IMG/VR virus record: IMGVR_UViG_3300011441_000019
Coordinates: 1-42,394 of that record
DNA: 42,394 nucleotides
Direction: 5' to 3' (one strand)
Source: a virus
Taxonomy: Duplodnaviria > Caudoviricetes
Part shown: in pieces, positions 1 through 42,394 of the stretch
How positions within the stretch are numbered: position 1 is the stretch's first letter
Layout of the letters: every line of letters starts with the position of its first letter
Made by a program: the position numbers and the translations under genes
Notes under the pieces: model-generated
Database searches by the model: none
What the model saw: only the letters and a program-made list of their open reading frames with translations
What the model was told of the DNA's origin: nothing

Positions 1-247
1 GGCCGAAGCCGCCGAGACGGACGATAAAAAGCTCGATGCCCTCCTCAAGGAACTGAGCGCGGCCGGCACGGACCTCGAACTGGCCGGCATCGAACAAGCG
101 ATCGCGGATGCGGAGAAATTGGGCACAACGACCGAACTATCCGAACACTTCCAGGTGATCGTGGAGTGCAAAAACGAAGCCGAACAAAAGAAGGTTTTCA
201 ACCGATTCGAGAAGGAAGGGCTCAAATGCCAGTTGCTCACGTTCTGA
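1..247 (+). CDS. ParB/Srx-like protein, C-terminal part (continues from 42078)
   Basis: Frame 2 open from base 2: AEAAETDDKKLDALLKEL...FQVIVECKNEAEQKKVFNRFEKEGLKCQLLTF*. Not in the ORF track because its start is at the other end. Confidence 0.85.
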   Translation, partial: AEAAETDDKKLDALLKELSAAGTDLELAGIEQAIADAEKLGTTTELSEHFQVIVECKNEAEQKKVFNRFEKEGLKCQLLTF

Positions 248-1323
248 GGCGCTCGACCATTCAGAAAAGTTTCCGCGTGCGCCAGGTCCTGGGCATGTTC
301 GACGTGCCGGACAAAAAAGAGATCGTCCACGAATGGCGCGTGAACGTCCCGGTCGAGGAACGCCCCTGGAAGATCGGCCTCATCGTCGGCCCCAGCGGCG
401 CCGGCAAAACCACCCTGGCCACCGAACTGTTCCCCAAGGCGTACCTGCACGAGGCTTTCGACTGGCCGGCCAAGGCGAGCCTGCTCGATGCCTTCCCCGA
501 GCACCTCTCGATCAAGGACATCACCGCGGCGCTCAACGCGGTGGGCTTCAGCAGCCCGCCGCACTGGCTCAAGACCTGGCATCACCTGAGCAACGGCCAG
601 AAATTCCGGGCCGAGCTCGCGCGCTGCCTGCTGATGGACGTGGACACCGTGGTGTTCGACGAATTCACCAGCGTCGTGGACCGGGACGTGGCGAAGATTT
701 GCAGTGCCGCCGTGGCGAAAACCATCCGCAAGAGGGCAAGACCGCAGCTCGTGGCCGTGAGCTGCCATTTCGACATCATCGATTGGTTACAACCCGATTG
801 GATGTACGACGTGGCGGCCGACCGTTTCGAGTGGCGGCGGCTTCGGCGACGCCCGCCTGTGCGCCTGGAAATCCATCAGACAACACGTCGCGCGTGGACA
901 CTGTTTAGGGGCCACCACTATTTAAGCGCGGACCTGCACCAAAGCGCGCGGTGTTACGTGGCCTGGTGGGGCGAGCGCCCCGTGGCCTTCACCGCGGTGC
1001 TGCACCAGCCGAACCAAAAGAGCCGGAACCGCAAACGGGAACATCGCACCGTGGTGCTGCCGGATTACCAGGGCGTCGGCATTGGCAACGCGGTGAGTGC
1101 GGCCATCGCGCAGTGGCACCTGGACCAGGGATGGAAATACAGTTCCGTAACGAGCCATCCGGCGATGATCCGGCATCGCCTGAAGTCGGCGCAATGGAAG
1201 TTGAGCCGGCTCTCTCGGGCCGCACCGCATCGAGGCTTGAAGGGCCAGGAACGCTGCGCCTCCACGGGCCGATTGACGGCCAGCTTTGAATTCGTGGGCC
1301 ATCGCGAAAAGCGCGTCGCCTAA
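226..1323 (+). CDS. ABC-type ATPase fused to GNAT (Mom-like) acetyltransferase
   Basis: Walker A GPSGAGKT, signature LSNGQ, Walker B VVFDE, H-loop SCH; C-terminal HHYL and acetyl-CoA motif VLPDYQGVGIG. ATG 226 overlaps the upstream ORF end. Confidence 0.85.
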   Translation: MPVAHVLRRSTIQKSFRVRQVLGMFDVPDKKEIVHEWRVNVPVEERPWKIGLIVGPSGAGKTTLATELFPKAYLHEAFDWPAKASLLDAFPEHLSIKDITAALNAVGFSSPPHWLKTWHHLSNGQKFRAELARCLLMDVDTVVFDEFTSVVDRDVAKICSAAVAKTIRKRARPQLVAVSCHFDIIDWLQPDWMYDVAADRFEWRRLRRRPPVRLEIHQTTRRAWTLFRGHHYLSADLHQSARCYVAWWGERPVAFTAVLHQPNQKSRNRKREHRTVVLPDYQGVGIGNAVSAAIAQWHLDQGWKYSSVTSHPAMIRHRLKSAQWKLSRLSRAAPHRGLKGQERCASTGRLTASFEFVGHREKRVA

Positions 1324-1412
1324 CTCCTTACCTGCCATCGAGGCAGCCAGAATCGCCTGTTTTATTGGGAAAACCCTTGGCAATGGCAGGTGGTCTCCTA
1401 CGCTTTTGCAAC

Positions 1413-1592
1413 ATGAAAACGAACGCGACACTGACCGAAGCCCGCCGATTGGCCGCTCTGATTAACTCGCCCGATTTCACCGGCGACCGCTGGTCGCTCT
1501 CGATGCAATTGTCCATCCTGCAAAAGCGCCTGGGGGCGGCAGGAATTGAAGCTGCGGCGGACGCCGCCGGCTCCGAGGACGAATGCGAGTGA
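1413..1592 (+). CDS. Small hypothetical protein
   Basis: 59-aa ORF after a possible sigma70-like promoter (TTGGCA...TACGCT, ~1377-1404). Confidence 0.5.
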   Translation: MKTNATLTEARRLAALINSPDFTGDRWSLSMQLSILQKRLGAAGIEAAADAAGSEDECE

Positions 1593-1737
1593 TGAGTTTC
1601 CGCTGACAGACCGGCACGTCTGTCCGAGGCCCGCGCGAAACAAAATGGCCTGCCCCGCCCCGCGCGACTCGTAAAAGAAACGCGAGGCAGACGGCGTGAA
1701 CCGTCGGGCAGGCCGCCGAAAGAAAGCAAAGACTCGT

Positions 1738-2778
1738 ATGGCACACAACCTCGAAATCCGCAAAGGCCGCGCTTCCATCGCCTACGCTGGCGAAACTCCC
1801 TGGCACAAGCTCGGCACCAAACTCAACGAAGCCTTCACCGCGGCCGTCGCCCTCGACCAGGCCGGGTTGAACTTCACCGTCGAAAAAACGCCCATCGCCT
1901 GCGCCGATTCGCGCGCGATCATCCCGGGCCAGTTCGCCGTGCGCCGCACCGATACGTCCGACGTCCTCGGCGTGGTGGGCAACTACTATCAGCCCCTCCA
2001 GAACAGCGACGCCTTTTCCTTCTTTGATTCGGTGTTCGGCAAGGACAAGGCGCGCTTCGAGTGCGCGGGCGTGCTGGGCAAGGGCGAGAACGTGTGGATG
2101 CTCGCGAAGCTGCCCGGGGAATTCCGGATCCATGGCGAGGACGTGATCGGGAAGTATCTCCTGCTCACCAATAATCATTCCGGCAAGGAAACGGTGCGCG
2201 CGCGCTTCACCCCGATCCGGGTCGTGTGCCAGAACACGCTCAACGCGGCCATGGCGCAAAAGGGCAACCAGATCAACGTCTATCACATGGGCGACCCCAG
2301 GGCGAAGCTGGCCCTGGCGGGCAAACTCCTCAAGGACGCGGGCGTGTATTTCGACGAGGCGCAGGACACGTTCCGGCGCATGGCCGAGGTGAAGCTGACC
2401 GACGATCAACGCTACGGGTATTTCACCCAAACCATCACGAACGACACCGTGCCGTATGTCGAGTTGTCCAAGCCGACCCGCGAGACGGTGGACAAGGTGC
2501 AGGACCTCGCGCAGAGCGGCGCCGGCGCCGGGTTGCCCAAGGTGCGCGGGACGTTGTGGGGCGCGTATAACGCCGTCACCGAATGGGTCGATCACGTGCA
2601 AACGGACAAGGTGGACAGCGGCCTGGCCTACATGGCAGCCGGGCGCGGCGCGCGCATCAAAGCCCGCGCGTTTGAGACCGCGGAGGAAATCATGGCCGGG
2701 CTGCTCAATCGCCCGTTCGTGCCCACCGCGCAGACCACGGACACGGATTTTGCCCGGCTGCTCGACAAACCCCTGTAA
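1738..2778 (+). CDS. DUF932/DUF945 family phage/plasmid protein
   Basis: N-terminal MAHNLE...AYAGETPWHKLG, TPIRVVCQNTL and GTLWGAYNAVTEWVDH motifs typical of the family. Confidence 0.88.
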   Translation: MAHNLEIRKGRASIAYAGETPWHKLGTKLNEAFTAAVALDQAGLNFTVEKTPIACADSRAIIPGQFAVRRTDTSDVLGVVGNYYQPLQNSDAFSFFDSVFGKDKARFECAGVLGKGENVWMLAKLPGEFRIHGEDVIGKYLLLTNNHSGKETVRARFTPIRVVCQNTLNAAMAQKGNQINVYHMGDPRAKLALAGKLLKDAGVYFDEAQDTFRRMAEVKLTDDQRYGYFTQTITNDTVPYVELSKPTRETVDKVQDLAQSGAGAGLPKVRGTLWGAYNAVTEWVDHVQTDKVDSGLAYMAAGRGARIKARAFETAEEIMAGLLNRPFVPTAQTTDTDFARLLDKPL

Positions 2779-2793
2779 CACCTGACCGGAAAC

Positions 2794-2820
2794 CGGGCGC
2801 GCTCCACGCGAGCGCGCCCG
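2794..2820 (+). terminator. GC-rich hairpin after DUF932 gene
   Basis: CGGGCGCGCTC-cacgc-GAGCGCGCCCG, 11-bp perfect stem; weak U tract. Confidence 0.45.
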
Positions 2821-2839
2821 ATTCCTAAAAAACCGACTT

Positions 2840-3028
2840 ATGAATCTCACCCCTCATCTGAATCGGGCCCGCGTGAAACGCACCGCGCTCGAACTGGCCG
2901 CGGCGACCCGCGGCCAGAAGTTCTCCCGCGTCGGCGCCAGCTTCCTTCAACGCATCGAAGCCCGAACCCGCGCGGCGATCGCCGAGGAAGTCCGCCTGCA
3001 CCCATCGAAAGGAAAAACCCTCCTATGA
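2840..3028 (+). CDS. Small basic protein, putative truncated histone fold
   Basis: 62 aa; LNRARVK (helix 1), SRVGASF (L1), long helix 2, KGKTLL (L2) pattern as in prokaryotic histones; no helix 3. Confidence 0.55.
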   Translation: MNLTPHLNRARVKRTALELAAATRGQKFSRVGASFLQRIEARTRAAIAEEVRLHPSKGKTLL

Positions 3029-3648
3029 ACCCACTCGAATTCAAACCCGCGCGCGCCAGTGATTTCATTGGGCCGGCGCAGGACATGGCCAAGGTGCTGG
3101 ATCGCATCGCCGCGCGTTCCGTCGGCACGGGCGCGCCCGTGAAGATTCTCCTTCAGGGCGATCCCGGCATCGGCAAAAGCGCGCTCGTCGATTACCTGCT
3201 GCCCCAACTGGGGGCGGACCAGTGGTCGATCACCAAGCTGAACGGCACGCAACTGACCATCGACCGGCTGGAGGCCTGGGCGCAAACCCTGTGCTACCGG
3301 GAATTGTCCGGAGGTTACAAGGTGCTGCGCATCGAGGAGCTGGACAAGGCGAGCCACGCCGCCCAGGTGCGGATGCTCACCGTGCTGGACGATCTGCCGG
3401 CGCACTGCGCGATTATTGGCACCAGTAACAAACAGGTGAAGGACATGGAGCCGCGCTTTCAAAGCCGGTTCCAGACGTTCGCGCTCAAGGGCCCGGAGCA
3501 GGGCGAGCTGGCGGCGTTCCTGGCGCGCTGGCCCTTGCGCAAGGACGCCATTGCGCGCATCGCCACCTTTGCCTGCGGCAACGTGCGCCTGGCGCTGTTC
3601 GATGCGCAGAGCGAACTGGATGCAACCCTCACCGTGGAGGCCGCATGA
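3025..3648 (+). CDS. AAA+ ATPase, clamp-loader/RarA-like
   Basis: FKPARASDFIG, Walker A GDPGIGKS, Walker B LRIEELD, sensor GTSN, SRF arginine finger, GNVRLA sensor 2. Confidence 0.85.
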   Translation: MNPLEFKPARASDFIGPAQDMAKVLDRIAARSVGTGAPVKILLQGDPGIGKSALVDYLLPQLGADQWSITKLNGTQLTIDRLEAWAQTLCYRELSGGYKVLRIEELDKASHAAQVRMLTVLDDLPAHCAIIGTSNKQVKDMEPRFQSRFQTFALKGPEQGELAAFLARWPLRKDAIARIATFACGNVRLALFDAQSELDATLTVEAA

Positions 3649-4241
3649 GCACCGAATCCATCCCGCTCGAGACTCTCGAACGGTGGATCAACTACCGGAT
3701 TGAGGACGCAGCCGACATCGTTGGCCATCCGGAGCACTGCTATTCGAGCCAGGACGATTGGAGCGATGAGCAGTGGATGGGCTACGCCGAAGGCACCCGG
3801 CGCACGCTCTCAGCCATCGCCGAGAATGCCGGGATCAGTGACGGGCGCCTGCGCTTCCACAGGTTAAACGGGGCGATGGGCGAGCGGTGGCGACGTCTTT
3901 ACCCGCACCTCAATTCCCTCAAGAGCCGCGCGCTCAATACAGTGCTCAATGCGATCCGCGACAAGCGGATCGCCATGCGGGACCATTACGAGTTGCTCAG
4001 CTACCAGGAGGAGCTAGCGCCCTGGCAGGCGAAGGTCCGGAAACTCGAACGGGCCGACAAGCCCGGCACCGATTCCTACTGGCGCGAACTGGAAATCGTC
4101 CGCACGGAACTGGACGCCTTGCACAGCCTCAATTCGCAATGCCTGTCGGACAAGGAATGGTTCGCCGAGTATTTCCGCCGTAAACAAATCCGCGACGCCA
4201 GCGCGCGCGCCATCGAAGTTCTCGAAATGGAACCGTTATGA
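3645..4241 (+). CDS. Hypothetical protein
   Basis: 198-aa ORF with ATGA overlaps at both ends. Confidence 0.7.
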   Translation: MSTESIPLETLERWINYRIEDAADIVGHPEHCYSSQDDWSDEQWMGYAEGTRRTLSAIAENAGISDGRLRFHRLNGAMGERWRRLYPHLNSLKSRALNTVLNAIRDKRIAMRDHYELLSYQEELAPWQAKVRKLERADKPGTDSYWRELEIVRTELDALHSLNSQCLSDKEWFAEYFRRKQIRDASARAIEVLEMEPL

Positions 4242-4537
4242 GCCGCGCACTCCACCTCACCCTGCATCGTCGGTGGTTCGATGCCATCGCGCGCGGGCAC
4301 AAGACGGAGGAGTACCGGGCCAGGTCGGCCCATTGGAATCGCCGGTTCGGTTCGCTCCTGCCCGGGCTGCCCTTGCCCTGGCAGGTGATCCATTTCCGCA
4401 ACGGGTACGATTCCCGCCGGCCGTGGATGCGCGTCGAGCTGCTCGGCATTGCCCTGGGCAAGAGCGACGAGGGCAAACCGTGCTGGGTGCTTAAGCTGGG
4501 CGCCATCCTCGAATTGAAAAACTGGCCGCACGACTGA
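4238..4537 (+). CDS. ASCH/PUA-like domain protein
   Basis: LHLTLHRRWFDAIARGHKTEEYR...IHFRNGY motif. Confidence 0.8.
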   Translation: MSRALHLTLHRRWFDAIARGHKTEEYRARSAHWNRRFGSLLPGLPLPWQVIHFRNGYDSRRPWMRVELLGIALGKSDEGKPCWVLKLGAILELKNWPHD

Positions 4538-4568
4538 TTCCTGACCCCCTGACTTCTTCCACCGCGGC

Positions 4569-5192
4569 GTGCCCGACACGTCGCAACTCATCGCGCGGCA
4601 CGCTGCGCGGCTCAAGAAACTCCTGGCCCGCCATAAGGCCGGAAAGAAACTCTCGCCCGAGGAGTTGAAGCTGCTCGGCGCGGGCGCGGATTCCACGGAC
4701 GCGGCAGACCGCGTCCCTACCTCGTACGACTCGATGGCGTCCGCCGCGGCGGCGCTGGACATCCCCAAGGGCACCCTGCAATGGGCGAAGGACCAGGGCG
4801 CGCCCGGGTTCAAAGGCTCGCGCGTCTATCCGCTGTTGCTCCTGCCGTGGCTCGCGAACGCGAACAAGGAGAAGGGCGAGCGGAGGCTCGACAAGCGCAG
4901 CCTCGAATGTGAATTGCTCCAGGAAAAGCTGGAGGCCCTTCGGGAACAGCGCGCGCGCGCGCGCGGGCTGTTCATCGAATGGGCCGCGGTCGAGCAATGG
5001 CAGCTCGGCCTGGCGCAACGGCTCAAGCTGGAACTCTCCGCCAAGCTCAAGAACGAGCTGCCCCCCAAACTCGAAGGCCTCCGCGCGCCCGAGATCGCCG
5101 CGAAGATGGACGGGCTCATCGGCGAGCTGGTGGACATCATCCGCCAGCCGGTCACGGCCGCGAAGGAGCAGGCTACTTCATCGCCTCAATGA
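4569..5192 (+). CDS. terS: Terminase small subunit (Nu1-like)
   Basis: HTH-like AAAALDIPKGTLQWAKDQGAPG followed by coiled coil; lies upstream of TerL. Confidence 0.65.
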   Translation: MPDTSQLIARHAARLKKLLARHKAGKKLSPEELKLLGAGADSTDAADRVPTSYDSMASAAAALDIPKGTLQWAKDQGAPGFKGSRVYPLLLLPWLANANKEKGERRLDKRSLECELLQEKLEALREQRARARGLFIEWAAVEQWQLGLAQRLKLELSAKLKNELPPKLEGLRAPEIAAKMDGLIGELVDIIRQPVTAAKEQATSSPQ

Positions 5193-5931
5193 ATCGTTTC
5201 GCACGACGTTCGATGAGGGCGCCGTTCATTTGCGGGGAGAGCGCGAGCCAGGGATTTTCCGCCGAGGCGTCGCGTTTGATTTCGGTATGACCGTATTCAA
5301 GAGGCGCGATCGGCGGCGCCCAATCACCAGGGGCGCGCCACTCCCAGGAGAACCCTTGCAGGCTCGAATCCAACCGCGCCTCGTGATGACGCGCCTGCAC
5401 GGCCAGCCAATCGAGCAGCTCCGCCGGCGGTTTCTCGGCGCCGCGCTGGCGTTCGATTTGCCGCATCATTTTGCGGCTGGTGGGCAGGGCGTGAGGATTG
5501 GACACCGGACGGCCTGAGCCAAGATCAAGGTACAGGCGCCGCAGACTTTCCATCGTGAACTCTTCGCACTCAGCGGCGGCGGATGACCACTGGGCCGGCA
5601 CTAGCCCCCACAAAGGATCCCAGCCGTGAATCCGATGCCGGTTTCGCCGCGGGTCGCAGTGGTAACGCACCACGTTCAGAATCTCCTGGCTCTGTTCGGG
5701 GCTCACGAGGCCCGTCGGCTGCATTTCCAGCCGCAAGTCCCAGGAGCTGGGTTTCCAGATGGAAATCCGATGGTGCTCGACTATCTCACCTGGATCGACG
5801 TAGCCCCAGTGCCACAGCGGCGCCGGCATCACCACATGGAAGGGGAACGGATAACGGCGGTGGGCGATCACTTCGCGAAAGGTTCGCTCGAATGAGTGCC
5901 GCAGCCAGTTCTGAAATTCCAGATCGTCCAT
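5173..5931 (-). CDS. Hypothetical protein (moron between terS and terL)
   Basis: 252-aa Trp-rich ORF exactly filling the terS-terL gap on the opposite strand. Confidence 0.7.
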   Translation of the reverse strand: MDDLEFQNWLRHSFERTFREVIAHRRYPFPFHVVMPAPLWHWGYVDPGEIVEHHRISIWKPSSWDLRLEMQPTGLVSPEQSQEILNVVRYHCDPRRNRHRIHGWDPLWGLVPAQWSSAAAECEEFTMESLRRLYLDLGSGRPVSNPHALPTSRKMMRQIERQRGAEKPPAELLDWLAVQARHHEARLDSSLQGFSWEWRAPGDWAPPIAPLEYGHTEIKRDASAENPWLALSPQMNGALIERRAKRFIEAMK

Positions 5932-5968
5932 GCACGGGTTAGGATTACTGACTGCGGGCTCAGCCGCA

Positions 5969-7930
5969 ATGTCAGGCCCGCACCCTCAACTGAACGCCGC
6001 CTGGGCACGCGCCTGCACCCCCGCCGACAAGCGCGAGATTTGGGAGTGGCTCCATGACGAGGGGGAATTCCCCTCCGGCACCTACGCCGTGCCGGGGCGC
6101 CTGGACATTTCCACCTGTCCCATGCTCAAGGAGCCGTTCCGCGCGCTGCGCTCGCCCATTGTCCGCAACGTGGTGGTGATGGCCGGCGTGCAATGCCTCA
6201 AGACCCTGCTCGGCGAAGGGTGGCTGCTCTGGAGCATCGTCAATGACCCCGGGCCCACCCAATGGCTCCAGCCCGATGACGAGGAGGCGCGCGAACATGC
6301 CCAGGAACGGTTTCTGCCGTTGGTCGAAAAGTTCCCGGCGGTCCACCGGTTCTTCACCGGCAGCCGTTTCGATAAGCAGAATAACTTCCTCAAGTTCGCC
6401 CACATGTTCCTGCGGATGGAAGGGGCCAATAACCGGGGCAATCTCCAGCGCAAGAGCATCAAGAACCAGATGCGCAGCGAAGTGTGGCAGGCGGGCAAGT
6501 GGCCGCCCGGCCGGCTCAAGGAAGCGGATTCACGCGGGCTCCAGTTCGTCCACAACTCAAAGTCGTATACCGAAAGCCAGCCCGGCTGGCATCTGGACTA
6601 TGGCGTGGATGACATGCACGCCGCCTTTCACGCCGGCGACCGGAACGAGCTGAATTTTCGGTGCGAGTCCTGCGCCCGGCTCCAGCCATTCACCTGGGAC
6701 CACCGACGCCAGGACGGCACCCGCGCGGCGCTTCGTTGGGACGATAATGAGCGCACGCGCCGTGAGAATGGCGAATGGCGCTGGGCCGAGCTGCTCCAGA
6801 CTGTCCGTTACGAGTGCATCCACTGCGGCCATCGGCATCATGACGATCCCTTAACACGCCGGCGGATGACCGCCAGCCTCGAATTCGTGCCGCAGAATCC
6901 GCAAGCCGACCCGGCCACGCGCACCTTCACCTGGAACCAGCTCGCCATGCCCACGCTCTCGTGGTTCGAAACGAAGATCGGCGGGGTGAAGAATTTCCTC
7001 ATCGCGCACGCCCAGGCCCGGCGCGGGCATGACGCCGCCCTGCGGGATTTCTGGATGAAAGTCTGCGCCGAACCGTACCACCCGGCGAAGCACGGCGCCG
7101 CCGGCGACCTGGAGACGATTGAACTCTCTCTCGACGCTCGGCCCTCGACCCTCGACCCGATTGAGGCCAACGGCATTTTGTTCAAGCATCGCCTCGGCGC
7201 GTGCGATGTGCAGCAGGATCACTTTTGGTTCCTCGCGGAAATCTGGAGCGACCAGGGCGACTCGCTCACGTTGCACGCCGAGAAATTGTTTGATTGGGAG
7301 ACGGTGATCCTGCGCCAGCAGCAGTTCGGGATTCTCGACCAGGACTTCACGGTGGACGTGTCCCACCGCTCCCTCGAGGTGAAGACGCAATGCACCGAGC
7401 GCGGGCACTGGGGCAGCCACGGAGGCCTCCGCGCCTGGCTGTGCTGGAAGGCGCTGCGCGGCTCCGACCAGCCGCATTTCATCTGGGTGCCCAAAACGGG
7501 CCCGCGCAAGGGCCAGCGGATCCAGCTCCCCTACACCTGGCCGCCCGAGGTGGGCGACCCCTGCGCGGGCCTGCCGGCGAACCATCCCAAGCGCGCGCAT
7601 TTCAAAGGGCGCACCTGCCCGGTGATCACCTGGAGCAACCCGACCATCAAGGACCTGGTGATCGCCCGGCGCGATGGCAAGGCCAAGGACGTGCAAAGCC
7701 TGGTCGCGCGCGGCGAATGGAACGAGGATTTCCGGATGCACATGCATAGCCAGCGGAAGATCCCCAAGCCGCGCACCAAGGGCAGCGACGTGTGGGTGTG
7801 GGTGAAGTTCCGCGATGATCACTTGCTGGACTGCAAATGCATGGTCACCGTGCGGGCCTTTCAGAAGGGGCTGCTGTCACCGGAGGGAGTCGAGGGTCGA
7901 GAGCCGAAGGACGAAGGCCCAGGCGGCTGA
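5969..7930 (+). CDS. terL: Terminase large subunit, lambda GpA family
   Basis: Adenine-binding/ATPase N-domain (PGRLDISTCP, VQCLKT, SEV), two CxxC zinc motifs, nuclease CDVQQDHFW and DHLLDC. Confidence 0.9.
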   Translation: MSGPHPQLNAAWARACTPADKREIWEWLHDEGEFPSGTYAVPGRLDISTCPMLKEPFRALRSPIVRNVVVMAGVQCLKTLLGEGWLLWSIVNDPGPTQWLQPDDEEAREHAQERFLPLVEKFPAVHRFFTGSRFDKQNNFLKFAHMFLRMEGANNRGNLQRKSIKNQMRSEVWQAGKWPPGRLKEADSRGLQFVHNSKSYTESQPGWHLDYGVDDMHAAFHAGDRNELNFRCESCARLQPFTWDHRRQDGTRAALRWDDNERTRRENGEWRWAELLQTVRYECIHCGHRHHDDPLTRRRMTASLEFVPQNPQADPATRTFTWNQLAMPTLSWFETKIGGVKNFLIAHAQARRGHDAALRDFWMKVCAEPYHPAKHGAAGDLETIELSLDARPSTLDPIEANGILFKHRLGACDVQQDHFWFLAEIWSDQGDSLTLHAEKLFDWETVILRQQQFGILDQDFTVDVSHRSLEVKTQCTERGHWGSHGGLRAWLCWKALRGSDQPHFIWVPKTGPRKGQRIQLPYTWPPEVGDPCAGLPANHPKRAHFKGRTCPVITWSNPTIKDLVIARRDGKAKDVQSLVARGEWNEDFRMHMHSQRKIPKPRTKGSDVWVWVKFRDDHLLDCKCMVTVRAFQKGLLSPEGVEGREPKDEGPGG

Positions 7931-7985
7931 GTTCGACTAGCATGGGGGCGGCTGTTTGGGGTTCCTGACTCGTGGCATTCATGCG

Positions 7986-8258
7986 ATGCCACTGGCCATC
8001 ACACGACGGAATTTCCCGGGCAAGACGCAAGCGTGGCTCGAGGCGCGCCTGGCCGAGGTGCTGGACGAGCTGGCCGCCGGCTCGTCCGTGGACGGCTGGG
8101 GCACGGGCGACGCCTCCGCGCACAAGGCGGTGGAGAAGAACCTCGGGGCCGAAAGGCGCCGGGATTTGCTGCTGAACGACCTGAGCATCCTCGCGCCCGC
8201 GACGTATCCGCCCGCGAGCTACACGCCGATCAAGGCCACCATCCCGCGCTATCTGTGA
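7986..8258 (+). CDS. Putative head-tail joining (gpW-like) protein
   Basis: 90 aa, helix-hairpin-helix pattern, located directly after TerL. Confidence 0.5.
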   Translation: MPLAITRRNFPGKTQAWLEARLAEVLDELAAGSSVDGWGTGDASAHKAVEKNLGAERRRDLLLNDLSILAPATYPPASYTPIKATIPRYL

Positions 8259-8420
8259 TGATCCGCCGCCTCTGGGAATTCGTGGAGATGTGCGTGGCCC
8301 ATGCCCTCCTGGCGTTTGTGGCCGTGGTGGTGATCGGGTCGTGTGCCGTGCTTTACCCCGGTCCGCTTGCTCATCGATCACGAAGCTCGAAAACGGCTCT
8401 GACTCGCGCGCCGCGCATCA

Positions 8421-8621
8421 GTGAAAACAATCATCGGCCGTTTGTTTCGCAGGCAGCGGAGCCCGTGTGCCACCAAACTGGACTTGCAGGAAATGGAAGG
8501 GCGCATCCTGAAGGCGCTTGGTGAGCGAGTGGACCCGAAGGCCGTGGAGAAACTGTCGAGCGCGACGGACAACCTGGAAACTGCCGTCGAAGCGAATCAA
8601 CCGAAACTTTCCGGCCAATGA
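8421..8621 (+). CDS. Small coiled-coil hypothetical protein
   Basis: 66-aa ORF preceded by CTGACT-N16 motif. Confidence 0.6.
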   Translation: MKTIIGRLFRRQRSPCATKLDLQEMEGRILKALGERVDPKAVEKLSSATDNLETAVEANQPKLSGQ

Positions 8622-8653
8622 CGGCCGGGAAAAACCAAAAAGAAAGGGCCATT

Positions 8654-8896
8654 ATGAATCCACATCTGACCAACCTCACCGACGACATCACCCGGGCAAC
8701 CACCGTGGCGCGCAGCGCGACCGTGCTGATTAACGGCGTTCAAACCCGGATCGATGCCGCGGTGGCCGCCGCCATTGCCAACGGGGCGACCGAGGAGCAA
8801 CTGAAACCAGTTTCCGATCTCTCGGACGCTTTGGAGGCGGAAACCAACGCGCTGGCCGCAGCGGTGGAAGCGAACACGCCACCGCCGGCGCCCTAA
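8654..8896 (+). CDS. Small coiled-coil phage protein
   Basis: Ala-rich amphipathic helices ending ALAAAVEANTP; GAAAGG upstream. Confidence 0.7.
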   Translation: MNPHLTNLTDDITRATTVARSATVLINGVQTRIDAAVAAAIANGATEEQLKPVSDLSDALEAETNALAAAVEANTPPPAP

Positions 8897-8925
8897 GCGC
8901 GAATTGACTGGCGCCCGGCGGCTGA

Positions 8926-9129
8926 TTGAACGGCGCTGAACAGGACCAGGACCACGCCGCGGCTCATCACTCGATTATGGGCAAGGCTTTGTTTGGGATT
9001 CTGGCGCCCGTGCTGGCCACGGGCGCCAGTTTCGTTTCCCAGCTCGAGGCCTGGCTGCGCGTCGCCAACCTGCTCGGCGCGCTCGTCGTCGTGGTGTTCA
9101 CCGTCCGATCGCTCCGGAAGAAAAAGTGA
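8926..9129 (+). CDS. Holin-like membrane protein
   Basis: Two hydrophobic segments, basic C-terminus RSLRKKK; TTGACT-N16-TTG. Confidence 0.55.
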   Translation: MNGAEQDQDHAAAHHSIMGKALFGILAPVLATGASFVSQLEAWLRVANLLGALVVVVFTVRSLRKKK

Positions 9130-9142
9130 GAGTGAACATCGC

Positions 9143-9358
9143 GTGAAAAGCTGGAAGACCAGTCTCTGCGGCATCCTGGGCGCGCTGTGCGCCGCGCTGG
9201 CGCTCATCCCGGAAATGCCCGCGCTGGGGGCCAAGATTTTTGCGCTGCTCGCGCCGGTGTTCCCGAACATCGGTTTGCTCTTCGCGCGGGATAACAACGT
9301 GACGAGCGAACAGGTGAACGCTGGCAAGCCGCCGGACTCGGGGTTAGGTGAGCGTTGA
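9143..9358 (+). CDS. Holin-like membrane protein
   Basis: GTG start; KSWKTSLCGILG...IGLLFARDNNVTSE with two TM segments. Confidence 0.6.
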   Translation: MKSWKTSLCGILGALCAALALIPEMPALGAKIFALLAPVFPNIGLLFARDNNVTSEQVNAGKPPDSGLGER

Positions 9359-9369
9359 AAGGACGAAAT

Positions 9370-9594
9370 ATGCACTACAAAAACGGAAGACAAGCCAAGG
9401 CCGGCGACAAGGTTGTGAACCTCACGCAAGGCATCAGTGGGATTCTCCACAGTTGCAACGCGCAATCCACGAGCTGCAACGGACGTCTGGCGGCCATCAA
9501 CCAGAATGATCCATACGTGACGATTGGCGAGTGCCTGCACCTCGATGACGTGGCCACGGCTTACATTGTCGACACGAGCGCGAAACAGTCCTGA
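9370..9594 (+). CDS. Hypothetical phage protein
   Basis: MHYKNGRQAKAGDKVV..., SH3-like beta pattern, 74 aa. Confidence 0.65.
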   Translation: MHYKNGRQAKAGDKVVNLTQGISGILHSCNAQSTSCNGRLAAINQNDPYVTIGECLHLDDVATAYIVDTSAKQS

Positions 9595-9628
9595 TGGCAC
9601 TGCTGTTGCCGGGCCTGGCGGAGCCTTG

Positions 9629-11395
9629 ATGACCTATCTCGAACAACGCTGGAAGTCCGGCCGGCAAACGGCGGGCGATGCGCGCACCGCGCGCGGCGTG
9701 CCGACCTCCATGGTCGGCCGCGGCTTGTACGAGACGCCCCAGAATACCGGCGAGAGCGATTTCTATCGCCCGCGTCCGGTCGGCAATTTCAACCTCGAGC
9801 AGATGCTCTCCGGCTGGGACCGGCGCGAGCTGGTCGAGTTCTCCCGGCAACTGTTCTGTCACCTCGGCAATTTCGGATATGCCGTCCTCCAGAAAAACAC
9901 TTACGCGGTGGGCGACGCCTGGCTGCCGCAGTACCTCGGCCAGGACAAGGAGTGGGGCAACGCCGCCGAGACCTGGCTGCATGAGACCTGGCTGCCGAAC
10001 TGCGATTGGCACGGCCAGTTTGATTTCGCCACCCTGCTCTACCTCTCCGGCGTGGCTTGGGACGTGGACGGCGATGACGCGGATCTCCTGGCGCTGGACG
10101 AAAGCGGGTTCCCGAAGATCCGCAAGTTCAGCACGGACCGCATTTGCGGCGGACTCTCCGGCGAGAAGATCAAGAGCGGCCGGTTCGATGGCGCGCTCCT
10201 GGATGACGGGGTGATCCACGATGACCAGGGCCGCGTGCTGGGCTACCGGATCATGACGCGCGGCTCGGCCTACCTGAACAGCAGCGATTATCTGGAGGTG
10301 GACGCGGCGAACCTGCACCTGGGCTTCGAGCCGGAATGGGGCTGCCAGCGGCGCGGCATCCCGCGGCCGGCGCGGGCCATCATGGACGGGCTGGACCTCG
10401 AGGACATCGACAAATTCATCAAGCGCGGCATCAAGCAGGAGACGTCCATCGGGCTGGTGCATAACAGCGAGGCGGGCCAGCCGGAGCCGGGCGCCGAGCT
10501 GGAAGGCATCCCCACGGACGAGGACGCCACCGTGGCCAAGGCCGGCGTGGCGGTGCGCAAACTTTACGGCGGGGAAATGTGGTACCTGCGCGCGGGCCTG
10601 GGCGAGAGCATCTCCGCGGTGAACAGCGGCCGTCCGCACGGGCAAACCCTCGCGCAGCTCGAACGGCTGGAGCGGCGCATGTTCAATTCGCTCGGCTGGT
10701 TTTACGAGCTGCTGGACCCTTCGAAGATCGGCGGGGCCAGTGTGCGGCTCATCCAGGACCAGGCGCGCACGTCCATCGCAAGCAAGCAGCGGGCGCTCAA
10801 GCGCCGCGCCAAGCGCGAGGTGCTCTTTGCGCTTTCGGTGGCGATGGAGCGCGGCTGGGTGCCGCGCAACCGCGCCGGGTTCGATTGGATGCAATGGGAA
10901 TTCAACTACCCCGCGGTGCTCACGGTGGATCAGGGTTACGATGACCAGAGCGACGTGAACAAGATGATGCTCGGCATCATCCCCAAAAACCGGCTCTGCC
11001 AGAAAATGGGTTTGTGGAACGAGGACGTGGACGCCGCGCAGCTCGACGAGAAGAAACGACTTATCACGAACGCGCGCGAGCTGCAGGTGGCGGCCAATGC
11101 GGCGGCGAAGGACCCGGGGGACAAGATCACGCTGCGCGAGTGCATCGACCTGCTCTATCGCGACACGCAGCAGGGTCGCTATCCGTACAGCACGCCGGCG
11201 GCGCCCGAGGCGGCGGCGGGCGGCGAGGCCGCAGGGAAAGGGAGCGGGGGAGAAAAGGAGAAGGAGAGCGCGGGCGCCGGCGCCGGCGCGCCGATTCATT
11301 TGAACGTGGATGCGCGGGGGCCGCAGGCGGCGCTGCGCCGGTTCACCATCGCGCGCGATGCGCAGGGCCGCATGATTGGCGTGCAGGAAACGTGA
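9629..11395 (+). CDS. Portal protein, lambda family
   Basis: DVDGD, DGVIHDDQGRVLGYRI, QRRGIP motifs; size and position. Confidence 0.85.
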   Translation: MTYLEQRWKSGRQTAGDARTARGVPTSMVGRGLYETPQNTGESDFYRPRPVGNFNLEQMLSGWDRRELVEFSRQLFCHLGNFGYAVLQKNTYAVGDAWLPQYLGQDKEWGNAAETWLHETWLPNCDWHGQFDFATLLYLSGVAWDVDGDDADLLALDESGFPKIRKFSTDRICGGLSGEKIKSGRFDGALLDDGVIHDDQGRVLGYRIMTRGSAYLNSSDYLEVDAANLHLGFEPEWGCQRRGIPRPARAIMDGLDLEDIDKFIKRGIKQETSIGLVHNSEAGQPEPGAELEGIPTDEDATVAKAGVAVRKLYGGEMWYLRAGLGESISAVNSGRPHGQTLAQLERLERRMFNSLGWFYELLDPSKIGGASVRLIQDQARTSIASKQRALKRRAKREVLFALSVAMERGWVPRNRAGFDWMQWEFNYPAVLTVDQGYDDQSDVNKMMLGIIPKNRLCQKMGLWNEDVDAAQLDEKKRLITNARELQVAANAAAKDPGDKITLRECIDLLYRDTQQGRYPYSTPAAPEAAAGGEAAGKGSGGEKEKESAGAGAGAPIHLNVDARGPQAALRRFTIARDAQGRMIGVQET

Positions 11396-11420
11396 CCATG
11401 ACCATCGCACAAATCCCGCC

Positions 11421-11471
11421 CGGAGCGCGGACTTTAGTCCGCCGGTCCTGCGGGATAAATCCCGCGCTCCG
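11421..11471. repeat. REP-like palindromic doublet
   Basis: CGGAGCGCGGACTTTAGTCCGC...GCGGGATAAATCCCGCGCTCCG, two inverted hairpin units. Confidence 0.7.
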
Positions 11472-11478
11472 CTAAAAT

Positions 11479-11880
11479 ATGGCTCTACTGGTTCCCAACA
11501 ACGGCGAAGGCGACGCGCTCCAGTACTTCGTGAACCGCGCGGCGCCGGAGAACCTGGTGCTCAAGCTCTACACGAACAACGTGACGCCGGCCGAGGGCGA
11601 CACCGCGGCCAGCTACACCGAGGCGGCCGGGTTCGGTTACGCCGCGATCACCCTCACGGGGGCGAGCTGGGGCGCGCCGAGCGAAGGGGCGCCTTCGAGC
11701 ATCGCCTTCGCGCAGCAGACGTTCACTTTCACGGGCGCGCTGGGCAACGTGTATGGCTATTTTCTGGTGCGCGCCTCGAGCGGGCGCATCGCGCTGGCGG
11801 AACGATTCTCGGACGGCCCGTACAACATCGTGAACAACGGCGACCAGATTAAGATTACCCCCACCATCACCTGCGATTGA
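11479..11880 (+). CDS. Putative virion structural protein
   Basis: LKLYTN...GYAAITL...W...FTFTG..GNVYGYFL beta-rich pattern seen in phage minor structural proteins. Confidence 0.65.
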   Translation: MALLVPNNGEGDALQYFVNRAAPENLVLKLYTNNVTPAEGDTAASYTEAAGFGYAAITLTGASWGAPSEGAPSSIAFAQQTFTFTGALGNVYGYFLVRASSGRIALAERFSDGPYNIVNNGDQIKITPTITCD

Positions 11881-11884
11881 TTTT

Positions 11885-12169
11885 ATGGGCGCCCAGGGCA
11901 CCGCCATTCTCGACTTCGGCAGCACTCCGGCCGAAGAGGCCACCGTGGCCGTGACCGGCCAGGGCGCCATTGCCGGCGATTCCCTGTGCGAGGCCTGGTT
12001 CATGAAGGTGGACACGGCCGACAACACGGACGAGCAACACGAGGAAGCGGCGGCGCTCTGCCCCTTGATCTGCGAGAGCGTGATCCCGGGCACTGGCTTC
12101 ACCATTCGCGCCATGCCCATCGCCGCCCTGGGCACCGGCCAATTTCAATGCTGTTGGTGCTGGAACTGA
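11885..12169 (+). CDS. Hypothetical (structural cluster)
   Basis: 94 aa, 4 bp after previous gene. Confidence 0.65.
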   Translation: MGAQGTAILDFGSTPAEEATVAVTGQGAIAGDSLCEAWFMKVDTADNTDEQHEEAAALCPLICESVIPGTGFTIRAMPIAALGTGQFQCCWCWN

Positions 12170-12193
12170 AGACACGAATTTCACGAAGCGATT

Positions 12194-12895
12194 ATGAGCT
12201 GGCTGCACAAAATTCTCGGCAAAGACGGCGCCAGCCAACTGGCGGTCGATCCCAAACATTTCGCGGCGCGGATGAGCGGGCGGCCGATGGAAGTGGGCAC
12301 GCGTGGCGCGTACAGCCTCGGCGTGGTGTCCGGCGTGATGGCGGCCGGGTTGGGCGCGAACTCGGAGATTTTTCAGATGCGCTGGTCCAGCGCCACGCTG
12401 CTGATGCTGCTGCGGTCCATCCGCATCAGCGCGGCCCCTGGCACCACGGCGTTTACGGCCGGACCCATCGAATTCAACCTTACCCTGGCGCGCAGTTGGA
12501 GCGTGGACGGCGGCGGCGGCACGGCGGTGGTGTTCAGCACGGCCAACACCAACAAGAAGCGCACCGATTTTCCGGTCAGCGCGTTTTCGGACACGGGGGT
12601 GCGCCACAGTGCGACGGCGGCTCTGACCGCCGGGACGAAAACCCTGGATACCAACCGGGCGGCCTCGATTTCCAGTTATGTCTCCAGCGTCGCGACCACG
12701 GCGGCCAGTTCGCCGTTTGTGCCGCCGGGCACGATCCTGTGGACGCGCGACACGGCGGAGGAGTACCCGATTCTCTTCGAGCAGAACGAGGGGCTGGTGG
12801 TCCGGGCCACGGTGCCGGCCACGGGCACCTGGCAATTTTCCATTCATGCGGAGTGGGCGGAACTTGATCCGGCCGCGATTGATGGATGGAGTTAG
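12194..12895 (+). CDS. Hypothetical beta-rich (structural cluster)
   Basis: 233 aa, Thr/Ala/Gly-rich. Confidence 0.7.
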   Translation: MSWLHKILGKDGASQLAVDPKHFAARMSGRPMEVGTRGAYSLGVVSGVMAAGLGANSEIFQMRWSSATLLMLLRSIRISAAPGTTAFTAGPIEFNLTLARSWSVDGGGGTAVVFSTANTNKKRTDFPVSAFSDTGVRHSATAALTAGTKTLDTNRAASISSYVSSVATTAASSPFVPPGTILWTRDTAEEYPILFEQNEGLVVRATVPATGTWQFSIHAEWAELDPAAIDGWS

Positions 12896-12907
12896 AAAGG
12901 CAAACTT

Positions 12908-13171
12908 ATGGCGGTAAAAGCTGTTTTTGCGATTGAACAATTCGAGCCCCAAAGCGACGGCTCCTACTACACACGCCTCATGATCTTCTCCGGCGCCAAC
13001 AACTCCGAGAACGTCCAGAACGATCAGGCCTTCGCTCCCACCGCGCTCGCCAGCACCGTCAATGCCGCACTGCATGGCTTCGTGGAGGAGTACATCCAGA
13101 GCGAGTGGGAAGTGGATTTCAACCCCCTGCTCGACTCCGTAAAAATGCTCAACCCGGTCAGCCTGGTGTGA
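12908..13171 (+). CDS. Hypothetical protein
   Basis: 87 aa acidic; GAAAGG upstream. Confidence 0.65.
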   Translation: MAVKAVFAIEQFEPQSDGSYYTRLMIFSGANNSENVQNDQAFAPTALASTVNAALHGFVEEYIQSEWEVDFNPLLDSVKMLNPVSLV

Positions 13172-13719
13172 GCCTGCTGCTGACCCAACTGGCCGGCGGG
13201 CCGGTCACTTACACTTACACCGGCACAGGCGGGCTGGTCCTGGGCGGCACGGCCGCGGTCAGCAAGAGCAAGGATTTCCTGCCCACCGGAGGGCTGGTCC
13301 TGGGCGGGGCGGCGGCGCTGGCGAAGACCAAAACGATCACCGCCTCGGGCGGGCTGGTGTTCAACAGCGGGGCGGCCACCGAGTACGTTTCCGCGATTCC
13401 GCCGGCGCCGCCGGAGCCGACGACCTCCGGGGCCGAGGAATACGCGCCGCGTCGGATGCACGTCTTCCGGCCGCGGGGCGGGCTCGCTTTCGGAGGAGCG
13501 GGGATCTGCGGGATGCGGAGGACGTTCGTTGCCGCGGTTCAACGGCCAACGTTCAACGTTCAACGTTCAACGTTCAGTGGGACGGCGGCGGTGTGCCGAA
13601 GCTACTGCGCGCCCATCTCCGGGAAGTCCGCGTTCCGCGTTCCGCGTTCCGCGTTCCGAACGGAGTTCTCGCCTGACTGCGGGGAGGAGCTGGCCGTGGT
13701 GCTGGCCTTGTTGCAATGA
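13168..13719 (+). CDS. Hypothetical protein with GGLV(L/F)GG repeats
   Basis: GTGA overlap; four ~19-aa repeats (TGGLVLGGxAA); contains heptamer DNA repeats. Confidence 0.6.
   Translation: MSLLLTQLAGGPVTYTYTGTGGLVLGGTAAVSKSKDFLPTGGLVLGGAAALAKTKTITASGGLVFNSGAATEYVSAIPPAPPEPTTSGAEEYAPRRMHVFRPRGGLAFGGAGICGMRRTFVAAVQRPTFNVQRSTFSGTAAVCRSYCAPISGKSAFRVPRSAFRTEFSPDCGEELAVVLALLQ
13547..13658. repeat. Two heptamer tandem arrays: (CAACGTT)x4 and (TCCGCGT)x4
   Basis: Read directly at 13547-13574 and 13627-13658. Confidence 0.9.
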
Positions 13720-14555
13720 AACCCATGTTCTGGTTTTTGGACGCGATGGCGCAGGCGGACGTCGAGGCGCGGCTGGTCCGCGCGGAGGCGGCGGCGTCCC
13801 GCGAAGAGAGCGGAGGCACGGTGCTGGCCCGGCGCCCCACGCGCGACGCCTACGGCGCGGAGATCGAACAGATGCGCATGGCGGGCAGCGTGGCCATCGT
13901 GCCGGTCAAGGGGCCGTTGTTGAAAGGGGCGCATCCGATTTACAAGCAGTACGGTTTTGCGGATTACGATGACGTGAAGGAGGACATGCGCGCGGCGCGC
14001 GAGCAGGGCGCGCAGGCCGTGGTGCTGAACATTGCCTCCCCGGGCGGCATGGCGGTGGGCGCCGGCCAACTGGGCGCGTTCGTGGCGGAGTTCGCCCGGC
14101 ACACTCCCGTTTACAGTTTCACCGATGAGATGCAGTGCAGCGCGGCGGAGTATTTGTCCGGCGCCTGCACGCTGCGCCTGGCCTCGGCGGATGCCATCGT
14201 GGGCAGCATCGGCACGGTGATGGTCACCGTGTCGTTCCAGGGAATGCTGGACGAGGCGGGCATCAAGGCGGAGGTGTTCGCCAGCGGCCCGTTCAAGGCG
14301 GCCGGCAATCGGCTCAAGGATAACACGCCGGAGCAAAGCCAGTATCTCCAGGAGTTCGTGGATAACCTGGCCGGCGAGTTCAAGGGGCACATGCTCAATT
14401 ATCGCGCGGCCTTCGGACTGAATGAGAGTGCGATGCAAGGGCAGGTCTTTACCGGCCGGCAGGGCGTGAGCAACGGGCTGCTCTCGCGCAACGCGCGCAG
14501 CCTCGATGAAGCCGTGGAGCTGGCGATGCGGTTGGAGTTTCCCCTGGGACGCTGA
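13716..14555 (+). CDS. Capsid maturation protease, S49 (SppA/lambda C) family
   Basis: LNIASPGG, CSAAEYL, VGSIGT, GPFKAAG, GQVFTG motifs. Confidence 0.92.
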   Translation: MKPMFWFLDAMAQADVEARLVRAEAAASREESGGTVLARRPTRDAYGAEIEQMRMAGSVAIVPVKGPLLKGAHPIYKQYGFADYDDVKEDMRAAREQGAQAVVLNIASPGGMAVGAGQLGAFVAEFARHTPVYSFTDEMQCSAAEYLSGACTLRLASADAIVGSIGTVMVTVSFQGMLDEAGIKAEVFASGPFKAAGNRLKDNTPEQSQYLQEFVDNLAGEFKGHMLNYRAAFGLNESAMQGQVFTGRQGVSNGLLSRNARSLDEAVELAMRLEFPLGR

Positions 14556-14583
14556 GCGGAACTTGACTGAGCGCGTCCGACTC

Positions 14584-14802
14584 GTGCGCGCCGAGTTGCC
14601 TGAGATTTCTTCCGAGAGTTCCCTGCCAAGTTCCATTCCCATCGCCGCGCTGCCGCGCCTGACCGAGCCGGGCCTCTTCCTTCGTTTCCCCAGCGGACGG
14701 GAGTTGCCGCTGGAGGTCACCCGCGATGGACGATTGGTGCGCGTTCCGCCCGCTGCGACGCGGGCGGGGACATCGCAGCGCGATTGTCCCTACCAGTCTT
14801 GA
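14584..14802 (+). CDS. Small hypothetical protein
   Basis: GTG 15 nt after TTGACT, in frame with ORF 14506..14802; 3' end overlaps a REP. Confidence 0.4.
   Translation: MRAELPEISSESSLPSSIPIAALPRLTEPGLFLRFPSGRELPLEVTRDGRLVRVPPAATRAGTSQRDCPYQS
14743..14794 (-). repeat. GTAG-type REP element (copy 1)
   Basis: Reverse complement GGTAGGGACAATCGCGCTGCGATGTCCCCGCCCGCGTCGCAGCGGGCGGAAC; diverged copy at 42023-42073. Confidence 0.7.
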
Positions 14803-14820
14803 CTCCCTTCAAGGCCGCGA

Positions 14821-15300
14821 ATGAATTTGCAAGAAGCTGTCGAGGCCATCCCCGGGCGGGTCACTGAATCCATCAAATCTCTGTTCGCCTCGGGCGACGA
14901 ACGGGTGGCCACGGCCACCAAGGCATCGACCGATGCCAACGCCGCCCGCGCCAGCGCGGAAAAGGAGCGGGACGATTTCAAGGCCAGGGCCGCGCAGGCC
15001 GAGGCGGACCTGGCCACGGCGCGGCAGAGCATCGCCACGCAGGGCGCGGAGTTGAAGGCCGCCCAGGAGAAGCTCACCAAACTCGAGGCCAGCCAGAAGA
15101 CCGTCGAGCAGCTCGCCGCCGAGAAGAGCCAGCAGCAGTGCGCGGCCCAGGGCGTGCCGCCCGGCACGCTGGAGAAGGCGAAGTCCGGCGCGGACGCCGG
15201 CAGCTCGAAGGGGCAGCAGATCACCCGCGCGCAGTTCGAGGCGCTTTCGCACAAGGACAAGGCCGCGTTCTGCAAAGGCGGCGGCGAGATCAAGGACTGA
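14821..15300 (+). CDS. Capsid scaffolding protein
   Basis: Long coiled coil and C-terminal ITRAQFEALSHKDKAAFCKGGG helix-loop-helix; between protease and capsid genes. Confidence 0.75.
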   Translation: MNLQEAVEAIPGRVTESIKSLFASGDERVATATKASTDANAARASAEKERDDFKARAAQAEADLATARQSIATQGAELKAAQEKLTKLEASQKTVEQLAAEKSQQQCAAQGVPPGTLEKAKSGADAGSSKGQQITRAQFEALSHKDKAAFCKGGGEIKD

Positions 15301-15303
15301 CGG

Positions 15304-15336
15304 GATTTCCGATTTCCGATTTCCGATTTCCGATTT
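15304..15336. repeat. Heptamer tandem array (GATTTCC)x4
   Basis: Read directly in scaffold-capsid intergenic region. Confidence 0.9.
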
Positions 15337-15368
15337 TTCAAAACCCACCACACCGCGCTGACGTTCCT

Positions 15369-16661
15369 ATGAAGTTCCCCCTGTTCCGCCTCGCCGCCAT
15401 CACCGCGCTGTTCGCGCTGTGCGCGCAAATCTTTATGGCCACCGGCATGTACGCCGCCTGGCTGGTGTTGTTCGTCGGCTCGGCGGTGCTGGCTAACCCG
15501 CGGTTTTCCCCGGGCCTGTGCGCCAACACGCTGACGAGCCTCATCCCCGACATTTACGCCGCGTTGGACGTCGTCTCGCGCGAGCTGGTGGGCCTCATCC
15601 AGGCGTGTGCGCGCGATAGCCGCGCGGACCGCGTGGCCGCCAACCAGACGTTGCGCATCCCGATTTCGCCGGCCAATGCGGCGGGCGGCAATATCACGCC
15701 GGCCATGACGCTGCCGGCCGCAGCCGACCAGACGATCCTCAACAACACGCTGACGATCTCGAAGCAACGGTTTTTTCCGTTCTCCTGGACGGGTGAGGAG
15801 CAGAAGTCCGTGGATTACGGCCCGGGCTTCCTCACGCTCAAGCAGTATCAGATCGCGCAGGCCATCCGCGCGGCGGTGAACGAGGTGGAGGTGGACGTGG
15901 CCACGGCGGCTTACCAGGGCGCCAGCCGCGCCTTCGGCACCGCGGGCACCACTCCGTTCGCCACGAGCATCGTCGACCTGGCGCAGATCAAAAAGATTCT
16001 GGACGACAATGGCACGCCCATGTCGGACCGCTCGCTGGTGATGAACACCACGGCGGGGGTGAATTTCCGCAGCCTGGCCAACCTCTACAAGGTGAACGAG
16101 GCGGCGGATGCCTCGCTGCTGCGCAAGGGCACACTGGGCAGCATTTACGATTTCGGCGTGCGCGAGAGCGCGCAGATCCCGACGGTGACCAAGGGCACGG
16201 GCGCGGGTTACCTGGTGAACAACGGGGCGGGCTACCCGATCGGCGCGACCGCCATCACGGTGGACACCGGCGCCGGCACGATTCTCAAGGGCGACGTGAT
16301 CACGTTCGCCGGCGATACGAACAAGTACGTGGTGGGCGCGGCGCTGTCCGGCGCCGTCGTCACGCTGGCTCTGCCCGGTTTGCGCCAGGCGGTGGCGGAC
16401 AATGCGGCCATCACGGTGGGCAACAATTTCGCGGGCAACGTGGCGTTCAGCCGCAACGCGGTGTTGCTGGCCACCCGGCTGCCGGCGATCCCGGAGGAAG
16501 GCGACCAGGCGAGCGACCGCATGGTGGTGACGGACCCGAATTCCGGGTTGTCCTTTGAGTTCGCGGTCTACCCTGGCTTCCGGATGAATGTTTACCACGT
16601 CTCGCTGGCGTGGGGCGTGAGCGCGATCAAGCCGGAACATATCGCCATTCTGCTGGGCTAA
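15369..16661 (+). CDS. Major capsid protein, P22 coat-like, with 51-aa hydrophobic leader
   Basis: ANTLTSLIPDIYAALDVVSRELVG..., beta insertion domain (GTILKGDVITFAG), C-terminal LAWGVSAIKPEHIAILLG. Confidence 0.9.
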   Translation: MKFPLFRLAAITALFALCAQIFMATGMYAAWLVLFVGSAVLANPRFSPGLCANTLTSLIPDIYAALDVVSRELVGLIQACARDSRADRVAANQTLRIPISPANAAGGNITPAMTLPAAADQTILNNTLTISKQRFFPFSWTGEEQKSVDYGPGFLTLKQYQIAQAIRAAVNEVEVDVATAAYQGASRAFGTAGTTPFATSIVDLAQIKKILDDNGTPMSDRSLVMNTTAGVNFRSLANLYKVNEAADASLLRKGTLGSIYDFGVRESAQIPTVTKGTGAGYLVNNGAGYPIGATAITVDTGAGTILKGDVITFAGDTNKYVVGAALSGAVVTLALPGLRQAVADNAAITVGNNFAGNVAFSRNAVLLATRLPAIPEEGDQASDRMVVTDPNSGLSFEFAVYPGFRMNVYHVSLAWGVSAIKPEHIAILLG

Positions 16662-16694
16662 GCGTAAAGAAAGACTCTCACCTAAAAACCTCTC

Positions 16695-16739
16695 GAAGGG
16701 CCGGCCGGCATAAGTGACTGGCTGGCCCTTTCCTCTTTT
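16695..16739 (+). terminator. Rho-independent terminator after capsid gene
   Basis: GAAGGGCCGGCCGGCA-taag-TGACTGGCTGGCCCTTT followed by a T-rich tract. Confidence 0.65.
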
Positions 16740-17129
16740 GTGCTTCGTGATCAAATCCAGCGGGACTTGCAGCGCATCGAGCGCGAGCTGCGCGGTCCGG
16801 ATGATGCCGCGCAATGGATCGTGTACGGCTCGCTCACGCTGCCGTGCTCGCCGACGTCCCTCGAGGACACCATCGCGCTGGATGCCGAGGGCAACGAGAC
16901 CCAGATCACGCAGGCGGTCCTGGTGCGCATGGAGCTTTTCAACCTGCCCGGGATGCAGCCGGTGGAGGGCGAGGATGCGGATGATTTGTTCGCCAGCGTC
17001 GAGGGGCTGCCCAACGTGGGCGATGAGGTGCGGTTCCGGTGGAGTTCCTATCGCGTGGTGAAGCGGCGGTTCGACGCCATGCTGGCCAGCGTGCGGCTTG
17101 ACCTGGCGGACGTGGGCAGCAACGAATGA
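16740..17129 (+). CDS. Putative head-tail connector/head closure protein
   Basis: 129 aa; LPNVGDEVRF...YRVV beta-barrel pattern; follows capsid gene. Confidence 0.55.
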   Translation: MLRDQIQRDLQRIERELRGPDDAAQWIVYGSLTLPCSPTSLEDTIALDAEGNETQITQAVLVRMELFNLPGMQPVEGEDADDLFASVEGLPNVGDEVRFRWSSYRVVKRRFDAMLASVRLDLADVGSNE

Positions 17130-18712
17130 AAACGATTTTCTCACCTGCCCGCATTGCCGGCCTGCTGGCCTGCCTGCTCACCTTCCCGGCCGCCGCGCAA
17201 TACATCCACACCCTCGAGTACACGGACCCCGGGCGGCGCATCATCGACAAGGTGAATTCCAACACGGTGGCCTCGGTGTCGGCCGGGAGCACGTTGTTCG
17301 TGGATGCGGCGTTGGGGAGTGATTCGACCGGGCGGCGCGGCCGGCCGGACCGCCCGTTTGCCACGCCGTGGGTGGCACGCACGAATGCCCAGGATGGGGA
17401 TCTGATCGTGGTGCGCCCGGGGCTCTACCAAACCGGCACGACCAACTTGTTCAAGGCCGGCCGGCTGACGTGGGATTTTCAAGGGGCCACGTTGCGGTTC
17501 GTGGACATCCCTACCAACAGCAGCGGTTGCGGCATGTTCGACGATCGGTTTACCGGCGCAGTGGCCTGCAGCAACGACGTCATTGGGTCGCTCACTCTCC
17601 AGTATAATTCCGGCACCAACGTCTTTCTCAACACCAACGACTGCACCCTCGGCTACAACACCAATGCCCTGGGCGCCATTGTGCTGAGTAACATTCCGGC
17701 GCCGTCGCTGATCCGTTGGGTGGCCGAGACCAAAATTGAAACGGTCGGCGCCGCGCCCGTGCCGTTTTCGCTCTACCTCCACAATTGCCAGACGGGAACC
17801 GTCTTCCGGACCCTCTCGGACAGCCAGCTCCTCTGGCCTTCCAACCAGGTCGTGATCACGACCAACTGTCCCGCGTCACCGGGCGATCCCTGGACGGTGG
17901 ACATCGGGAAAAACTTCATCTGGTGGGGGCCCAGCGCCACGGCGGAGGTTTACGTGGATTACACCATCCACAATCAGCTTTACGCGGTGGACGGCTACGG
18001 CGAGACCTCCAGTGATTCCGGAGAACTCCGTTACCGCGCCAACTTGAGCGACGGGAAAATCTACCTGGTGGGCCGGTCAAAAAGTTGGAAATTCTGGGGC
18101 GAGGCGCTGGAATGGAAAAACACCGCTCCCAACTCGCCCACGCTCTTTGAATTCCACAGCGCCGGCAGCCATTACCTGGGCGGCCAGAAGGCTTCGACGC
18201 GCGGCGGCACCATCTTCGACTTCACCAACCCGCAAAACAGCGGCGATACGAATTTGGTCACTTGGGTGGATTTTGATAAGGTGAGCGGTTCCAACGGCTG
18301 GGCGCGTGTGACCCACGGGCACCTGCGCGGCCGGGTCGGCCATTTCGAGCAAAACGGCCCGGCCAATGGCACTCCCGGAATCTTCGTCACGAACATCTCG
18401 GCACTGGTCTCCTTGAGCGGCGAGGACATGTACGCCGAGGGCACGTCGGTGAGCCACGGCGGAGGGCGCACCAAGCTGATCAACTACGAGATTTATTCCA
18501 CCAATCGCGATCCCGTGCTCGTCACCGGCAGCGGCCTGCGCCTCCACAACAACGTCCTGGTGCCCGGACTGCTCGCCACCAACTCCATTCGTGCGGCCAC
18601 CGCCCAGACCGTGGGCGTTTACGGGATGCTGCTCCAGAAATCCAACGCCCACGCCAATATCACTTTTTCGAGCGGCCTGACCAACGTGATCACCGACTTC
18701 GACACGGACTGA
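17126..18712 (+). CDS. Secreted beta-helix (pectate-lyase-like) protein, possible spike/depolymerase
   Basis: Sec signal MKTIFSPARIAGLLACLLTFPAAA|Q; FVDAALGSD...PFATP...DGDLIVVRPGLY beta-helix cap motif. Confidence 0.7.
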   Translation: MKTIFSPARIAGLLACLLTFPAAAQYIHTLEYTDPGRRIIDKVNSNTVASVSAGSTLFVDAALGSDSTGRRGRPDRPFATPWVARTNAQDGDLIVVRPGLYQTGTTNLFKAGRLTWDFQGATLRFVDIPTNSSGCGMFDDRFTGAVACSNDVIGSLTLQYNSGTNVFLNTNDCTLGYNTNALGAIVLSNIPAPSLIRWVAETKIETVGAAPVPFSLYLHNCQTGTVFRTLSDSQLLWPSNQVVITTNCPASPGDPWTVDIGKNFIWWGPSATAEVYVDYTIHNQLYAVDGYGETSSDSGELRYRANLSDGKIYLVGRSKSWKFWGEALEWKNTAPNSPTLFEFHSAGSHYLGGQKASTRGGTIFDFTNPQNSGDTNLVTWVDFDKVSGSNGWARVTHGHLRGRVGHFEQNGPANGTPGIFVTNISALVSLSGEDMYAEGTSVSHGGGRTKLINYEIYSTNRDPVLVTGSGLRLHNNVLVPGLLATNSIRAATAQTVGVYGMLLQKSNAHANITFSSGLTNVITDFDTD

Positions 18713-18714
18713 TT

Positions 18715-19092
18715 ATGGGCGCTCCCACCTGCTGGCTTTCCGGCCTGCTGGCCTGCTTCCTGACGGGATGCGCTGGGCCAGGCAGGCCAGCAGGCCGGCA
18801 GGCCAGCAGGCCGGAGCGGGGGCTCGCGGTGCCGGTCCCGGGCGGCGGGCACCAGCTCATGACCGCGCGGGCGGTCGAACCCATGTTCAAGGCCGCGGCG
18901 ATCATCGGCACCCGATCGTTCACCTGGCGCTTTGATGTGCCGCAGGGGACGACGGTTTCCAACTTCTGGTGGGACTTGCAACGGAGCACCAACCTCCGCA
19001 CGTGGGTGACCATCCAAACGAACATCATCGCGCCGATCGATGTGCTCATCACGAACGAGATGGAGTTTTTTCGGCTGCGGGGACGGCTGTGA
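18715..19092 (+). CDS. Putative lipoprotein with C-terminal export-type domain
   Basis: Lipobox FLTG|C; C-terminus LQRSTNLRTW...TNEMEFFRL. Confidence 0.6.
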   Translation: MGAPTCWLSGLLACFLTGCAGPGRPAGRQASRPERGLAVPVPGGGHQLMTARAVEPMFKAAAIIGTRSFTWRFDVPQGTTVSNFWWDLQRSTNLRTWVTIQTNIIAPIDVLITNEMEFFRLRGRL

Positions 19093-19289
19093 TGAAAGGC
19101 GCGAGGCACGAGGCGCGAGGCGCGATGGAACCGGCGGAGTTCCGGGTGCGGGCGCTGTTGCGGTTTCCGTTCTCGCCGTGGATCCGCGAGGCGACCATCG
19201 CGGCGTTGCGCGCGGATCCGGTGACGGCGCCGTTCGTGCCGGCGGAGGTGGGGCCGGGGCAATCCCCCAATCTCTTCCCTGACTCCTGA
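19092..19289 (+). CDS. Small hypothetical protein
   Basis: TGATG overlap; begins with (GGCRCGA)x4 repeat. Confidence 0.4.
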   Translation: MKGARHEARGAMEPAEFRVRALLRFPFSPWIREATIAALRADPVTAPFVPAEVGPGQSPNLFPDS

Positions 19290-19298
19290 CCGCGGGGC

Positions 19299-19859
19299 GT
19301 GACGCGGGACCAACGCGCGCGAAGTATCTCGCCCGCCATTCCCCCGCGCACCAAAATGACCATGACGTTACAGGAGCAGAGTCCCAAAATACTTCGCGGC
19401 ATCGAGCTGACCCGGCAGATCAAGTTGCTGACCGAGGAGCTGGATGCGTTGAAGGCGGAGTTTCGCAGCGAGGCGGAGCAGGAAATCCGGCGCGCCGGCA
19501 CGGGCGAGCTGCCGGGCCAAAGCTGGACGTTCAACACGGAGCCGCGCGAGTTCAAGGCGCTGGTGTCCTTCCCGAAGATCGGGCTGCTGCGCGAGTTATT
19601 CTTCATCAATAAAATTCCGCACCGTTACGCGGAGGACCCCAAGACCGGGGACAAGGTGCCGACGCCCATCGATTGCGACGTGCGCGAGGTGTGCGGGGAG
19701 CATTTCACGAAGTTGTGGACGCCGTTTTACCGGCCGGCCAAGGCCTTCCCGGAGCTGGTGCAGGCGATGATCGAGCCGAAGGCCCGCGCGCAGCGGCTGC
19801 TGCGGATGCTCGAGGAGCCGCCGCGGGCGGGGAGCGTGAAATTCGATGTGGTGAAGTGA
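19299..19859 (+). CDS. Hypothetical protein
   Basis: 186 aa (alternative ATG 19356); coiled-coil N-terminus. Confidence 0.7.
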   Translation: MTRDQRARSISPAIPPRTKMTMTLQEQSPKILRGIELTRQIKLLTEELDALKAEFRSEAEQEIRRAGTGELPGQSWTFNTEPREFKALVSFPKIGLLRELFFINKIPHRYAEDPKTGDKVPTPIDCDVREVCGEHFTKLWTPFYRPAKAFPELVQAMIEPKARAQRLLRMLEEPPRAGSVKFDVVK

Positions 19860-19881
19860 GGGTGTGACGAGAATCGAGCCC

Positions 19882-19932
19882 CAATGGTGTGAGGGGTCCG
19901 CCCTCACCTGTATCCTCTCCCCCAGGAGAGGA
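19882..19932. repeat. CCCTCA...CTCCCCCAGGAG REP-like element (copy 1)
   Basis: CAATGGTGTGAG.GG.CCGCCCTCA...CTCCCCCAGGAGA shared with 22280-22340. Confidence 0.7.
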
Positions 19933-19958
19933 CGCTGGCGCTGTGGGTCCACCTTCTC

Positions 19959-20774
19959 ATGAAGCCGACGATTTCTTTGGACCAGGCGGGGCTCAACCGG
20001 GCGCTGGGGCGTTTCGTCGCGGAGACGGGCCGCTCGATGGCGGCGGCCGTGAAGGAGCAGGCCAAGGCGTTCGTGCGGGATCTCATCGGGGGCACGCCGC
20101 CTTTTGGTAAGCATCCATTCACCAGGTCCACCAACGCGAACACCACGGGGGAGAGTTACAACGAGCAGCGGCGCATCGGCGAACGGGCGGTGCGTCGCGA
20201 CGTGCGCCGGGTGTTCAAGGACGTGGCGGTGCTGGCGCGGTGGATGGCGCGCAAGTTCAAGGACCCCGAGCTGGGCGCGCGGGTGCTGCGTTACGCGAAG
20301 CTCTCGGACACGCAGGCCATCCAAACGATTCTCAATGCCATGAACCTGCGCGGGTCGGTGCAGGTGATGGCAACGCGCAAGGACCATGCCTCGCGGCGGA
20401 ATCGACGGGGCCGGGTGAGCCCGCGCGGGCTGCGGTTCTTCATTACCGACGGCAAAAGTGTGGACGATTACGAAAAGGAGCAGGTGAGCCACGTGGGCAA
20501 GGCCAAGGGGGGCTGGGCCTCGGCCGCGGCGGCGCTCGGGGTGCCCGTGCCGGCGTGGATCCGGCGTAACGCGGGGCCGGGCATCGCGGATGTGAGCCAG
20601 CTCGCGAATTTGAAGAAGCCGAGTGTGACGATCGGCAACCTGGTCGCGCACGCGCAGAGCATGCCGCGGGAGGTCATCGAGGCGGTGGTGGAGAACCGGA
20701 TCCGGGCGATGCGGATCCGCGCGGAGGCGATTGTGAAGGCGGAGTACGAGAAGGAGCGGAGGCGAGGCCGGTGA
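19959..20774 (+). CDS. Putative tail completion/neck protein (HK97 gp10/lambda Z-like)
   Basis: Very basic, 271 aa, located ahead of terminator and tube genes. Confidence 0.5.
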   Translation: MKPTISLDQAGLNRALGRFVAETGRSMAAAVKEQAKAFVRDLIGGTPPFGKHPFTRSTNANTTGESYNEQRRIGERAVRRDVRRVFKDVAVLARWMARKFKDPELGARVLRYAKLSDTQAIQTILNAMNLRGSVQVMATRKDHASRRNRRGRVSPRGLRFFITDGKSVDDYEKEQVSHVGKAKGGWASAAAALGVPVPAWIRRNAGPGIADVSQLANLKKPSVTIGNLVAHAQSMPREVIEAVVENRIRAMRIRAEAIVKAEYEKERRRGR

Positions 20775-20776
20775 TG

Positions 20777-20851
20777 GGTAGGGACGCCTTCCACGGCGTC
20801 CGTGATCTTTCCCCGATCTAAAATGGGACGCGGTGGAACGCGGTCCCTACC
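20777..20851. repeat. GTAG-type REP doublet
   Basis: GGTAGGGACGCCTTCCACGGCGTCC...GGACGCGGTGGAACGCGGTCCCTACC. Confidence 0.75.
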
Positions 20852-20881
20852 TGGGTGGCGACTGACTTCGGGCGCCAGCCT

Positions 20882-21367
20882 GTGGCGACGTTTTACAATG
20901 ATTTGATCGAGAAGGGAGAGGCGGCCATTAAGGCGGTGTTGGAGGGGGCGGATACGGGCATCGATGCGGCTCAGATTCTCACTTCGTTTTCCACGCAGCG
21001 GGAGACCAAGGGGCGCGCGAGCATCATCATCAATGGCCTGGGCGGCCAGGAGGATGGCCACAATTCGGGGAACGAACGGCTTTCGTGGGTGGTGTCGGTG
21101 GAGAGTAACGCGGACGATGTGAAGGACGAGGAGACGACGGAGGAGAATGGCGCGGCGCGGGCCAGGCACCGGGATTATTGCGCAAAGGTGTTCGATGCGC
21201 TGAAGGCCCCGGGGTTGCACACGGCGTTATCGGCCGCGGTGGAGGAGTTCACGGTGTTCGATAGCATCCAGCGCAGCCGCGGGCCGAGCCGGCTGGTGAA
21301 GCGGAAGTTTCAAAGTGAGTTCCGGCTGGAGTTCAGTTGCGCGCCCAGCGCGATTGCGGCGAGCTGA
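20882..21367 (+). CDS. Putative tail terminator protein
   Basis: Size, alpha/beta pattern and position before the tube gene; GTG 14 nt after CTGACT. Confidence 0.5.
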   Translation: MATFYNDLIEKGEAAIKAVLEGADTGIDAAQILTSFSTQRETKGRASIIINGLGGQEDGHNSGNERLSWVVSVESNADDVKDEETTEENGAARARHRDYCAKVFDALKAPGLHTALSAAVEEFTVFDSIQRSRGPSRLVKRKFQSEFRLEFSCAPSAIAAS

Positions 21368-21424
21368 CCGCAATGGGAAAGAGCGGACCGGTCCACCAAC
21401 CATTGACTTGTTGGGCGAGCGCGC

Positions 21425-21874
21425 ATGGCTGAGCAATACGGAACGGCGCATATTCACGGAATGTCCGGGGCGTCCATCGGCAGCATCGCCGCGGTGTCGC
21501 CCAACCTGCAGGGGGGCTCGCTGGCGGTCATCGGCGGGGATGACGAGATCAAAAACCAGGCCGGAGAGGTGACGGGCTTGATTGGCTCGAATCATGTGCT
21601 GGAGGCCACGTTTGAATTCATTCCGGAGGGGACCACGATCTCCAATGCGCGGGTGGCCGCGACGTTACCGAAGGTGAATGCGCCGGTGCTGATTACCGGG
21701 ATGCCGATCGTGGCGTGCGCCGGGTTCACGGATGCTTACAACACGAACGGCGGGAATACGCAGCCGTGGTTTTTCAAGAGCGGGCGGATCAATCACCTGG
21801 CGGATGGCAAGTGGACGGGGACATTTACGTTGCGCCGCTATTTGCTGGTGACGTCGGGCACGCCGCTCGCGTGA
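21425..21874 (+). CDS. Putative major tail tube protein
   Basis: 149 aa, beta-rich, DEIKNQAGEVTG hairpin loop; position. Confidence 0.6.
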   Translation: MAEQYGTAHIHGMSGASIGSIAAVSPNLQGGSLAVIGGDDEIKNQAGEVTGLIGSNHVLEATFEFIPEGTTISNARVAATLPKVNAPVLITGMPIVACAGFTDAYNTNGGNTQPWFFKSGRINHLADGKWTGTFTLRRYLLVTSGTPLA

Positions 21875-21886
21875 TTTTTAATTTTT

Positions 21887-22249
21887 ATGGCGAATGAAAT
21901 CTCGGCGGCGGTGAGCCTGGGCGTCTCGAAGAACGGGGCGACGATCTCCAATAGCTACAACGGCAACGGCGATCTGTCGGGCACCGAAATGCTTTCGAGC
22001 GTGCAGCAGTTCTCGACCGCCAACAGCCAGGCCGTGTCGATCGGCGGGTGCGACCAGGTGAATGCGCTGATGATTAAGAATCTCGATTCCAGCATTGCCA
22101 TCACGGTGAGCCTGGACACGACGCACACGCAGGTCATTTCGGTGATCCCGGCCGGCCGGGCGGTGTTGCTGTGGGGCATTGCCACGACGTTTTATTGCAA
22201 GAGCGCCTCGGGCACGGTGGATGTGATGGTGACGGTGTGTGAGACGTGA
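21887..22249 (+). CDS. Putative structural protein (beta sandwich)
   Basis: 120 aa; LMIKNLD...IPAG pattern. Confidence 0.6.
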   Translation: MANEISAAVSLGVSKNGATISNSYNGNGDLSGTEMLSSVQQFSTANSQAVSIGGCDQVNALMIKNLDSSIAITVSLDTTHTQVISVIPAGRAVLLWGIATTFYCKSASGTVDVMVTVCET

Positions 22250-22279
22250 GCCGCCGCAAATTGGGAAAGCGCCTGGCCG

Positions 22280-22340
22280 CAATGGTGTGAGCGGACCGCC
22301 CTCATCCGGCCTGCGGCCACCTTCTCCCCCAGGAGAAGGG
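22280..22340. repeat. CCCTCA...CTCCCCCAGGAG REP-like element (copy 2)
   Basis: Homologous to 19882-19932; hairpin CCTTCTCC-ccca-GGAGAAGG. Confidence 0.7.
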
Positions 22341-22352
22341 GAACGAAAATGA

Positions 22353-23024
22353 ATGACGCCGTTTTTCCAGCGCGCCGCGGCTTACGGGCCCGGTTGTTGC
22401 GTCGCCGATCAACCGGTCATCCTCGGGTGGCGGCTCCGTCCGCTCTCCAACGGTCATTCCCTGTTGCTCCACGCTTGCGCCTCCCCTTTCTCGTGCCCGG
22501 ACTCCCCGCTTGAGTTGCGGGATTTCTTCACGTCGATCTTCATCTGCGCCCATCCCTGGCGGCAAAGCGAGCGGCTGCTGCGCTCGCGCTGGCTCCCGTT
22601 CTATTTTCGCGTGTGGCATTTCCTGCAACGGCGCACGGCGCTCAACCCGGAGCTGCGCAAGTTTCAAGCCTGGTGGACGGAGCAGAATGAGACGCCGGCG
22701 TTCAAGCTGCCGGAGCGCAGCGGCGATGCGCGGCCGAGCAGCGCGCCGCGCACGTTCATTCGCCTGGCGTTTTTGATGGGGGAGTTGCACCTGCCGGAGG
22801 CCGAGGCCCTCGATATGCCCGTGGTGCGGGCCAATGCGTTGTACGCAACGTGGCTGGATTGGACGGGCAAGGCGGAGTTGCTGACGCATTCGCCGCATTT
22901 GAATTCGGCGTTCTGGCGATTCGCGATGGAGAAGGACCGCGAGAAGTTCAATGAGGACGGCACGCGCAAGGGAGAGCAGGCCAGCAGGCCAGCGGGCCAG
23001 CAGGTGGGAGGAGGAACGGCCTGA
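22353..23024 (+). CDS. Putative tail assembly chaperone
   Basis: Directly upstream of tape measure gene; LRPLS...EALDMP pattern. Confidence 0.55.
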   Translation: MTPFFQRAAAYGPGCCVADQPVILGWRLRPLSNGHSLLLHACASPFSCPDSPLELRDFFTSIFICAHPWRQSERLLRSRWLPFYFRVWHFLQRRTALNPELRKFQAWWTEQNETPAFKLPERSGDARPSSAPRTFIRLAFLMGELHLPEAEALDMPVVRANALYATWLDWTGKAELLTHSPHLNSAFWRFAMEKDREKFNEDGTRKGEQASRPAGQQVGGGTA

Positions 23025-24187
23025 TGCTCGGCGGTCTCTTCAATCTGATTTTCCGCCTGGGGACGGATAACACCGACTTCAACCGGGGGCTGGGCGAGGC
23101 GACGGCGCGGGCGAATACGGCGGCCAGAGGGATGACGGCCGGGTTTACGAGAGCCTTTGCCAGCTTGTTCGCGGCGGGCGCGCTGACGAAACAGATCATC
23201 GACCTGGGCGGCGAGGTGAAGGATTTGAGTGACCGGCTGGGGGTGAGTGTGGAGGAGGTGCAGGAGTTCAGTCTGGCGGCGCGGTTGGGCGGGCAGGACG
23301 CGGGCACGTTCGCCCGGGCCATCGAACGCATCCGGCTAGCCATGGTGGAGGGGGCGTCCGGCAAGAATCCATTGGCACAGTTCGGGATCACGCTCCAGGA
23401 GCTGCAAAGCGGGGACGCGGTGGGCATCTTGCGAAAACTTTCCGAGGCGCTCAAGGACACGGCGATGAGTGCGGACCAGTTCAAGTCTCTGGTGGATGTG
23501 ATGGGTGCGCGCGGGGCGGGCGGCGTGATTAACATGCTCAAGGAGCTGCAAAATGCCAAGGGCAGCTTTCTCACGAAGGAGGAGGTCGATCTGCTGGACC
23601 GCGGCGGCGATGCGCTCACGAAGTTCTGGACGAACCTCAAGTTGATGGGGGCCAAGTTCATTTTTCTGGATGAGAAGGCAAAGGTCCAATTGGGCCTAAG
23701 GAAGCAGGCGCCGGCAGCGGGTGCGCTGCCGGCCGTGGAGGGCATCGAGGCGCAGATGGCGCTGGAGAAGAAGACCACGGAGGACCTGGCCAAGCTCCGC
23801 CAGGAGACCGATGAGCTGAATGAAAAGAATCGCAGGGCGCAGCTCACGGACGAGGAGCGGCTCAATGAGTTGCTGATGGAGCGCACGGAGTTGATCCGGC
23901 GGCTCCAGTTCGCGCTGGATGAGAAAGGGGCGGCCGAAATCCAGTTTCAACTGGCGCAGAACGCCGCCGGGTTGCTCGTCGCGCAGAAGGCGCTGGCGCC
24001 GGGCGCGTTTTCGTTGCCGTCGTCCCGCGGGCTGCCGCGCAACACGGATGCGTTGTTGAGCGTGGGGAATTTCCTGGGGAGCGCGCCGGATTCGGAGTTG
24101 AGCCGGCGCATGGAGCAGCAAACGCGGGAGCTGAAGGCGATCCGGGCCGCCATCGAAAAGCAGGGCATCAAACTCATTTTTGACTGA
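23024..24187 (+). CDS. Tape measure protein (short)
   Basis: LGTDNTDFNRGL N-terminus, DLSDRLGVSVEEVQ, long Ala/Leu/Glu helices. Confidence 0.8.
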   Translation: MLGGLFNLIFRLGTDNTDFNRGLGEATARANTAARGMTAGFTRAFASLFAAGALTKQIIDLGGEVKDLSDRLGVSVEEVQEFSLAARLGGQDAGTFARAIERIRLAMVEGASGKNPLAQFGITLQELQSGDAVGILRKLSEALKDTAMSADQFKSLVDVMGARGAGGVINMLKELQNAKGSFLTKEEVDLLDRGGDALTKFWTNLKLMGAKFIFLDEKAKVQLGLRKQAPAAGALPAVEGIEAQMALEKKTTEDLAKLRQETDELNEKNRRAQLTDEERLNELLMERTELIRRLQFALDEKGAAEIQFQLAQNAAGLLVAQKALAPGAFSLPSSRGLPRNTDALLSVGNFLGSAPDSELSRRMEQQTRELKAIRAAIEKQGIKLIFD

Positions 24188-24205
24188 CTGGCAATGGAAC
24201 CGCAT

Positions 24206-24331
24206 ATGAGAATTGTCGATCTAATCCTGTTCTGGTTTCTCGCCCTCCCATCCTACTGGCCACTCGCGATCGTGCTCATGCTTATACTCTCCGCCTTCGC
24301 CCTGGGCTGCCTCGCCGGCCGGCGCCTTTGA
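24206..24331 (+). CDS. 41-aa membrane peptide (not in ORF track)
   Basis: MRIVDLILFWFLALPSYWPLAIVLMLILSAFALGCLAGRRL*; CTGACT-N16-ATG; fills TMP-next gene gap. Confidence 0.55.
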   Translation: MRIVDLILFWFLALPSYWPLAIVLMLILSAFALGCLAGRRL

Positions 24332-24332
24332 T

Positions 24333-25115
24333 ATGTCTGAGAATTATGGAGCGCGCGGTGCGAAGCGGATCTCCCGGTCGGGCTGGGATGCGCAGCAGGG
24401 GGATTTCATCGAGACGGTTTACGAGGGCACGCGCGAGTACGTCAATTCGTTGTTCGCGCCGGCGCGGCTTTCGTATGGGGTGCTTGCGGTGGAGACGGAG
24501 AATGAGGGGCCGCTTTACCGGTTGCGGGTGCGCTCGAGCGTAACGCCGACGTCCGAGACGGACCAAAACAGCCCGGAGAACACGGTGCGCATCCAGGTGA
24601 ACCGGGTGCAGAAGAGCATTTTCGAGCCGCCTGGGCCGGCGGGCATCACGGCGGGGCAGTTGCGGGTGATTAAGAAGGCGCTGGCGGAGGATTTGGAGAA
24701 TGCCACGCCGGCGTCGTTCCTGGCGGCCAACATCCTGCCGGGGTCGGACGCTTACACGCTTTACCAGCTCGCGCTGTCGGGCGTGGATTACCGGGTGGTC
24801 TATCAGCCGGTGTTGTATCGCACGCGGACGGCTCCAGCCGGGTTCAAGTGGGCGGATCGGTCGAACGGGGTGGGCTACAACCTGAGCCTGGAGGATATGA
24901 TGGCGGATGCGGTGTTGGGGAACATTTTGAATTTCCCGCTGCCGACGAATGACGCGTTGGTGAATTGGGTGGATGAGAGCGGCACCGCGGTGCAGTTCGC
25001 CTATGGCTGGGTGAAACACGCGCCCTATTACGACACGGCGGCGGGCAATCGCACGGTGGAGTATCTCGAGTACGAATACGGGCTGTGGCCGGTGTTGATG
25101 TATCCGCTGTTCTAA
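24333..25115 (+). CDS. Putative tail tip/distal tail protein
   Basis: 260 aa following the tape measure gene. Confidence 0.6.
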   Translation: MSENYGARGAKRISRSGWDAQQGDFIETVYEGTREYVNSLFAPARLSYGVLAVETENEGPLYRLRVRSSVTPTSETDQNSPENTVRIQVNRVQKSIFEPPGPAGITAGQLRVIKKALAEDLENATPASFLAANILPGSDAYTLYQLALSGVDYRVVYQPVLYRTRTAPAGFKWADRSNGVGYNLSLEDMMADAVLGNILNFPLPTNDALVNWVDESGTAVQFAYGWVKHAPYYDTAAGNRTVEYLEYEYGLWPVLMYPLF

Positions 25116-25116
25116 A

Positions 25117-25707
25117 ATGTTGCCGTTGCCAAAACCATTGACGGGCCAGAGCGGGCTGGAACGCTGGCTGATGCAGTTGCGGGAGTGCGTGAAGCAGGCC
25201 ACGCCGCGGGACAGCGAGTCGGTGAAGGTGACGCACACGAACCAGGGCGCGCACCTGCGGCTGACGTTGCCGCCGCCCGCGAGCTCGCCGGGCACGCCGG
25301 GTTTATTGAAACAGTTCCGGGTGAAGTCGGTGCAGAACGATCACCTGGTGTGCCGGGAGTTCGATGGCACGACGGAGGGCGCGAGTGATGTGTTGGTGGC
25401 GAAGCCGTTCAATTTGCGGCGCACCGGCTGGCATCAGGCGTCAGTTGTCTACACGCTGGAACCGTACCCGGGAAGTCCGGGGACGTTGACGGTGGTTTAT
25501 CAGTATCTGTCGCCAGTCTATCGCACGGCAACCTTTTCGGCGCAGGGCGGCGGTACGGTGGTTGAGCATCAAACAATCCGGCCAATCTATGTTCCGAATC
25601 GATCAGTCATTTTCGCCGGGCAGTCAGAGAATGGAACGGGTGTCTCGGGTGTCTCGATGGATTGGATAGACGCCAATTTTGACGCGCGGGCATGGGCTGA
25701 AGTATGA
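25117..25707 (+). CDS. Putative tail tip protein
   Basis: 196 aa in tail operon. Confidence 0.6.
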   Translation: MLPLPKPLTGQSGLERWLMQLRECVKQATPRDSESVKVTHTNQGAHLRLTLPPPASSPGTPGLLKQFRVKSVQNDHLVCREFDGTTEGASDVLVAKPFNLRRTGWHQASVVYTLEPYPGSPGTLTVVYQYLSPVYRTATFSAQGGGTVVEHQTIRPIYVPNRSVIFAGQSENGTGVSGVSMDWIDANFDARAWAEV

Positions 25708-26504
25708 GCTTCACGGAATTCTCTCAAAGTGATGGCAATGAATTCGTAGGCAGCGAGGGGCTTGAACGGGGCAATCGGCAAGGTGGCATTTACATGACCA
25801 CGATTGTCTGCTCTGGTTTTACTCCCAACGATGATATGAATGTGGCGGTGGAAATCCTCAACAGTATGAGGTCTTTTCTCCGGTGGCTGCCTTTACCACT
25901 CAAGCAGGGGCAATTGCTCTACACTTACGATCAGCAGACGAACACCGTGCAACGCTATCGGGAGCCAAGAGTTGCGCCAAACGGTTTCTTTCCAGGGCAA
26001 GTCAGTCTTGTCCCGCCGGCAGTTTTCGGACTGACGTTTCAAGTGGGTTGCGCACCGAATGAGTGTGTTTACGCTGGCAGAATAAGCGCCGGGCCGGTCT
26101 TCAGCGCACTGGTCTTATGTCGCAAGAAAATCAAATGGAGGATGACTCAGAAACAGCCGAATTTGATGCCACTGCGCCCACAACTCCGGCCTGTCTGTGT
26201 GTTCGATGCCTACAACATTCGCGATTTTAATTTGGCGAATTTTACGTCCAGATCGGCTGGCCCATTTTGCTACGAACCTGGCGAGGGAGGAGTGATTAAC
26301 GAGCCGCCCAATGCAGTCACTGGCCGAATGCTGCCCAGGTCGGAGATCGATTTTATGCCTCCACCAGCCGTGGTCTATGCCGATCCAGGTCTGTTCGTTG
26401 ACCGCACCGAGTTCGTGTTAAGGCGTATCATGGCCACCAAACCGGTGTTCCCTGGGGAGTTCGATGCTACTGCACAGGGCGTGGCCCCGTGCTGCGATCT
26501 GTAA
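25704..26504 (+). CDS. Putative tail protein, visibly lower GC
   Basis: 266 aa, ATGA overlap, many A/T-ending codons. Confidence 0.65.
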   Translation: MSFTEFSQSDGNEFVGSEGLERGNRQGGIYMTTIVCSGFTPNDDMNVAVEILNSMRSFLRWLPLPLKQGQLLYTYDQQTNTVQRYREPRVAPNGFFPGQVSLVPPAVFGLTFQVGCAPNECVYAGRISAGPVFSALVLCRKKIKWRMTQKQPNLMPLRPQLRPVCVFDAYNIRDFNLANFTSRSAGPFCYEPGEGGVINEPPNAVTGRMLPRSEIDFMPPPAVVYADPGLFVDRTEFVLRRIMATKPVFPGEFDATAQGVAPCCDL

Positions 26505-26537
26505 ACCCGGGGGCCTTGACTGGGACATCGGTCGGGC

Positions 26538-27137
26538 ATGGCGCTGCTGACGTTGTTTTATGAGGCCACGTCCAAGTCGCTGGCCGCGGCGCGCAATCTC
26601 CCGCTCGGGTACCAGCTCCCGGCGTTGCGGCAGGAGGATATCGTGTCGCTCGAGCTTTCGATCCTCAAAAGCATCAGCGAATTTTCCCAGACCCCGAATG
26701 AGCTGGTGAATCTCACCGGTTATTCGGCGCGCGTGTCCCTCGGGACGGCGGCCAGCGTGCTGGCTTCGCAGAACACGTTCACCATCGATGCAACGGCGAC
26801 GAAGCTGACCGGCCTGCTGAACTTGAACACGGCCGGCGTCAATGCGCTGACGGATCGGCAGTCGGGGATTTATTTGGAGCTGCTGTTCACGGAGCCCGGC
26901 GGAGGCATCTCGGGGCAGCGGTTCCCGGTGTTCATCGAGAAGGCGGTGTTTATGTCGGGCACGGTGGTGGCGCCGCCGAGCGATGTGGCGCTGGGCCGGC
27001 TGGAGGCGCAGCGCACTTACGTGGCCAAGGAGGGCGCGGCCGGAGAGGCGCAGATTTTTACGAGCGCCGATGGCCTGAAGAAGATCATCAAGTACGCGCA
27101 TAACGACGGTTCGATGCGGGAGGAGCCGATTTCATGA
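26538..27137 (+). CDS. Putative fibre adaptor (BppU-like N-domain)
   Basis: Ig-like pattern (VNLTGYSARVSLG...GLLNLNT...YLELLF) before the fibre gene. Confidence 0.5.
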   Translation: MALLTLFYEATSKSLAAARNLPLGYQLPALRQEDIVSLELSILKSISEFSQTPNELVNLTGYSARVSLGTAASVLASQNTFTIDATATKLTGLLNLNTAGVNALTDRQSGIYLELLFTEPGGGISGQRFPVFIEKAVFMSGTVVAPPSDVALGRLEAQRTYVAKEGAAGEAQIFTSADGLKKIIKYAHNDGSMREEPIS

Positions 27138-27433
27138 ACCCCACGCCGGAACAATGCCAGGCGCTCATTGAGGCGCTGGCTCCATTTGAATCGCCGTATG
27201 TGCTGACGCCGGACGAAGAGGTCTGTCTGAATATCCTCCGCGAGGCGGCCCAGAAGATCGCCGCGGGCGAGGACCTGGTGCCGCCGGTCGAGGGGCAGAC
27301 GCACAAGTTGCGGCTGTGGCGGCGGGTGAGTGTGGCGTTCATCCATCCCGAGGCGCCTCGGGCGCGCCAGGTCACGGCGCCGGATGGCCGGAGCCCGGCA
27401 GCCCAGGGATTGACCTTGGAGCCCCGCAAATGA
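27134..27433 (+). CDS. Hypothetical protein
   Basis: 99 aa with ATGA overlaps at both ends. Confidence 0.55.
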   Translation: MNPTPEQCQALIEALAPFESPYVLTPDEEVCLNILREAAQKIAAGEDLVPPVEGQTHKLRLWRRVSVAFIHPEAPRARQVTAPDGRSPAAQGLTLEPRK

Positions 27434-29754
27434 AGACGTTTTTCCTGTTGTTCCTGGCTGCGTCGCTGCCGGCAGCCGGCGCGGAATTGATCACGGCGAC
27501 CATCACGATCACCAACACGCCGTCCGGGCTGACCTCGAATCTCACGGTGAACGGGACGGCCACGCGCTATTGGACGAATGACATCACCAGCTCGCCGGGC
27601 ACGCTCATCCAGCAGACGAACAACCCTTCCAACTCGGCCACGCAGCTCATCAATCATCTGACGGCTTACCCGGCGGTGTCGGGGCATTATCTTTACCAGA
27701 CGACGCCGACCAACGTGTTGATCCGCGGGCGGGTCGGAGAGGTGATGGCGGTGACCATCGCGGGCGGGTGGGCGTTCGTGACGTACAGCACGCAGCAGGT
27801 GTCCACGCCCACGTTCGTGGTGCGGATGCCGTTGACGGTGGAGGCGAACACGAACCAGACGAATATCGCGAGCAGCCTGGTGCGCGGGATGTCGGATTCG
27901 AGCACGAACAGCTTCTCGACGAATGCCGTCGCCACTACCCATTTCCTGACGAAGGGAGCGAGCGCGTTGCAGACGGTGACTGCGCCGGTCTCTCTTCAGC
28001 AGCTCACGAATTCGACGAACAAGGGCACGATCACGGGCGGCACTTATACCAACGCGGCCCTGGACAATCCGACCTCGACGAATCTTGTCAATCGAGGCAA
28101 CGCCATCCGGAGCGAGGGGAGCGGCGGGAACAGCCTGCAAGTCGGCAGCAACGCCGTTGCACTCGGGTCCAGAAGCGTCGCCATGGGCAACTCCTCGATT
28201 GCCACGAACGCGGACACCATTGCCATTGGCACCTCGGCCCGCGCCACCAACGACAACAGCACCGCCGTGGGAAATTCCTCCCAAGCCGTCGGCAACAACT
28301 CATCGGCCTACGGTTACAATTCTGTTGCCACCGGAGCAGACACCGCCGCGTTGGGCAATGGCGCCAGCGCCCTGGGCGCCAGCGTCACGGCCGTGGGCAG
28401 CGGCGCCTCCGGCAACAGCTATCAGGCAACCGCGCTCGGCAACACTGCCGAAGCCAACGCCATCGGAGCCATCGCACTTGGTGCCGGCGCCATCGCTGGC
28501 CACAGCAACTCTGTGGCGCTCGGAACCTCTTCCGCCACCACCACCACCAACCAAGTCCGCCTCGGCAGCTCCACCACGCTCTCCGTTCCATTCGCCGCGG
28601 AACTCGCGAACGCCCGCAACCTCAACGCCGTCGGCACCAATCTTTTTCACGGCGTCGTCGCCTACGACACGGAGCTGACCGTCTCGTCCGTCGCGGCCGG
28701 CCACAACGTCATCGACTCCTCGACGAACACTGTCCTTTACCTCACCGGTTCTCCTGGCGCGGCGTGGACCTTGGGCGGCTTCACCGGGGCCAAGAACGAC
28801 GGACGCATCCTCAAGGTGTTCAATCAAACCGGATTCGACGTGACGATCTTCAACGAGAGCGGCACGGCCCCGACCGCTTCAGATCGCATCCTGACCTACG
28901 CCGGCGCTGGCGGTGTGACGAACGTCCTCGTCACCGGCAATGGCTACATGGAGTTCAGCTACTCCACCGCCGTCAATCGCTGGCTGCTTGTCGCGCCCTC
29001 CGTGGACGTCACCGCCGTGGCCACCAACTCCGTCGCCAACGTGGACGGCTCCGCGACGAACCTCAACACCTACGCCAGCGCGGGCAATAAAGTGCCCCTC
29101 ACCGTCAACGGCTTCATCGGCGCTGGCACGAACCATTTCCAGGTCCTCAACTCCAACGGCGTCCCGGTCCTGAGCGTGCGCAGCAACGGAACCACCGTCC
29201 ACAGCAACATCACGATCACTCCATTCGGCCCCGAGATCGGCGTGCCTCATCGGCTCGTCACCTTCACCAACGAAGTGACAGTGACCAACACCACCAGCGA
29301 GACCTCTCTCATTTCCGGCGTCGGCTGGGGCACTTACACCATCCCGGCCAACTACCTCTCGCCAGCCATGACGGTGCAGTTCAAATTCTGGGGCAAGCTC
29401 AACACCGATGGTGCCGTGCCCAACCACGTCCTCTCCCTCAAACTCGGAAGCACCGTCATCGCCACAAACCTCGGCACATTCACCGTCAACCTAAGCAACG
29501 ATTCCTGGCAGTTCGATGGTGCGTTTACCTGCCGGCTCACCGGCGCCAGCGGTTCTGTCAAAGCGCAGGGTCAATTCGCCACCAGCGCCGCCCTCGGCGG
29601 GCTCTCCACCAGCCGCACCTTGAAAATGGGCATCACGTATGACGCCGTGACCATCGACACGACCGCGGCGCAGACCATCGACTTCACGCTCGCCCCAGGC
29701 GACGCCCAGACCGGCATAACCACGACCGGCGGATTCATCATGGTCATACCCTGA
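27430..29754 (+). CDS. Tail fibre/adhesin with YadA-head-like repeats and Sec signal peptide
   Basis: MKTFFLLFLAASLPAAGA|E; about nine 14-aa S/T-x-A-[ILVM]-G repeats; no aromatic-ended autotransporter barrel at the C-terminus. Confidence 0.8.
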   Translation: MKTFFLLFLAASLPAAGAELITATITITNTPSGLTSNLTVNGTATRYWTNDITSSPGTLIQQTNNPSNSATQLINHLTAYPAVSGHYLYQTTPTNVLIRGRVGEVMAVTIAGGWAFVTYSTQQVSTPTFVVRMPLTVEANTNQTNIASSLVRGMSDSSTNSFSTNAVATTHFLTKGASALQTVTAPVSLQQLTNSTNKGTITGGTYTNAALDNPTSTNLVNRGNAIRSEGSGGNSLQVGSNAVALGSRSVAMGNSSIATNADTIAIGTSARATNDNSTAVGNSSQAVGNNSSAYGYNSVATGADTAALGNGASALGASVTAVGSGASGNSYQATALGNTAEANAIGAIALGAGAIAGHSNSVALGTSSATTTTNQVRLGSSTTLSVPFAAELANARNLNAVGTNLFHGVVAYDTELTVSSVAAGHNVIDSSTNTVLYLTGSPGAAWTLGGFTGAKNDGRILKVFNQTGFDVTIFNESGTAPTASDRILTYAGAGGVTNVLVTGNGYMEFSYSTAVNRWLLVAPSVDVTAVATNSVANVDGSATNLNTYASAGNKVPLTVNGFIGAGTNHFQVLNSNGVPVLSVRSNGTTVHSNITITPFGPEIGVPHRLVTFTNEVTVTNTTSETSLISGVGWGTYTIPANYLSPAMTVQFKFWGKLNTDGAVPNHVLSLKLGSTVIATNLGTFTVNLSNDSWQFDGAFTCRLTGASGSVKAQGQFATSAALGGLSTSRTLKMGITYDAVTIDTTAAQTIDFTLAPGDAQTGITTTGGFIMVIP

Positions 29755-30104
29755 CGGTCGTGTGGGCCGCCCTACTGATCTACCCAGTGGAGTTCCGCGT
29801 GACGGAACTTGCCGGCGGAATGGTGGCCCATGACGGGCTCGATATCGGGAAATTCAGTCCCAACTGTCCGCGATCGATGAATGCGCGCATTTCGCGGCGG
29901 GCGGCCAGGATGTCCGCGAGAGGCGTTCTCCAAGGCAGGGCAACCGTCGCGATGCCATCTTTTCCGGGAGCAGTTATTGCGTTGTGAACGTCGGGTAGTG
30001 GCTCAGTTTGAAATTCCGGCTGGCAAACTTGTGACCGCAATATCTTGCAATGTAACTGGAAGGTGGAAGTCTCCTCGCACGTTCCGATACCCTCGGGGCC
30101 ATGA

Positions 30105-30156
30105 GCGGGCCGCGTGATAGTCTGCTAAGATTATCAATCACGCGGCCCGTTTTATT
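30105..30156 (+). terminator. Long hairpin with T tract inside MITE
   Basis: GCGGGCCGCGTGAT...ATCACGCGGCCCGT-TTATTT, 14-bp stem. Confidence 0.65.
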
Positions 30157-30257
30157 TGATCGCGCTGGCGTTACGGCCCGCGGGAAAAGTGGCTATTATC
30201 GGCGCGCCCTTTCATAAACCTATTACAATCATAGAATCTGGATGGGATGATTTGTAA

Positions 30258-30286
30258 TTGACTTGCTAACAGGCAATACCGATGAT
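30258..30286 (+). promoter_or_regulatory. sigma70-like promoter inside MITE
   Basis: TTGACT-N17-GATGAT. Confidence 0.55.
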
Positions 30287-30292
30287 GTTCAC

Positions 30293-30362
30293 ACAAGACC
30301 GTTACGCCCGTAGGCGGGCAACTATCTGCCCCGCCGTGGCCTTGTGCCACGCGGGGCTTTTT
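30293..30362 (+). ncRNA. Putative short structured leader RNA ending in terminator
   Basis: Hairpin GCCCG-tagg-CGGGC, then GCCCCGCCGTGGC-cttgt-GCCACGCGGGGC-TTTTT. Confidence 0.45.
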
Positions 30363-30367
30363 ACTGA

Positions 30368-30427
30368 ATGAAAAAGAAGGTTGCTCTCCTCATAGATGGC
30401 GAATGGTTCAGGCGGCGACCTTGTTAG
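30368..30427 (+). pseudogene. N-terminal fragment of NYN/PIN (LabA-DUF88-like) nuclease
   Basis: MKKKVALLIDGEWFRRRPC*; matches first-strand K-x-A-h-h-I-D-G motif, then stops. Confidence 0.55.
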
Positions 30428-30920
30428 GAGAATTATCCCCGTCGTTTGATTTCCCTGAATTTCAAACTGAGCCACTACCGAACGTCGCGCAGGGCTTGGC
30501 TTACTTCCCTCTCGCGTAACTTGCCCTCTTCTTCTTCTTTCTGATCTAGGGGCGCATCGAGTTCCGCGGCGCGTAACTTGGCCGCGTCCGGGCTATTGGT
30601 TATTTGGAAAAGATCGGGCTGGTCGACAGCAGGGTTCCCTTTTGTGGAACTCGGCGGACCATGCCGCACCTATTCACGGCGTTCGGACGCGGGAAATCGT
30701 CGGCCAGCCTGCCCCGTTGCGCGTATAGGCCCACCATCAAAAAGAAATCTATTCGAGCAGGGGCGGCGGCGTAGAGCTTCGCTTCTTCGAGGTTTTTTCG
30801 TGAGAGCGGCCCAAAACAAAAAAACGCGCAGTTCGCGACTGTTCGCGACTCTGGACGAGGTAAATCGACGGTCAGCCTGGTGCCGCTGCGTTCGTAGCCG
30901 TTTGATACTCAAGCAAGGGG

Positions 30921-30947
30921 TGGGGTGACCGACGGGACTCGAACCCG
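30921..30947 (-). other. attP core = 3' end of tRNA (His-like)
   Basis: Minus strand CGGGTTCGAGTCCCGTCGGTCACCCCA: T-loop, acceptor 3' strand, C73 discriminator + CCA; 20 bp from integrase stop; no 5' tRNA half. Confidence 0.85.
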
Positions 30948-30966
30948 GTAGCTGGGCCGCCTTTTC

Positions 30967-32379
30967 CTAAGCTCTGCGCGCGGCGCCGCTGGTTCGCGAC
31001 TGATTCGCGACCGCGGAGGCGTCCGCCAAGAGCCTAAATTCCGGCTGGTGCAACTCGCAGGCCTCCGGCCCCAGGGCAAACCACGCCTCGGCATCCTGAT
31101 ACTTCGCCGTGCGATTCACGTAATGCACACGCGCCATCGTCGCAGAGTTTCCGGCCTGGCGGGCCACGTCCTCGAGGCTCACGCCGATCGCCTTCGCGTG
31201 CGAGCTCGCCGAGCGCCGCAGGACGTTATGCAGCCACGGCAGCCCGGCGCTGGCAGCCACGCGCCGGAGAAACTTGTGCATGTCCATGTACGGCGCGATG
31301 CGCTCGCGCAACCCGGCTCCCTTGGGACCGAACCGCGTCAGCCAGCGCCGGCAATTCTCCGGCAAAGCCACCACGCGCGGCCGCGGCTTTGACCTGCGTC
31401 CTTTGGCAATCTCCCCGCTGATTTCAATGAACCCGTGCTCCAGGTCCACGGCCGGCCATTCCAGCCGCTTCAACTCGGCGGCGCGGACCGCGGCGAACGC
31501 GCCGATCACCAGGTAAGGAATCAGCCGGCGATGCCGGTCCGTTTTGTCCGCCTCGCGTAAAAGCCGCTTCAACTCCTCCGCGCGCCAAATGTCCCGCATC
31601 TTCACGGCCACCACCGGCTTTTTCAGACCCTCCGCGGCGGCGCTCGCTTCACGTGACACCAACCCTTCGCTGGCGGCCCATTTGAAAAAGCCGACCAACG
31701 CCGTGCGGTAATTCACCAGCGTTTTATTCTCCAACGCACGACCCTCGACGCGCCGCGCCTTCAGCCAGGCCCAAATCTCCGCCGGGGCCCAATCACACAC
31801 CGGTCCAGGGAAGGCATCCGCCACACGCACCAGGCGATCCTCCAGATCCGTCCCGTGTGGGATGCCGATGGAATCCAGCCGGCGCTTGTCATCGAGGAAC
31901 CGCACGATCGCGGCGGCGCCATCCACGCGCTGCAACCGGCTCGAGTAACGCGCCACCGCATCCGCCCAGGCCCGCTCCTCGAACCCGCGCAACTCCGACA
32001 ACCCCGGCAGCCGGTCATGCGCGCGAAAGAACGCCTCCGTGCCACCGCGCAAACGCCGCAGCCCCTCCTCGGCATCGATGCCGAGTTTCGACAACGCCAG
32101 GCGCCACGCACGCCAGGCCAGCACCTCATGCTCGGGCAACACTGCCTCGTTGCCCCTCCGTTCATGCAACTCCTTCGCCTTCGCTTTGGCCCAGCTCCTG
32201 GCCTCCTCTTCGTTGGGGAACTCCTTGCGAAAAACTTTCGACACCACGCCCAGCCGGATCTGTCGCGGCGCGCCCTGCCAGCGCACCTGCCATTTTTGGT
32301 AAACCCGCCCCTTTTTGGAATACGCCCAACTAAACACCGGCAACTGCACATTGCCGTGCGACACGGGCCGATGCTTCAC
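30967..32379 (-). CDS. int: Tyrosine integrase
   Basis: AVRAAEL (R), IAKG (K), HNVLRR, AGNS, HY catalytic set; adjacent att core. Confidence 0.93.
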   Translation of the reverse strand: MKHRPVSHGNVQLPVFSWAYSKKGRVYQKWQVRWQGAPRQIRLGVVSKVFRKEFPNEEEARSWAKAKAKELHERRGNEAVLPEHEVLAWRAWRLALSKLGIDAEEGLRRLRGGTEAFFRAHDRLPGLSELRGFEERAWADAVARYSSRLQRVDGAAAIVRFLDDKRRLDSIGIPHGTDLEDRLVRVADAFPGPVCDWAPAEIWAWLKARRVEGRALENKTLVNYRTALVGFFKWAASEGLVSREASAAAEGLKKPVVAVKMRDIWRAEELKRLLREADKTDRHRRLIPYLVIGAFAAVRAAELKRLEWPAVDLEHGFIEISGEIAKGRRSKPRPRVVALPENCRRWLTRFGPKGAGLRERIAPYMDMHKFLRRVAASAGLPWLHNVLRRSASSHAKAIGVSLEDVARQAGNSATMARVHYVNRTAKYQDAEAWFALGPEACELHQPEFRLLADASAVANQSRTSGAARRA

Positions 32380-32855
32380 GGCTTAATCCTCAGCACCGGC
32401 GGCGCGTTGGACGCTCCCCGATCGTACGCCACCGCATTGATGACACCCTCCCCGATGCGAAACGCCATCGACGTGTCCAGCCGATAGACCAGCATCTCGA
32501 CGCCGAAGCTCCGTTCGCCGGGCCAATTGCGGACCGCCACCCATTGCCGTGGTCCGTAGCGCGAGATGGCTGGCTGCGACCAAATCGCCCAGCCATTCGT
32601 GCGATATTCAGGTCCGCCGCGAATCACCATCCACTGCGCCAACGCCTCCGGACGCCGATGAAATCTTTGCACCTCCGGCGTCAGCGCCATCCAGCTCAGC
32701 AACGGCGTCAAATCATAACGCTTGCCGCTCACGTAGCGCACCAGCGGCGCGTGCATCTCCTTCAAATACCCCAACCGCATCTCTGCCGGATCGGTCGGCG
32801 CCCCCGCGCTCGCGCAGACCACGACCAGCACCGCCCAAAATGCCAGGGCCTCACC
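32376..32855 (-). CDS. Putative exported protein (start uncertain)
   Basis: 3' part of ORF 32376..33167: ALAFWAVLVVVCASAG signal-like segment then a globular region; no in-frame ATG at the expected place. Confidence 0.5.
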   Translation of the reverse strand, partial: GEALAFWAVLVVVCASAGAPTDPAEMRLGYLKEMHAPLVRYVSGKRYDLTPLLSWMALTPEVQRFHRRPEALAQWMVIRGGPEYRTNGWAIWSQPAISRYGPRQWVAVRNWPGERSFGVEMLVYRLDTSMAFRIGEGVINAVAYDRGASNAPPVLRIKP

Positions 32856-33150
32856 ACTCCTCGATGAGCCCGCGGTAAAGGAACCCCTTCCACGGCCGGC
32901 CCAGCACCATGACCCAGCGCCACGAACCATCCGCGTGCAACAACCGGCAACTCCCCAGCAGCTCCGCCCCCCTGGGGAAAGTCCAAATCGCCAGGCGCAC
33001 TGCGCCATCGATGTCCTCCGGATGAATGCGGTCCACCCACTGATGAAACGCCACCCCGCGGAAATCACTCCCCAACCAACGGAGCAACGCGCCATTGGCG
33101 CACAACAGGCGACCCTCCGTGTCCGCCGTCCAGATGAGCTCGACGGCCAT
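32851..33150 (-). CDS. Stand-alone PAS domain protein
   Basis: IWTADTEG...N...LG, WVDRIHPED, RLLHADGSWRWV..GRP: canonical PAS/PAC motifs. Confidence 0.85.
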   Translation of the reverse strand: MAVELIWTADTEGRLLCANGALLRWLGSDFRGVAFHQWVDRIHPEDIDGAVRLAIWTFPRGAELLGSCRLLHADGSWRWVMVLGRPWKGFLYRGLIEEW

Positions 33151-33163
33151 GCCCTAAGATAAC

Positions 33164-33499
33164 TCATCGCTCACCCTCCGGCTTCGAGGGCGGGAACTTC
33201 CGCCGCATGTTTTCCGCCTTCTTTTTCTGCTCCGCCGGCGACCTTGGCACACCAGGCTTGCGAGTTTTCACATCCGCCCCTTTCTCAGAATCGCCACGCT
33301 CCGCCGCCTGCCCGAACTCCTGCGGCACATGCTCCCCGTACCTGGACTCGCGCAGATCGTCCCGGATCAAATGCGCCACGTAAGCCGAGAACGTCCGGTA
33401 CTGCGTGCCCTTACCCCAACGCCGCAACGTCGCCGCGTATAACTCGGGCTCCAGGCTGATCGTTTTGGTCGTATTGTCTCCAGTCGGGTTCGTGGGCAC
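33164..33499 (-). CDS. Ribbon-helix-helix repressor candidate
   Basis: TKTISLEPELY...TFSAYVAHLIRDDL; first gene of the integrase operon (GTG 33499; track start 33523). Confidence 0.7.
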   Translation of the reverse strand: MPTNPTGDNTTKTISLEPELYAATLRRWGKGTQYRTFSAYVAHLIRDDLRESRYGEHVPQEFGQAAERGDSEKGADVKTRKPGVPRSPAEQKKKAENMRRKFPPSKPEGER

Positions 33500-33550
33500 C
33501 CCGCGATGGTCCTGAAAAACCAAAACAAAAGCGAGCGTAAAATAAGAAAA

Positions 33551-33589
33551 CTTGTTGACACTTGTTAAGTCTTATGAAGACTTGACGAT
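33551..33589. promoter_or_regulatory. Divergent promoter/operator of genetic switch
   Basis: TTGACA 33555-60; inverted repeat GTTAAGTCTT-atg-AAGACTTGAC; CTT recurring every 10 bp four times. Confidence 0.75.
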
Positions 33590-33781
33590 ATGCCTAAAGT
33601 GAAACGGACGCCTCCCGAAAAGCCCAAAGCCGAAAACGTCACCAAAACCATCAGCCTCCCCGGCGACCTGGCCGGCGAAGCCGACCGCAAAGTGGCCCTC
33701 GACCCCGAACTGGACTTCTCGAAATACGTTCGTGGATTGATCCGGCGCGACCTCGCCGCCGACGACGAGAAAGCCGCCTGA
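33590..33781 (+). CDS. Ribbon-helix-helix Cro-analogue
   Basis: TKTISLPGDL...DFSKYVRGLIRRDL; first gene of the rightward early operon. Confidence 0.75.
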   Translation: MPKVKRTPPEKPKAENVTKTISLPGDLAGEADRKVALDPELDFSKYVRGLIRRDLAADDEKAA

Positions 33782-33794
33782 CCAACCAACCCCT

Positions 33795-33956
33795 ATGATC
33801 ACCACCCCTGAAGAATGGGCCATGCTCACCGACGCTCAACGCTACGAATTGCTCGTCGCCACCCAGATCGACCGCGACAACCTGCGCCTCCACGTCGCCG
33901 TGCTCAACGAACGCGCGGCCCGTGAGAAGGAGCCCGACCAATCCAAAGCCGCCTAA
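33795..33956 (+). CDS. 53-aa hypothetical protein (not in ORF track)
   Basis: MITTPEEWAMLTDAQRYELL...SKAA*; codon usage matches neighbours. Confidence 0.55.
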   Translation: MITTPEEWAMLTDAQRYELLVATQIDRDNLRLHVAVLNERAAREKEPDQSKAA

Positions 33957-33983
33957 GCCGGCGAGAACTTTTCCAAAGCCAAA

Positions 33984-34331
33984 ATGCACACGCGCCCACA
34001 GCGCCGCTCCCGTCCGCCCCGAACCGGCTGCCCGGCCCCGCGGGGAGCGACCCCGCAGGACGAATTCGGTCTGGTCCTCCGCCCCGAGCTCACCCTCCCC
34101 CAGCGCGCGCAACGCGCCTTCAACCTGTTCGGCTTCGGTCACGTGCTTCCCGCCACCAGTGAAGGCCGGGGCCACGGACGCACCCCCTACTTTTACCGGC
34201 TGATGGCCATCCGGTTCGCCCAGGATGCGCGGCATCCGCTCACCCGCTATCTGGCCAAAGGCGGGGAAAACGTGTTTGAACAACTCGCCCGCAGTTACCT
34301 CGCCACCTATCGCAAGATGAAAGGACTCTGA
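33984..34331 (+). CDS. Hypothetical protein
   Basis: 115 aa basic ORF in early operon. Confidence 0.55.
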   Translation: MHTRPQRRSRPPRTGCPAPRGATPQDEFGLVLRPELTLPQRAQRAFNLFGFGHVLPATSEGRGHGRTPYFYRLMAIRFAQDARHPLTRYLAKGGENVFEQLARSYLATYRKMKGL

Positions 34332-34332
34332 A

Positions 34333-34782
34333 ATGGCCACCTACGAAAAAGCCCCGCGTGAATTTGTCGATTTCGCCAACGCCATCCTCTGCGAATTCGA
34401 CACCCACAAGCGCCTCCTCGATGCCAAGGTCCGCGTTGATTACGTCTTCGCCCGCGCCAGCCTGGACAAATGGGGCGAGCCCAAAGGCCCGGCCATCATG
34501 CACCACGGCGTCCGCGCACTCGGCTACGCGCGCATCATCGGGCTCAAAGACCGCGCCATGGGCCGGGGCGATGCTGAGATCGTCATCGATGGCGATTGGT
34601 GGCTGAAAGCCAAACTGCCCGAGCAGAAAGCCCTGCTCGACCACGAGCTGCACCACATCAGCGTCCGCGAGACCGAAGCCCACATCATCAAACGCGACGA
34701 TCTGGATCGGCCCCTCCTGCAACTGCGCCCGCACGATTTCGAGTTCGGTCAATTCTACTGGCCGGACCTGTGCAAGAAATGA
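34333..34782 (+). CDS. Putative phage metallopeptidase
   Basis: ALLDHELHH (HExxH) and RPHDFE motifs. Confidence 0.8.
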   Translation: MATYEKAPREFVDFANAILCEFDTHKRLLDAKVRVDYVFARASLDKWGEPKGPAIMHHGVRALGYARIIGLKDRAMGRGDAEIVIDGDWWLKAKLPEQKALLDHELHHISVRETEAHIIKRDDLDRPLLQLRPHDFEFGQFYWPDLCKK

Positions 34783-35081
34783 ACCTCCAACTTGCCGACC
34801 TCCAATCCCGTTACGGGCTCACCCGTCGGCGGGCCCGCAAGCTCATGCAACTCGTCGGCGCCTTCGCCACGGACGACCACAAAACGGCGGGCGACTTCCT
34901 CACCACCGACAAGATCCTCGAGCTGGCCCTGCTCGACGATTGGCTGGCGCGCAAGCAGAAGGAGCTCGCCGCCCGCCTCCGCACCGAACCCATGGAAAGC
35001 CTCACCCTCGAAATGGCGATGATCGCCCGTCTCGGCACCGCCGACCTCATCAAATCCTTCACCGACGACAAAGCCGCATGA
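34779..35081 (+). CDS. Hypothetical, possible HTH protein
   Basis: ATGA overlap; LADLQSRYGLTRRRARKLM. Confidence 0.6.
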   Translation: MNLQLADLQSRYGLTRRRARKLMQLVGAFATDDHKTAGDFLTTDKILELALLDDWLARKQKELAARLRTEPMESLTLEMAMIARLGTADLIKSFTDDKAA

Positions 35082-35163
35082 AACTCACCGCCAAAAACGT
35101 AAGCACCGTCATTCTCATCCATACGCGCGCCGCGGGCTCCGATCCAATCGGCAATCGCAAATC

Positions 35164-35442
35164 ATGAACCCACCCACTCCCTGCCTGTGTGGCGCGCCCA
35201 AGATGCGCGGCCAGATTGCCTGCCCGGCGCACTGGAAAGCCATGCCTCCCGAAGACCGTTGGCGCATCGCCTACCTGCCCCGCAAACAACAACAACCCGC
35301 CCTGCGCGAAACCCTCCAGCGCCTCGGCCTTTGGACCCCATCGCTTTCTCCCGTGCCGGTTGCTGTCACTCGGAAGGTGGCCGCAGCGCGCATCCCCGCG
35401 CCCGTGGTTGGACGGCCGGCCCGGGAGATCCAACCGCCATGA
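35164..35442 (+). CDS. Hypothetical protein with Cys/His motif
   Basis: CLCG...CPAHW; ATGA overlaps. Confidence 0.55.
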   Translation: MNPPTPCLCGAPKMRGQIACPAHWKAMPPEDRWRIAYLPRKQQQPALRETLQRLGLWTPSLSPVPVAVTRKVAAARIPAPVVGRPAREIQPP

Positions 35443-35993
35443 AAACCGCTTTCCCTTTATCCTGGCCGGATGGACGCCCGCGGACCCGCGGCGTCGATCG
35501 CCGTACGAACTACAACTTCAAGCAGACCTTCGCCGCCTCGCGGGATGGCTGCGCCCTGGAGATACGCCGGCTCGGCGGCGAGCAACTCATCATCTCCAGC
35601 AACGTGCCGCTCAAAACGGACGGCCTGCCCTTCGCCATGGATTGGGGCTCGAACCGCACCAAACAAGGCCAGCCCATCGGCGATCCGGGCGTGGCCGTGT
35701 ATTTCTTCCGCAAGGGCAAGCAACTCTGTTTCGCCTGCGACCGCTGGGCTCACATCCAGGACAACATGCACGCCATCACCCTCACCATCGCGGACAAAAC
35801 GCAGACGCACGATCAATGGCTGGTGCTGATGAAATTCGGGCTGCGCACTCTCCTGCAACACCAGGACGTGCTGCTGATGTGCCTCACCGATGAAGCACTC
35901 AAGGAAATGTCGCGGCAAGGCAATGGCTCGCTCCCCATGTCCGAGCTGATCGCCAAGATCATGCAGGAACTCGAACTGCGGTTCATCGCATGA
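35439..35993 (+). CDS. Phage protein related to the N-domain of J-domain proteins, J domain absent
   Basis: AFPLSWPDGRPRT, IISSNVPLKTDGLP, DPGVAVYF, ACDRW..IQDN motifs. Confidence 0.65.
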   Translation: MKTAFPLSWPDGRPRTRGVDRRTNYNFKQTFAASRDGCALEIRRLGGEQLIISSNVPLKTDGLPFAMDWGSNRTKQGQPIGDPGVAVYFFRKGKQLCFACDRWAHIQDNMHAITLTIADKTQTHDQWLVLMKFGLRTLLQHQDVLLMCLTDEALKEMSRQGNGSLPMSELIAKIMQELELRFIA

Positions 35994-37000
35994 GCGACAC
36001 CACCAAAATCCAGTGGGCCACGCACACGGGCGGGCCGTATCTTGGATGCTACCCGGTGTCACCCGGCTGCGTGAATTGTTACGCATGGGCGCTGGCTGAA
36101 TCCAGACTCGAACTCATTTTCCGCCGCGCCTACCAAGCGGCTGGTTTCAAAGATTGGAAAACGCGCCCCGTGTGGGGAAGAGAAGCGACCCGCGTTTTGT
36201 CGAAAGGCTTTTGGAAGGATGCGGTGAGCGTGAATCGGCACCATGCCAAGGCTGGCACGCGCGGGCGCTGGTTTCCTTCGATGATCGATTGGCTGGAGGA
36301 CATGCCCGGCGGAATCATCGATCAGGATGGCAAGAAGCTTGATCCCGTGGCCGTGCTGGCCGATTTCCTAAAGCTCATCCACGACACCCCGAACCTCGAT
36401 TGGCTCCTCCTCACCAAGCGCCCGGAGAACTGGTATGGTCGATTGTTCCAGGCAGAAAACGAAGTGAACGATGGGGCCGTAACGGACTGGCTGGAAACTT
36501 GGCTGGCTGATGGCGTGGCACCACACAACGTCTGGCTCGGCGTCTCCGTGGAAGACCAGCCGCGCGCCGATGAACGCATTCCGGAGCTGCTGAAGATTCC
36601 TGCCGCCGTCCGTTTCCTTTCCCTCGAGCCATTGCTGGGCCCCGTCGATTTGAGCCGGTGGACAACCCCGCCCCGTGCAATTGATCGAGAATTCTTGAAA
36701 TCCTTTTGGGGCATCCTCGGCGGCGAGAGCGGCCCTGGCGCGCGCCCGTGTAACGTGGAATGGATTCGCGACCTCCTGCGCCAATGCCAGGCCGCTGGCG
36801 TCCCTTGTTTCGTGAAGCAGGTCGGAACCCGACCGTACTACGGCGACCCTGAGCGCGGGGCCCAGGAAGGATCACGGTTCGGAAAATGGATTGAACTTCG
36901 CCACCCCAAAGGCGGCGACCTCACCGAGTGGCCCGAGGACCTCCGCATCCGCCAATTCCCTCGACCCTCGACTCTCATCGACCCTCGCCCCTCTCCATGA
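35990..37000 (+). CDS. DUF5131 / phage Gp37-Gp68 family (radical-SAM-like)
   Basis: TKIQWATHT, GCYPVSPGCVNCYA, LLLTKRPEN, GVSVEDQ, FLSLEPLLG, GGESG, FVKQ. Confidence 0.92.
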   Translation: MSDTTKIQWATHTGGPYLGCYPVSPGCVNCYAWALAESRLELIFRRAYQAAGFKDWKTRPVWGREATRVLSKGFWKDAVSVNRHHAKAGTRGRWFPSMIDWLEDMPGGIIDQDGKKLDPVAVLADFLKLIHDTPNLDWLLLTKRPENWYGRLFQAENEVNDGAVTDWLETWLADGVAPHNVWLGVSVEDQPRADERIPELLKIPAAVRFLSLEPLLGPVDLSRWTTPPRAIDREFLKSFWGILGGESGPGARPCNVEWIRDLLRQCQAAGVPCFVKQVGTRPYYGDPERGAQEGSRFGKWIELRHPKGGDLTEWPEDLRIRQFPRPSTLIDPRPSP

Positions 37001-37257
37001 CCTTCCTTCTCTTCCTCCTCGTCGCCCTCGTCGCCTTCGCGCTGGGCGTCGCCATCATGAACAGCTTTTGGCGCCGGCGCGTGAGCCAGGTGGAACACGA
37101 CGTCACCCAGCTCAAGCACGTCATCGATGGCCAGAGCCACGCCGCCAATGCGCTGCGCGCCGAGAACGCGCGCCTGCGCGTCGATAACCAGAACCTCCGC
37201 CGCACCTTCACCTTCGGCGCGATCTCCAAAGCCCATGAACTCCCAACCCCAAAATGA
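36997..37257 (+). CDS. Membrane-anchored coiled-coil protein
   Basis: N-terminal TM then heptad repeats. Confidence 0.6.
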   Translation: MTFLLFLLVALVAFALGVAIMNSFWRRRVSQVEHDVTQLKHVIDGQSHAANALRAENARLRVDNQNLRRTFTFGAISKAHELPTPK

Positions 37258-37801
37258 AATCGATCTCGGCCCCTGTTGCGTTTGCGAAGGACCGAACGCG
37301 CGGGTGATCCTGAACCTCCCCTTTGCCAGCCCCGGGGCCCGCGGCTGGGCCTGCTTCACCTGCGGCGTCGGCGCCGCGGACGGCGCCGCCAAAGGCGCCA
37401 TTGCCGTGCTGTGCGAACCGTGCGCCGCACCCGTCGAGAGAGAAGGGCGAGACCCCGCCACCTTCCTGCGGTTCGTCTGCGATGGCGACGATTCCAAACA
37501 CCGCGTTCCCCTTGCCGGCCTCAACCTCGCCCCGCGCTTCGGGCACGACATGGCGTTGCACCAGGAGACTTGGAAATGCGCCCGGTGCGGCTGCACGCAA
37601 GACACGCCCTGCGAACACTCGGATGGAGAAAGCTGCGCGTGGGTTCACGCCACGCTCTGCACCGCCTGTGCCTCCGCTGACGAATTGCAGGCCCTGGCAA
37701 AGGACTTTGAACGATTCGGCCGCGAACAAGAGCGCGCCATGCTGCGCTTCCTCTACGCGCGCACGCCCGCCGAAGTGAGCCGCATCATTGTGCCCGGATG
37801 A
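37235..37801 (+). CDS. Cys-rich multi zinc-finger protein
   Basis: Several CxxC pairs, including CARCGCT...C...CAWV...LCTAC. Confidence 0.65.
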   Translation: MNSQPQNEIDLGPCCVCEGPNARVILNLPFASPGARGWACFTCGVGAADGAAKGAIAVLCEPCAAPVEREGRDPATFLRFVCDGDDSKHRVPLAGLNLAPRFGHDMALHQETWKCARCGCTQDTPCEHSDGESCAWVHATLCTACASADELQALAKDFERFGREQERAMLRFLYARTPAEVSRIIVPG

Positions 37802-38187
37802 AAAACCCAAAAGCCCTAATGAACACACAAGCCCAAGCCCAGCCGCCCGCGCCCACCCCGCTCCCGCTCCCGCTCTCCCCAGCCGAGCTCAAACAATTTC
37901 TCGAGCGCATCCACCGGCAGATACAGGCGAACCGGGAAGCCATCGCGGAAGACGAACCGAACTGGACCGACCCGCGCCGCGAGCTCTGGCAACAACTGCT
38001 CGATTGCGAGTACTACGCGCTACAATCCATCGAGGCCATGGACGAACTGGCGGAGGGCGGCTACGTCTGCAACCGCTGCCGCGGCTCCGGCGAGATTGTC
38101 GCGCCGCCGGTGTATCCGCGCTTCCATCGCGCCACAGGCGTCTGCCCGGATTGCCACGGCGAAGGCAAAGTCGCCCTGCGCACATGA
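37798..38187 (+). CDS. Protein with DnaJ-type CxxCxGxG zinc finger
   Basis: CNRCRGSG and CPDCHGEG. Confidence 0.65.
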   Translation: MKNPKALMNTQAQAQPPAPTPLPLPLSPAELKQFLERIHRQIQANREAIAEDEPNWTDPRRELWQQLLDCEYYALQSIEAMDELAEGGYVCNRCRGSGEIVAPPVYPRFHRATGVCPDCHGEGKVALRT

Positions 38188-38474
38188 ACTCCGCGGGCCA
38201 CCTCATTGCCGCGGTCCTGGTGAAAGACCACGCGGCCCGAATGCACCTCCTCGATCGCCACTGGCGCATCCTGGTCAACGAACACCACTGGCACCGGTGC
38301 CATCCCACCGGCACGCAACTGCCCATGCGCGAGCACGCGCACAATCCCTGGCGCGAGCTCAACGCGATCATGACCCTCAACGGCGAGACGCCGCACGGGT
38401 TTGAAGACATGGTCTATGAGCAACTCCGCCAGGCCAGCCTCATCGAACCCGCCGCCCACTTTGCCGTCGCATGA
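38184..38474 (+). CDS. Hypothetical His-rich protein
   Basis: ATGA overlaps at both ends. Confidence 0.55.
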   Translation: MNSAGHLIAAVLVKDHAARMHLLDRHWRILVNEHHWHRCHPTGTQLPMREHAHNPWRELNAIMTLNGETPHGFEDMVYEQLRQASLIEPAAHFAVA

Positions 38475-38707
38475 GCTACCGCCGCGTTACCTGGCGCCGG
38501 GTTGATCGCAGCCTGCCCGATGACGAGCTCACCGTGCTGCTCGCCTTGGCGGACGGCGAAGTGTGGACCGGCTTCCGCGACGCCGGGCAGTGGCGCTACG
38601 TCTCCGCCGACCCCATTGACGCGGCCGTCACCCACTGGGCCGAATTCCCGCTGCCCCCGCGGAAGAAAAAAACTCCATCTGCGGTTAAAAAAGGAACCCA
38701 TGCCTGA
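38471..38707 (+). CDS. DUF551-like protein
   Basis: W..V...LPD...VL...W...VTHWAEFPLPP. Confidence 0.7.
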   Translation: MSYRRVTWRRVDRSLPDDELTVLLALADGEVWTGFRDAGQWRYVSADPIDAAVTHWAEFPLPPRKKKTPSAVKKGTHA

Positions 38708-39347
38708 ATTTGGAAAGCCCGAACTCCGCGCCCTGCTCGCGGCGTTCTCCTGTTGCAACGGACAATGGCAGGCGCCGCTCGATGCGGTGCTGGCCGCCTT
38801 CCGCCGTCCGGATGAAGGCCTGCGCGTGCTGCGCGGCCTCCACCCGGGTTTCCTCCAATTCGACGAAGCTGCCCGCACCCTCATGCTCATGCGCGGGCGC
38901 ATTGCCGAAACCCTCGGGCTGCCTCCGTTGGAGAGGCAGCCCGCCTTGTTCCCGAAGGATGAATTTGCCTCCGCCATGGCGGAAGCAGATTCTCCGGACC
39001 CACCCGCGCGCGCGGCACTCCCGCGCGCGCACCATGGTCATGTCATGCTTCATGATCATGATCCGGATCATGCCTTAAACATGGATCATGATCGAAATGC
39101 GCGTGGGAGCCGCGCCAACCAGTTGCTCGTCGAGCATATCTTTCCCGGCCTGCGGGAGGATTACCGCCAGGCCTGGACCCGGCGTGTGGCCGAGAACGCG
39201 CGGCTGGTCGAACTGAGCATCGAGGAGGCGCTCATGCCCCGGGCCCGCAACGGCGTGATGGCGCCGGCCCGCAACCTGGTCGCCTACGCGAACCGTTTTT
39301 ACCTCGACCACATCCGCAAGGCGGGGCCGCGCCGCACCACCGTATGA
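38700..39347 (+). CDS. Hypothetical, possible replication initiator
   Basis: Two helical domains separated by a linker encoded by a CATG/GATC repeat; C-terminal RNLVAYA. Confidence 0.45.
   Translation: MPEFGKPELRALLAAFSCCNGQWQAPLDAVLAAFRRPDEGLRVLRGLHPGFLQFDEAARTLMLMRGRIAETLGLPPLERQPALFPKDEFASAMAEADSPDPPARAALPRAHHGHVMLHDHDPDHALNMDHDRNARGSRANQLLVEHIFPGLREDYRQAWTRRVAENARLVELSIEEALMPRARNGVMAPARNLVAYANRFYLDHIRKAGPRRTTV
39033..39093. repeat. CATG/GATC cluster, candidate replication origin
   Basis: 8 CATG and 5 GATC in 61 bp, counted directly. Confidence 0.75.
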
Positions 39348-40171
39348 CAAACGCACCACAAAGACCGGTGCTGCGCTATCACGGTGGCAAATGGCTGCTG
39401 GCACCGTGGATCATCAGCCACTTTCCTGAACATCGGATTTATGTCGAACCGTTCGGCGGCGCTGCCAGCGTGCTGATGCAAAAGCCGCGTTGTTACTCGG
39501 AGGTTTACAATGAGCGGAGCGGCGAGGTGGTGAACCTGTTTCGCGTATTGCGAGAGCGGGGCCACGAACTGCGTGAGGCCCTGATGACGACGCCATTTGC
39601 CCGTGACGAATATCGATGCAGCTTTGAGCCGTGCACCGACGAGTTGGAGTCGGCGCGCCGACTCGTAGTCCGCAGCTTTCAAGGGTTTGGTTCCAACAGC
39701 AATCGGCGCGAGGTGCGTTCTGGGTTTCGCAACAACGCAAACAGATCAGGGACGACACCAGCGCACGACTGGGAGCATTTGCCGCACTGCATGGACGCGA
39801 TGATTGATCGTCTTCGAGGGGTGGTGATTGAGAACAAGGACGCCATGGACCTAATGCAGCAAATGGATAGAAACGACGTCCTGCACTACTGCGATCCACC
39901 GTATCCGCACAGCACCAGAATGGAGTCGAGCGCAACCAAGGGTTACGACCACGAGATGTCGGATGACGATCACCGGCGCATGGCCAAGGTACTCAATGCG
40001 CTCAACGGCAGCGTGGTTTTGAGTGGGTATCCATGTGTGCTTTACGACGAGGAATTATTCCCGCACTGGCACCGCTTATCTCGCCGGGCACTAGCAGACG
40101 GCGCTCGCGAACGGACGGAGTGCCTGTGGTTGAACCCGCGGGCAGTCGATGCGAATCGGAGGCTTCTATGA
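39344..40171 (+). CDS. DNA adenine methyltransferase (Dam/D12 class)
   Basis: RYHGGK, YVEPFGGAAS, YCDPPY, VVLSGY. Confidence 0.93.
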   Translation: MTNAPQRPVLRYHGGKWLLAPWIISHFPEHRIYVEPFGGAASVLMQKPRCYSEVYNERSGEVVNLFRVLRERGHELREALMTTPFARDEYRCSFEPCTDELESARRLVVRSFQGFGSNSNRREVRSGFRNNANRSGTTPAHDWEHLPHCMDAMIDRLRGVVIENKDAMDLMQQMDRNDVLHYCDPPYPHSTRMESSATKGYDHEMSDDDHRRMAKVLNALNGSVVLSGYPCVLYDEELFPHWHRLSRRALADGARERTECLWLNPRAVDANRRLL

Positions 40172-40181
40172 GACCGACTCC

Positions 40182-40433
40182 ATGACAAACGAAATCTATC
40201 AAGTGACGCAGGACCAACTGGTCATCGGCGCCAGGTATTTGTCGGCGCTGGACATGGACGGCTTCCGGGCGCGCATCTCCAGGAGCGAGGCGATTGCGCC
40301 CATCGTGGACCCCACCCTTTATCGCCAGGCGCACCGGCGTTTGGAAGCGATCAACAATCTGGCCGCGGCCGCGCAATCCGTTCAGGCCGCCCTGCGCGCG
40401 CTCAACGCAGTGGTGTCTTCGGAGGACTCATGA
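40182..40433 (+). CDS. Hypothetical protein
   Basis: 83 aa helical ORF. Confidence 0.6.
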   Translation: MTNEIYQVTQDQLVIGARYLSALDMDGFRARISRSEAIAPIVDPTLYRQAHRRLEAINNLAAAAQSVQAALRALNAVVSSEDS

Positions 40434-40741
40434 GCGACCTACCCGACATTGAGTGTCCGCGTTGCCATCGGATCAACTTCGGTTGGCAGCCGCGGGTGAG
40501 CTGCGAGAAATGCCACTGGACGATTCGCCCATCGCCGGTCGCGACGCCCTTCGGCTTCGATGTTCTCATCGAGCAACGCACCATGAATCTCATCTCCGGC
40601 GAGCCCATGGTCCGACACTACAAAGGCAATGAGACGACCGCACGCCGGCGCGCGAGGACTTTCGGGCGCGTCGTCGCCGTCGTGCCGTTGAGCAAGGAAC
40701 AATGGATCGCCGCCTACGGCGATCCTGACGTGCGCGATTGA
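40430..40741 (+). CDS. Zinc-ribbon protein
   Basis: CPRC...CEKC. Confidence 0.6.
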   Translation: MSDLPDIECPRCHRINFGWQPRVSCEKCHWTIRPSPVATPFGFDVLIEQRTMNLISGEPMVRHYKGNETTARRRARTFGRVVAVVPLSKEQWIAAYGDPDVRD

Positions 40742-40781
40742 TCTCCGTTCCGCCCCCGAATTGACTTATTTTCCGGCGGTT

Positions 40782-41375
40782 GTGACTCACACCCACGGCG
40801 CCGGACCATCAGTGCCGCTCGAATGGAACAACGGGCAACCCGTCCCAATTGCCATCCAGCATTTTGATTTCGAGGCGCTCGATTCCCCCGAGGACATCGC
40901 CAAAGAACTCCTCTCCGCCGGCCACAGCCTGGCCGAGGCCCTCGAGGAACGCGCCATCGCCCTCCTCAAGTTCGGCACCGCCGCCCAGCTCACCCGGCTC
41001 ATGCCCCGCCTCCAGGCCCAGTTCCGCGATGCCATCGTGGCCGACACCCTCTCTTACCTGGCCTCCAGTGATAACGCCAAGCTCGACGTCCAGTTGCTTT
41101 CCGTGGCCATCGACCTCAGCCACATGCAAGGCGCCAAAGTGCCCGACGTCTGCCGCGCCTTCGGGATCCGCAAACAAGCCGGCTACCAGCGCCTCGAGCG
41201 ACTCCTCGCCGCCCACGGGCTCACCCATCTGCGCACCGATCGGCGCTCGCCGGAAGCACGCGCCAGGATGCGCCGCCGCAACTATCGGCACCGTGAGAGT
41301 GGTCGAGAGCCGAAGGTCGAGAGACGAGAGCCCGAGCCATCGACCATCGACCCTCGGCCCTCGACAGCCGCATGA
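40782..41375 (+). CDS. HTH protein resembling sigma70 region 4; candidate late regulator
   Basis: QGAKVPDVCRAFGIRKQAGYQRLERL; GTG 15 nt after TTGACT. Confidence 0.55.
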   Translation: MTHTHGAGPSVPLEWNNGQPVPIAIQHFDFEALDSPEDIAKELLSAGHSLAEALEERAIALLKFGTAAQLTRLMPRLQAQFRDAIVADTLSYLASSDNAKLDVQLLSVAIDLSHMQGAKVPDVCRAFGIRKQAGYQRLERLLAAHGLTHLRTDRRSPEARARMRRRNYRHRESGREPKVERREPEPSTIDPRPSTAA

Positions 41376-42013
41376 ACGCCCTCTCCCTTCCGCATTACGA
41401 TTTCACCGCCGCGCCGGACAACCGGTTCGCGGCCATCACCCTGGAAGAATGGCGCGTCCTCTGGCGCGGCGTCGGCCAGTGGCGCCGGGCCGAGCAATGG
41501 CTCTACGGCGATCTCTTCAACGCCGGACGCCGGTTCGTGACCGTCAAACCCGGACAGGCGATGCTGGAAGACGATTGGGCGGAGGAAGTTTTGAAGCTCA
41601 TTCCCCACGTGGGGATTGAAAGCAAGACCCTCGTCAACTGGGGCCACGTGGCCACCGCCTACCCGCCGGCGCGCCGTTGGAGCGGACTCTCCTGGGCGCA
41701 TCACCGCGAAATAGTCCACCTGCCCCTGGGCGAACGGGCCGCCTGGCTCAAGAAAGCCGATTCCAATGGCTGGACGGTGGCCGACCTGCGCGAGCACGCC
41801 CTGGCCGCCGAGCGCCCGGAACCGGACGGCCCGCCCGCGCCGTGGTTTGTTCCGCGGCGCTGGGCCCTGGACGTGCGCCGCTGGTGCAAGGAAGCCTTCA
41901 CTGCGCCCGTGCCGGACCCGGAATTCCTCGCCTCCTTCAAGCGCGACGTGGAATGCCGCGTGGCTCTGGGCCACGGGCACGAGCTGGTGGTCGAAGTCCG
42001 CAAAGCCGCGTGA
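41372..42013 (+). CDS. LmbU-like DNA-binding protein
   Basis: QWLYGD, RRWSGLSWAHHREIV, WLKKADSNGWTVADLR motifs. Confidence 0.65.
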   Translation: MNALSLPHYDFTAAPDNRFAAITLEEWRVLWRGVGQWRRAEQWLYGDLFNAGRRFVTVKPGQAMLEDDWAEEVLKLIPHVGIESKTLVNWGHVATAYPPARRWSGLSWAHHREIVHLPLGERAAWLKKADSNGWTVADLREHALAAERPEPDGPPAPWFVPRRWALDVRRWCKEAFTAPVPDPEFLASFKRDVECRVALGHGHELVVEVRKAA

Positions 42014-42022
42014 CGGAAGGTT

Positions 42023-42073
42023 TAGGGCCAGTCGCGCTGCGACGGCCCCCGCCCGCGCAGCAGCGGGCAGAAC
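42023..42073 (+). repeat. GTAG-type REP element (diverged copy 2)
   Basis: TAGGGCCAGTCGCGCTGCGACGGCCCCCGCCCGCGCAGCAGCGGGCAGAAC, inverse homologue of 14743-14794. Confidence 0.65.
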
Positions 42074-42077
42074 TAAA

Positions 42078-42394
42078 ATGAAAAAGAAATCCACGGGAAG
42101 CCGGACTCCGGCCATCCATTGCCGGCACGACGGCACCAAACCCGCCGCGGAATTCCGGCCGCACCCCAAGAACTGGCACACCCATCCGCCGGGGCAGCTC
42201 AAGCTCTACGCGAAGATCATCCGCAGCACCGGCTGGCGCCGGGCCGTGGTGGTGAGCAAGCGCAGCGGGTTCATCACCAAAGGCCACGGCGCCGTCCTCG
42301 CCGCTCGCGCGCACGACCTGGGCCCAGTGCCCTTCGAGGTGCAGCCGTACAAGAGCGATGCCGAGGAACTCGCGGACCTCACCGCGGACAACAA
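42078..42394 (+). CDS. ParB/Srx-like protein, N-terminal part (not in ORF track)
   Basis: PHPKNWHTHP..Q...I...GWRRAVVV...FITKGHG...LTADN; open to window end. Confidence 0.88.
   Translation, partial: MKKKSTGSRTPAIHCRHDGTKPAAEFRPHPKNWHTHPPGQLKLYAKIIRSTGWRRAVVVSKRSGFITKGHGAVLAARAHDLGPVPFEVQPYKSDAEELADLTADN

Follow-up and report, generated by a model that had tools for sequence, protein, structure and literature searches.

Many late genes of a temperate phage are preceded, at a distance of 14 to 16 nucleotides (nt) from their start codons, by a (C/T)TGACT box, and sequence comparisons lead us to favor, with moderate confidence, the interpretation that this box is a compact late promoter that lacks a -10 element, gives rise to near-leaderless messages, and probably needs a phage protein. 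The phage is represented by a whole virus record of 42.4 kb (42,394 nt, hereafter the window), which reads as the genome of a temperate phage and encodes a lambda-type TerL (lambda GpA type) together with a portal, an S49 protease, a P22-gp5-like capsid protein, and a tyrosine integrase. With at most two mismatches, its tRNA-end-like attP core (Table 1) matches 8 of the 10 Verrucomicrobiota-labelled genomes and none of the 14 remaining ones, and the host is therefore likely a member of the Verrucomicrobiota, an assignment that holds at the level of phylum only. No close members of the TerL clade were found in 401 genomes of this phylum or in 201 genomes of the G415 order (best E 5e-108), TerL used alone as a query found no loci, and no Rfam family was found within the window.

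A box at fixed distance from late start codons

All 13 hexamers and start codons were located exactly at the coordinates claimed in the original prediction, and comprise seven copies of CTGACT and six of TTGACT with spacers of 14 nt (three sites), 15 nt (four sites), or 16 nt (six sites; Table 1). The hexamer as such is not over-represented in the window (18 copies of YTGACT found, 22 expected). However, 16 of the 18 copies lie on the + strand, which carries the late genes, and 12 of these 16 are followed at 14-16 nt by a start codon opening a reading frame of at least 50 amino acids (background 0.063, p 5e-12); at the thirteenth site the reading frame (24206) has 41 amino acids only, and the remaining + strand copies, at 13673, 24180, and 30258, are without a suitable start. 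Among 1,175,475 tests of word and spacing, YTGACT at 14-16 nt ranks first (Bonferroni 6e-6). Scored against a list of starts assembled from public gene calls and longest-reading-frame starts, in which the early set held the helix-turn-helix (HTH) gene at 40812 and not at 40782, the box precedes 10 of the 32 late starts and none of the 19 early ones, and 20,000 shuffles gave three boxed starts at most. The enrichment over shuffled sequence and the association with mostly late genes that had been proposed are thus borne out.

These controls bear directly on the proposal that the pattern reflects chance combined with free choice of start codons, for which it can be said that the hexamer count is within expectation and that two of the 13 starts are doubtful; the outcome of the multiple-testing and shuffle controls, together with retention of the box by orthologous genes (see below), leaves this proposal a negligible probability. 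Chance is excluded as an explanation, and the YTGACT motif is real.

Nine of the 13 starts (4569, 5969, 7986, 8926, 14821, 20882, 21425, 24206, and 26538) equal public gene calls, and for the 8421 reading frame the publicly called protein has an identical length. The HTH gene is publicly called at 40812, and its homologues begin near 40782. At 19299 the public call begins instead at ATG 19356, and site 19279 is therefore possibly a leadered copy; 14584 is absent from the public calls and is without homologue in the clade, and the box at 14563 may mark the start point of a long-leader message. Both 14584 and 19299 are doubtful as start codons. A fourteenth site, the variant TTGACC-N14-ATG at 27410/27430, has a start that agrees with the public call. 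For the 8926 reading frame an alternative start exists at an ATG 17 codons downstream, and the 149-amino-acid gene at 21425 had been named a putative tail tube gene in the original prediction.

Table 1. Box sites and associated features of the window (positions in nt from its first base).
Position	Strand	Feature	Remark
4549..4571	+	CTGACT-N14-GTG, ahead of likely small terminase gene	box in 4/11 terS-like orthologues found, several being fragments
5948..5971	+	CTGACT-N15-ATG, ahead of terL (lambda GpA type)	public call
7965..7988	+	CTGACT-N15-ATG, 90-aa gene after terL	7/9 orthologues boxed at 14-17 nt: 6 TTGACT, 1 TTGACA
8399..8423	+	CTGACT-N16-GTG, 66-aa reading frame	called protein of equal length
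8904..8928	+	TTGACT-N16-TTG, 67-aa hydrophobic reading frame, holin-like by inspection	public call
14563..14586	+	TTGACT-N15-GTG, 72-aa reading frame, doubtful	not publicly called
14799..14823	+	TTGACT-N16-ATG, 159-aa gene upstream of capsid gene	public call; TGA is stop of upstream reading frame
19279..19301	+	CTGACT-N14-GTG	public call at ATG 19356
20862..20884	+	CTGACT-N14-GTG, 161-aa gene	public call
21403..21427	+	TTGACT-N16-ATG, 149-aa gene	public call; G407 orthologue has TTGACA-N16
24184..24208	+	CTGACT-N16-ATG, 41-aa hydrophobic reading frame	public call; TGA is stop of tape-measure-like gene
26516..26540	+	TTGACT-N16-ATG, 199-aa gene	public call; TTGACT-N16 in 2/2 orthologues found
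27410..27432	+	TTGACC-N14-ATG variant, 774-aa gene with YadA head repeat	public call
30921..30946	-	tRNA 3'-end-like attP core	adjoins integrase; basis of host assignment
33555..33592	+	TTGACA-N16-AAGACT-N7-ATG, contrast site, 63-aa gene 33590	ordinary-geometry leaderless promoter-like
40761..40784	+	TTGACT-N15-GTG, HTH gene	homologues start near 40782
40782..41375	+	197-aa HTH protein, candidate trans-acting factor	weak likeness to sigma region 4
41372..42013	+	LmbU-like protein, overlaps HTH gene stop	NF038070 E 4.8e-14

The boxed genes are those that do not overlap the preceding gene, and unboxed genes mostly overlap or abut it. The TGA of the box serves as the stop codon of an upstream reading frame at just 3 of the 13 sites, and a reading of the box as a stop-codon signal was rejected for this reason.

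Conservation in related phages

The YTGACT form is kept before orthologous genes in the terminase clade of the window. Within a 10-row TerL clade that includes the window (SH-aLRT 99), 29 YTGACT and 2 TTGACA boxes were counted at 13-17 nt on both strands; of the two exceptions, one is antisense in the window and the other lies internally in L159. In sister rows L162, G407, and L177 the sites lean toward TTGACA and in L037 toward TTGACT; the T form would therefore have arisen only once or twice, a low number of events that weakens the case for the promoter interpretation, the tree being a quick one in which 8 of 55 regions have no TerL row.

Beyond the clade, other Verrucomicrobiota prophages display TTGACA at 13-16 nt, and G029 has CTGACA at seven starts. 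Among 58 genome loci picked by capsid protein, at least three boxed starts occur in 7 of 10 Verrucomicrobiota loci, and among the best 40 of the 58 listed, none of the 48 non-Verrucomicrobiota loci was found to have as many. Similarly, 80 loci selected solely through the HTH protein, a redundant set with many near-duplicates, show a sense-strand TTGACA peak at 13, 14, 15, and 16 nt (37, 32, 20, and 6 of 270) compared with 53 antisense occurrences in total. Mean spacing is 14.8 nt for T-type boxes (23 sites) and 13.9 nt for TTGACA boxes (169 sites), a difference with p 8e-5 uncorrected for kinship. As a query against IMG/VR, the window-type HTH protein matched one record, and the T-type sample is therefore small. 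The box is missing from eleven prophage regions of the G415 order, and a pooled scan of these regions returned an SD (Shine-Dalgarno) word only. Taken together, these comparisons indicate that YTGACT is a variant of a layout common to Verrucomicrobia prophages. The signal had been read correctly as non-canonical; its clade-wide conservation, its kinship to TTGACA, and the candidate regulator gene behind the site at 40761 had been missed.

Relation to host promoters

A -10 element, preceded at a distance of about 17 bp by a -35 box, is taken to be a requirement of sigma70-class promoters. The late hexamer agrees with the -35 consensus TTGACA at five of six positions (TTGACT) or four of six (CTGACT), and a comparison with host DNA, proposed along with the original prediction, found the box layout absent before host genes. 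Specifically, five host genomes contain 322 matches at N13-16 versus 275 at N19-22, with 7 of the 13 matches in G001 falling in its 32.6-kb prophage contig, and in 760 kb of host DNA the word TTG[AC]NN peaks only at 28-32 nt before starts, with no peak at 13-16 nt. This host peak consists of TTG-16/18-TAnnnT-5/8-start promoters (19/59 and 15/53 TAnnnT starts), and the late box is therefore some 16 bp closer to the start. Although region 4.2 of sigmaA is identical across the five hosts, hosts of the G415 order carry T at position 6 of the -35 box in 18/46 cases versus 7/42 (p 0.03, in a sample that includes prophage DNA), and the box variant may therefore follow the host. The window itself holds one ordinarily spaced TTGACA site (33555) beside the compactly spaced YTGACT boxes.

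Between 4200 and 22500, a single sigma70-like site was found, on the opposite strand. This scarcity weighs upon a model in which the box is an operator at which a phage repressor or roadblock silences late genes in the lysogen. Mycobacteriophage stoperators, mentioned in PMC3203893, provide a precedent, and the many intergenic copies in one orientation, including that ahead of the phage's own HTH gene, fit such a model; with no upstream promoters to block in this interval, no need of a roadblock for a 13-16 nt spacing to the codon, and a site of six bases without dyad or shared flank, short for an operator, we consider it very improbable.

Flanking sequence: DNA or RNA signal

Analysis of the surrounding bases upheld the statement that neither a consistent SD sequence nor a -10 hexamer accompanies the box. 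A TAnnnT -10 box is found 15-19 nt after the box at 0 of 13 window sites and 3 of 184 sites overall, and inside the spacer at 1 of 13 and 6 of 184; SD words occur in 0 of 13 window spacers and 18 of 215 overall. No 4-mer stands at a fixed offset in more than 2 of the 13 sites, and a -10-like pause element after the box is absent, positions 2-7 of the spacer being GC-rich and A-poor. An extended -10 reading, with the TG of ATG taken as TGn, was rejected, as no -10 follows. The box cannot act as the -35 element of an ordinary promoter for these genes, since no -10 is present and transcription from about 29-31 nt downstream would begin within the coding sequence.

Upstream of boxed starts, the adjoining 12 nt have a GC fraction of 0.68 versus 0.54 for unboxed starts (116 vs 588 genes, p 3e-14), and predicted folding upstream of starts in the window is stronger for boxed than for unboxed genes (-13.3 vs -8.2 kcal/mol, 13 vs 12 genes, p 0.008). 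Such GC-rich, tightly folding bases would make a poor ribosome landing site. They suit DNA that lies outside the message, yet would make opening harder, the stretch to be opened having a GC fraction of 0.72 versus 0.64 for the genome; this, together with the missing -10, speaks against the promoter interpretation.

A second feature is the pyrimidine-purine (YR) step at spacer position 14/15, present in 13 of the 23 T-type cases in which the codon comes after position 15 (background 0.23, p 5e-4); the position was picked after viewing the window (6/10), and the relatives alone give 7/13. At TTGACA-type sites the step is at 15 in 19/43 and at 14 in 28/89. A further 30 boxes are located 20-73 nt upstream of a start; past position 13 their A content rises from 0.21 to 0.34 (p 0.013, with p 0.71 for the control), with a YR step at 14-15 in 20/30 versus 19/39, which is without significance (p 0.15). 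Together these data suggest a transcription start about 14 bp downstream of the box.

The same observations can be set against a reading in which the box acts in mRNA: YUGACU on a long late transcript would be recognized by a phage protein or by the ribosome, allowing translation to begin 14-16 nt further on, in a host where SD sequences are little used. Consistent with this reading are the fixed distance to start codons, the restriction to the sense strand, the identity of boxed genes as non-overlapping ones, the rarity of SD words in spacers, and the finding that the profile of the HTH protein has as its best natural match a UPF0122 protein (E 0.003), from an RNA-associated family. We nonetheless regard an RNA signal as unlikely: most phages carry the exact -35 consensus, 30 copies lie far from a start, the GC-rich spacer would fold, and the YR step is fixed relative to the box and not to the codon. 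Of the two options originally offered, the shifted single-box promoter is thus favored over the translation signal on the basis of the YR step, the long leaders, and GC content.

A candidate phage factor

The compact promoter probably needs a phage DNA-binding protein, and the predicted HTH gene at 40782 is a candidate for the switch acting on the late box. The box at 40761 raises the possibility of self-regulation; no box was seen ahead of its orthologues in G406 and L173. An LmbU-like gene follows at 90 of 100 HTH hits with room downstream; the LmbU-like protein of the window scores 52.7 bits against NF038070, below the cut-off of 125, and is thus a distant relative. The pair lies near packaging genes in all eight relatives read except on the contig of G001, where a distant copy was found.

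For the HTH protein, Pfam, PHROG, and NCBIfam returned no match, neither HTH query matched a phage in INPHARED, and the ESM Atlas offered only unnamed clusters, under 0.9. Its structure model (pLDDT 87) retrieved sigma factors at the head of both fold searches, with Foldseek E values of 0.2 or worse and a best Z of 5.9 tied with ordinary HTH proteins, so that the likeness to sigma region 4 is weak and below significance. The gene at 3645 was dropped as a candidate regulator, the ESM Atlas having given no usable match for it.

The co-occurrence of box and HTH protein is variable, and the exceptions weigh against this candidate. Among 13 near-complete virus records picked by capsid, two have an HTH match, each with six boxed starts, and of three other such records read whole, one has three boxed starts and two have 0-1. 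G636 has three TTGACA sites and no HTH match, the boxed prophages of G003, G005, and G418 gave no match with the first HTH profile, and 7 of the 11 unboxed G415-order regions carry an HTH protein of the family, mostly diverged.

Sigma residues R584 and E585 read -31 and -33 according to the review PMC2613000, and a contact of R584 with -30 was dropped because this review gives -31. Aligned by eye, the start of the HTH helix has K or R at R584 and Q or A at E585. In a survey of helix versus box extended to 10 further stretches, lysine at the first helix position accompanies YTGACT (the window, G406, L173, L037, and L169) and TTGACA (G134, G344, G631, G1187, G744, and G702) alike, and a residue code from HTH helix to base 6 was rejected on this ground.

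The position of the HTH gene just ahead of the packaging genes in several relatives, and the presence of AlpA among its tied fold matches (Z 5.4), are also what might be cited for a role of the box in elongation, as a pause or loading site comparable to lambda PR' at which a Q- or AlpA-like HTH protein loads and sustains late transcription. In the Q-lambda complex (PMC9388147), host sigma region 4 is moved to a -35-like site directly upstream of region 2, displacing region 3; this geometry is the same as that of the late box, and a -35-like element can induce a pause according to PMC3326312. The pause known from that source depends on a -10-like element and on a promoter close by, and region 4 is displaced once the RNA is long; Q systems, moreover, have one site, not 13, and the fixed distance to the start codon is left without a reason. 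We judge such a role improbable.

Proposed mechanism

Under the compact-promoter interpretation, transcription would begin about 14 bases past the box, leaving leaders of 0-3 bases, and activity would need the phage protein to be present. An HTH of sigma-region-4 type would read the box beside sigma region 2: host leaderless promoters can be written box-17-6-6/8 and the late box box-1-6-6/8, where one base, a six-base slot, and a gap of 6-8 bases would make up 13-15 nt. The placement of host region 4 in the Q-lambda complex (PMC9388147) provides a precedent for this geometry, and Thermus phage Lalka27a (bioRxiv 10.64898/2026.04.20.719267) one for densely set leaderless late promoters. The product of gene 40782 would provide the switch through one of two routes that appear about evenly balanced: it could reposition host sigma region 4, or it could recognize the box directly. 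In a tentative and rather doubtful form of the second route, the phage HTH could be a stand-alone mimic of sigma region 4 that reads the hexamer, docks by host region 2, and initiates transcription 14 bp further downstream with no -10 box; each lineage might then, with similar doubt, have its own word (TTGACA, YTGACT, or CTGACA) while host region 4.2 stays identical. Unboxed genes, which mostly overlap or abut an upstream gene, would be reached by translational coupling.

Comparison with known systems

A search of mostly open literature, judged from listings and abstract openings, found no published description of the box. If functional, a promoter that consists of a single -35-type word placed 14 bp ahead of the start would represent a new geometry of initiation, known to date from a paused complex only, to which the window adds a lineage with a distinct word and with spacing extended by about one base, as well as a genome that uses TTGACA at normal and YTGACT at compact spacing. 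If the phage HTH reads the box, these phages would offer naturally occurring 20-bp promoter-activator pairs that are orthogonal to one another. Additionally, the box improves start calling in Verrucomicrobiota phages.

The box falls outside canonical, -10-only, SD or start-associated, and Q-type sites by their defining features, and resembles each of them in part. Firstly, it shares with ordinary and leaderless sigma70/sigmaA promoters a -35-like hexamer, a predicted start at or next to the start codon, and a pyrimidine before the first base; unlike these promoters, it has no -10, lies about 16 bp closer (13-16 vs 28-32 nt), has a GC-rich spacer, and in the window clade has T as its last base and often C as its first. 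Secondly, the Q-loading complex of lambda PR' resembles the proposed arrangement in that region 4 is placed by a phage protein at a -35-like site beside region 2, and differs, according to PMC9388147, in being a paused elongation complex at a single locus, where a Q binding element and a -10-like element are present; the late box occurs at 13 sites that have no -10-like word and no shared flank. Thirdly, the proposed promoters have a counterpart in Thermus phage Lalka27a (bioRxiv 10.64898/2026.04.20.719267), whose numerous late promoters follow a consensus specific to the phage, give mostly leaderless messages, and have a proposed phage factor; its consensus, however, is a -10 box, TAGGGT, situated 6 bp upstream of the start, whereas the late box is a -35-like word 14 bp before it. 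Lastly, the start-associated sequences of Cluster K mycobacteriophages, as described in PMC3203893, are likewise motifs of one orientation tied to start codons, but comprise 13 bp with an SD core, lie 3-7 bp from the codon, and precede non-structural genes, whereas the late box comprises 6 bp without an SD, lies 14-16 nt from the codon, and precedes structural genes.

Box Variants and Their Placement

In addition to the YTGACT box of the window clade and the TTGACA box of other Verrucomicrobiota prophages, a third variant of the box, CTGACA, is found in the prophage on contig C27 of genome G029 (L317-L318), where it lies 14-16 nt upstream of 7 genes and the HTH gene encodes the helix RQSAHAR. 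In prophages in the order of G412 (L478, L483, L485, L488, L504, and L505), a TTGACA box often precedes the gene directly following that for the HTH protein, the candidate trans-acting factor, with a spacer ending in GT. Several relatives (L160, L169, L173, and L037) carry terS/terL or the HTH gene on the strand opposite the portal and capsid genes, and the orientation of the box follows the strand of each gene concerned. The box is absent from four prophage-like regions in the order of G415 (L356, L357, L359, and L362), which rely on Shine-Dalgarno words instead and encode a diverged HTH that ends in WRNRGQRHAWNW.

Additional Features of the Window

Features of the window
Feature	Position	Remark
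Gene with P-loop ATPase and GNAT acetyltransferase region	166-1323	phrog_11143
Heptamer repeat, capsid gene leader	15305-15335	ATTTCCG in tandem, about four copies
Capsid gene	15369-16661	430 aa in public gene call
tRNA 3'-end-like attP core (putative)	30921-30946	adjoins integrase
ORF seemingly spanning record ends	42077-42394 joined to 1-247	

The phrog_11143 gene is also present in G134, and a sequence identical to the putative attP core occurs in two Verrucomicrobiota genomes. In the public gene call, the capsid protein carries approximately 50 hydrophobic residues N-terminal to ANTLTSLIPD, where its relatives start, and this extension resembles a signal or membrane anchor. No exact terminal repeat was found at the window ends. 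That an ORF appears to cross these ends suggests that the genome is circular, and this ORF resembles one located after the LmbU-like gene in the related locus L173.

Follow-up and report, generated by a model that had tools for sequence, protein, structure and literature searches.

The DNA analysed here, referred to as the window, is a virus record of 42,394 bases with an estimated completeness of 49%. Its head module is lambda-like and consists of a gpA terminase, a lambda-family portal, an S49 protease, a likely scaffold of 159 aa and a capsid gene (Table 1). The capsid gene opens at ATG 15369, ends with TAA 16661 and encodes 430 aa. Its P22-type core starts with ANTLTSLIPD at GCC 15522 and is preceded by a TGC codon, where an initiator Met would be usual; the reading of the frame and codons confirmed the preliminary description of this locus, which had proposed a leader of 51 aa in front of the core.

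Table 1. Head-module genes and capsid leader features in the window
Feature	Coordinates	Strand	Basis
gpA-type terminase large subunit	5930..7930	+	PF05876
Lambda-family portal protein	9524..11395	+	PF05136
S49-family head maturation protease	13716..14555	+	PF01343 (E 3.5e-23), phrog_53
Likely scaffolding protein, 159 aa, without leader	14821..15300	+	Position; match to upstream protease/scaffold family profile
7-nt tandem repeat in the scaffold-capsid gap	15304..15331	+	Repeat family D6
51-aa hydrophobic capsid leader in place of the usual initiator Met	15369..15521	+	Reading frame, GC3, hydropathy
Predicted leader helix 1, aa 4-25	15378..15443	+	AlphaFold2, pLDDT about 66-79; KD17 up to 2.18
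Predicted leader helix 2, aa 27-42; likely second hairpin arm	15447..15494	+	AlphaFold2; KD17 1.89
Flexible linker up to the Cys/Ala junction, putative cleavage region	15495..15524	+	pLDDT <50 at aa 45-49
P22-type (HK97-fold) major capsid protein core, 379 aa	15522..16661	+	PF11651, phrog_283; Foldseek

In the S49 protein, Ser and Lys motifs lie at residues 141 and 191 and presumably supply the catalytic Ser and Lys; its maximum KD19 is 1.59, with no clear membrane anchor. The product of the gene between protease and capsid is likely a scaffold, judging from its position and profile match. Between the portal and S49 genes lie five or six ORFs without a Pfam match (11479-13719, plus strand), one of which matches phrog_10467. 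Two further 7-nt tandem repeats are found in or near the late genes (13537-13569 and 13627-13654), and all three, including the one at 15304-15331, differ from one another; 7-nt tandem repeats of such a kind occur in Verrucomicrobiota genomes. The head-tail region holds a protein of 528 aa whose start resembles a signal peptide and which has no Pfam or PHROG match (17126-18712, plus strand), and a 125-aa lipoprotein-like ORF without a Pfam match (18715-19092, plus strand). A YadA-head repeat protein is encoded in the tail region (27316-29754, plus strand), a D12 adenine methyltransferase at 39344-40171 (plus strand) and a tyrosine integrase at 30967-32379 (minus strand), the phage likely being temperate. 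A 784-aa minus-strand ORF over the capsid gene occupies the exact antisense frame and was taken as a shadow. The leader-bearing relatives suggest that the host is perhaps a member of the Verrucomicrobiota.

The capsid core and its leader

Residues 52-430 of the capsid protein align to positions 2-383 of phrog_283 (E 2e-90), and the PF11651 match (E 4e-12) reaches 46.1 bits against a curated cut-off of 24. In an AlphaFold2 model built from an 88-row alignment (mean pLDDT 87), the core has an HK97-type fold nearest to the P22/Sf6 coats; among solved structures, the best Foldseek match is the P22 procapsid 8i1v (E 9e-19, TM about 0.62). A sequence search of the PDB found no relative. The leader alone matched no Pfam or PHROG family and no holin, and gave no usable match in the ESM Atlas. 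The Cys/Ala junction between leader and core coincides with the position of the Met in leaderless homologues.

Kyte-Doolittle averages over 17-residue windows peak at 2.18 and 1.89 in the leader, and AlphaFold2 predicts two helices, in agreement with the basic start and two hydrophobic stretches that had been described from the sequence. Hydropathy alone is no proof of membrane spanning, because a beta strand of the core peaks at 1.83, close to the value of helix 2. The leader is likely membrane-like, with two predicted helices that are uncharged and follow a basic start. Signal peptidase II recognises a lipobox of the form [LVI]-[ASTVI]-[GAS]-C. The window junction reads P-G-L-C, which does not match the lipobox, and the Cys is not conserved among leaders.

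The leader is very likely translated, as judged from codon composition and start context. The third codon position is G or C in 46 of 50 leader codons, against a GC content of 0.636 for the window (p 4e-6), and GC3 is 0.92 in the leader and 0.90 in the core, compared to 0.36 in the upstream gap. Of the 16 candidate codons in 15303-15522, the one in the most weakly folded surroundings is ATG 15369 (-0.9 kcal/mol), while the context of CTG 15516 is at -16.5 kcal/mol. The opposite reading, in which the leader would be untranslated and either translation would begin at a near-cognate codon beside 15522 or the sequence would contain an error, is barely credible. It draws on the lack of a Shine-Dalgarno sequence upstream of ATG 15369 and on the rarity of the leader among the best homologues; however, most other late genes of the window likewise have no clear Shine-Dalgarno sequence (by eye), and the GC3 signature and open start context speak for translation. 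A near-cognate start beside 15522, such as the CTG 15516 that had been named as a possible refutation, is unlikely because the codon two before the junction differs widely among relatives (CTC, CTG, TTG, CTT, ATC, GCT, ATG). In addition, Cys occupies position -1 in four other homologues. A contig of run X1 spans 14759-15556 with zero differing letters; X1 is possibly the source sample and so is not independent, and runs X2 and X3 cover the leader poorly.

Selection was assessed among relatives, as the preliminary description had suggested. Over 17 disjoint leader pairs, chosen by nucleotide identity and mostly of the betaproteobacterial type, substitutions number 68, 53 and 166 at codon positions 1, 2 and 3, compared to 37, 39 and 43 in the 30 bases upstream. 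The pooled pN/pS is 0.33 for 22 pairs, a value biased low because these pairs were chosen by amino-acid identity. By these counts the leaders of relatives are under purifying selection, which also argues against an untranslated leader, while the two-helix type of the window is itself too diverged to measure.

Distribution and exchange of leaders

Among the 119 best homologues, six bear a hydrophobic leader of 47-66 aa and 113 have no long leader, in line with the preliminary description, according to which homologues usually begin M-A-N. The absence of the leader from close relatives had been put forward as grounds for rejecting it; the absence is real for these 113 proteins, but it indicates an optional leader, not an artefact. 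Among the top viral loci, 78 of which were readable, none has a long leader and three have a leader of 13-18 aa. Searches for non-Met junctions yielded 114 distinct leaders, 79 of them long and 35 short; these searches favour Gly or Cys at the junction and yield no frequency.

Long leaders are carried by proteins of Ralstonia insidiosa and R. mannitolilytica, which fall in the same 90% cluster as one of the loci (L167), by proteins of Acidovorax sp. 107, Duganella and Variovorax, which include sequences of cultured strains, and by capsid genes in two Verrucomicrobiota genomes. Two draws of 401 genomes centred on these Verrucomicrobiota carriers contained five further copies, whose open frames of 386-394 aa are too short to include a leader of the long type; one of the five shares its genome with a leader-bearing copy. 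Short leaders are found in the Rhizobium phages P106B, an isolated phage, and RHph_X2_24. None of the ten records examined, out of 50,697, was an isolated phage bearing a long leader. Apparent leaders of the coat protein of Escherichia coli phage vB_EcoS-683R6 and of Caulobacter phage DMCA were rejected, as a Met adjoins the N-arm in both; the TTG start given in GenBank for the vB_EcoS-683R6 gene looks 31 codons too early (L236:6980-7075). Separately, three proteins of 79-114 aa (P0256, P0290 and P0333) combine a twin-arginine-like start with only the first ~25 residues of the capsid N-arm. One of them, P0256, sits on contigs of up to 56 kb, and a search of the context of these proteins found only relatives without the arm.

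Across the family, long leaders range from 35 to 69 aa, and three types can be told apart by eye. The first has two hydrophobic helices and includes the window, L128, L149, L135, P0003 and P0126; the second combines a single hydrophobic helix with a Pro and an amphipathic helix rich in Ala; the third consists of an amphipathic helix of 35-44 aa alone. Of the 79 long leaders, 78 carry a net positive charge in their first ten residues, and acidic residues account for 2%. Many leaders do not span a membrane: KD19 is near 1.0 for the 36-aa type and falls to as low as -1.1 for short leaders. All three long types could sit in or on the cytoplasmic leaflet, and the capsid domain would then remain intracellular.

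In a FastTree phylogeny of 245 de-duplicated capsid cores, the long-leader state changes about 25 times, compared to a mean of 49 and a minimum of 43 after shuffling. The cores nearest to that of the window belong to one carrier (P0003) and three leaderless proteins, and near-identical cores exist both with and without a leader. Short leaders form a single clade with support of 1.0, within which P0127 was mislabelled as long through an over-long start call. In the pairs L210/L218 and L192/L199, leader identity is 0.77-0.79 at a core dN of 0.42, and such similar leaders on very different cores suggest that leader and core recombine near the junction. On these comparisons, the leader is a module that members of the P22-type coat-protein family can have or lack and can exchange, and the core evidently works without it in many phages.

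Leader ends, scaffolds and proteases

The residue before the Ala varies among leaders (G, C, H, R, Y or F), so a single protease motif is not proven. Gly is at -1 in 70 of 79 long leaders, an excess partly built into the search pattern. Long leaders mostly end in L-G or L/F/V-C, and short leaders in A-[YH] before the Ala. A matrix built from 25 capsid-leader ends gave four distinct matches among 3180 ORFs, all of them scaffold N-termini at long-leader loci (L184, L212, L213 and L228, from three phage groups only), and zero matches in shuffles and in 1223 ORFs of leaderless loci. By eye, the scaffolds of L145, L152 and L170 resemble the matrix-matched ones, and the scaffold leaders occupy the Met position of leaderless scaffolds such as those of L020 and L203. 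The scaffolds in most long-leader loci and in the window are leaderless. In the isolated phage P106B (L237:1593-6155), portal, scaffold and capsid start alike, with short leaders ending near [ST]-[AG]-A-[FY] (by eye). Scaffolds of L139, L177, L050, L061, L079 and L239 have a short basic-hydrophobic N-terminus followed by D/E and a Gly run, and such cleavable-leader-like N-termini also occur in phages with a leaderless capsid.

The leader end common to capsid and some scaffolds, together with the merely amphipathic character of many leaders, favours a removable propeptide that is independent of the membrane and would recruit a chaperone or host protease, or pack with the scaffold in the manner of 80alpha leaders or of a small HK97 delta domain. 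A role in binding a common chaperone is suggested for the 80alpha leaders in the accessible text of PMC5744158. However, two long uncharged helices behind a basic start exceed what a protease tag needs, and a separate scaffold gene is present, which leaves this reading somewhat unlikely.

A census of head proteases, in which identical cores were counted once and 35 incomplete loci were excluded, found a protease at 3 of 45 scorable long-leader loci (42 without), at none of 17 short-leader loci, and at 31 of 63 scorable leaderless loci (32 without). The three protease-bearing long-leader loci are the window and two others, all of the two-helix type, and in L128 a ClpP-type enzyme takes the place of S49. 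Whole-record searches for S49, S78, ClpP and rhomboid proteases were negative in all 32 other leader-bearing genomes, 24 of which are at least 90% complete, while control searches were positive in 11, 4, 12 and 14 of 14 genomes, respectively. Rhomboid was rejected as the leader protease (0 of 33 records), and for TldD/E, considered as the host enzyme, a literature search gave no supporting paper. A putative phage metallopeptidase of family PF18894 is encoded in the window (34333-34782, plus strand). This family is present in 11 of 24 records with long leaders, in none of 9 with short leaders and in none of 22 without a leader, and is only a weak lead, because it is missing from many complete carriers and is confounded by kinship.

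Given the census and the 32 negative genomes, S49 is neither needed for the leader nor predictive of it. As a head protease cannot be recognised in most carriers, processing likely falls to an enzyme of the host. The earlier proposal that S49 cleaves the leader therefore fails as a general rule, but may apply in the window phage, as all three carriers with a protease have leaders of the two-helix type. A membrane tether cut by the phage's own S49 protease would also fit the presence of the S49 gene, with its motifs, two genes upstream of the capsid gene; against it stand the absence of S49 from the 32 other carriers, the ClpP-type enzyme of L128 and the 31 leaderless loci with a head protease, and it appears unlikely.

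The lack of a conserved P1 residue, and of an identified enzyme among the families searched, would also suit a leader that stays uncut inside the mature head or is released as a small membrane peptide acting in lysis timing, exclusion or anti-defence, as would the swapping of leaders as a unit between distant cores. Both variants are decidedly unlikely: the junction falls on the Met position in two unrelated proteins, capsid and scaffold, hundreds of hydrophobic 51-aa pieces would presumably crowd the DNA space of the head, and a separately acting peptide finds no match to a holin or other family.

Signal peptidase I follows the (-3,-1) rule and cuts a few residues after the hydrophobic stretch, and tailed-phage heads are filled in the cytoplasm. 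Export of the capsid precursor, which the preliminary description had considered, would make the leader a Sec signal peptide, consistent with its basic start and hydrophobic core and with the [LAC]-x-A found one residue past the junction. Many long leaders, however, place the site about 25-35 residues beyond the first hydrophobic stretch, some leader types have no such stretch, and the cytoplasmic filling of heads is at odds with export, so that this reading is very improbable.

Proposed role and comparison with known systems

The reading we tentatively prefer, and which may be correct, is that of an optional membrane-binding propeptide that keeps capsid subunits on the inner membrane until it is cut off near the Cys/Ala junction, in most carriers by a host enzyme. 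The 51-residue leader would anchor new subunits to the inner membrane, on the side facing the cytoplasm, until a cut close to the junction removed it, either ahead of shell assembly or in its course. Cleavage would yield an A-N-T-L N-terminus, the same as that of leaderless relatives after loss of the Met. In most carriers the enzyme would be a host protease, with S49 as an alternative in the window phage. We infer membrane binding, topology, cleavage and enzyme, as well as a purpose in concentrating or timing assembly. In HK97-fold proteins, N-terminal extensions point into the shell. Permanent tethering would therefore be difficult to reconcile with a closed head full of DNA, and release is expected before or during assembly. 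It is conceivable, though somewhat doubtful, that in many Gram-negative tailed phages every capsid subunit is membrane-anchored and released by a host protease on the cytoplasmic side, with a swappable leader switching this step on or off; head assembly of the HK97-fold type would then include an undescribed membrane-gated step.

Tailed-phage capsid subunits are taken to be soluble. If the preferred reading is true, it points to a host protease acting in head assembly. New here are the selection on leaders, their pattern of gain and loss, the link to scaffolds, the protease census and the culturable carriers. The coat family offers a clean test through near-identical cores with and without a leader, cultured Acidovorax, Variovorax and Duganella carriers, and the isolated phage P106B. 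In a literature search covering main texts, mostly from outside the subscription journals, no paper came up that describes membrane-type leaders on the capsid proteins of tailed phages, and the accessible parts of PMC9658991 and PMC10654107 hold nothing relevant to such leaders. Removable capsid propeptides and membrane-bound proheads are already known, as the accessible text of two papers documents (PMC5744158; PMC9958956).

The coats of P22 (gp5), Sf6 (gp5) and CUS-3 (PF11651; PDB 8i1v, 5l35 and 8skg) have the same core fold as the window capsid, which differs from them in its 51-aa hydrophobic leader before the N-arm and in its lambda-like head module (gpA terminase, lambda portal, S49). 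The P22, Sf6 and CUS-3 coat proteins start at the N-arm and are not known to be cleaved. The HK97 delta domain is likewise an N-terminal extension of an HK97-fold capsid protein. It is a coiled-coil of about 100 aa that is removed at maturation, replaces the scaffold and is essential, whereas the window leader is hydrophobic and optional and is accompanied by a separate scaffold gene. M13 procoat, that is, pVIII with its signal peptide, is a coat protein that its phage synthesises with a membrane leader that can be cleaved off, but M13 is filamentous and extruded through the membrane, with an unrelated fold and a mature coat that is itself a membrane protein.

In 80alpha, according to the accessible text of PMC5744158, which also mentions the fused scaffolding domain of HK97, capsid and scaffold have a leader in common that the host protease Prp cuts off, and capsid cleavage is dispensable. 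On this account, 80alpha resembles the leader family in having an N-terminal leader motif on the capsid and, in some cases here, on scaffolds, in needing no phage protease and in the Ala after the cut, which is putative here. The motif shared by capsid and scaffold is found in three groups of relatives by the matrix and in three loci by eye, but not in the window. As far as that text describes them, the 80alpha leaders are 13-14 aa long and mimic the L27 leader, whereas those described here are 35-69 aa long, hydrophobic, from Gram-negative hosts and optional among close relatives. The L27-like Prp cut also falls between Phe and Ala, compared to Cys and Ala at the window junction, and the short leaders, with A-[YH] before the Ala, come closer to it.

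According to the accessible text of PMC9958956, the T4 prohead is built at the inner membrane and comes free on cleavage. A 65-aa N-terminal piece of T4 gp23 is removed at maturation, much as is proposed for the leader. In that source, however, the T4 tether is the portal, with gp40, and the protease is the phage's own gp21, while the tether proposed here would be a membrane segment on each capsid subunit. Contact between prohead and membrane is thus known through the portal of T4, and a membrane-type propeptide on every subunit, if real, would be an added step of assembly.

Follow-up and report, generated by a model that had tools for sequence, protein, structure and literature searches.

The window, which is the whole 42,394-nucleotide stretch analysed here, belongs to an uncultured phage that is temperate, and it contains an integrase gene. 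The features of the locus are collected in Table 1. Two genes of the virion region, encoding a right-handed beta-helix protein and a YadA-type fibre, stand out by N-terminal leaders and by a large number of Thr-Asn (TN) dipeptides, and a leaderless protein, termed the anchor, is encoded upstream of the fibre. Both genes had been described as coupled by ATGA overlaps; the overlaps are real, but the partners are the ORF at 16740–17129 and the 99-codon ORF at 27134–27433, which in this phage stands between anchor and fibre, and not the anchor gene directly. A promoter and terminator scan of positions 13000–31200 gave results at chance level, and the contigs of three DNA runs contained no informative variants.

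Table 1. Features of the appendage locus and its surroundings (window coordinates)
Feature	Position	Strand	Basis
Major capsid protein, 51-residue doubly hydrophobic leader (15369–15521), 1 TN	15369..16661	+	Sequence
Putatively exported right-handed beta-helix protein, 528 aa, 13 TN, three conserved Cys	17126..18712	+	Model, family
Beta-helix Sec-type signal peptide, residues 1–24, probably cleaved	17126..17197	+	Sequence; model helix 7–18
Small lipoprotein-like ORF, lipobox-like Cys19, start uncertain	18715..19092	+	Sequence
Leaderless tail module: tube-like, chaperone-like, short tape measure, three distal genes	21425..26504	+	No TN excess
Leaderless fibre anchor, 199 aa, weakly BppU_N/LtfC-like	26538..27137	+	Family, weak fold, synteny
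Predicted fibre-binding part, anchor residues 147–199	26976..27134	+	Complex model; motif survey
99-codon ORF overlapping anchor and fibre, relatives not found	27134..27433	+	ORF calls
Putatively exported fibre, 774 aa, 24 TN	27430..29754	+	Sequence, Pfam, structure model
Fibre Sec-type signal peptide, residues 1–17/18, probably cleaved	27430..27483	+	Family profile
Predicted docking domain, fibre residues 20–121	27487..27792	+	Tail sheath/nozzle-like fold; modelled interface
YadA-type left-handed beta-roll head, fibre residues 228–385	28111..28584	+	PF05658; 1p9h
Lectin-like beta-sandwich, fibre residues 606–774, family-variable	29245..29751	+	Z about 8

The original prediction assigned classical signal peptides to both proteins, and both indeed have the MKT start, hydrophobic core and Ala-rich end of such leaders, as judged by a heuristic test and by reading of the sequence and the family profile. 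Charged n-regions and hydrophobic h-regions are present in 45 of 46 aligned fibres, with Ala at −3 in 28 and at −1 in 34, and the heuristic recognizes a small-residue cleavage motif (−3/−1) in 41 of them. The fibre family profile consists of a hydrophobic core, a Pro and Ala at −3/−1, and the conserved domain begins 1–3 residues past the leader. The heuristic was passed by 13 of 15 members of the beta-helix family. This family-wide leader anatomy argues strongly for the proposed passage through the host export pathway.

The fibre is built from the leader, a virion-type N-terminal domain, a YadA-type head, a middle beta domain and a lectin-like C-terminal domain. In structure comparisons of the model, residues 20–121 resemble a domain found in phage tail sheath and nozzle proteins (8kee, Z 11.6, rmsd 1.8, 88 aligned; 9cb9, Z 9.8; 7y22, Z 9.2); an Atlas fold search with the N-terminal part returned nothing useful. 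The head matches PF05658 (YadA_head) above the Pfam cut-off (E 3.6e-10) and superimposes on 1p9h (Z 22.5, rmsd 1.1, 139 aligned). The C-terminal domain shows a weak likeness to lectins and carbohydrate-binding modules and, going by the model, is likely the receptor-binding part; many relatives stop near residue 520. That the fibre is missing an autotransporter barrel was borne out: YadA_head is its sole Pfam family, where the true adhesins compared carry PF03895, and the model contains no beta-barrel and ends in the lectin-like sandwich. Neither a lipobox nor a C-terminal membrane segment is present. The fibre family was searched within the order of genome G001, and other host orders are possible. 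A single-protein locus search with the fibre gave no confirmed relative in viral contigs, a pattern search of genome contigs with the fibre alignment gave no relative, and no match to fibre or anchor was obtained among 50,697 GenBank phage records.

The beta-helix protein is modelled as a right-handed parallel beta-helix (pLDDT 81.6) of the tailspike/pertactin fold, with Z 26.1 to 7akv and Z 23.3 to 8opz, a fold common to pertactins and lyases; residues 19–52 are variable and of low model confidence. A Foldseek search of the PDB gave nothing significant for it, and neither a single-protein locus search nor the family alignment yielded a confirmed relative in viral contigs. The chances that it is a second exported appendage appear evenly balanced, and an anchor partner for it was not identified. 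Directly downstream, the ORF at 18715–19092 is a third TN-rich ORF that had been missed earlier. It has an uncharged n-region and 3 TN against 0.4 expected (p=0.003, uncorrected, with 45 proteins tested), and its C-terminal part resembles the tails of host secreted proteins.

The anchor has no PHROG, Pfam or PDB match, and its Atlas fold likeness to BppU_N/LtfC (TM 0.46–0.49) is below the naming bar; from its position and this weak likeness (TM 0.49) it is likely a tail part. Its profile matches 1404 clusters at 50% identity, short and fused forms together. A leader occurs in none of 142 family members, which contain 92 TN against 135 expected. A leaderless anchor of about 200 residues is encoded directly upstream of the fibre in 15 of the 16 loci with an upstream gene, six of them being independent of profile building, and beside it the fibre gene closes the tail module in 15 of 16 informative loci and in the prophage of G316. 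Twelve other loci encode the anchor domain as part of a long fusion protein that is leaderless and has no excess of TN (35 against 33.9). A C-terminal motif of about 35 residues, inside anchor residues 147–199, occurs among short anchors, but every fused form lacks it. Across genomes, just three of seven short anchors precede a leader-bearing gene, and those three are without the motif by profile. In some relatives, long distal proteins without leaders (598–1129 aa) are present as well and could be the receptor binders instead of the fibre.

Modelling of the fibre with the anchor, as originally proposed for the 26538 adaptor, predicted a 3:3 complex in which the mature N-terminal domain of the fibre docks on anchor residues 147–199, with a score of 0.78 compared with 0.00 for the best of three controls. 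Of 157 solved complexes, 116 attain the score mark, as do 2 of 215 mismatched pairs, a calibration only roughly applicable to the present case of own alignments and trimers. The runs share at least 56% of contacts, with partner pLDDT of at least 76. The modelled part includes six TN sites, all of them outside the confident interface, and conservation at the predicted interface is no higher than elsewhere (0.36 versus 0.42 and 0.49 versus 0.57).

The 13 and 24 TN counted by hand are exact and exceed what composition predicts (3.7 expected in the beta-helix protein, 10.1 in the fibre), with neither count reached in 5000 shuffles. The reversed pair NT is not enriched (4 and 7, respectively), and the N-x-S/T sequon is at chance (5 versus 6.3 and 16 versus 16.3). 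The remaining 63 called ORFs, which are automatic calls with some on the wrong strand, together hold 17 TN against 18.6 expected. The capsid and tube proteins do have the single TN for which they had been chosen as controls, but with just 1.8 and 0.9 expected they are weak ones. Leaders and TN excess are family-wide in 58 fibres and 15 beta-helices: TN observed/expected (O/E) is 2.27–3.84 in all 58 fibre family members, compared with a pooled 1.20 (range 0.26–2.09) in the 62 other matches listed, mostly YadA-type. TN is the best-retained dipeptide in both families (rank 1 of 112 and 1 of 104), and with TN masked during alignment the ranks are 1 of 113 and 2 of 109. The Thr exchanges mostly with Ser. 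The excess covers all six fibre regions and unrelated folds; the fibre and beta-helix families have no detectable common domain, and a leader-bearing relative of the fibre N-terminal domain in G194 has no excess (3 versus 3.4). A DNA-level cause is unlikely, because four to five different codon pairs encode TN and other genes have no excess.

An integrated prophage in a Limisphaerales genome (G316:C60) contains terminase, portal, protease, tape measure, anchor and fibre genes, and Limisphaerales is likely the host group of the phage. The host secretome was represented by chromosome samples of 80–400 kb with heuristic protein classes. Leader-bearing chromosomal proteins have a TN O/E of 1.63 in G309 (rank 1 of 369 dipeptides; cytoplasmic proteins, 0.83), 2.05 in G328 and 2.03 in G053, compared with 0.90 in Luteolibacter, 0.85 in Opitutales and 1.02 in Chthoniobacteraceae; the cytoplasmic class is also high in G328, G053 and G005 (1.82, 1.53 and 1.72) before post hoc removal of one to three outliers each. 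TN is thus the top dipeptide of leader-bearing proteins in the sampled Limisphaerales and not in three other Verrucomicrobiota, and is therefore a host-secretome signature. The suggested comparison of phage and host secretome accordingly has TN tracking export in phage and host chromosome alike.

TN had been put forward as a possible glycosylation mark. Its properties as a mark held, being directional, conserved, interchangeable with SN and export-tracking; the glycosylation step itself is inferred, and no enzyme was identified. On balance we lean towards TN being a glycosylation motif. Canonical STT3/PglB N-glycosylation was rejected: the sequon is at chance in the host samples too, and STT3 is rare, found in just 3 of 61 Limisphaerales genomes, two of them above cut-off. 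The distribution of the TIGR03663, Wzy_C_2 and PMT families did not follow the division into TN-positive and TN-negative genomes (five genomes each), no other transferase family tracked TN among the genomes compared, and scanning of window proteins turned up no glycosyltransferase. The general O-glycosylation of Bacteroidota, as described in PMC12871550, uses a D-(S/T)-hydrophobic motif with S/T interchange that is enriched in non-cytoplasmic proteins; it and the Limisphaerales case are both short lineage-specific motifs with no identified transferase. The Limisphaerales motif is likewise enriched in the exported proteins of one lineage (80–400 kb samples, heuristic classes, outliers), but it is (T/S)-N and is known here as a sequence bias. 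Alternatively, TN could be a structural turn motif of beta-rich proteins and not a modification site, which is compatible with export and docking. The Asn of TN is in coil at 20 of 24 sites in the fibre and 12 of 13 in the beta-helix protein, a hydrophobic residue follows at N+2, and no modifying enzyme was found, all of which would suit a turn; we nevertheless regard this as unlikely, given that ordinary YadA-type proteins pool to just 1.20, that leaderless distant beta-helix relatives have 5, 2 and 2 TN against 2.4, 2.2 and 1.3, and that the excess spans unrelated folds and every fibre region and is confined to one host lineage among those sampled.

Taken with the leaders, the conserved TN excess, the synteny, the fused TN-poor counterparts and the Limisphaerales TN bias, all read from sequence, the predicted folds and predicted 3:3 complex make it probable that the fibre is split into a leaderless tail anchor and an exported body that docks at lysis. 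The anchor would assemble on the tail in the cytoplasm, and the fibre body would pass through Sec into the periplasm, presumably lose its leader, fold there as a trimer and be modified at (T/S)-N sites by a host system. Fibre and particle would thus probably arise on the two sides of the cell membrane and come together only at lysis, when the inner membrane fails and the fibre, presumably expressed late and loaded at this point, would reach and dock on the C-terminal part of the anchor. One may speculate that the phage benefits by giving its receptor-binding parts disulphides or a coat of host-like sugars.

Between joining virions and decorating the host surface, the two fates initially proposed, the former is favoured for the fibre. 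Lysogenic-conversion or surface adhesins, of which lambda Lom and the prophage-borne Eib adhesins are examples, could be encoded in the late region, exported, modified and displayed or secreted, and never join the virion. The integrase, the bacterial adhesin folds of YadA and pertactin and the general nature of TN as a host-secretome trait are consistent with this, as are a pair of leader-bearing beta-helix relatives on a chromosome outside phage genes (G131) and an element of G309 with the fibre in which the anchor was not detected. We consider it improbable for the fibre, which has no barrel, lipobox or C-terminal membrane segment, is constantly coupled to the anchor gene, shares its slot with fused leaderless counterparts and is predicted to dock on a leaderless phage protein; moreover, all six long Limisphaerales matches adjoin phage-like genes or sit at the edge of a short contig. 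Still less probable, indeed very unlikely, is a leader that acts as a transient inner-membrane tether, with the fibre never fully translocated and attached to the tail from the cytoplasmic side. A leader of this kind, single, short and of n-h-c form with Ala-x-Ala, would put the mature chain outside, and the TN bias matches exported host proteins and is seen neither in the capsid nor in leaderless fibres. In favour of the tether are the hydrophobic leader of the capsid protein and the formation of T4 proheads on the inner membrane, as described in PMC3185693. The capsid leader had also been taken to indicate envelope-linked assembly, a link that found no support: the capsid has no TN excess, its leader has two hydrophobic segments, a similar leader occurs in just 1 of 80 related capsid loci (by our reading), and leaderless-capsid counterparts exist in a sister phage and in phages with exported fibres. 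It is likely a separate feature.

Trimeric autotransporter adhesins (YadA, EibD, BoaA; PF05658; 1p9h, 2xqh, 3s6l) likewise have a Sec-type leader and a beta-roll head, whereas the fibre has no C-terminal barrel, has a virion-type N-terminal domain and is coupled to a tail gene. Siphophage BppU/T5 LtfC-type anchors with their fibre or tailspike (PF10651, PF23926) likewise close the tail module and comprise a separate anchor and receptor-binding trimer, with a weak fold likeness to our anchor (TM 0.49) and a tailspike beta-helix fold that matches the 17126 protein (8opz). To our knowledge, the tail fibres described so far lack leaders and are put together in the cytoplasm, unlike the window fibre with its export leader and host-secretome motif. 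Virion glycosylation in mycobacteriophages is reportedly carried out by phage-encoded glycosyltransferases, without export. Glycosylated mycobacteriophage virions are a precedent for glycosylated tailed-phage virion proteins (Freeman 2023, as cited in PMC12582341). T4 adds preassembled fibres last, and filamentous phage coat proteins rely on the export machinery and leader peptidase of the host, according to PMC3185693. The latter have cleaved leaders on virion proteins as the fibre would, but filamentous phages are extruded without lysis and all their coat proteins are membrane-anchored, whereas the window phage is a terminase/portal tailed phage whose appendages alone would be exported.

More broadly, and with slightly less than an even chance in our estimation, a large group of Verrucomicrobiota tailed phages may build two-compartment virions, the split having evolved from one-piece cytoplasmic fibres. 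Heads, tails and fibre anchors would then be formed in the cytoplasm, while the fibres, the spikes and perhaps a protein decorating the head would be exported, receive glycans from an undescribed host system acting on (T/S)-N, and be added at lysis. No description of exported tailed-phage fibres or of the TN motif was found in titles and abstract openings of the literature, in which subscription titles were scarce; what is new is the assembly route, the domains themselves being of known kinds. As far as we know, tailed phages are taken to complete assembly in the cytoplasm, and phage genes with signal peptides are routinely classed as morons whose products stay out of the virion. Export of receptor-binding parts and their loading at lysis would, if real, invalidate both assumptions for a large family (1404 clusters). 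The predicted anchor–fibre pair offers a two-protein binding test that requires no cultured phage, and, if the reading is true, a widespread soil and sediment lineage would have an undescribed protein-modification motif.

The fibre and the beta-helix protein both begin with export-type leaders and the fibre lacks an autotransporter barrel, as the original prediction described. Their enrichment in Thr-Asn (TN) was likewise borne out, with 24 observed dipeptides versus 10.1 expected in the fibre and 13 versus 3.7 in the beta-helix protein, neither count being reached in any of 5000 shuffles, and with the reverse pair NT and the N-x-S/T sequon at chance level in both. A lipoprotein-like product is encoded by a third TN-rich ORF (3 versus 0.4), and the other 63 called ORFs of the window, pooled, hold 17 TN versus 18.6 expected. 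The capsid and tube proteins, against which TN had earlier been compared, are both weak controls. The reported ATGA overlaps are real, with the correction that the fibre gene overlaps the small inserted ORF.

Coordinates of the features discussed
Feature	Record	Position	Observation
GNAT domain fused to ABC-type ATPase (phrog_11143)	window	166-1323	neighbours: DUF932, clamp-loader-like ATPase, DUF5131, adenine methyltransferase
Two small membrane proteins	window	8926-9358	terminase-portal interval; holin-like by shape
Small leaderless gene cluster	window	11479-13719	between portal and protease region; 44-71% shared with phage L004; possibly head appendages
Capsid leader	window	15369-15521	
Beta-helix protein	window	17126-18712	528 aa
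Third TN-rich ORF	window	18715-19092	C-terminal part resembles TN-rich tails of Limisphaerales secreted proteins
Anchor	window	26538-27137	199 aa
Small inserted ORF	window	27134-27433	99 codons
Fibre	window	27430-29754	774 aa
Head proteins with C-x-A-N-ending hydrophobic leaders	G316:C60	23847	
	G194:C36	5211, 6727, 7322	three consecutive head genes
Small leader-bearing, mostly TN-rich genes just 3' of capsid	L083	2651-3085	decoration-protein position (all four)
	L084	772-1305	
	L088	4340-4843	
	G316:C60	25303-25755	
Element of ~9 kb	G309:C1	2314540-2323578	integrase, fibre, tape-measure-like gene; neither anchor nor large terminase detected; candidate satellite or remnant

The best 120 of 251 proteins from the fibre search were listed and classified. 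Coverage of the N-terminal ~520 residues placed 58 in the fibre family; the remaining 62, mostly YadA-type adhesins, served as controls. Among these listed matches, the observed/expected (O/E) ratio of TN is 2.27–3.84 in all 58 family members and 1.20 in the pooled controls, and 52 of the 58 pass a strict leader heuristic, the N-termini of the other six being long, mis-started or truncated. The full n-h-c leader pattern is present in 46 aligned fibres, with the conserved domain starting right after it. The beta-helix family (n = 15) has O/E values of 2.5–4.75, and 13 members pass the heuristic. In neither family alignment is any dipeptide better retained than TN, which ranks first and second in the two when masked during alignment; where N is conserved, T is replaced mostly by S. 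Four unrelated groups of C-terminal extensions also have a TN excess (O/E 2.1–4.3). Other Verrucomicrobiota prophages (L358, L361, L373) have a short anchor and then an overlapping leader-bearing, TN-rich gene with a different N-terminus, which suggests more than one exported fibre family.

A fibre search of 401 Limisphaerales genomes matched 29, with a near full-length fibre in four, the N-terminal part in two and mostly YadA heads in the others. An integrated prophage, G316:C60, carries the same module as the window; its fibre has a leader and 18 TN versus 6.3, followed by two further leader-bearing TN-rich genes. In a 400-kb chromosome sample of genome G309, TN O/E is 1.63 (CI 1.30–1.97) in leader-bearing and 0.83 in cytoplasmic proteins. 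TN is the top-ranked dipeptide of leader-bearing proteins in chromosome samples of G309, G328, G053 and G005 (unassigned), and is at chance in those of Luteolibacter, Opitutales and Chthoniobacteraceae. Since TN is high in leader-bearing chromosomal proteins of Limisphaerales and at chance in the other samples, it is a secretome signature of the host lineage, common to the phage proteins. A weakness of the comparison is that cytoplasmic-class TN is likewise high in the three small samples (G328, G053, G005), returning to about 1 upon post hoc removal of 1–3 outliers per sample, mostly apparent mis-started secreted proteins. The closest analogy is motif-driven O-glycosylation in Bacteroidota (PMC12871550). 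Glycosylation at TN is something we only infer, because STT3 occurs in just 3 of 61 genomes and none of the transferase families tested tracks the trait.

The window, one virus record of 42,394 bases, encodes a terminase, lambda-type portal, S49 protease, major capsid protein, short tape measure and tyrosine integrase, and is a temperate tailed phage whose DNA is present in freshwater-sediment runs, possibly including the run from which it came. Its tail is probably short and non-contractile, the latter because no sheath was detected among the window genes. No endolysin was recognised in scans of the window proteins. The capsid leader, which had been tied to fibre and spike export, is a separate question: it contains a pair of hydrophobic segments, shows no excess of TN and is absent in nearly all of 80 relatives. 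It ends in a C-x-A-N junction, a candidate protease site common to head genes of two prophages, and looks like a tether on the cytoplasmic side that a protease would remove.

In a set of 37 non-duplicate loci (two duplicates dropped), the profile calls a fibre in 25, with the upstream gene present in 16; an anchor lies directly upstream in 15 of the 16, usually overlapping, nine of these 15 loci being in the profile's training set. Across the set, other leader-bearing proteins have 344 TN versus 126 expected, and leaderless proteins 93 versus 109. The anchor family is large, leaderless and weakly BppU_N/LtfC-like. Twelve loci, among them that of sister phage L031, instead have the anchor domain as the N-terminus of a leaderless protein of 384–860+ aa, and these fused forms, several cut by locus ends, contain 35 TN versus 33.9. 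A C-terminal motif typical of the short anchors of fibre-family phages occurs in no fused form.

In the fibre model (pLDDT 72.8, pTM 0.41), the N-terminal domain is predicted to resemble one found in tail sheaths and nozzles (8kee, Z 11.6, rmsd 1.8, 88 aligned). The model also has a YadA head (Z 22.5), and its middle is weakly tailspike-like and its end weakly lectin-like (Z about 8). A trimeric autotransporter identity was rejected, the C-terminal barrel anchor that marks such proteins not being found. A 3:3 model of the anchor with fibre residues 19–150 scored 0.78 versus 0.00 for the best control; the score mark, which 116 of 157 solved pairs and 2 of 215 mismatched ones attained, is only roughly applicable to this model. 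Runs share at least 56% of contacts, partner pLDDT is at least 76, and the modelled interface uses anchor residues 147–199 and takes in the fibre's mature N-terminus, with the TN sites outside. Conservation of the predicted interface does not exceed that of the remainder of either protein. No solved complex like this pair was found by sequence, and we know of none. Because the anchor is leaderless, the fibre exported and the pair predicted to bind, the two would meet only when compartments mix, most simply at lysis; export of the fibre followed by docking on the anchor at lysis is, in our judgment, a reasonably likely mechanism.

Whether the beta-helix protein also joins the virion is about an even call. 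Its model is a right-handed beta-helix (pLDDT 81.6) equally close to pertactins (Z 26) and tailspikes (Z 23). A relative with a leader and 15 TN versus 4.9 lies at the tail end of the Limisphaerales prophage G171, and in phage loci L106 and L087 relatives occur within larger exported proteins behind the fibre. Genome G131 also has leader-bearing relatives, in a part of the chromosome that lacks phage genes, and distant leaderless relatives have little TN.

GenBank phage searches gave no description of the fibre and anchor, and our literature searches turned up no description of a tailed-phage export route. The arrangement is most like the anchor-plus-fibre pair of siphophages, and the export step is known from filamentous phages (PMC3185693). 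The pattern of leader and TN is real, lineage-wide and surprising, and this analysis adds to it a prophage in the host group, the fused forms as leaderless controls, and a docking prediction for fibre and anchor.
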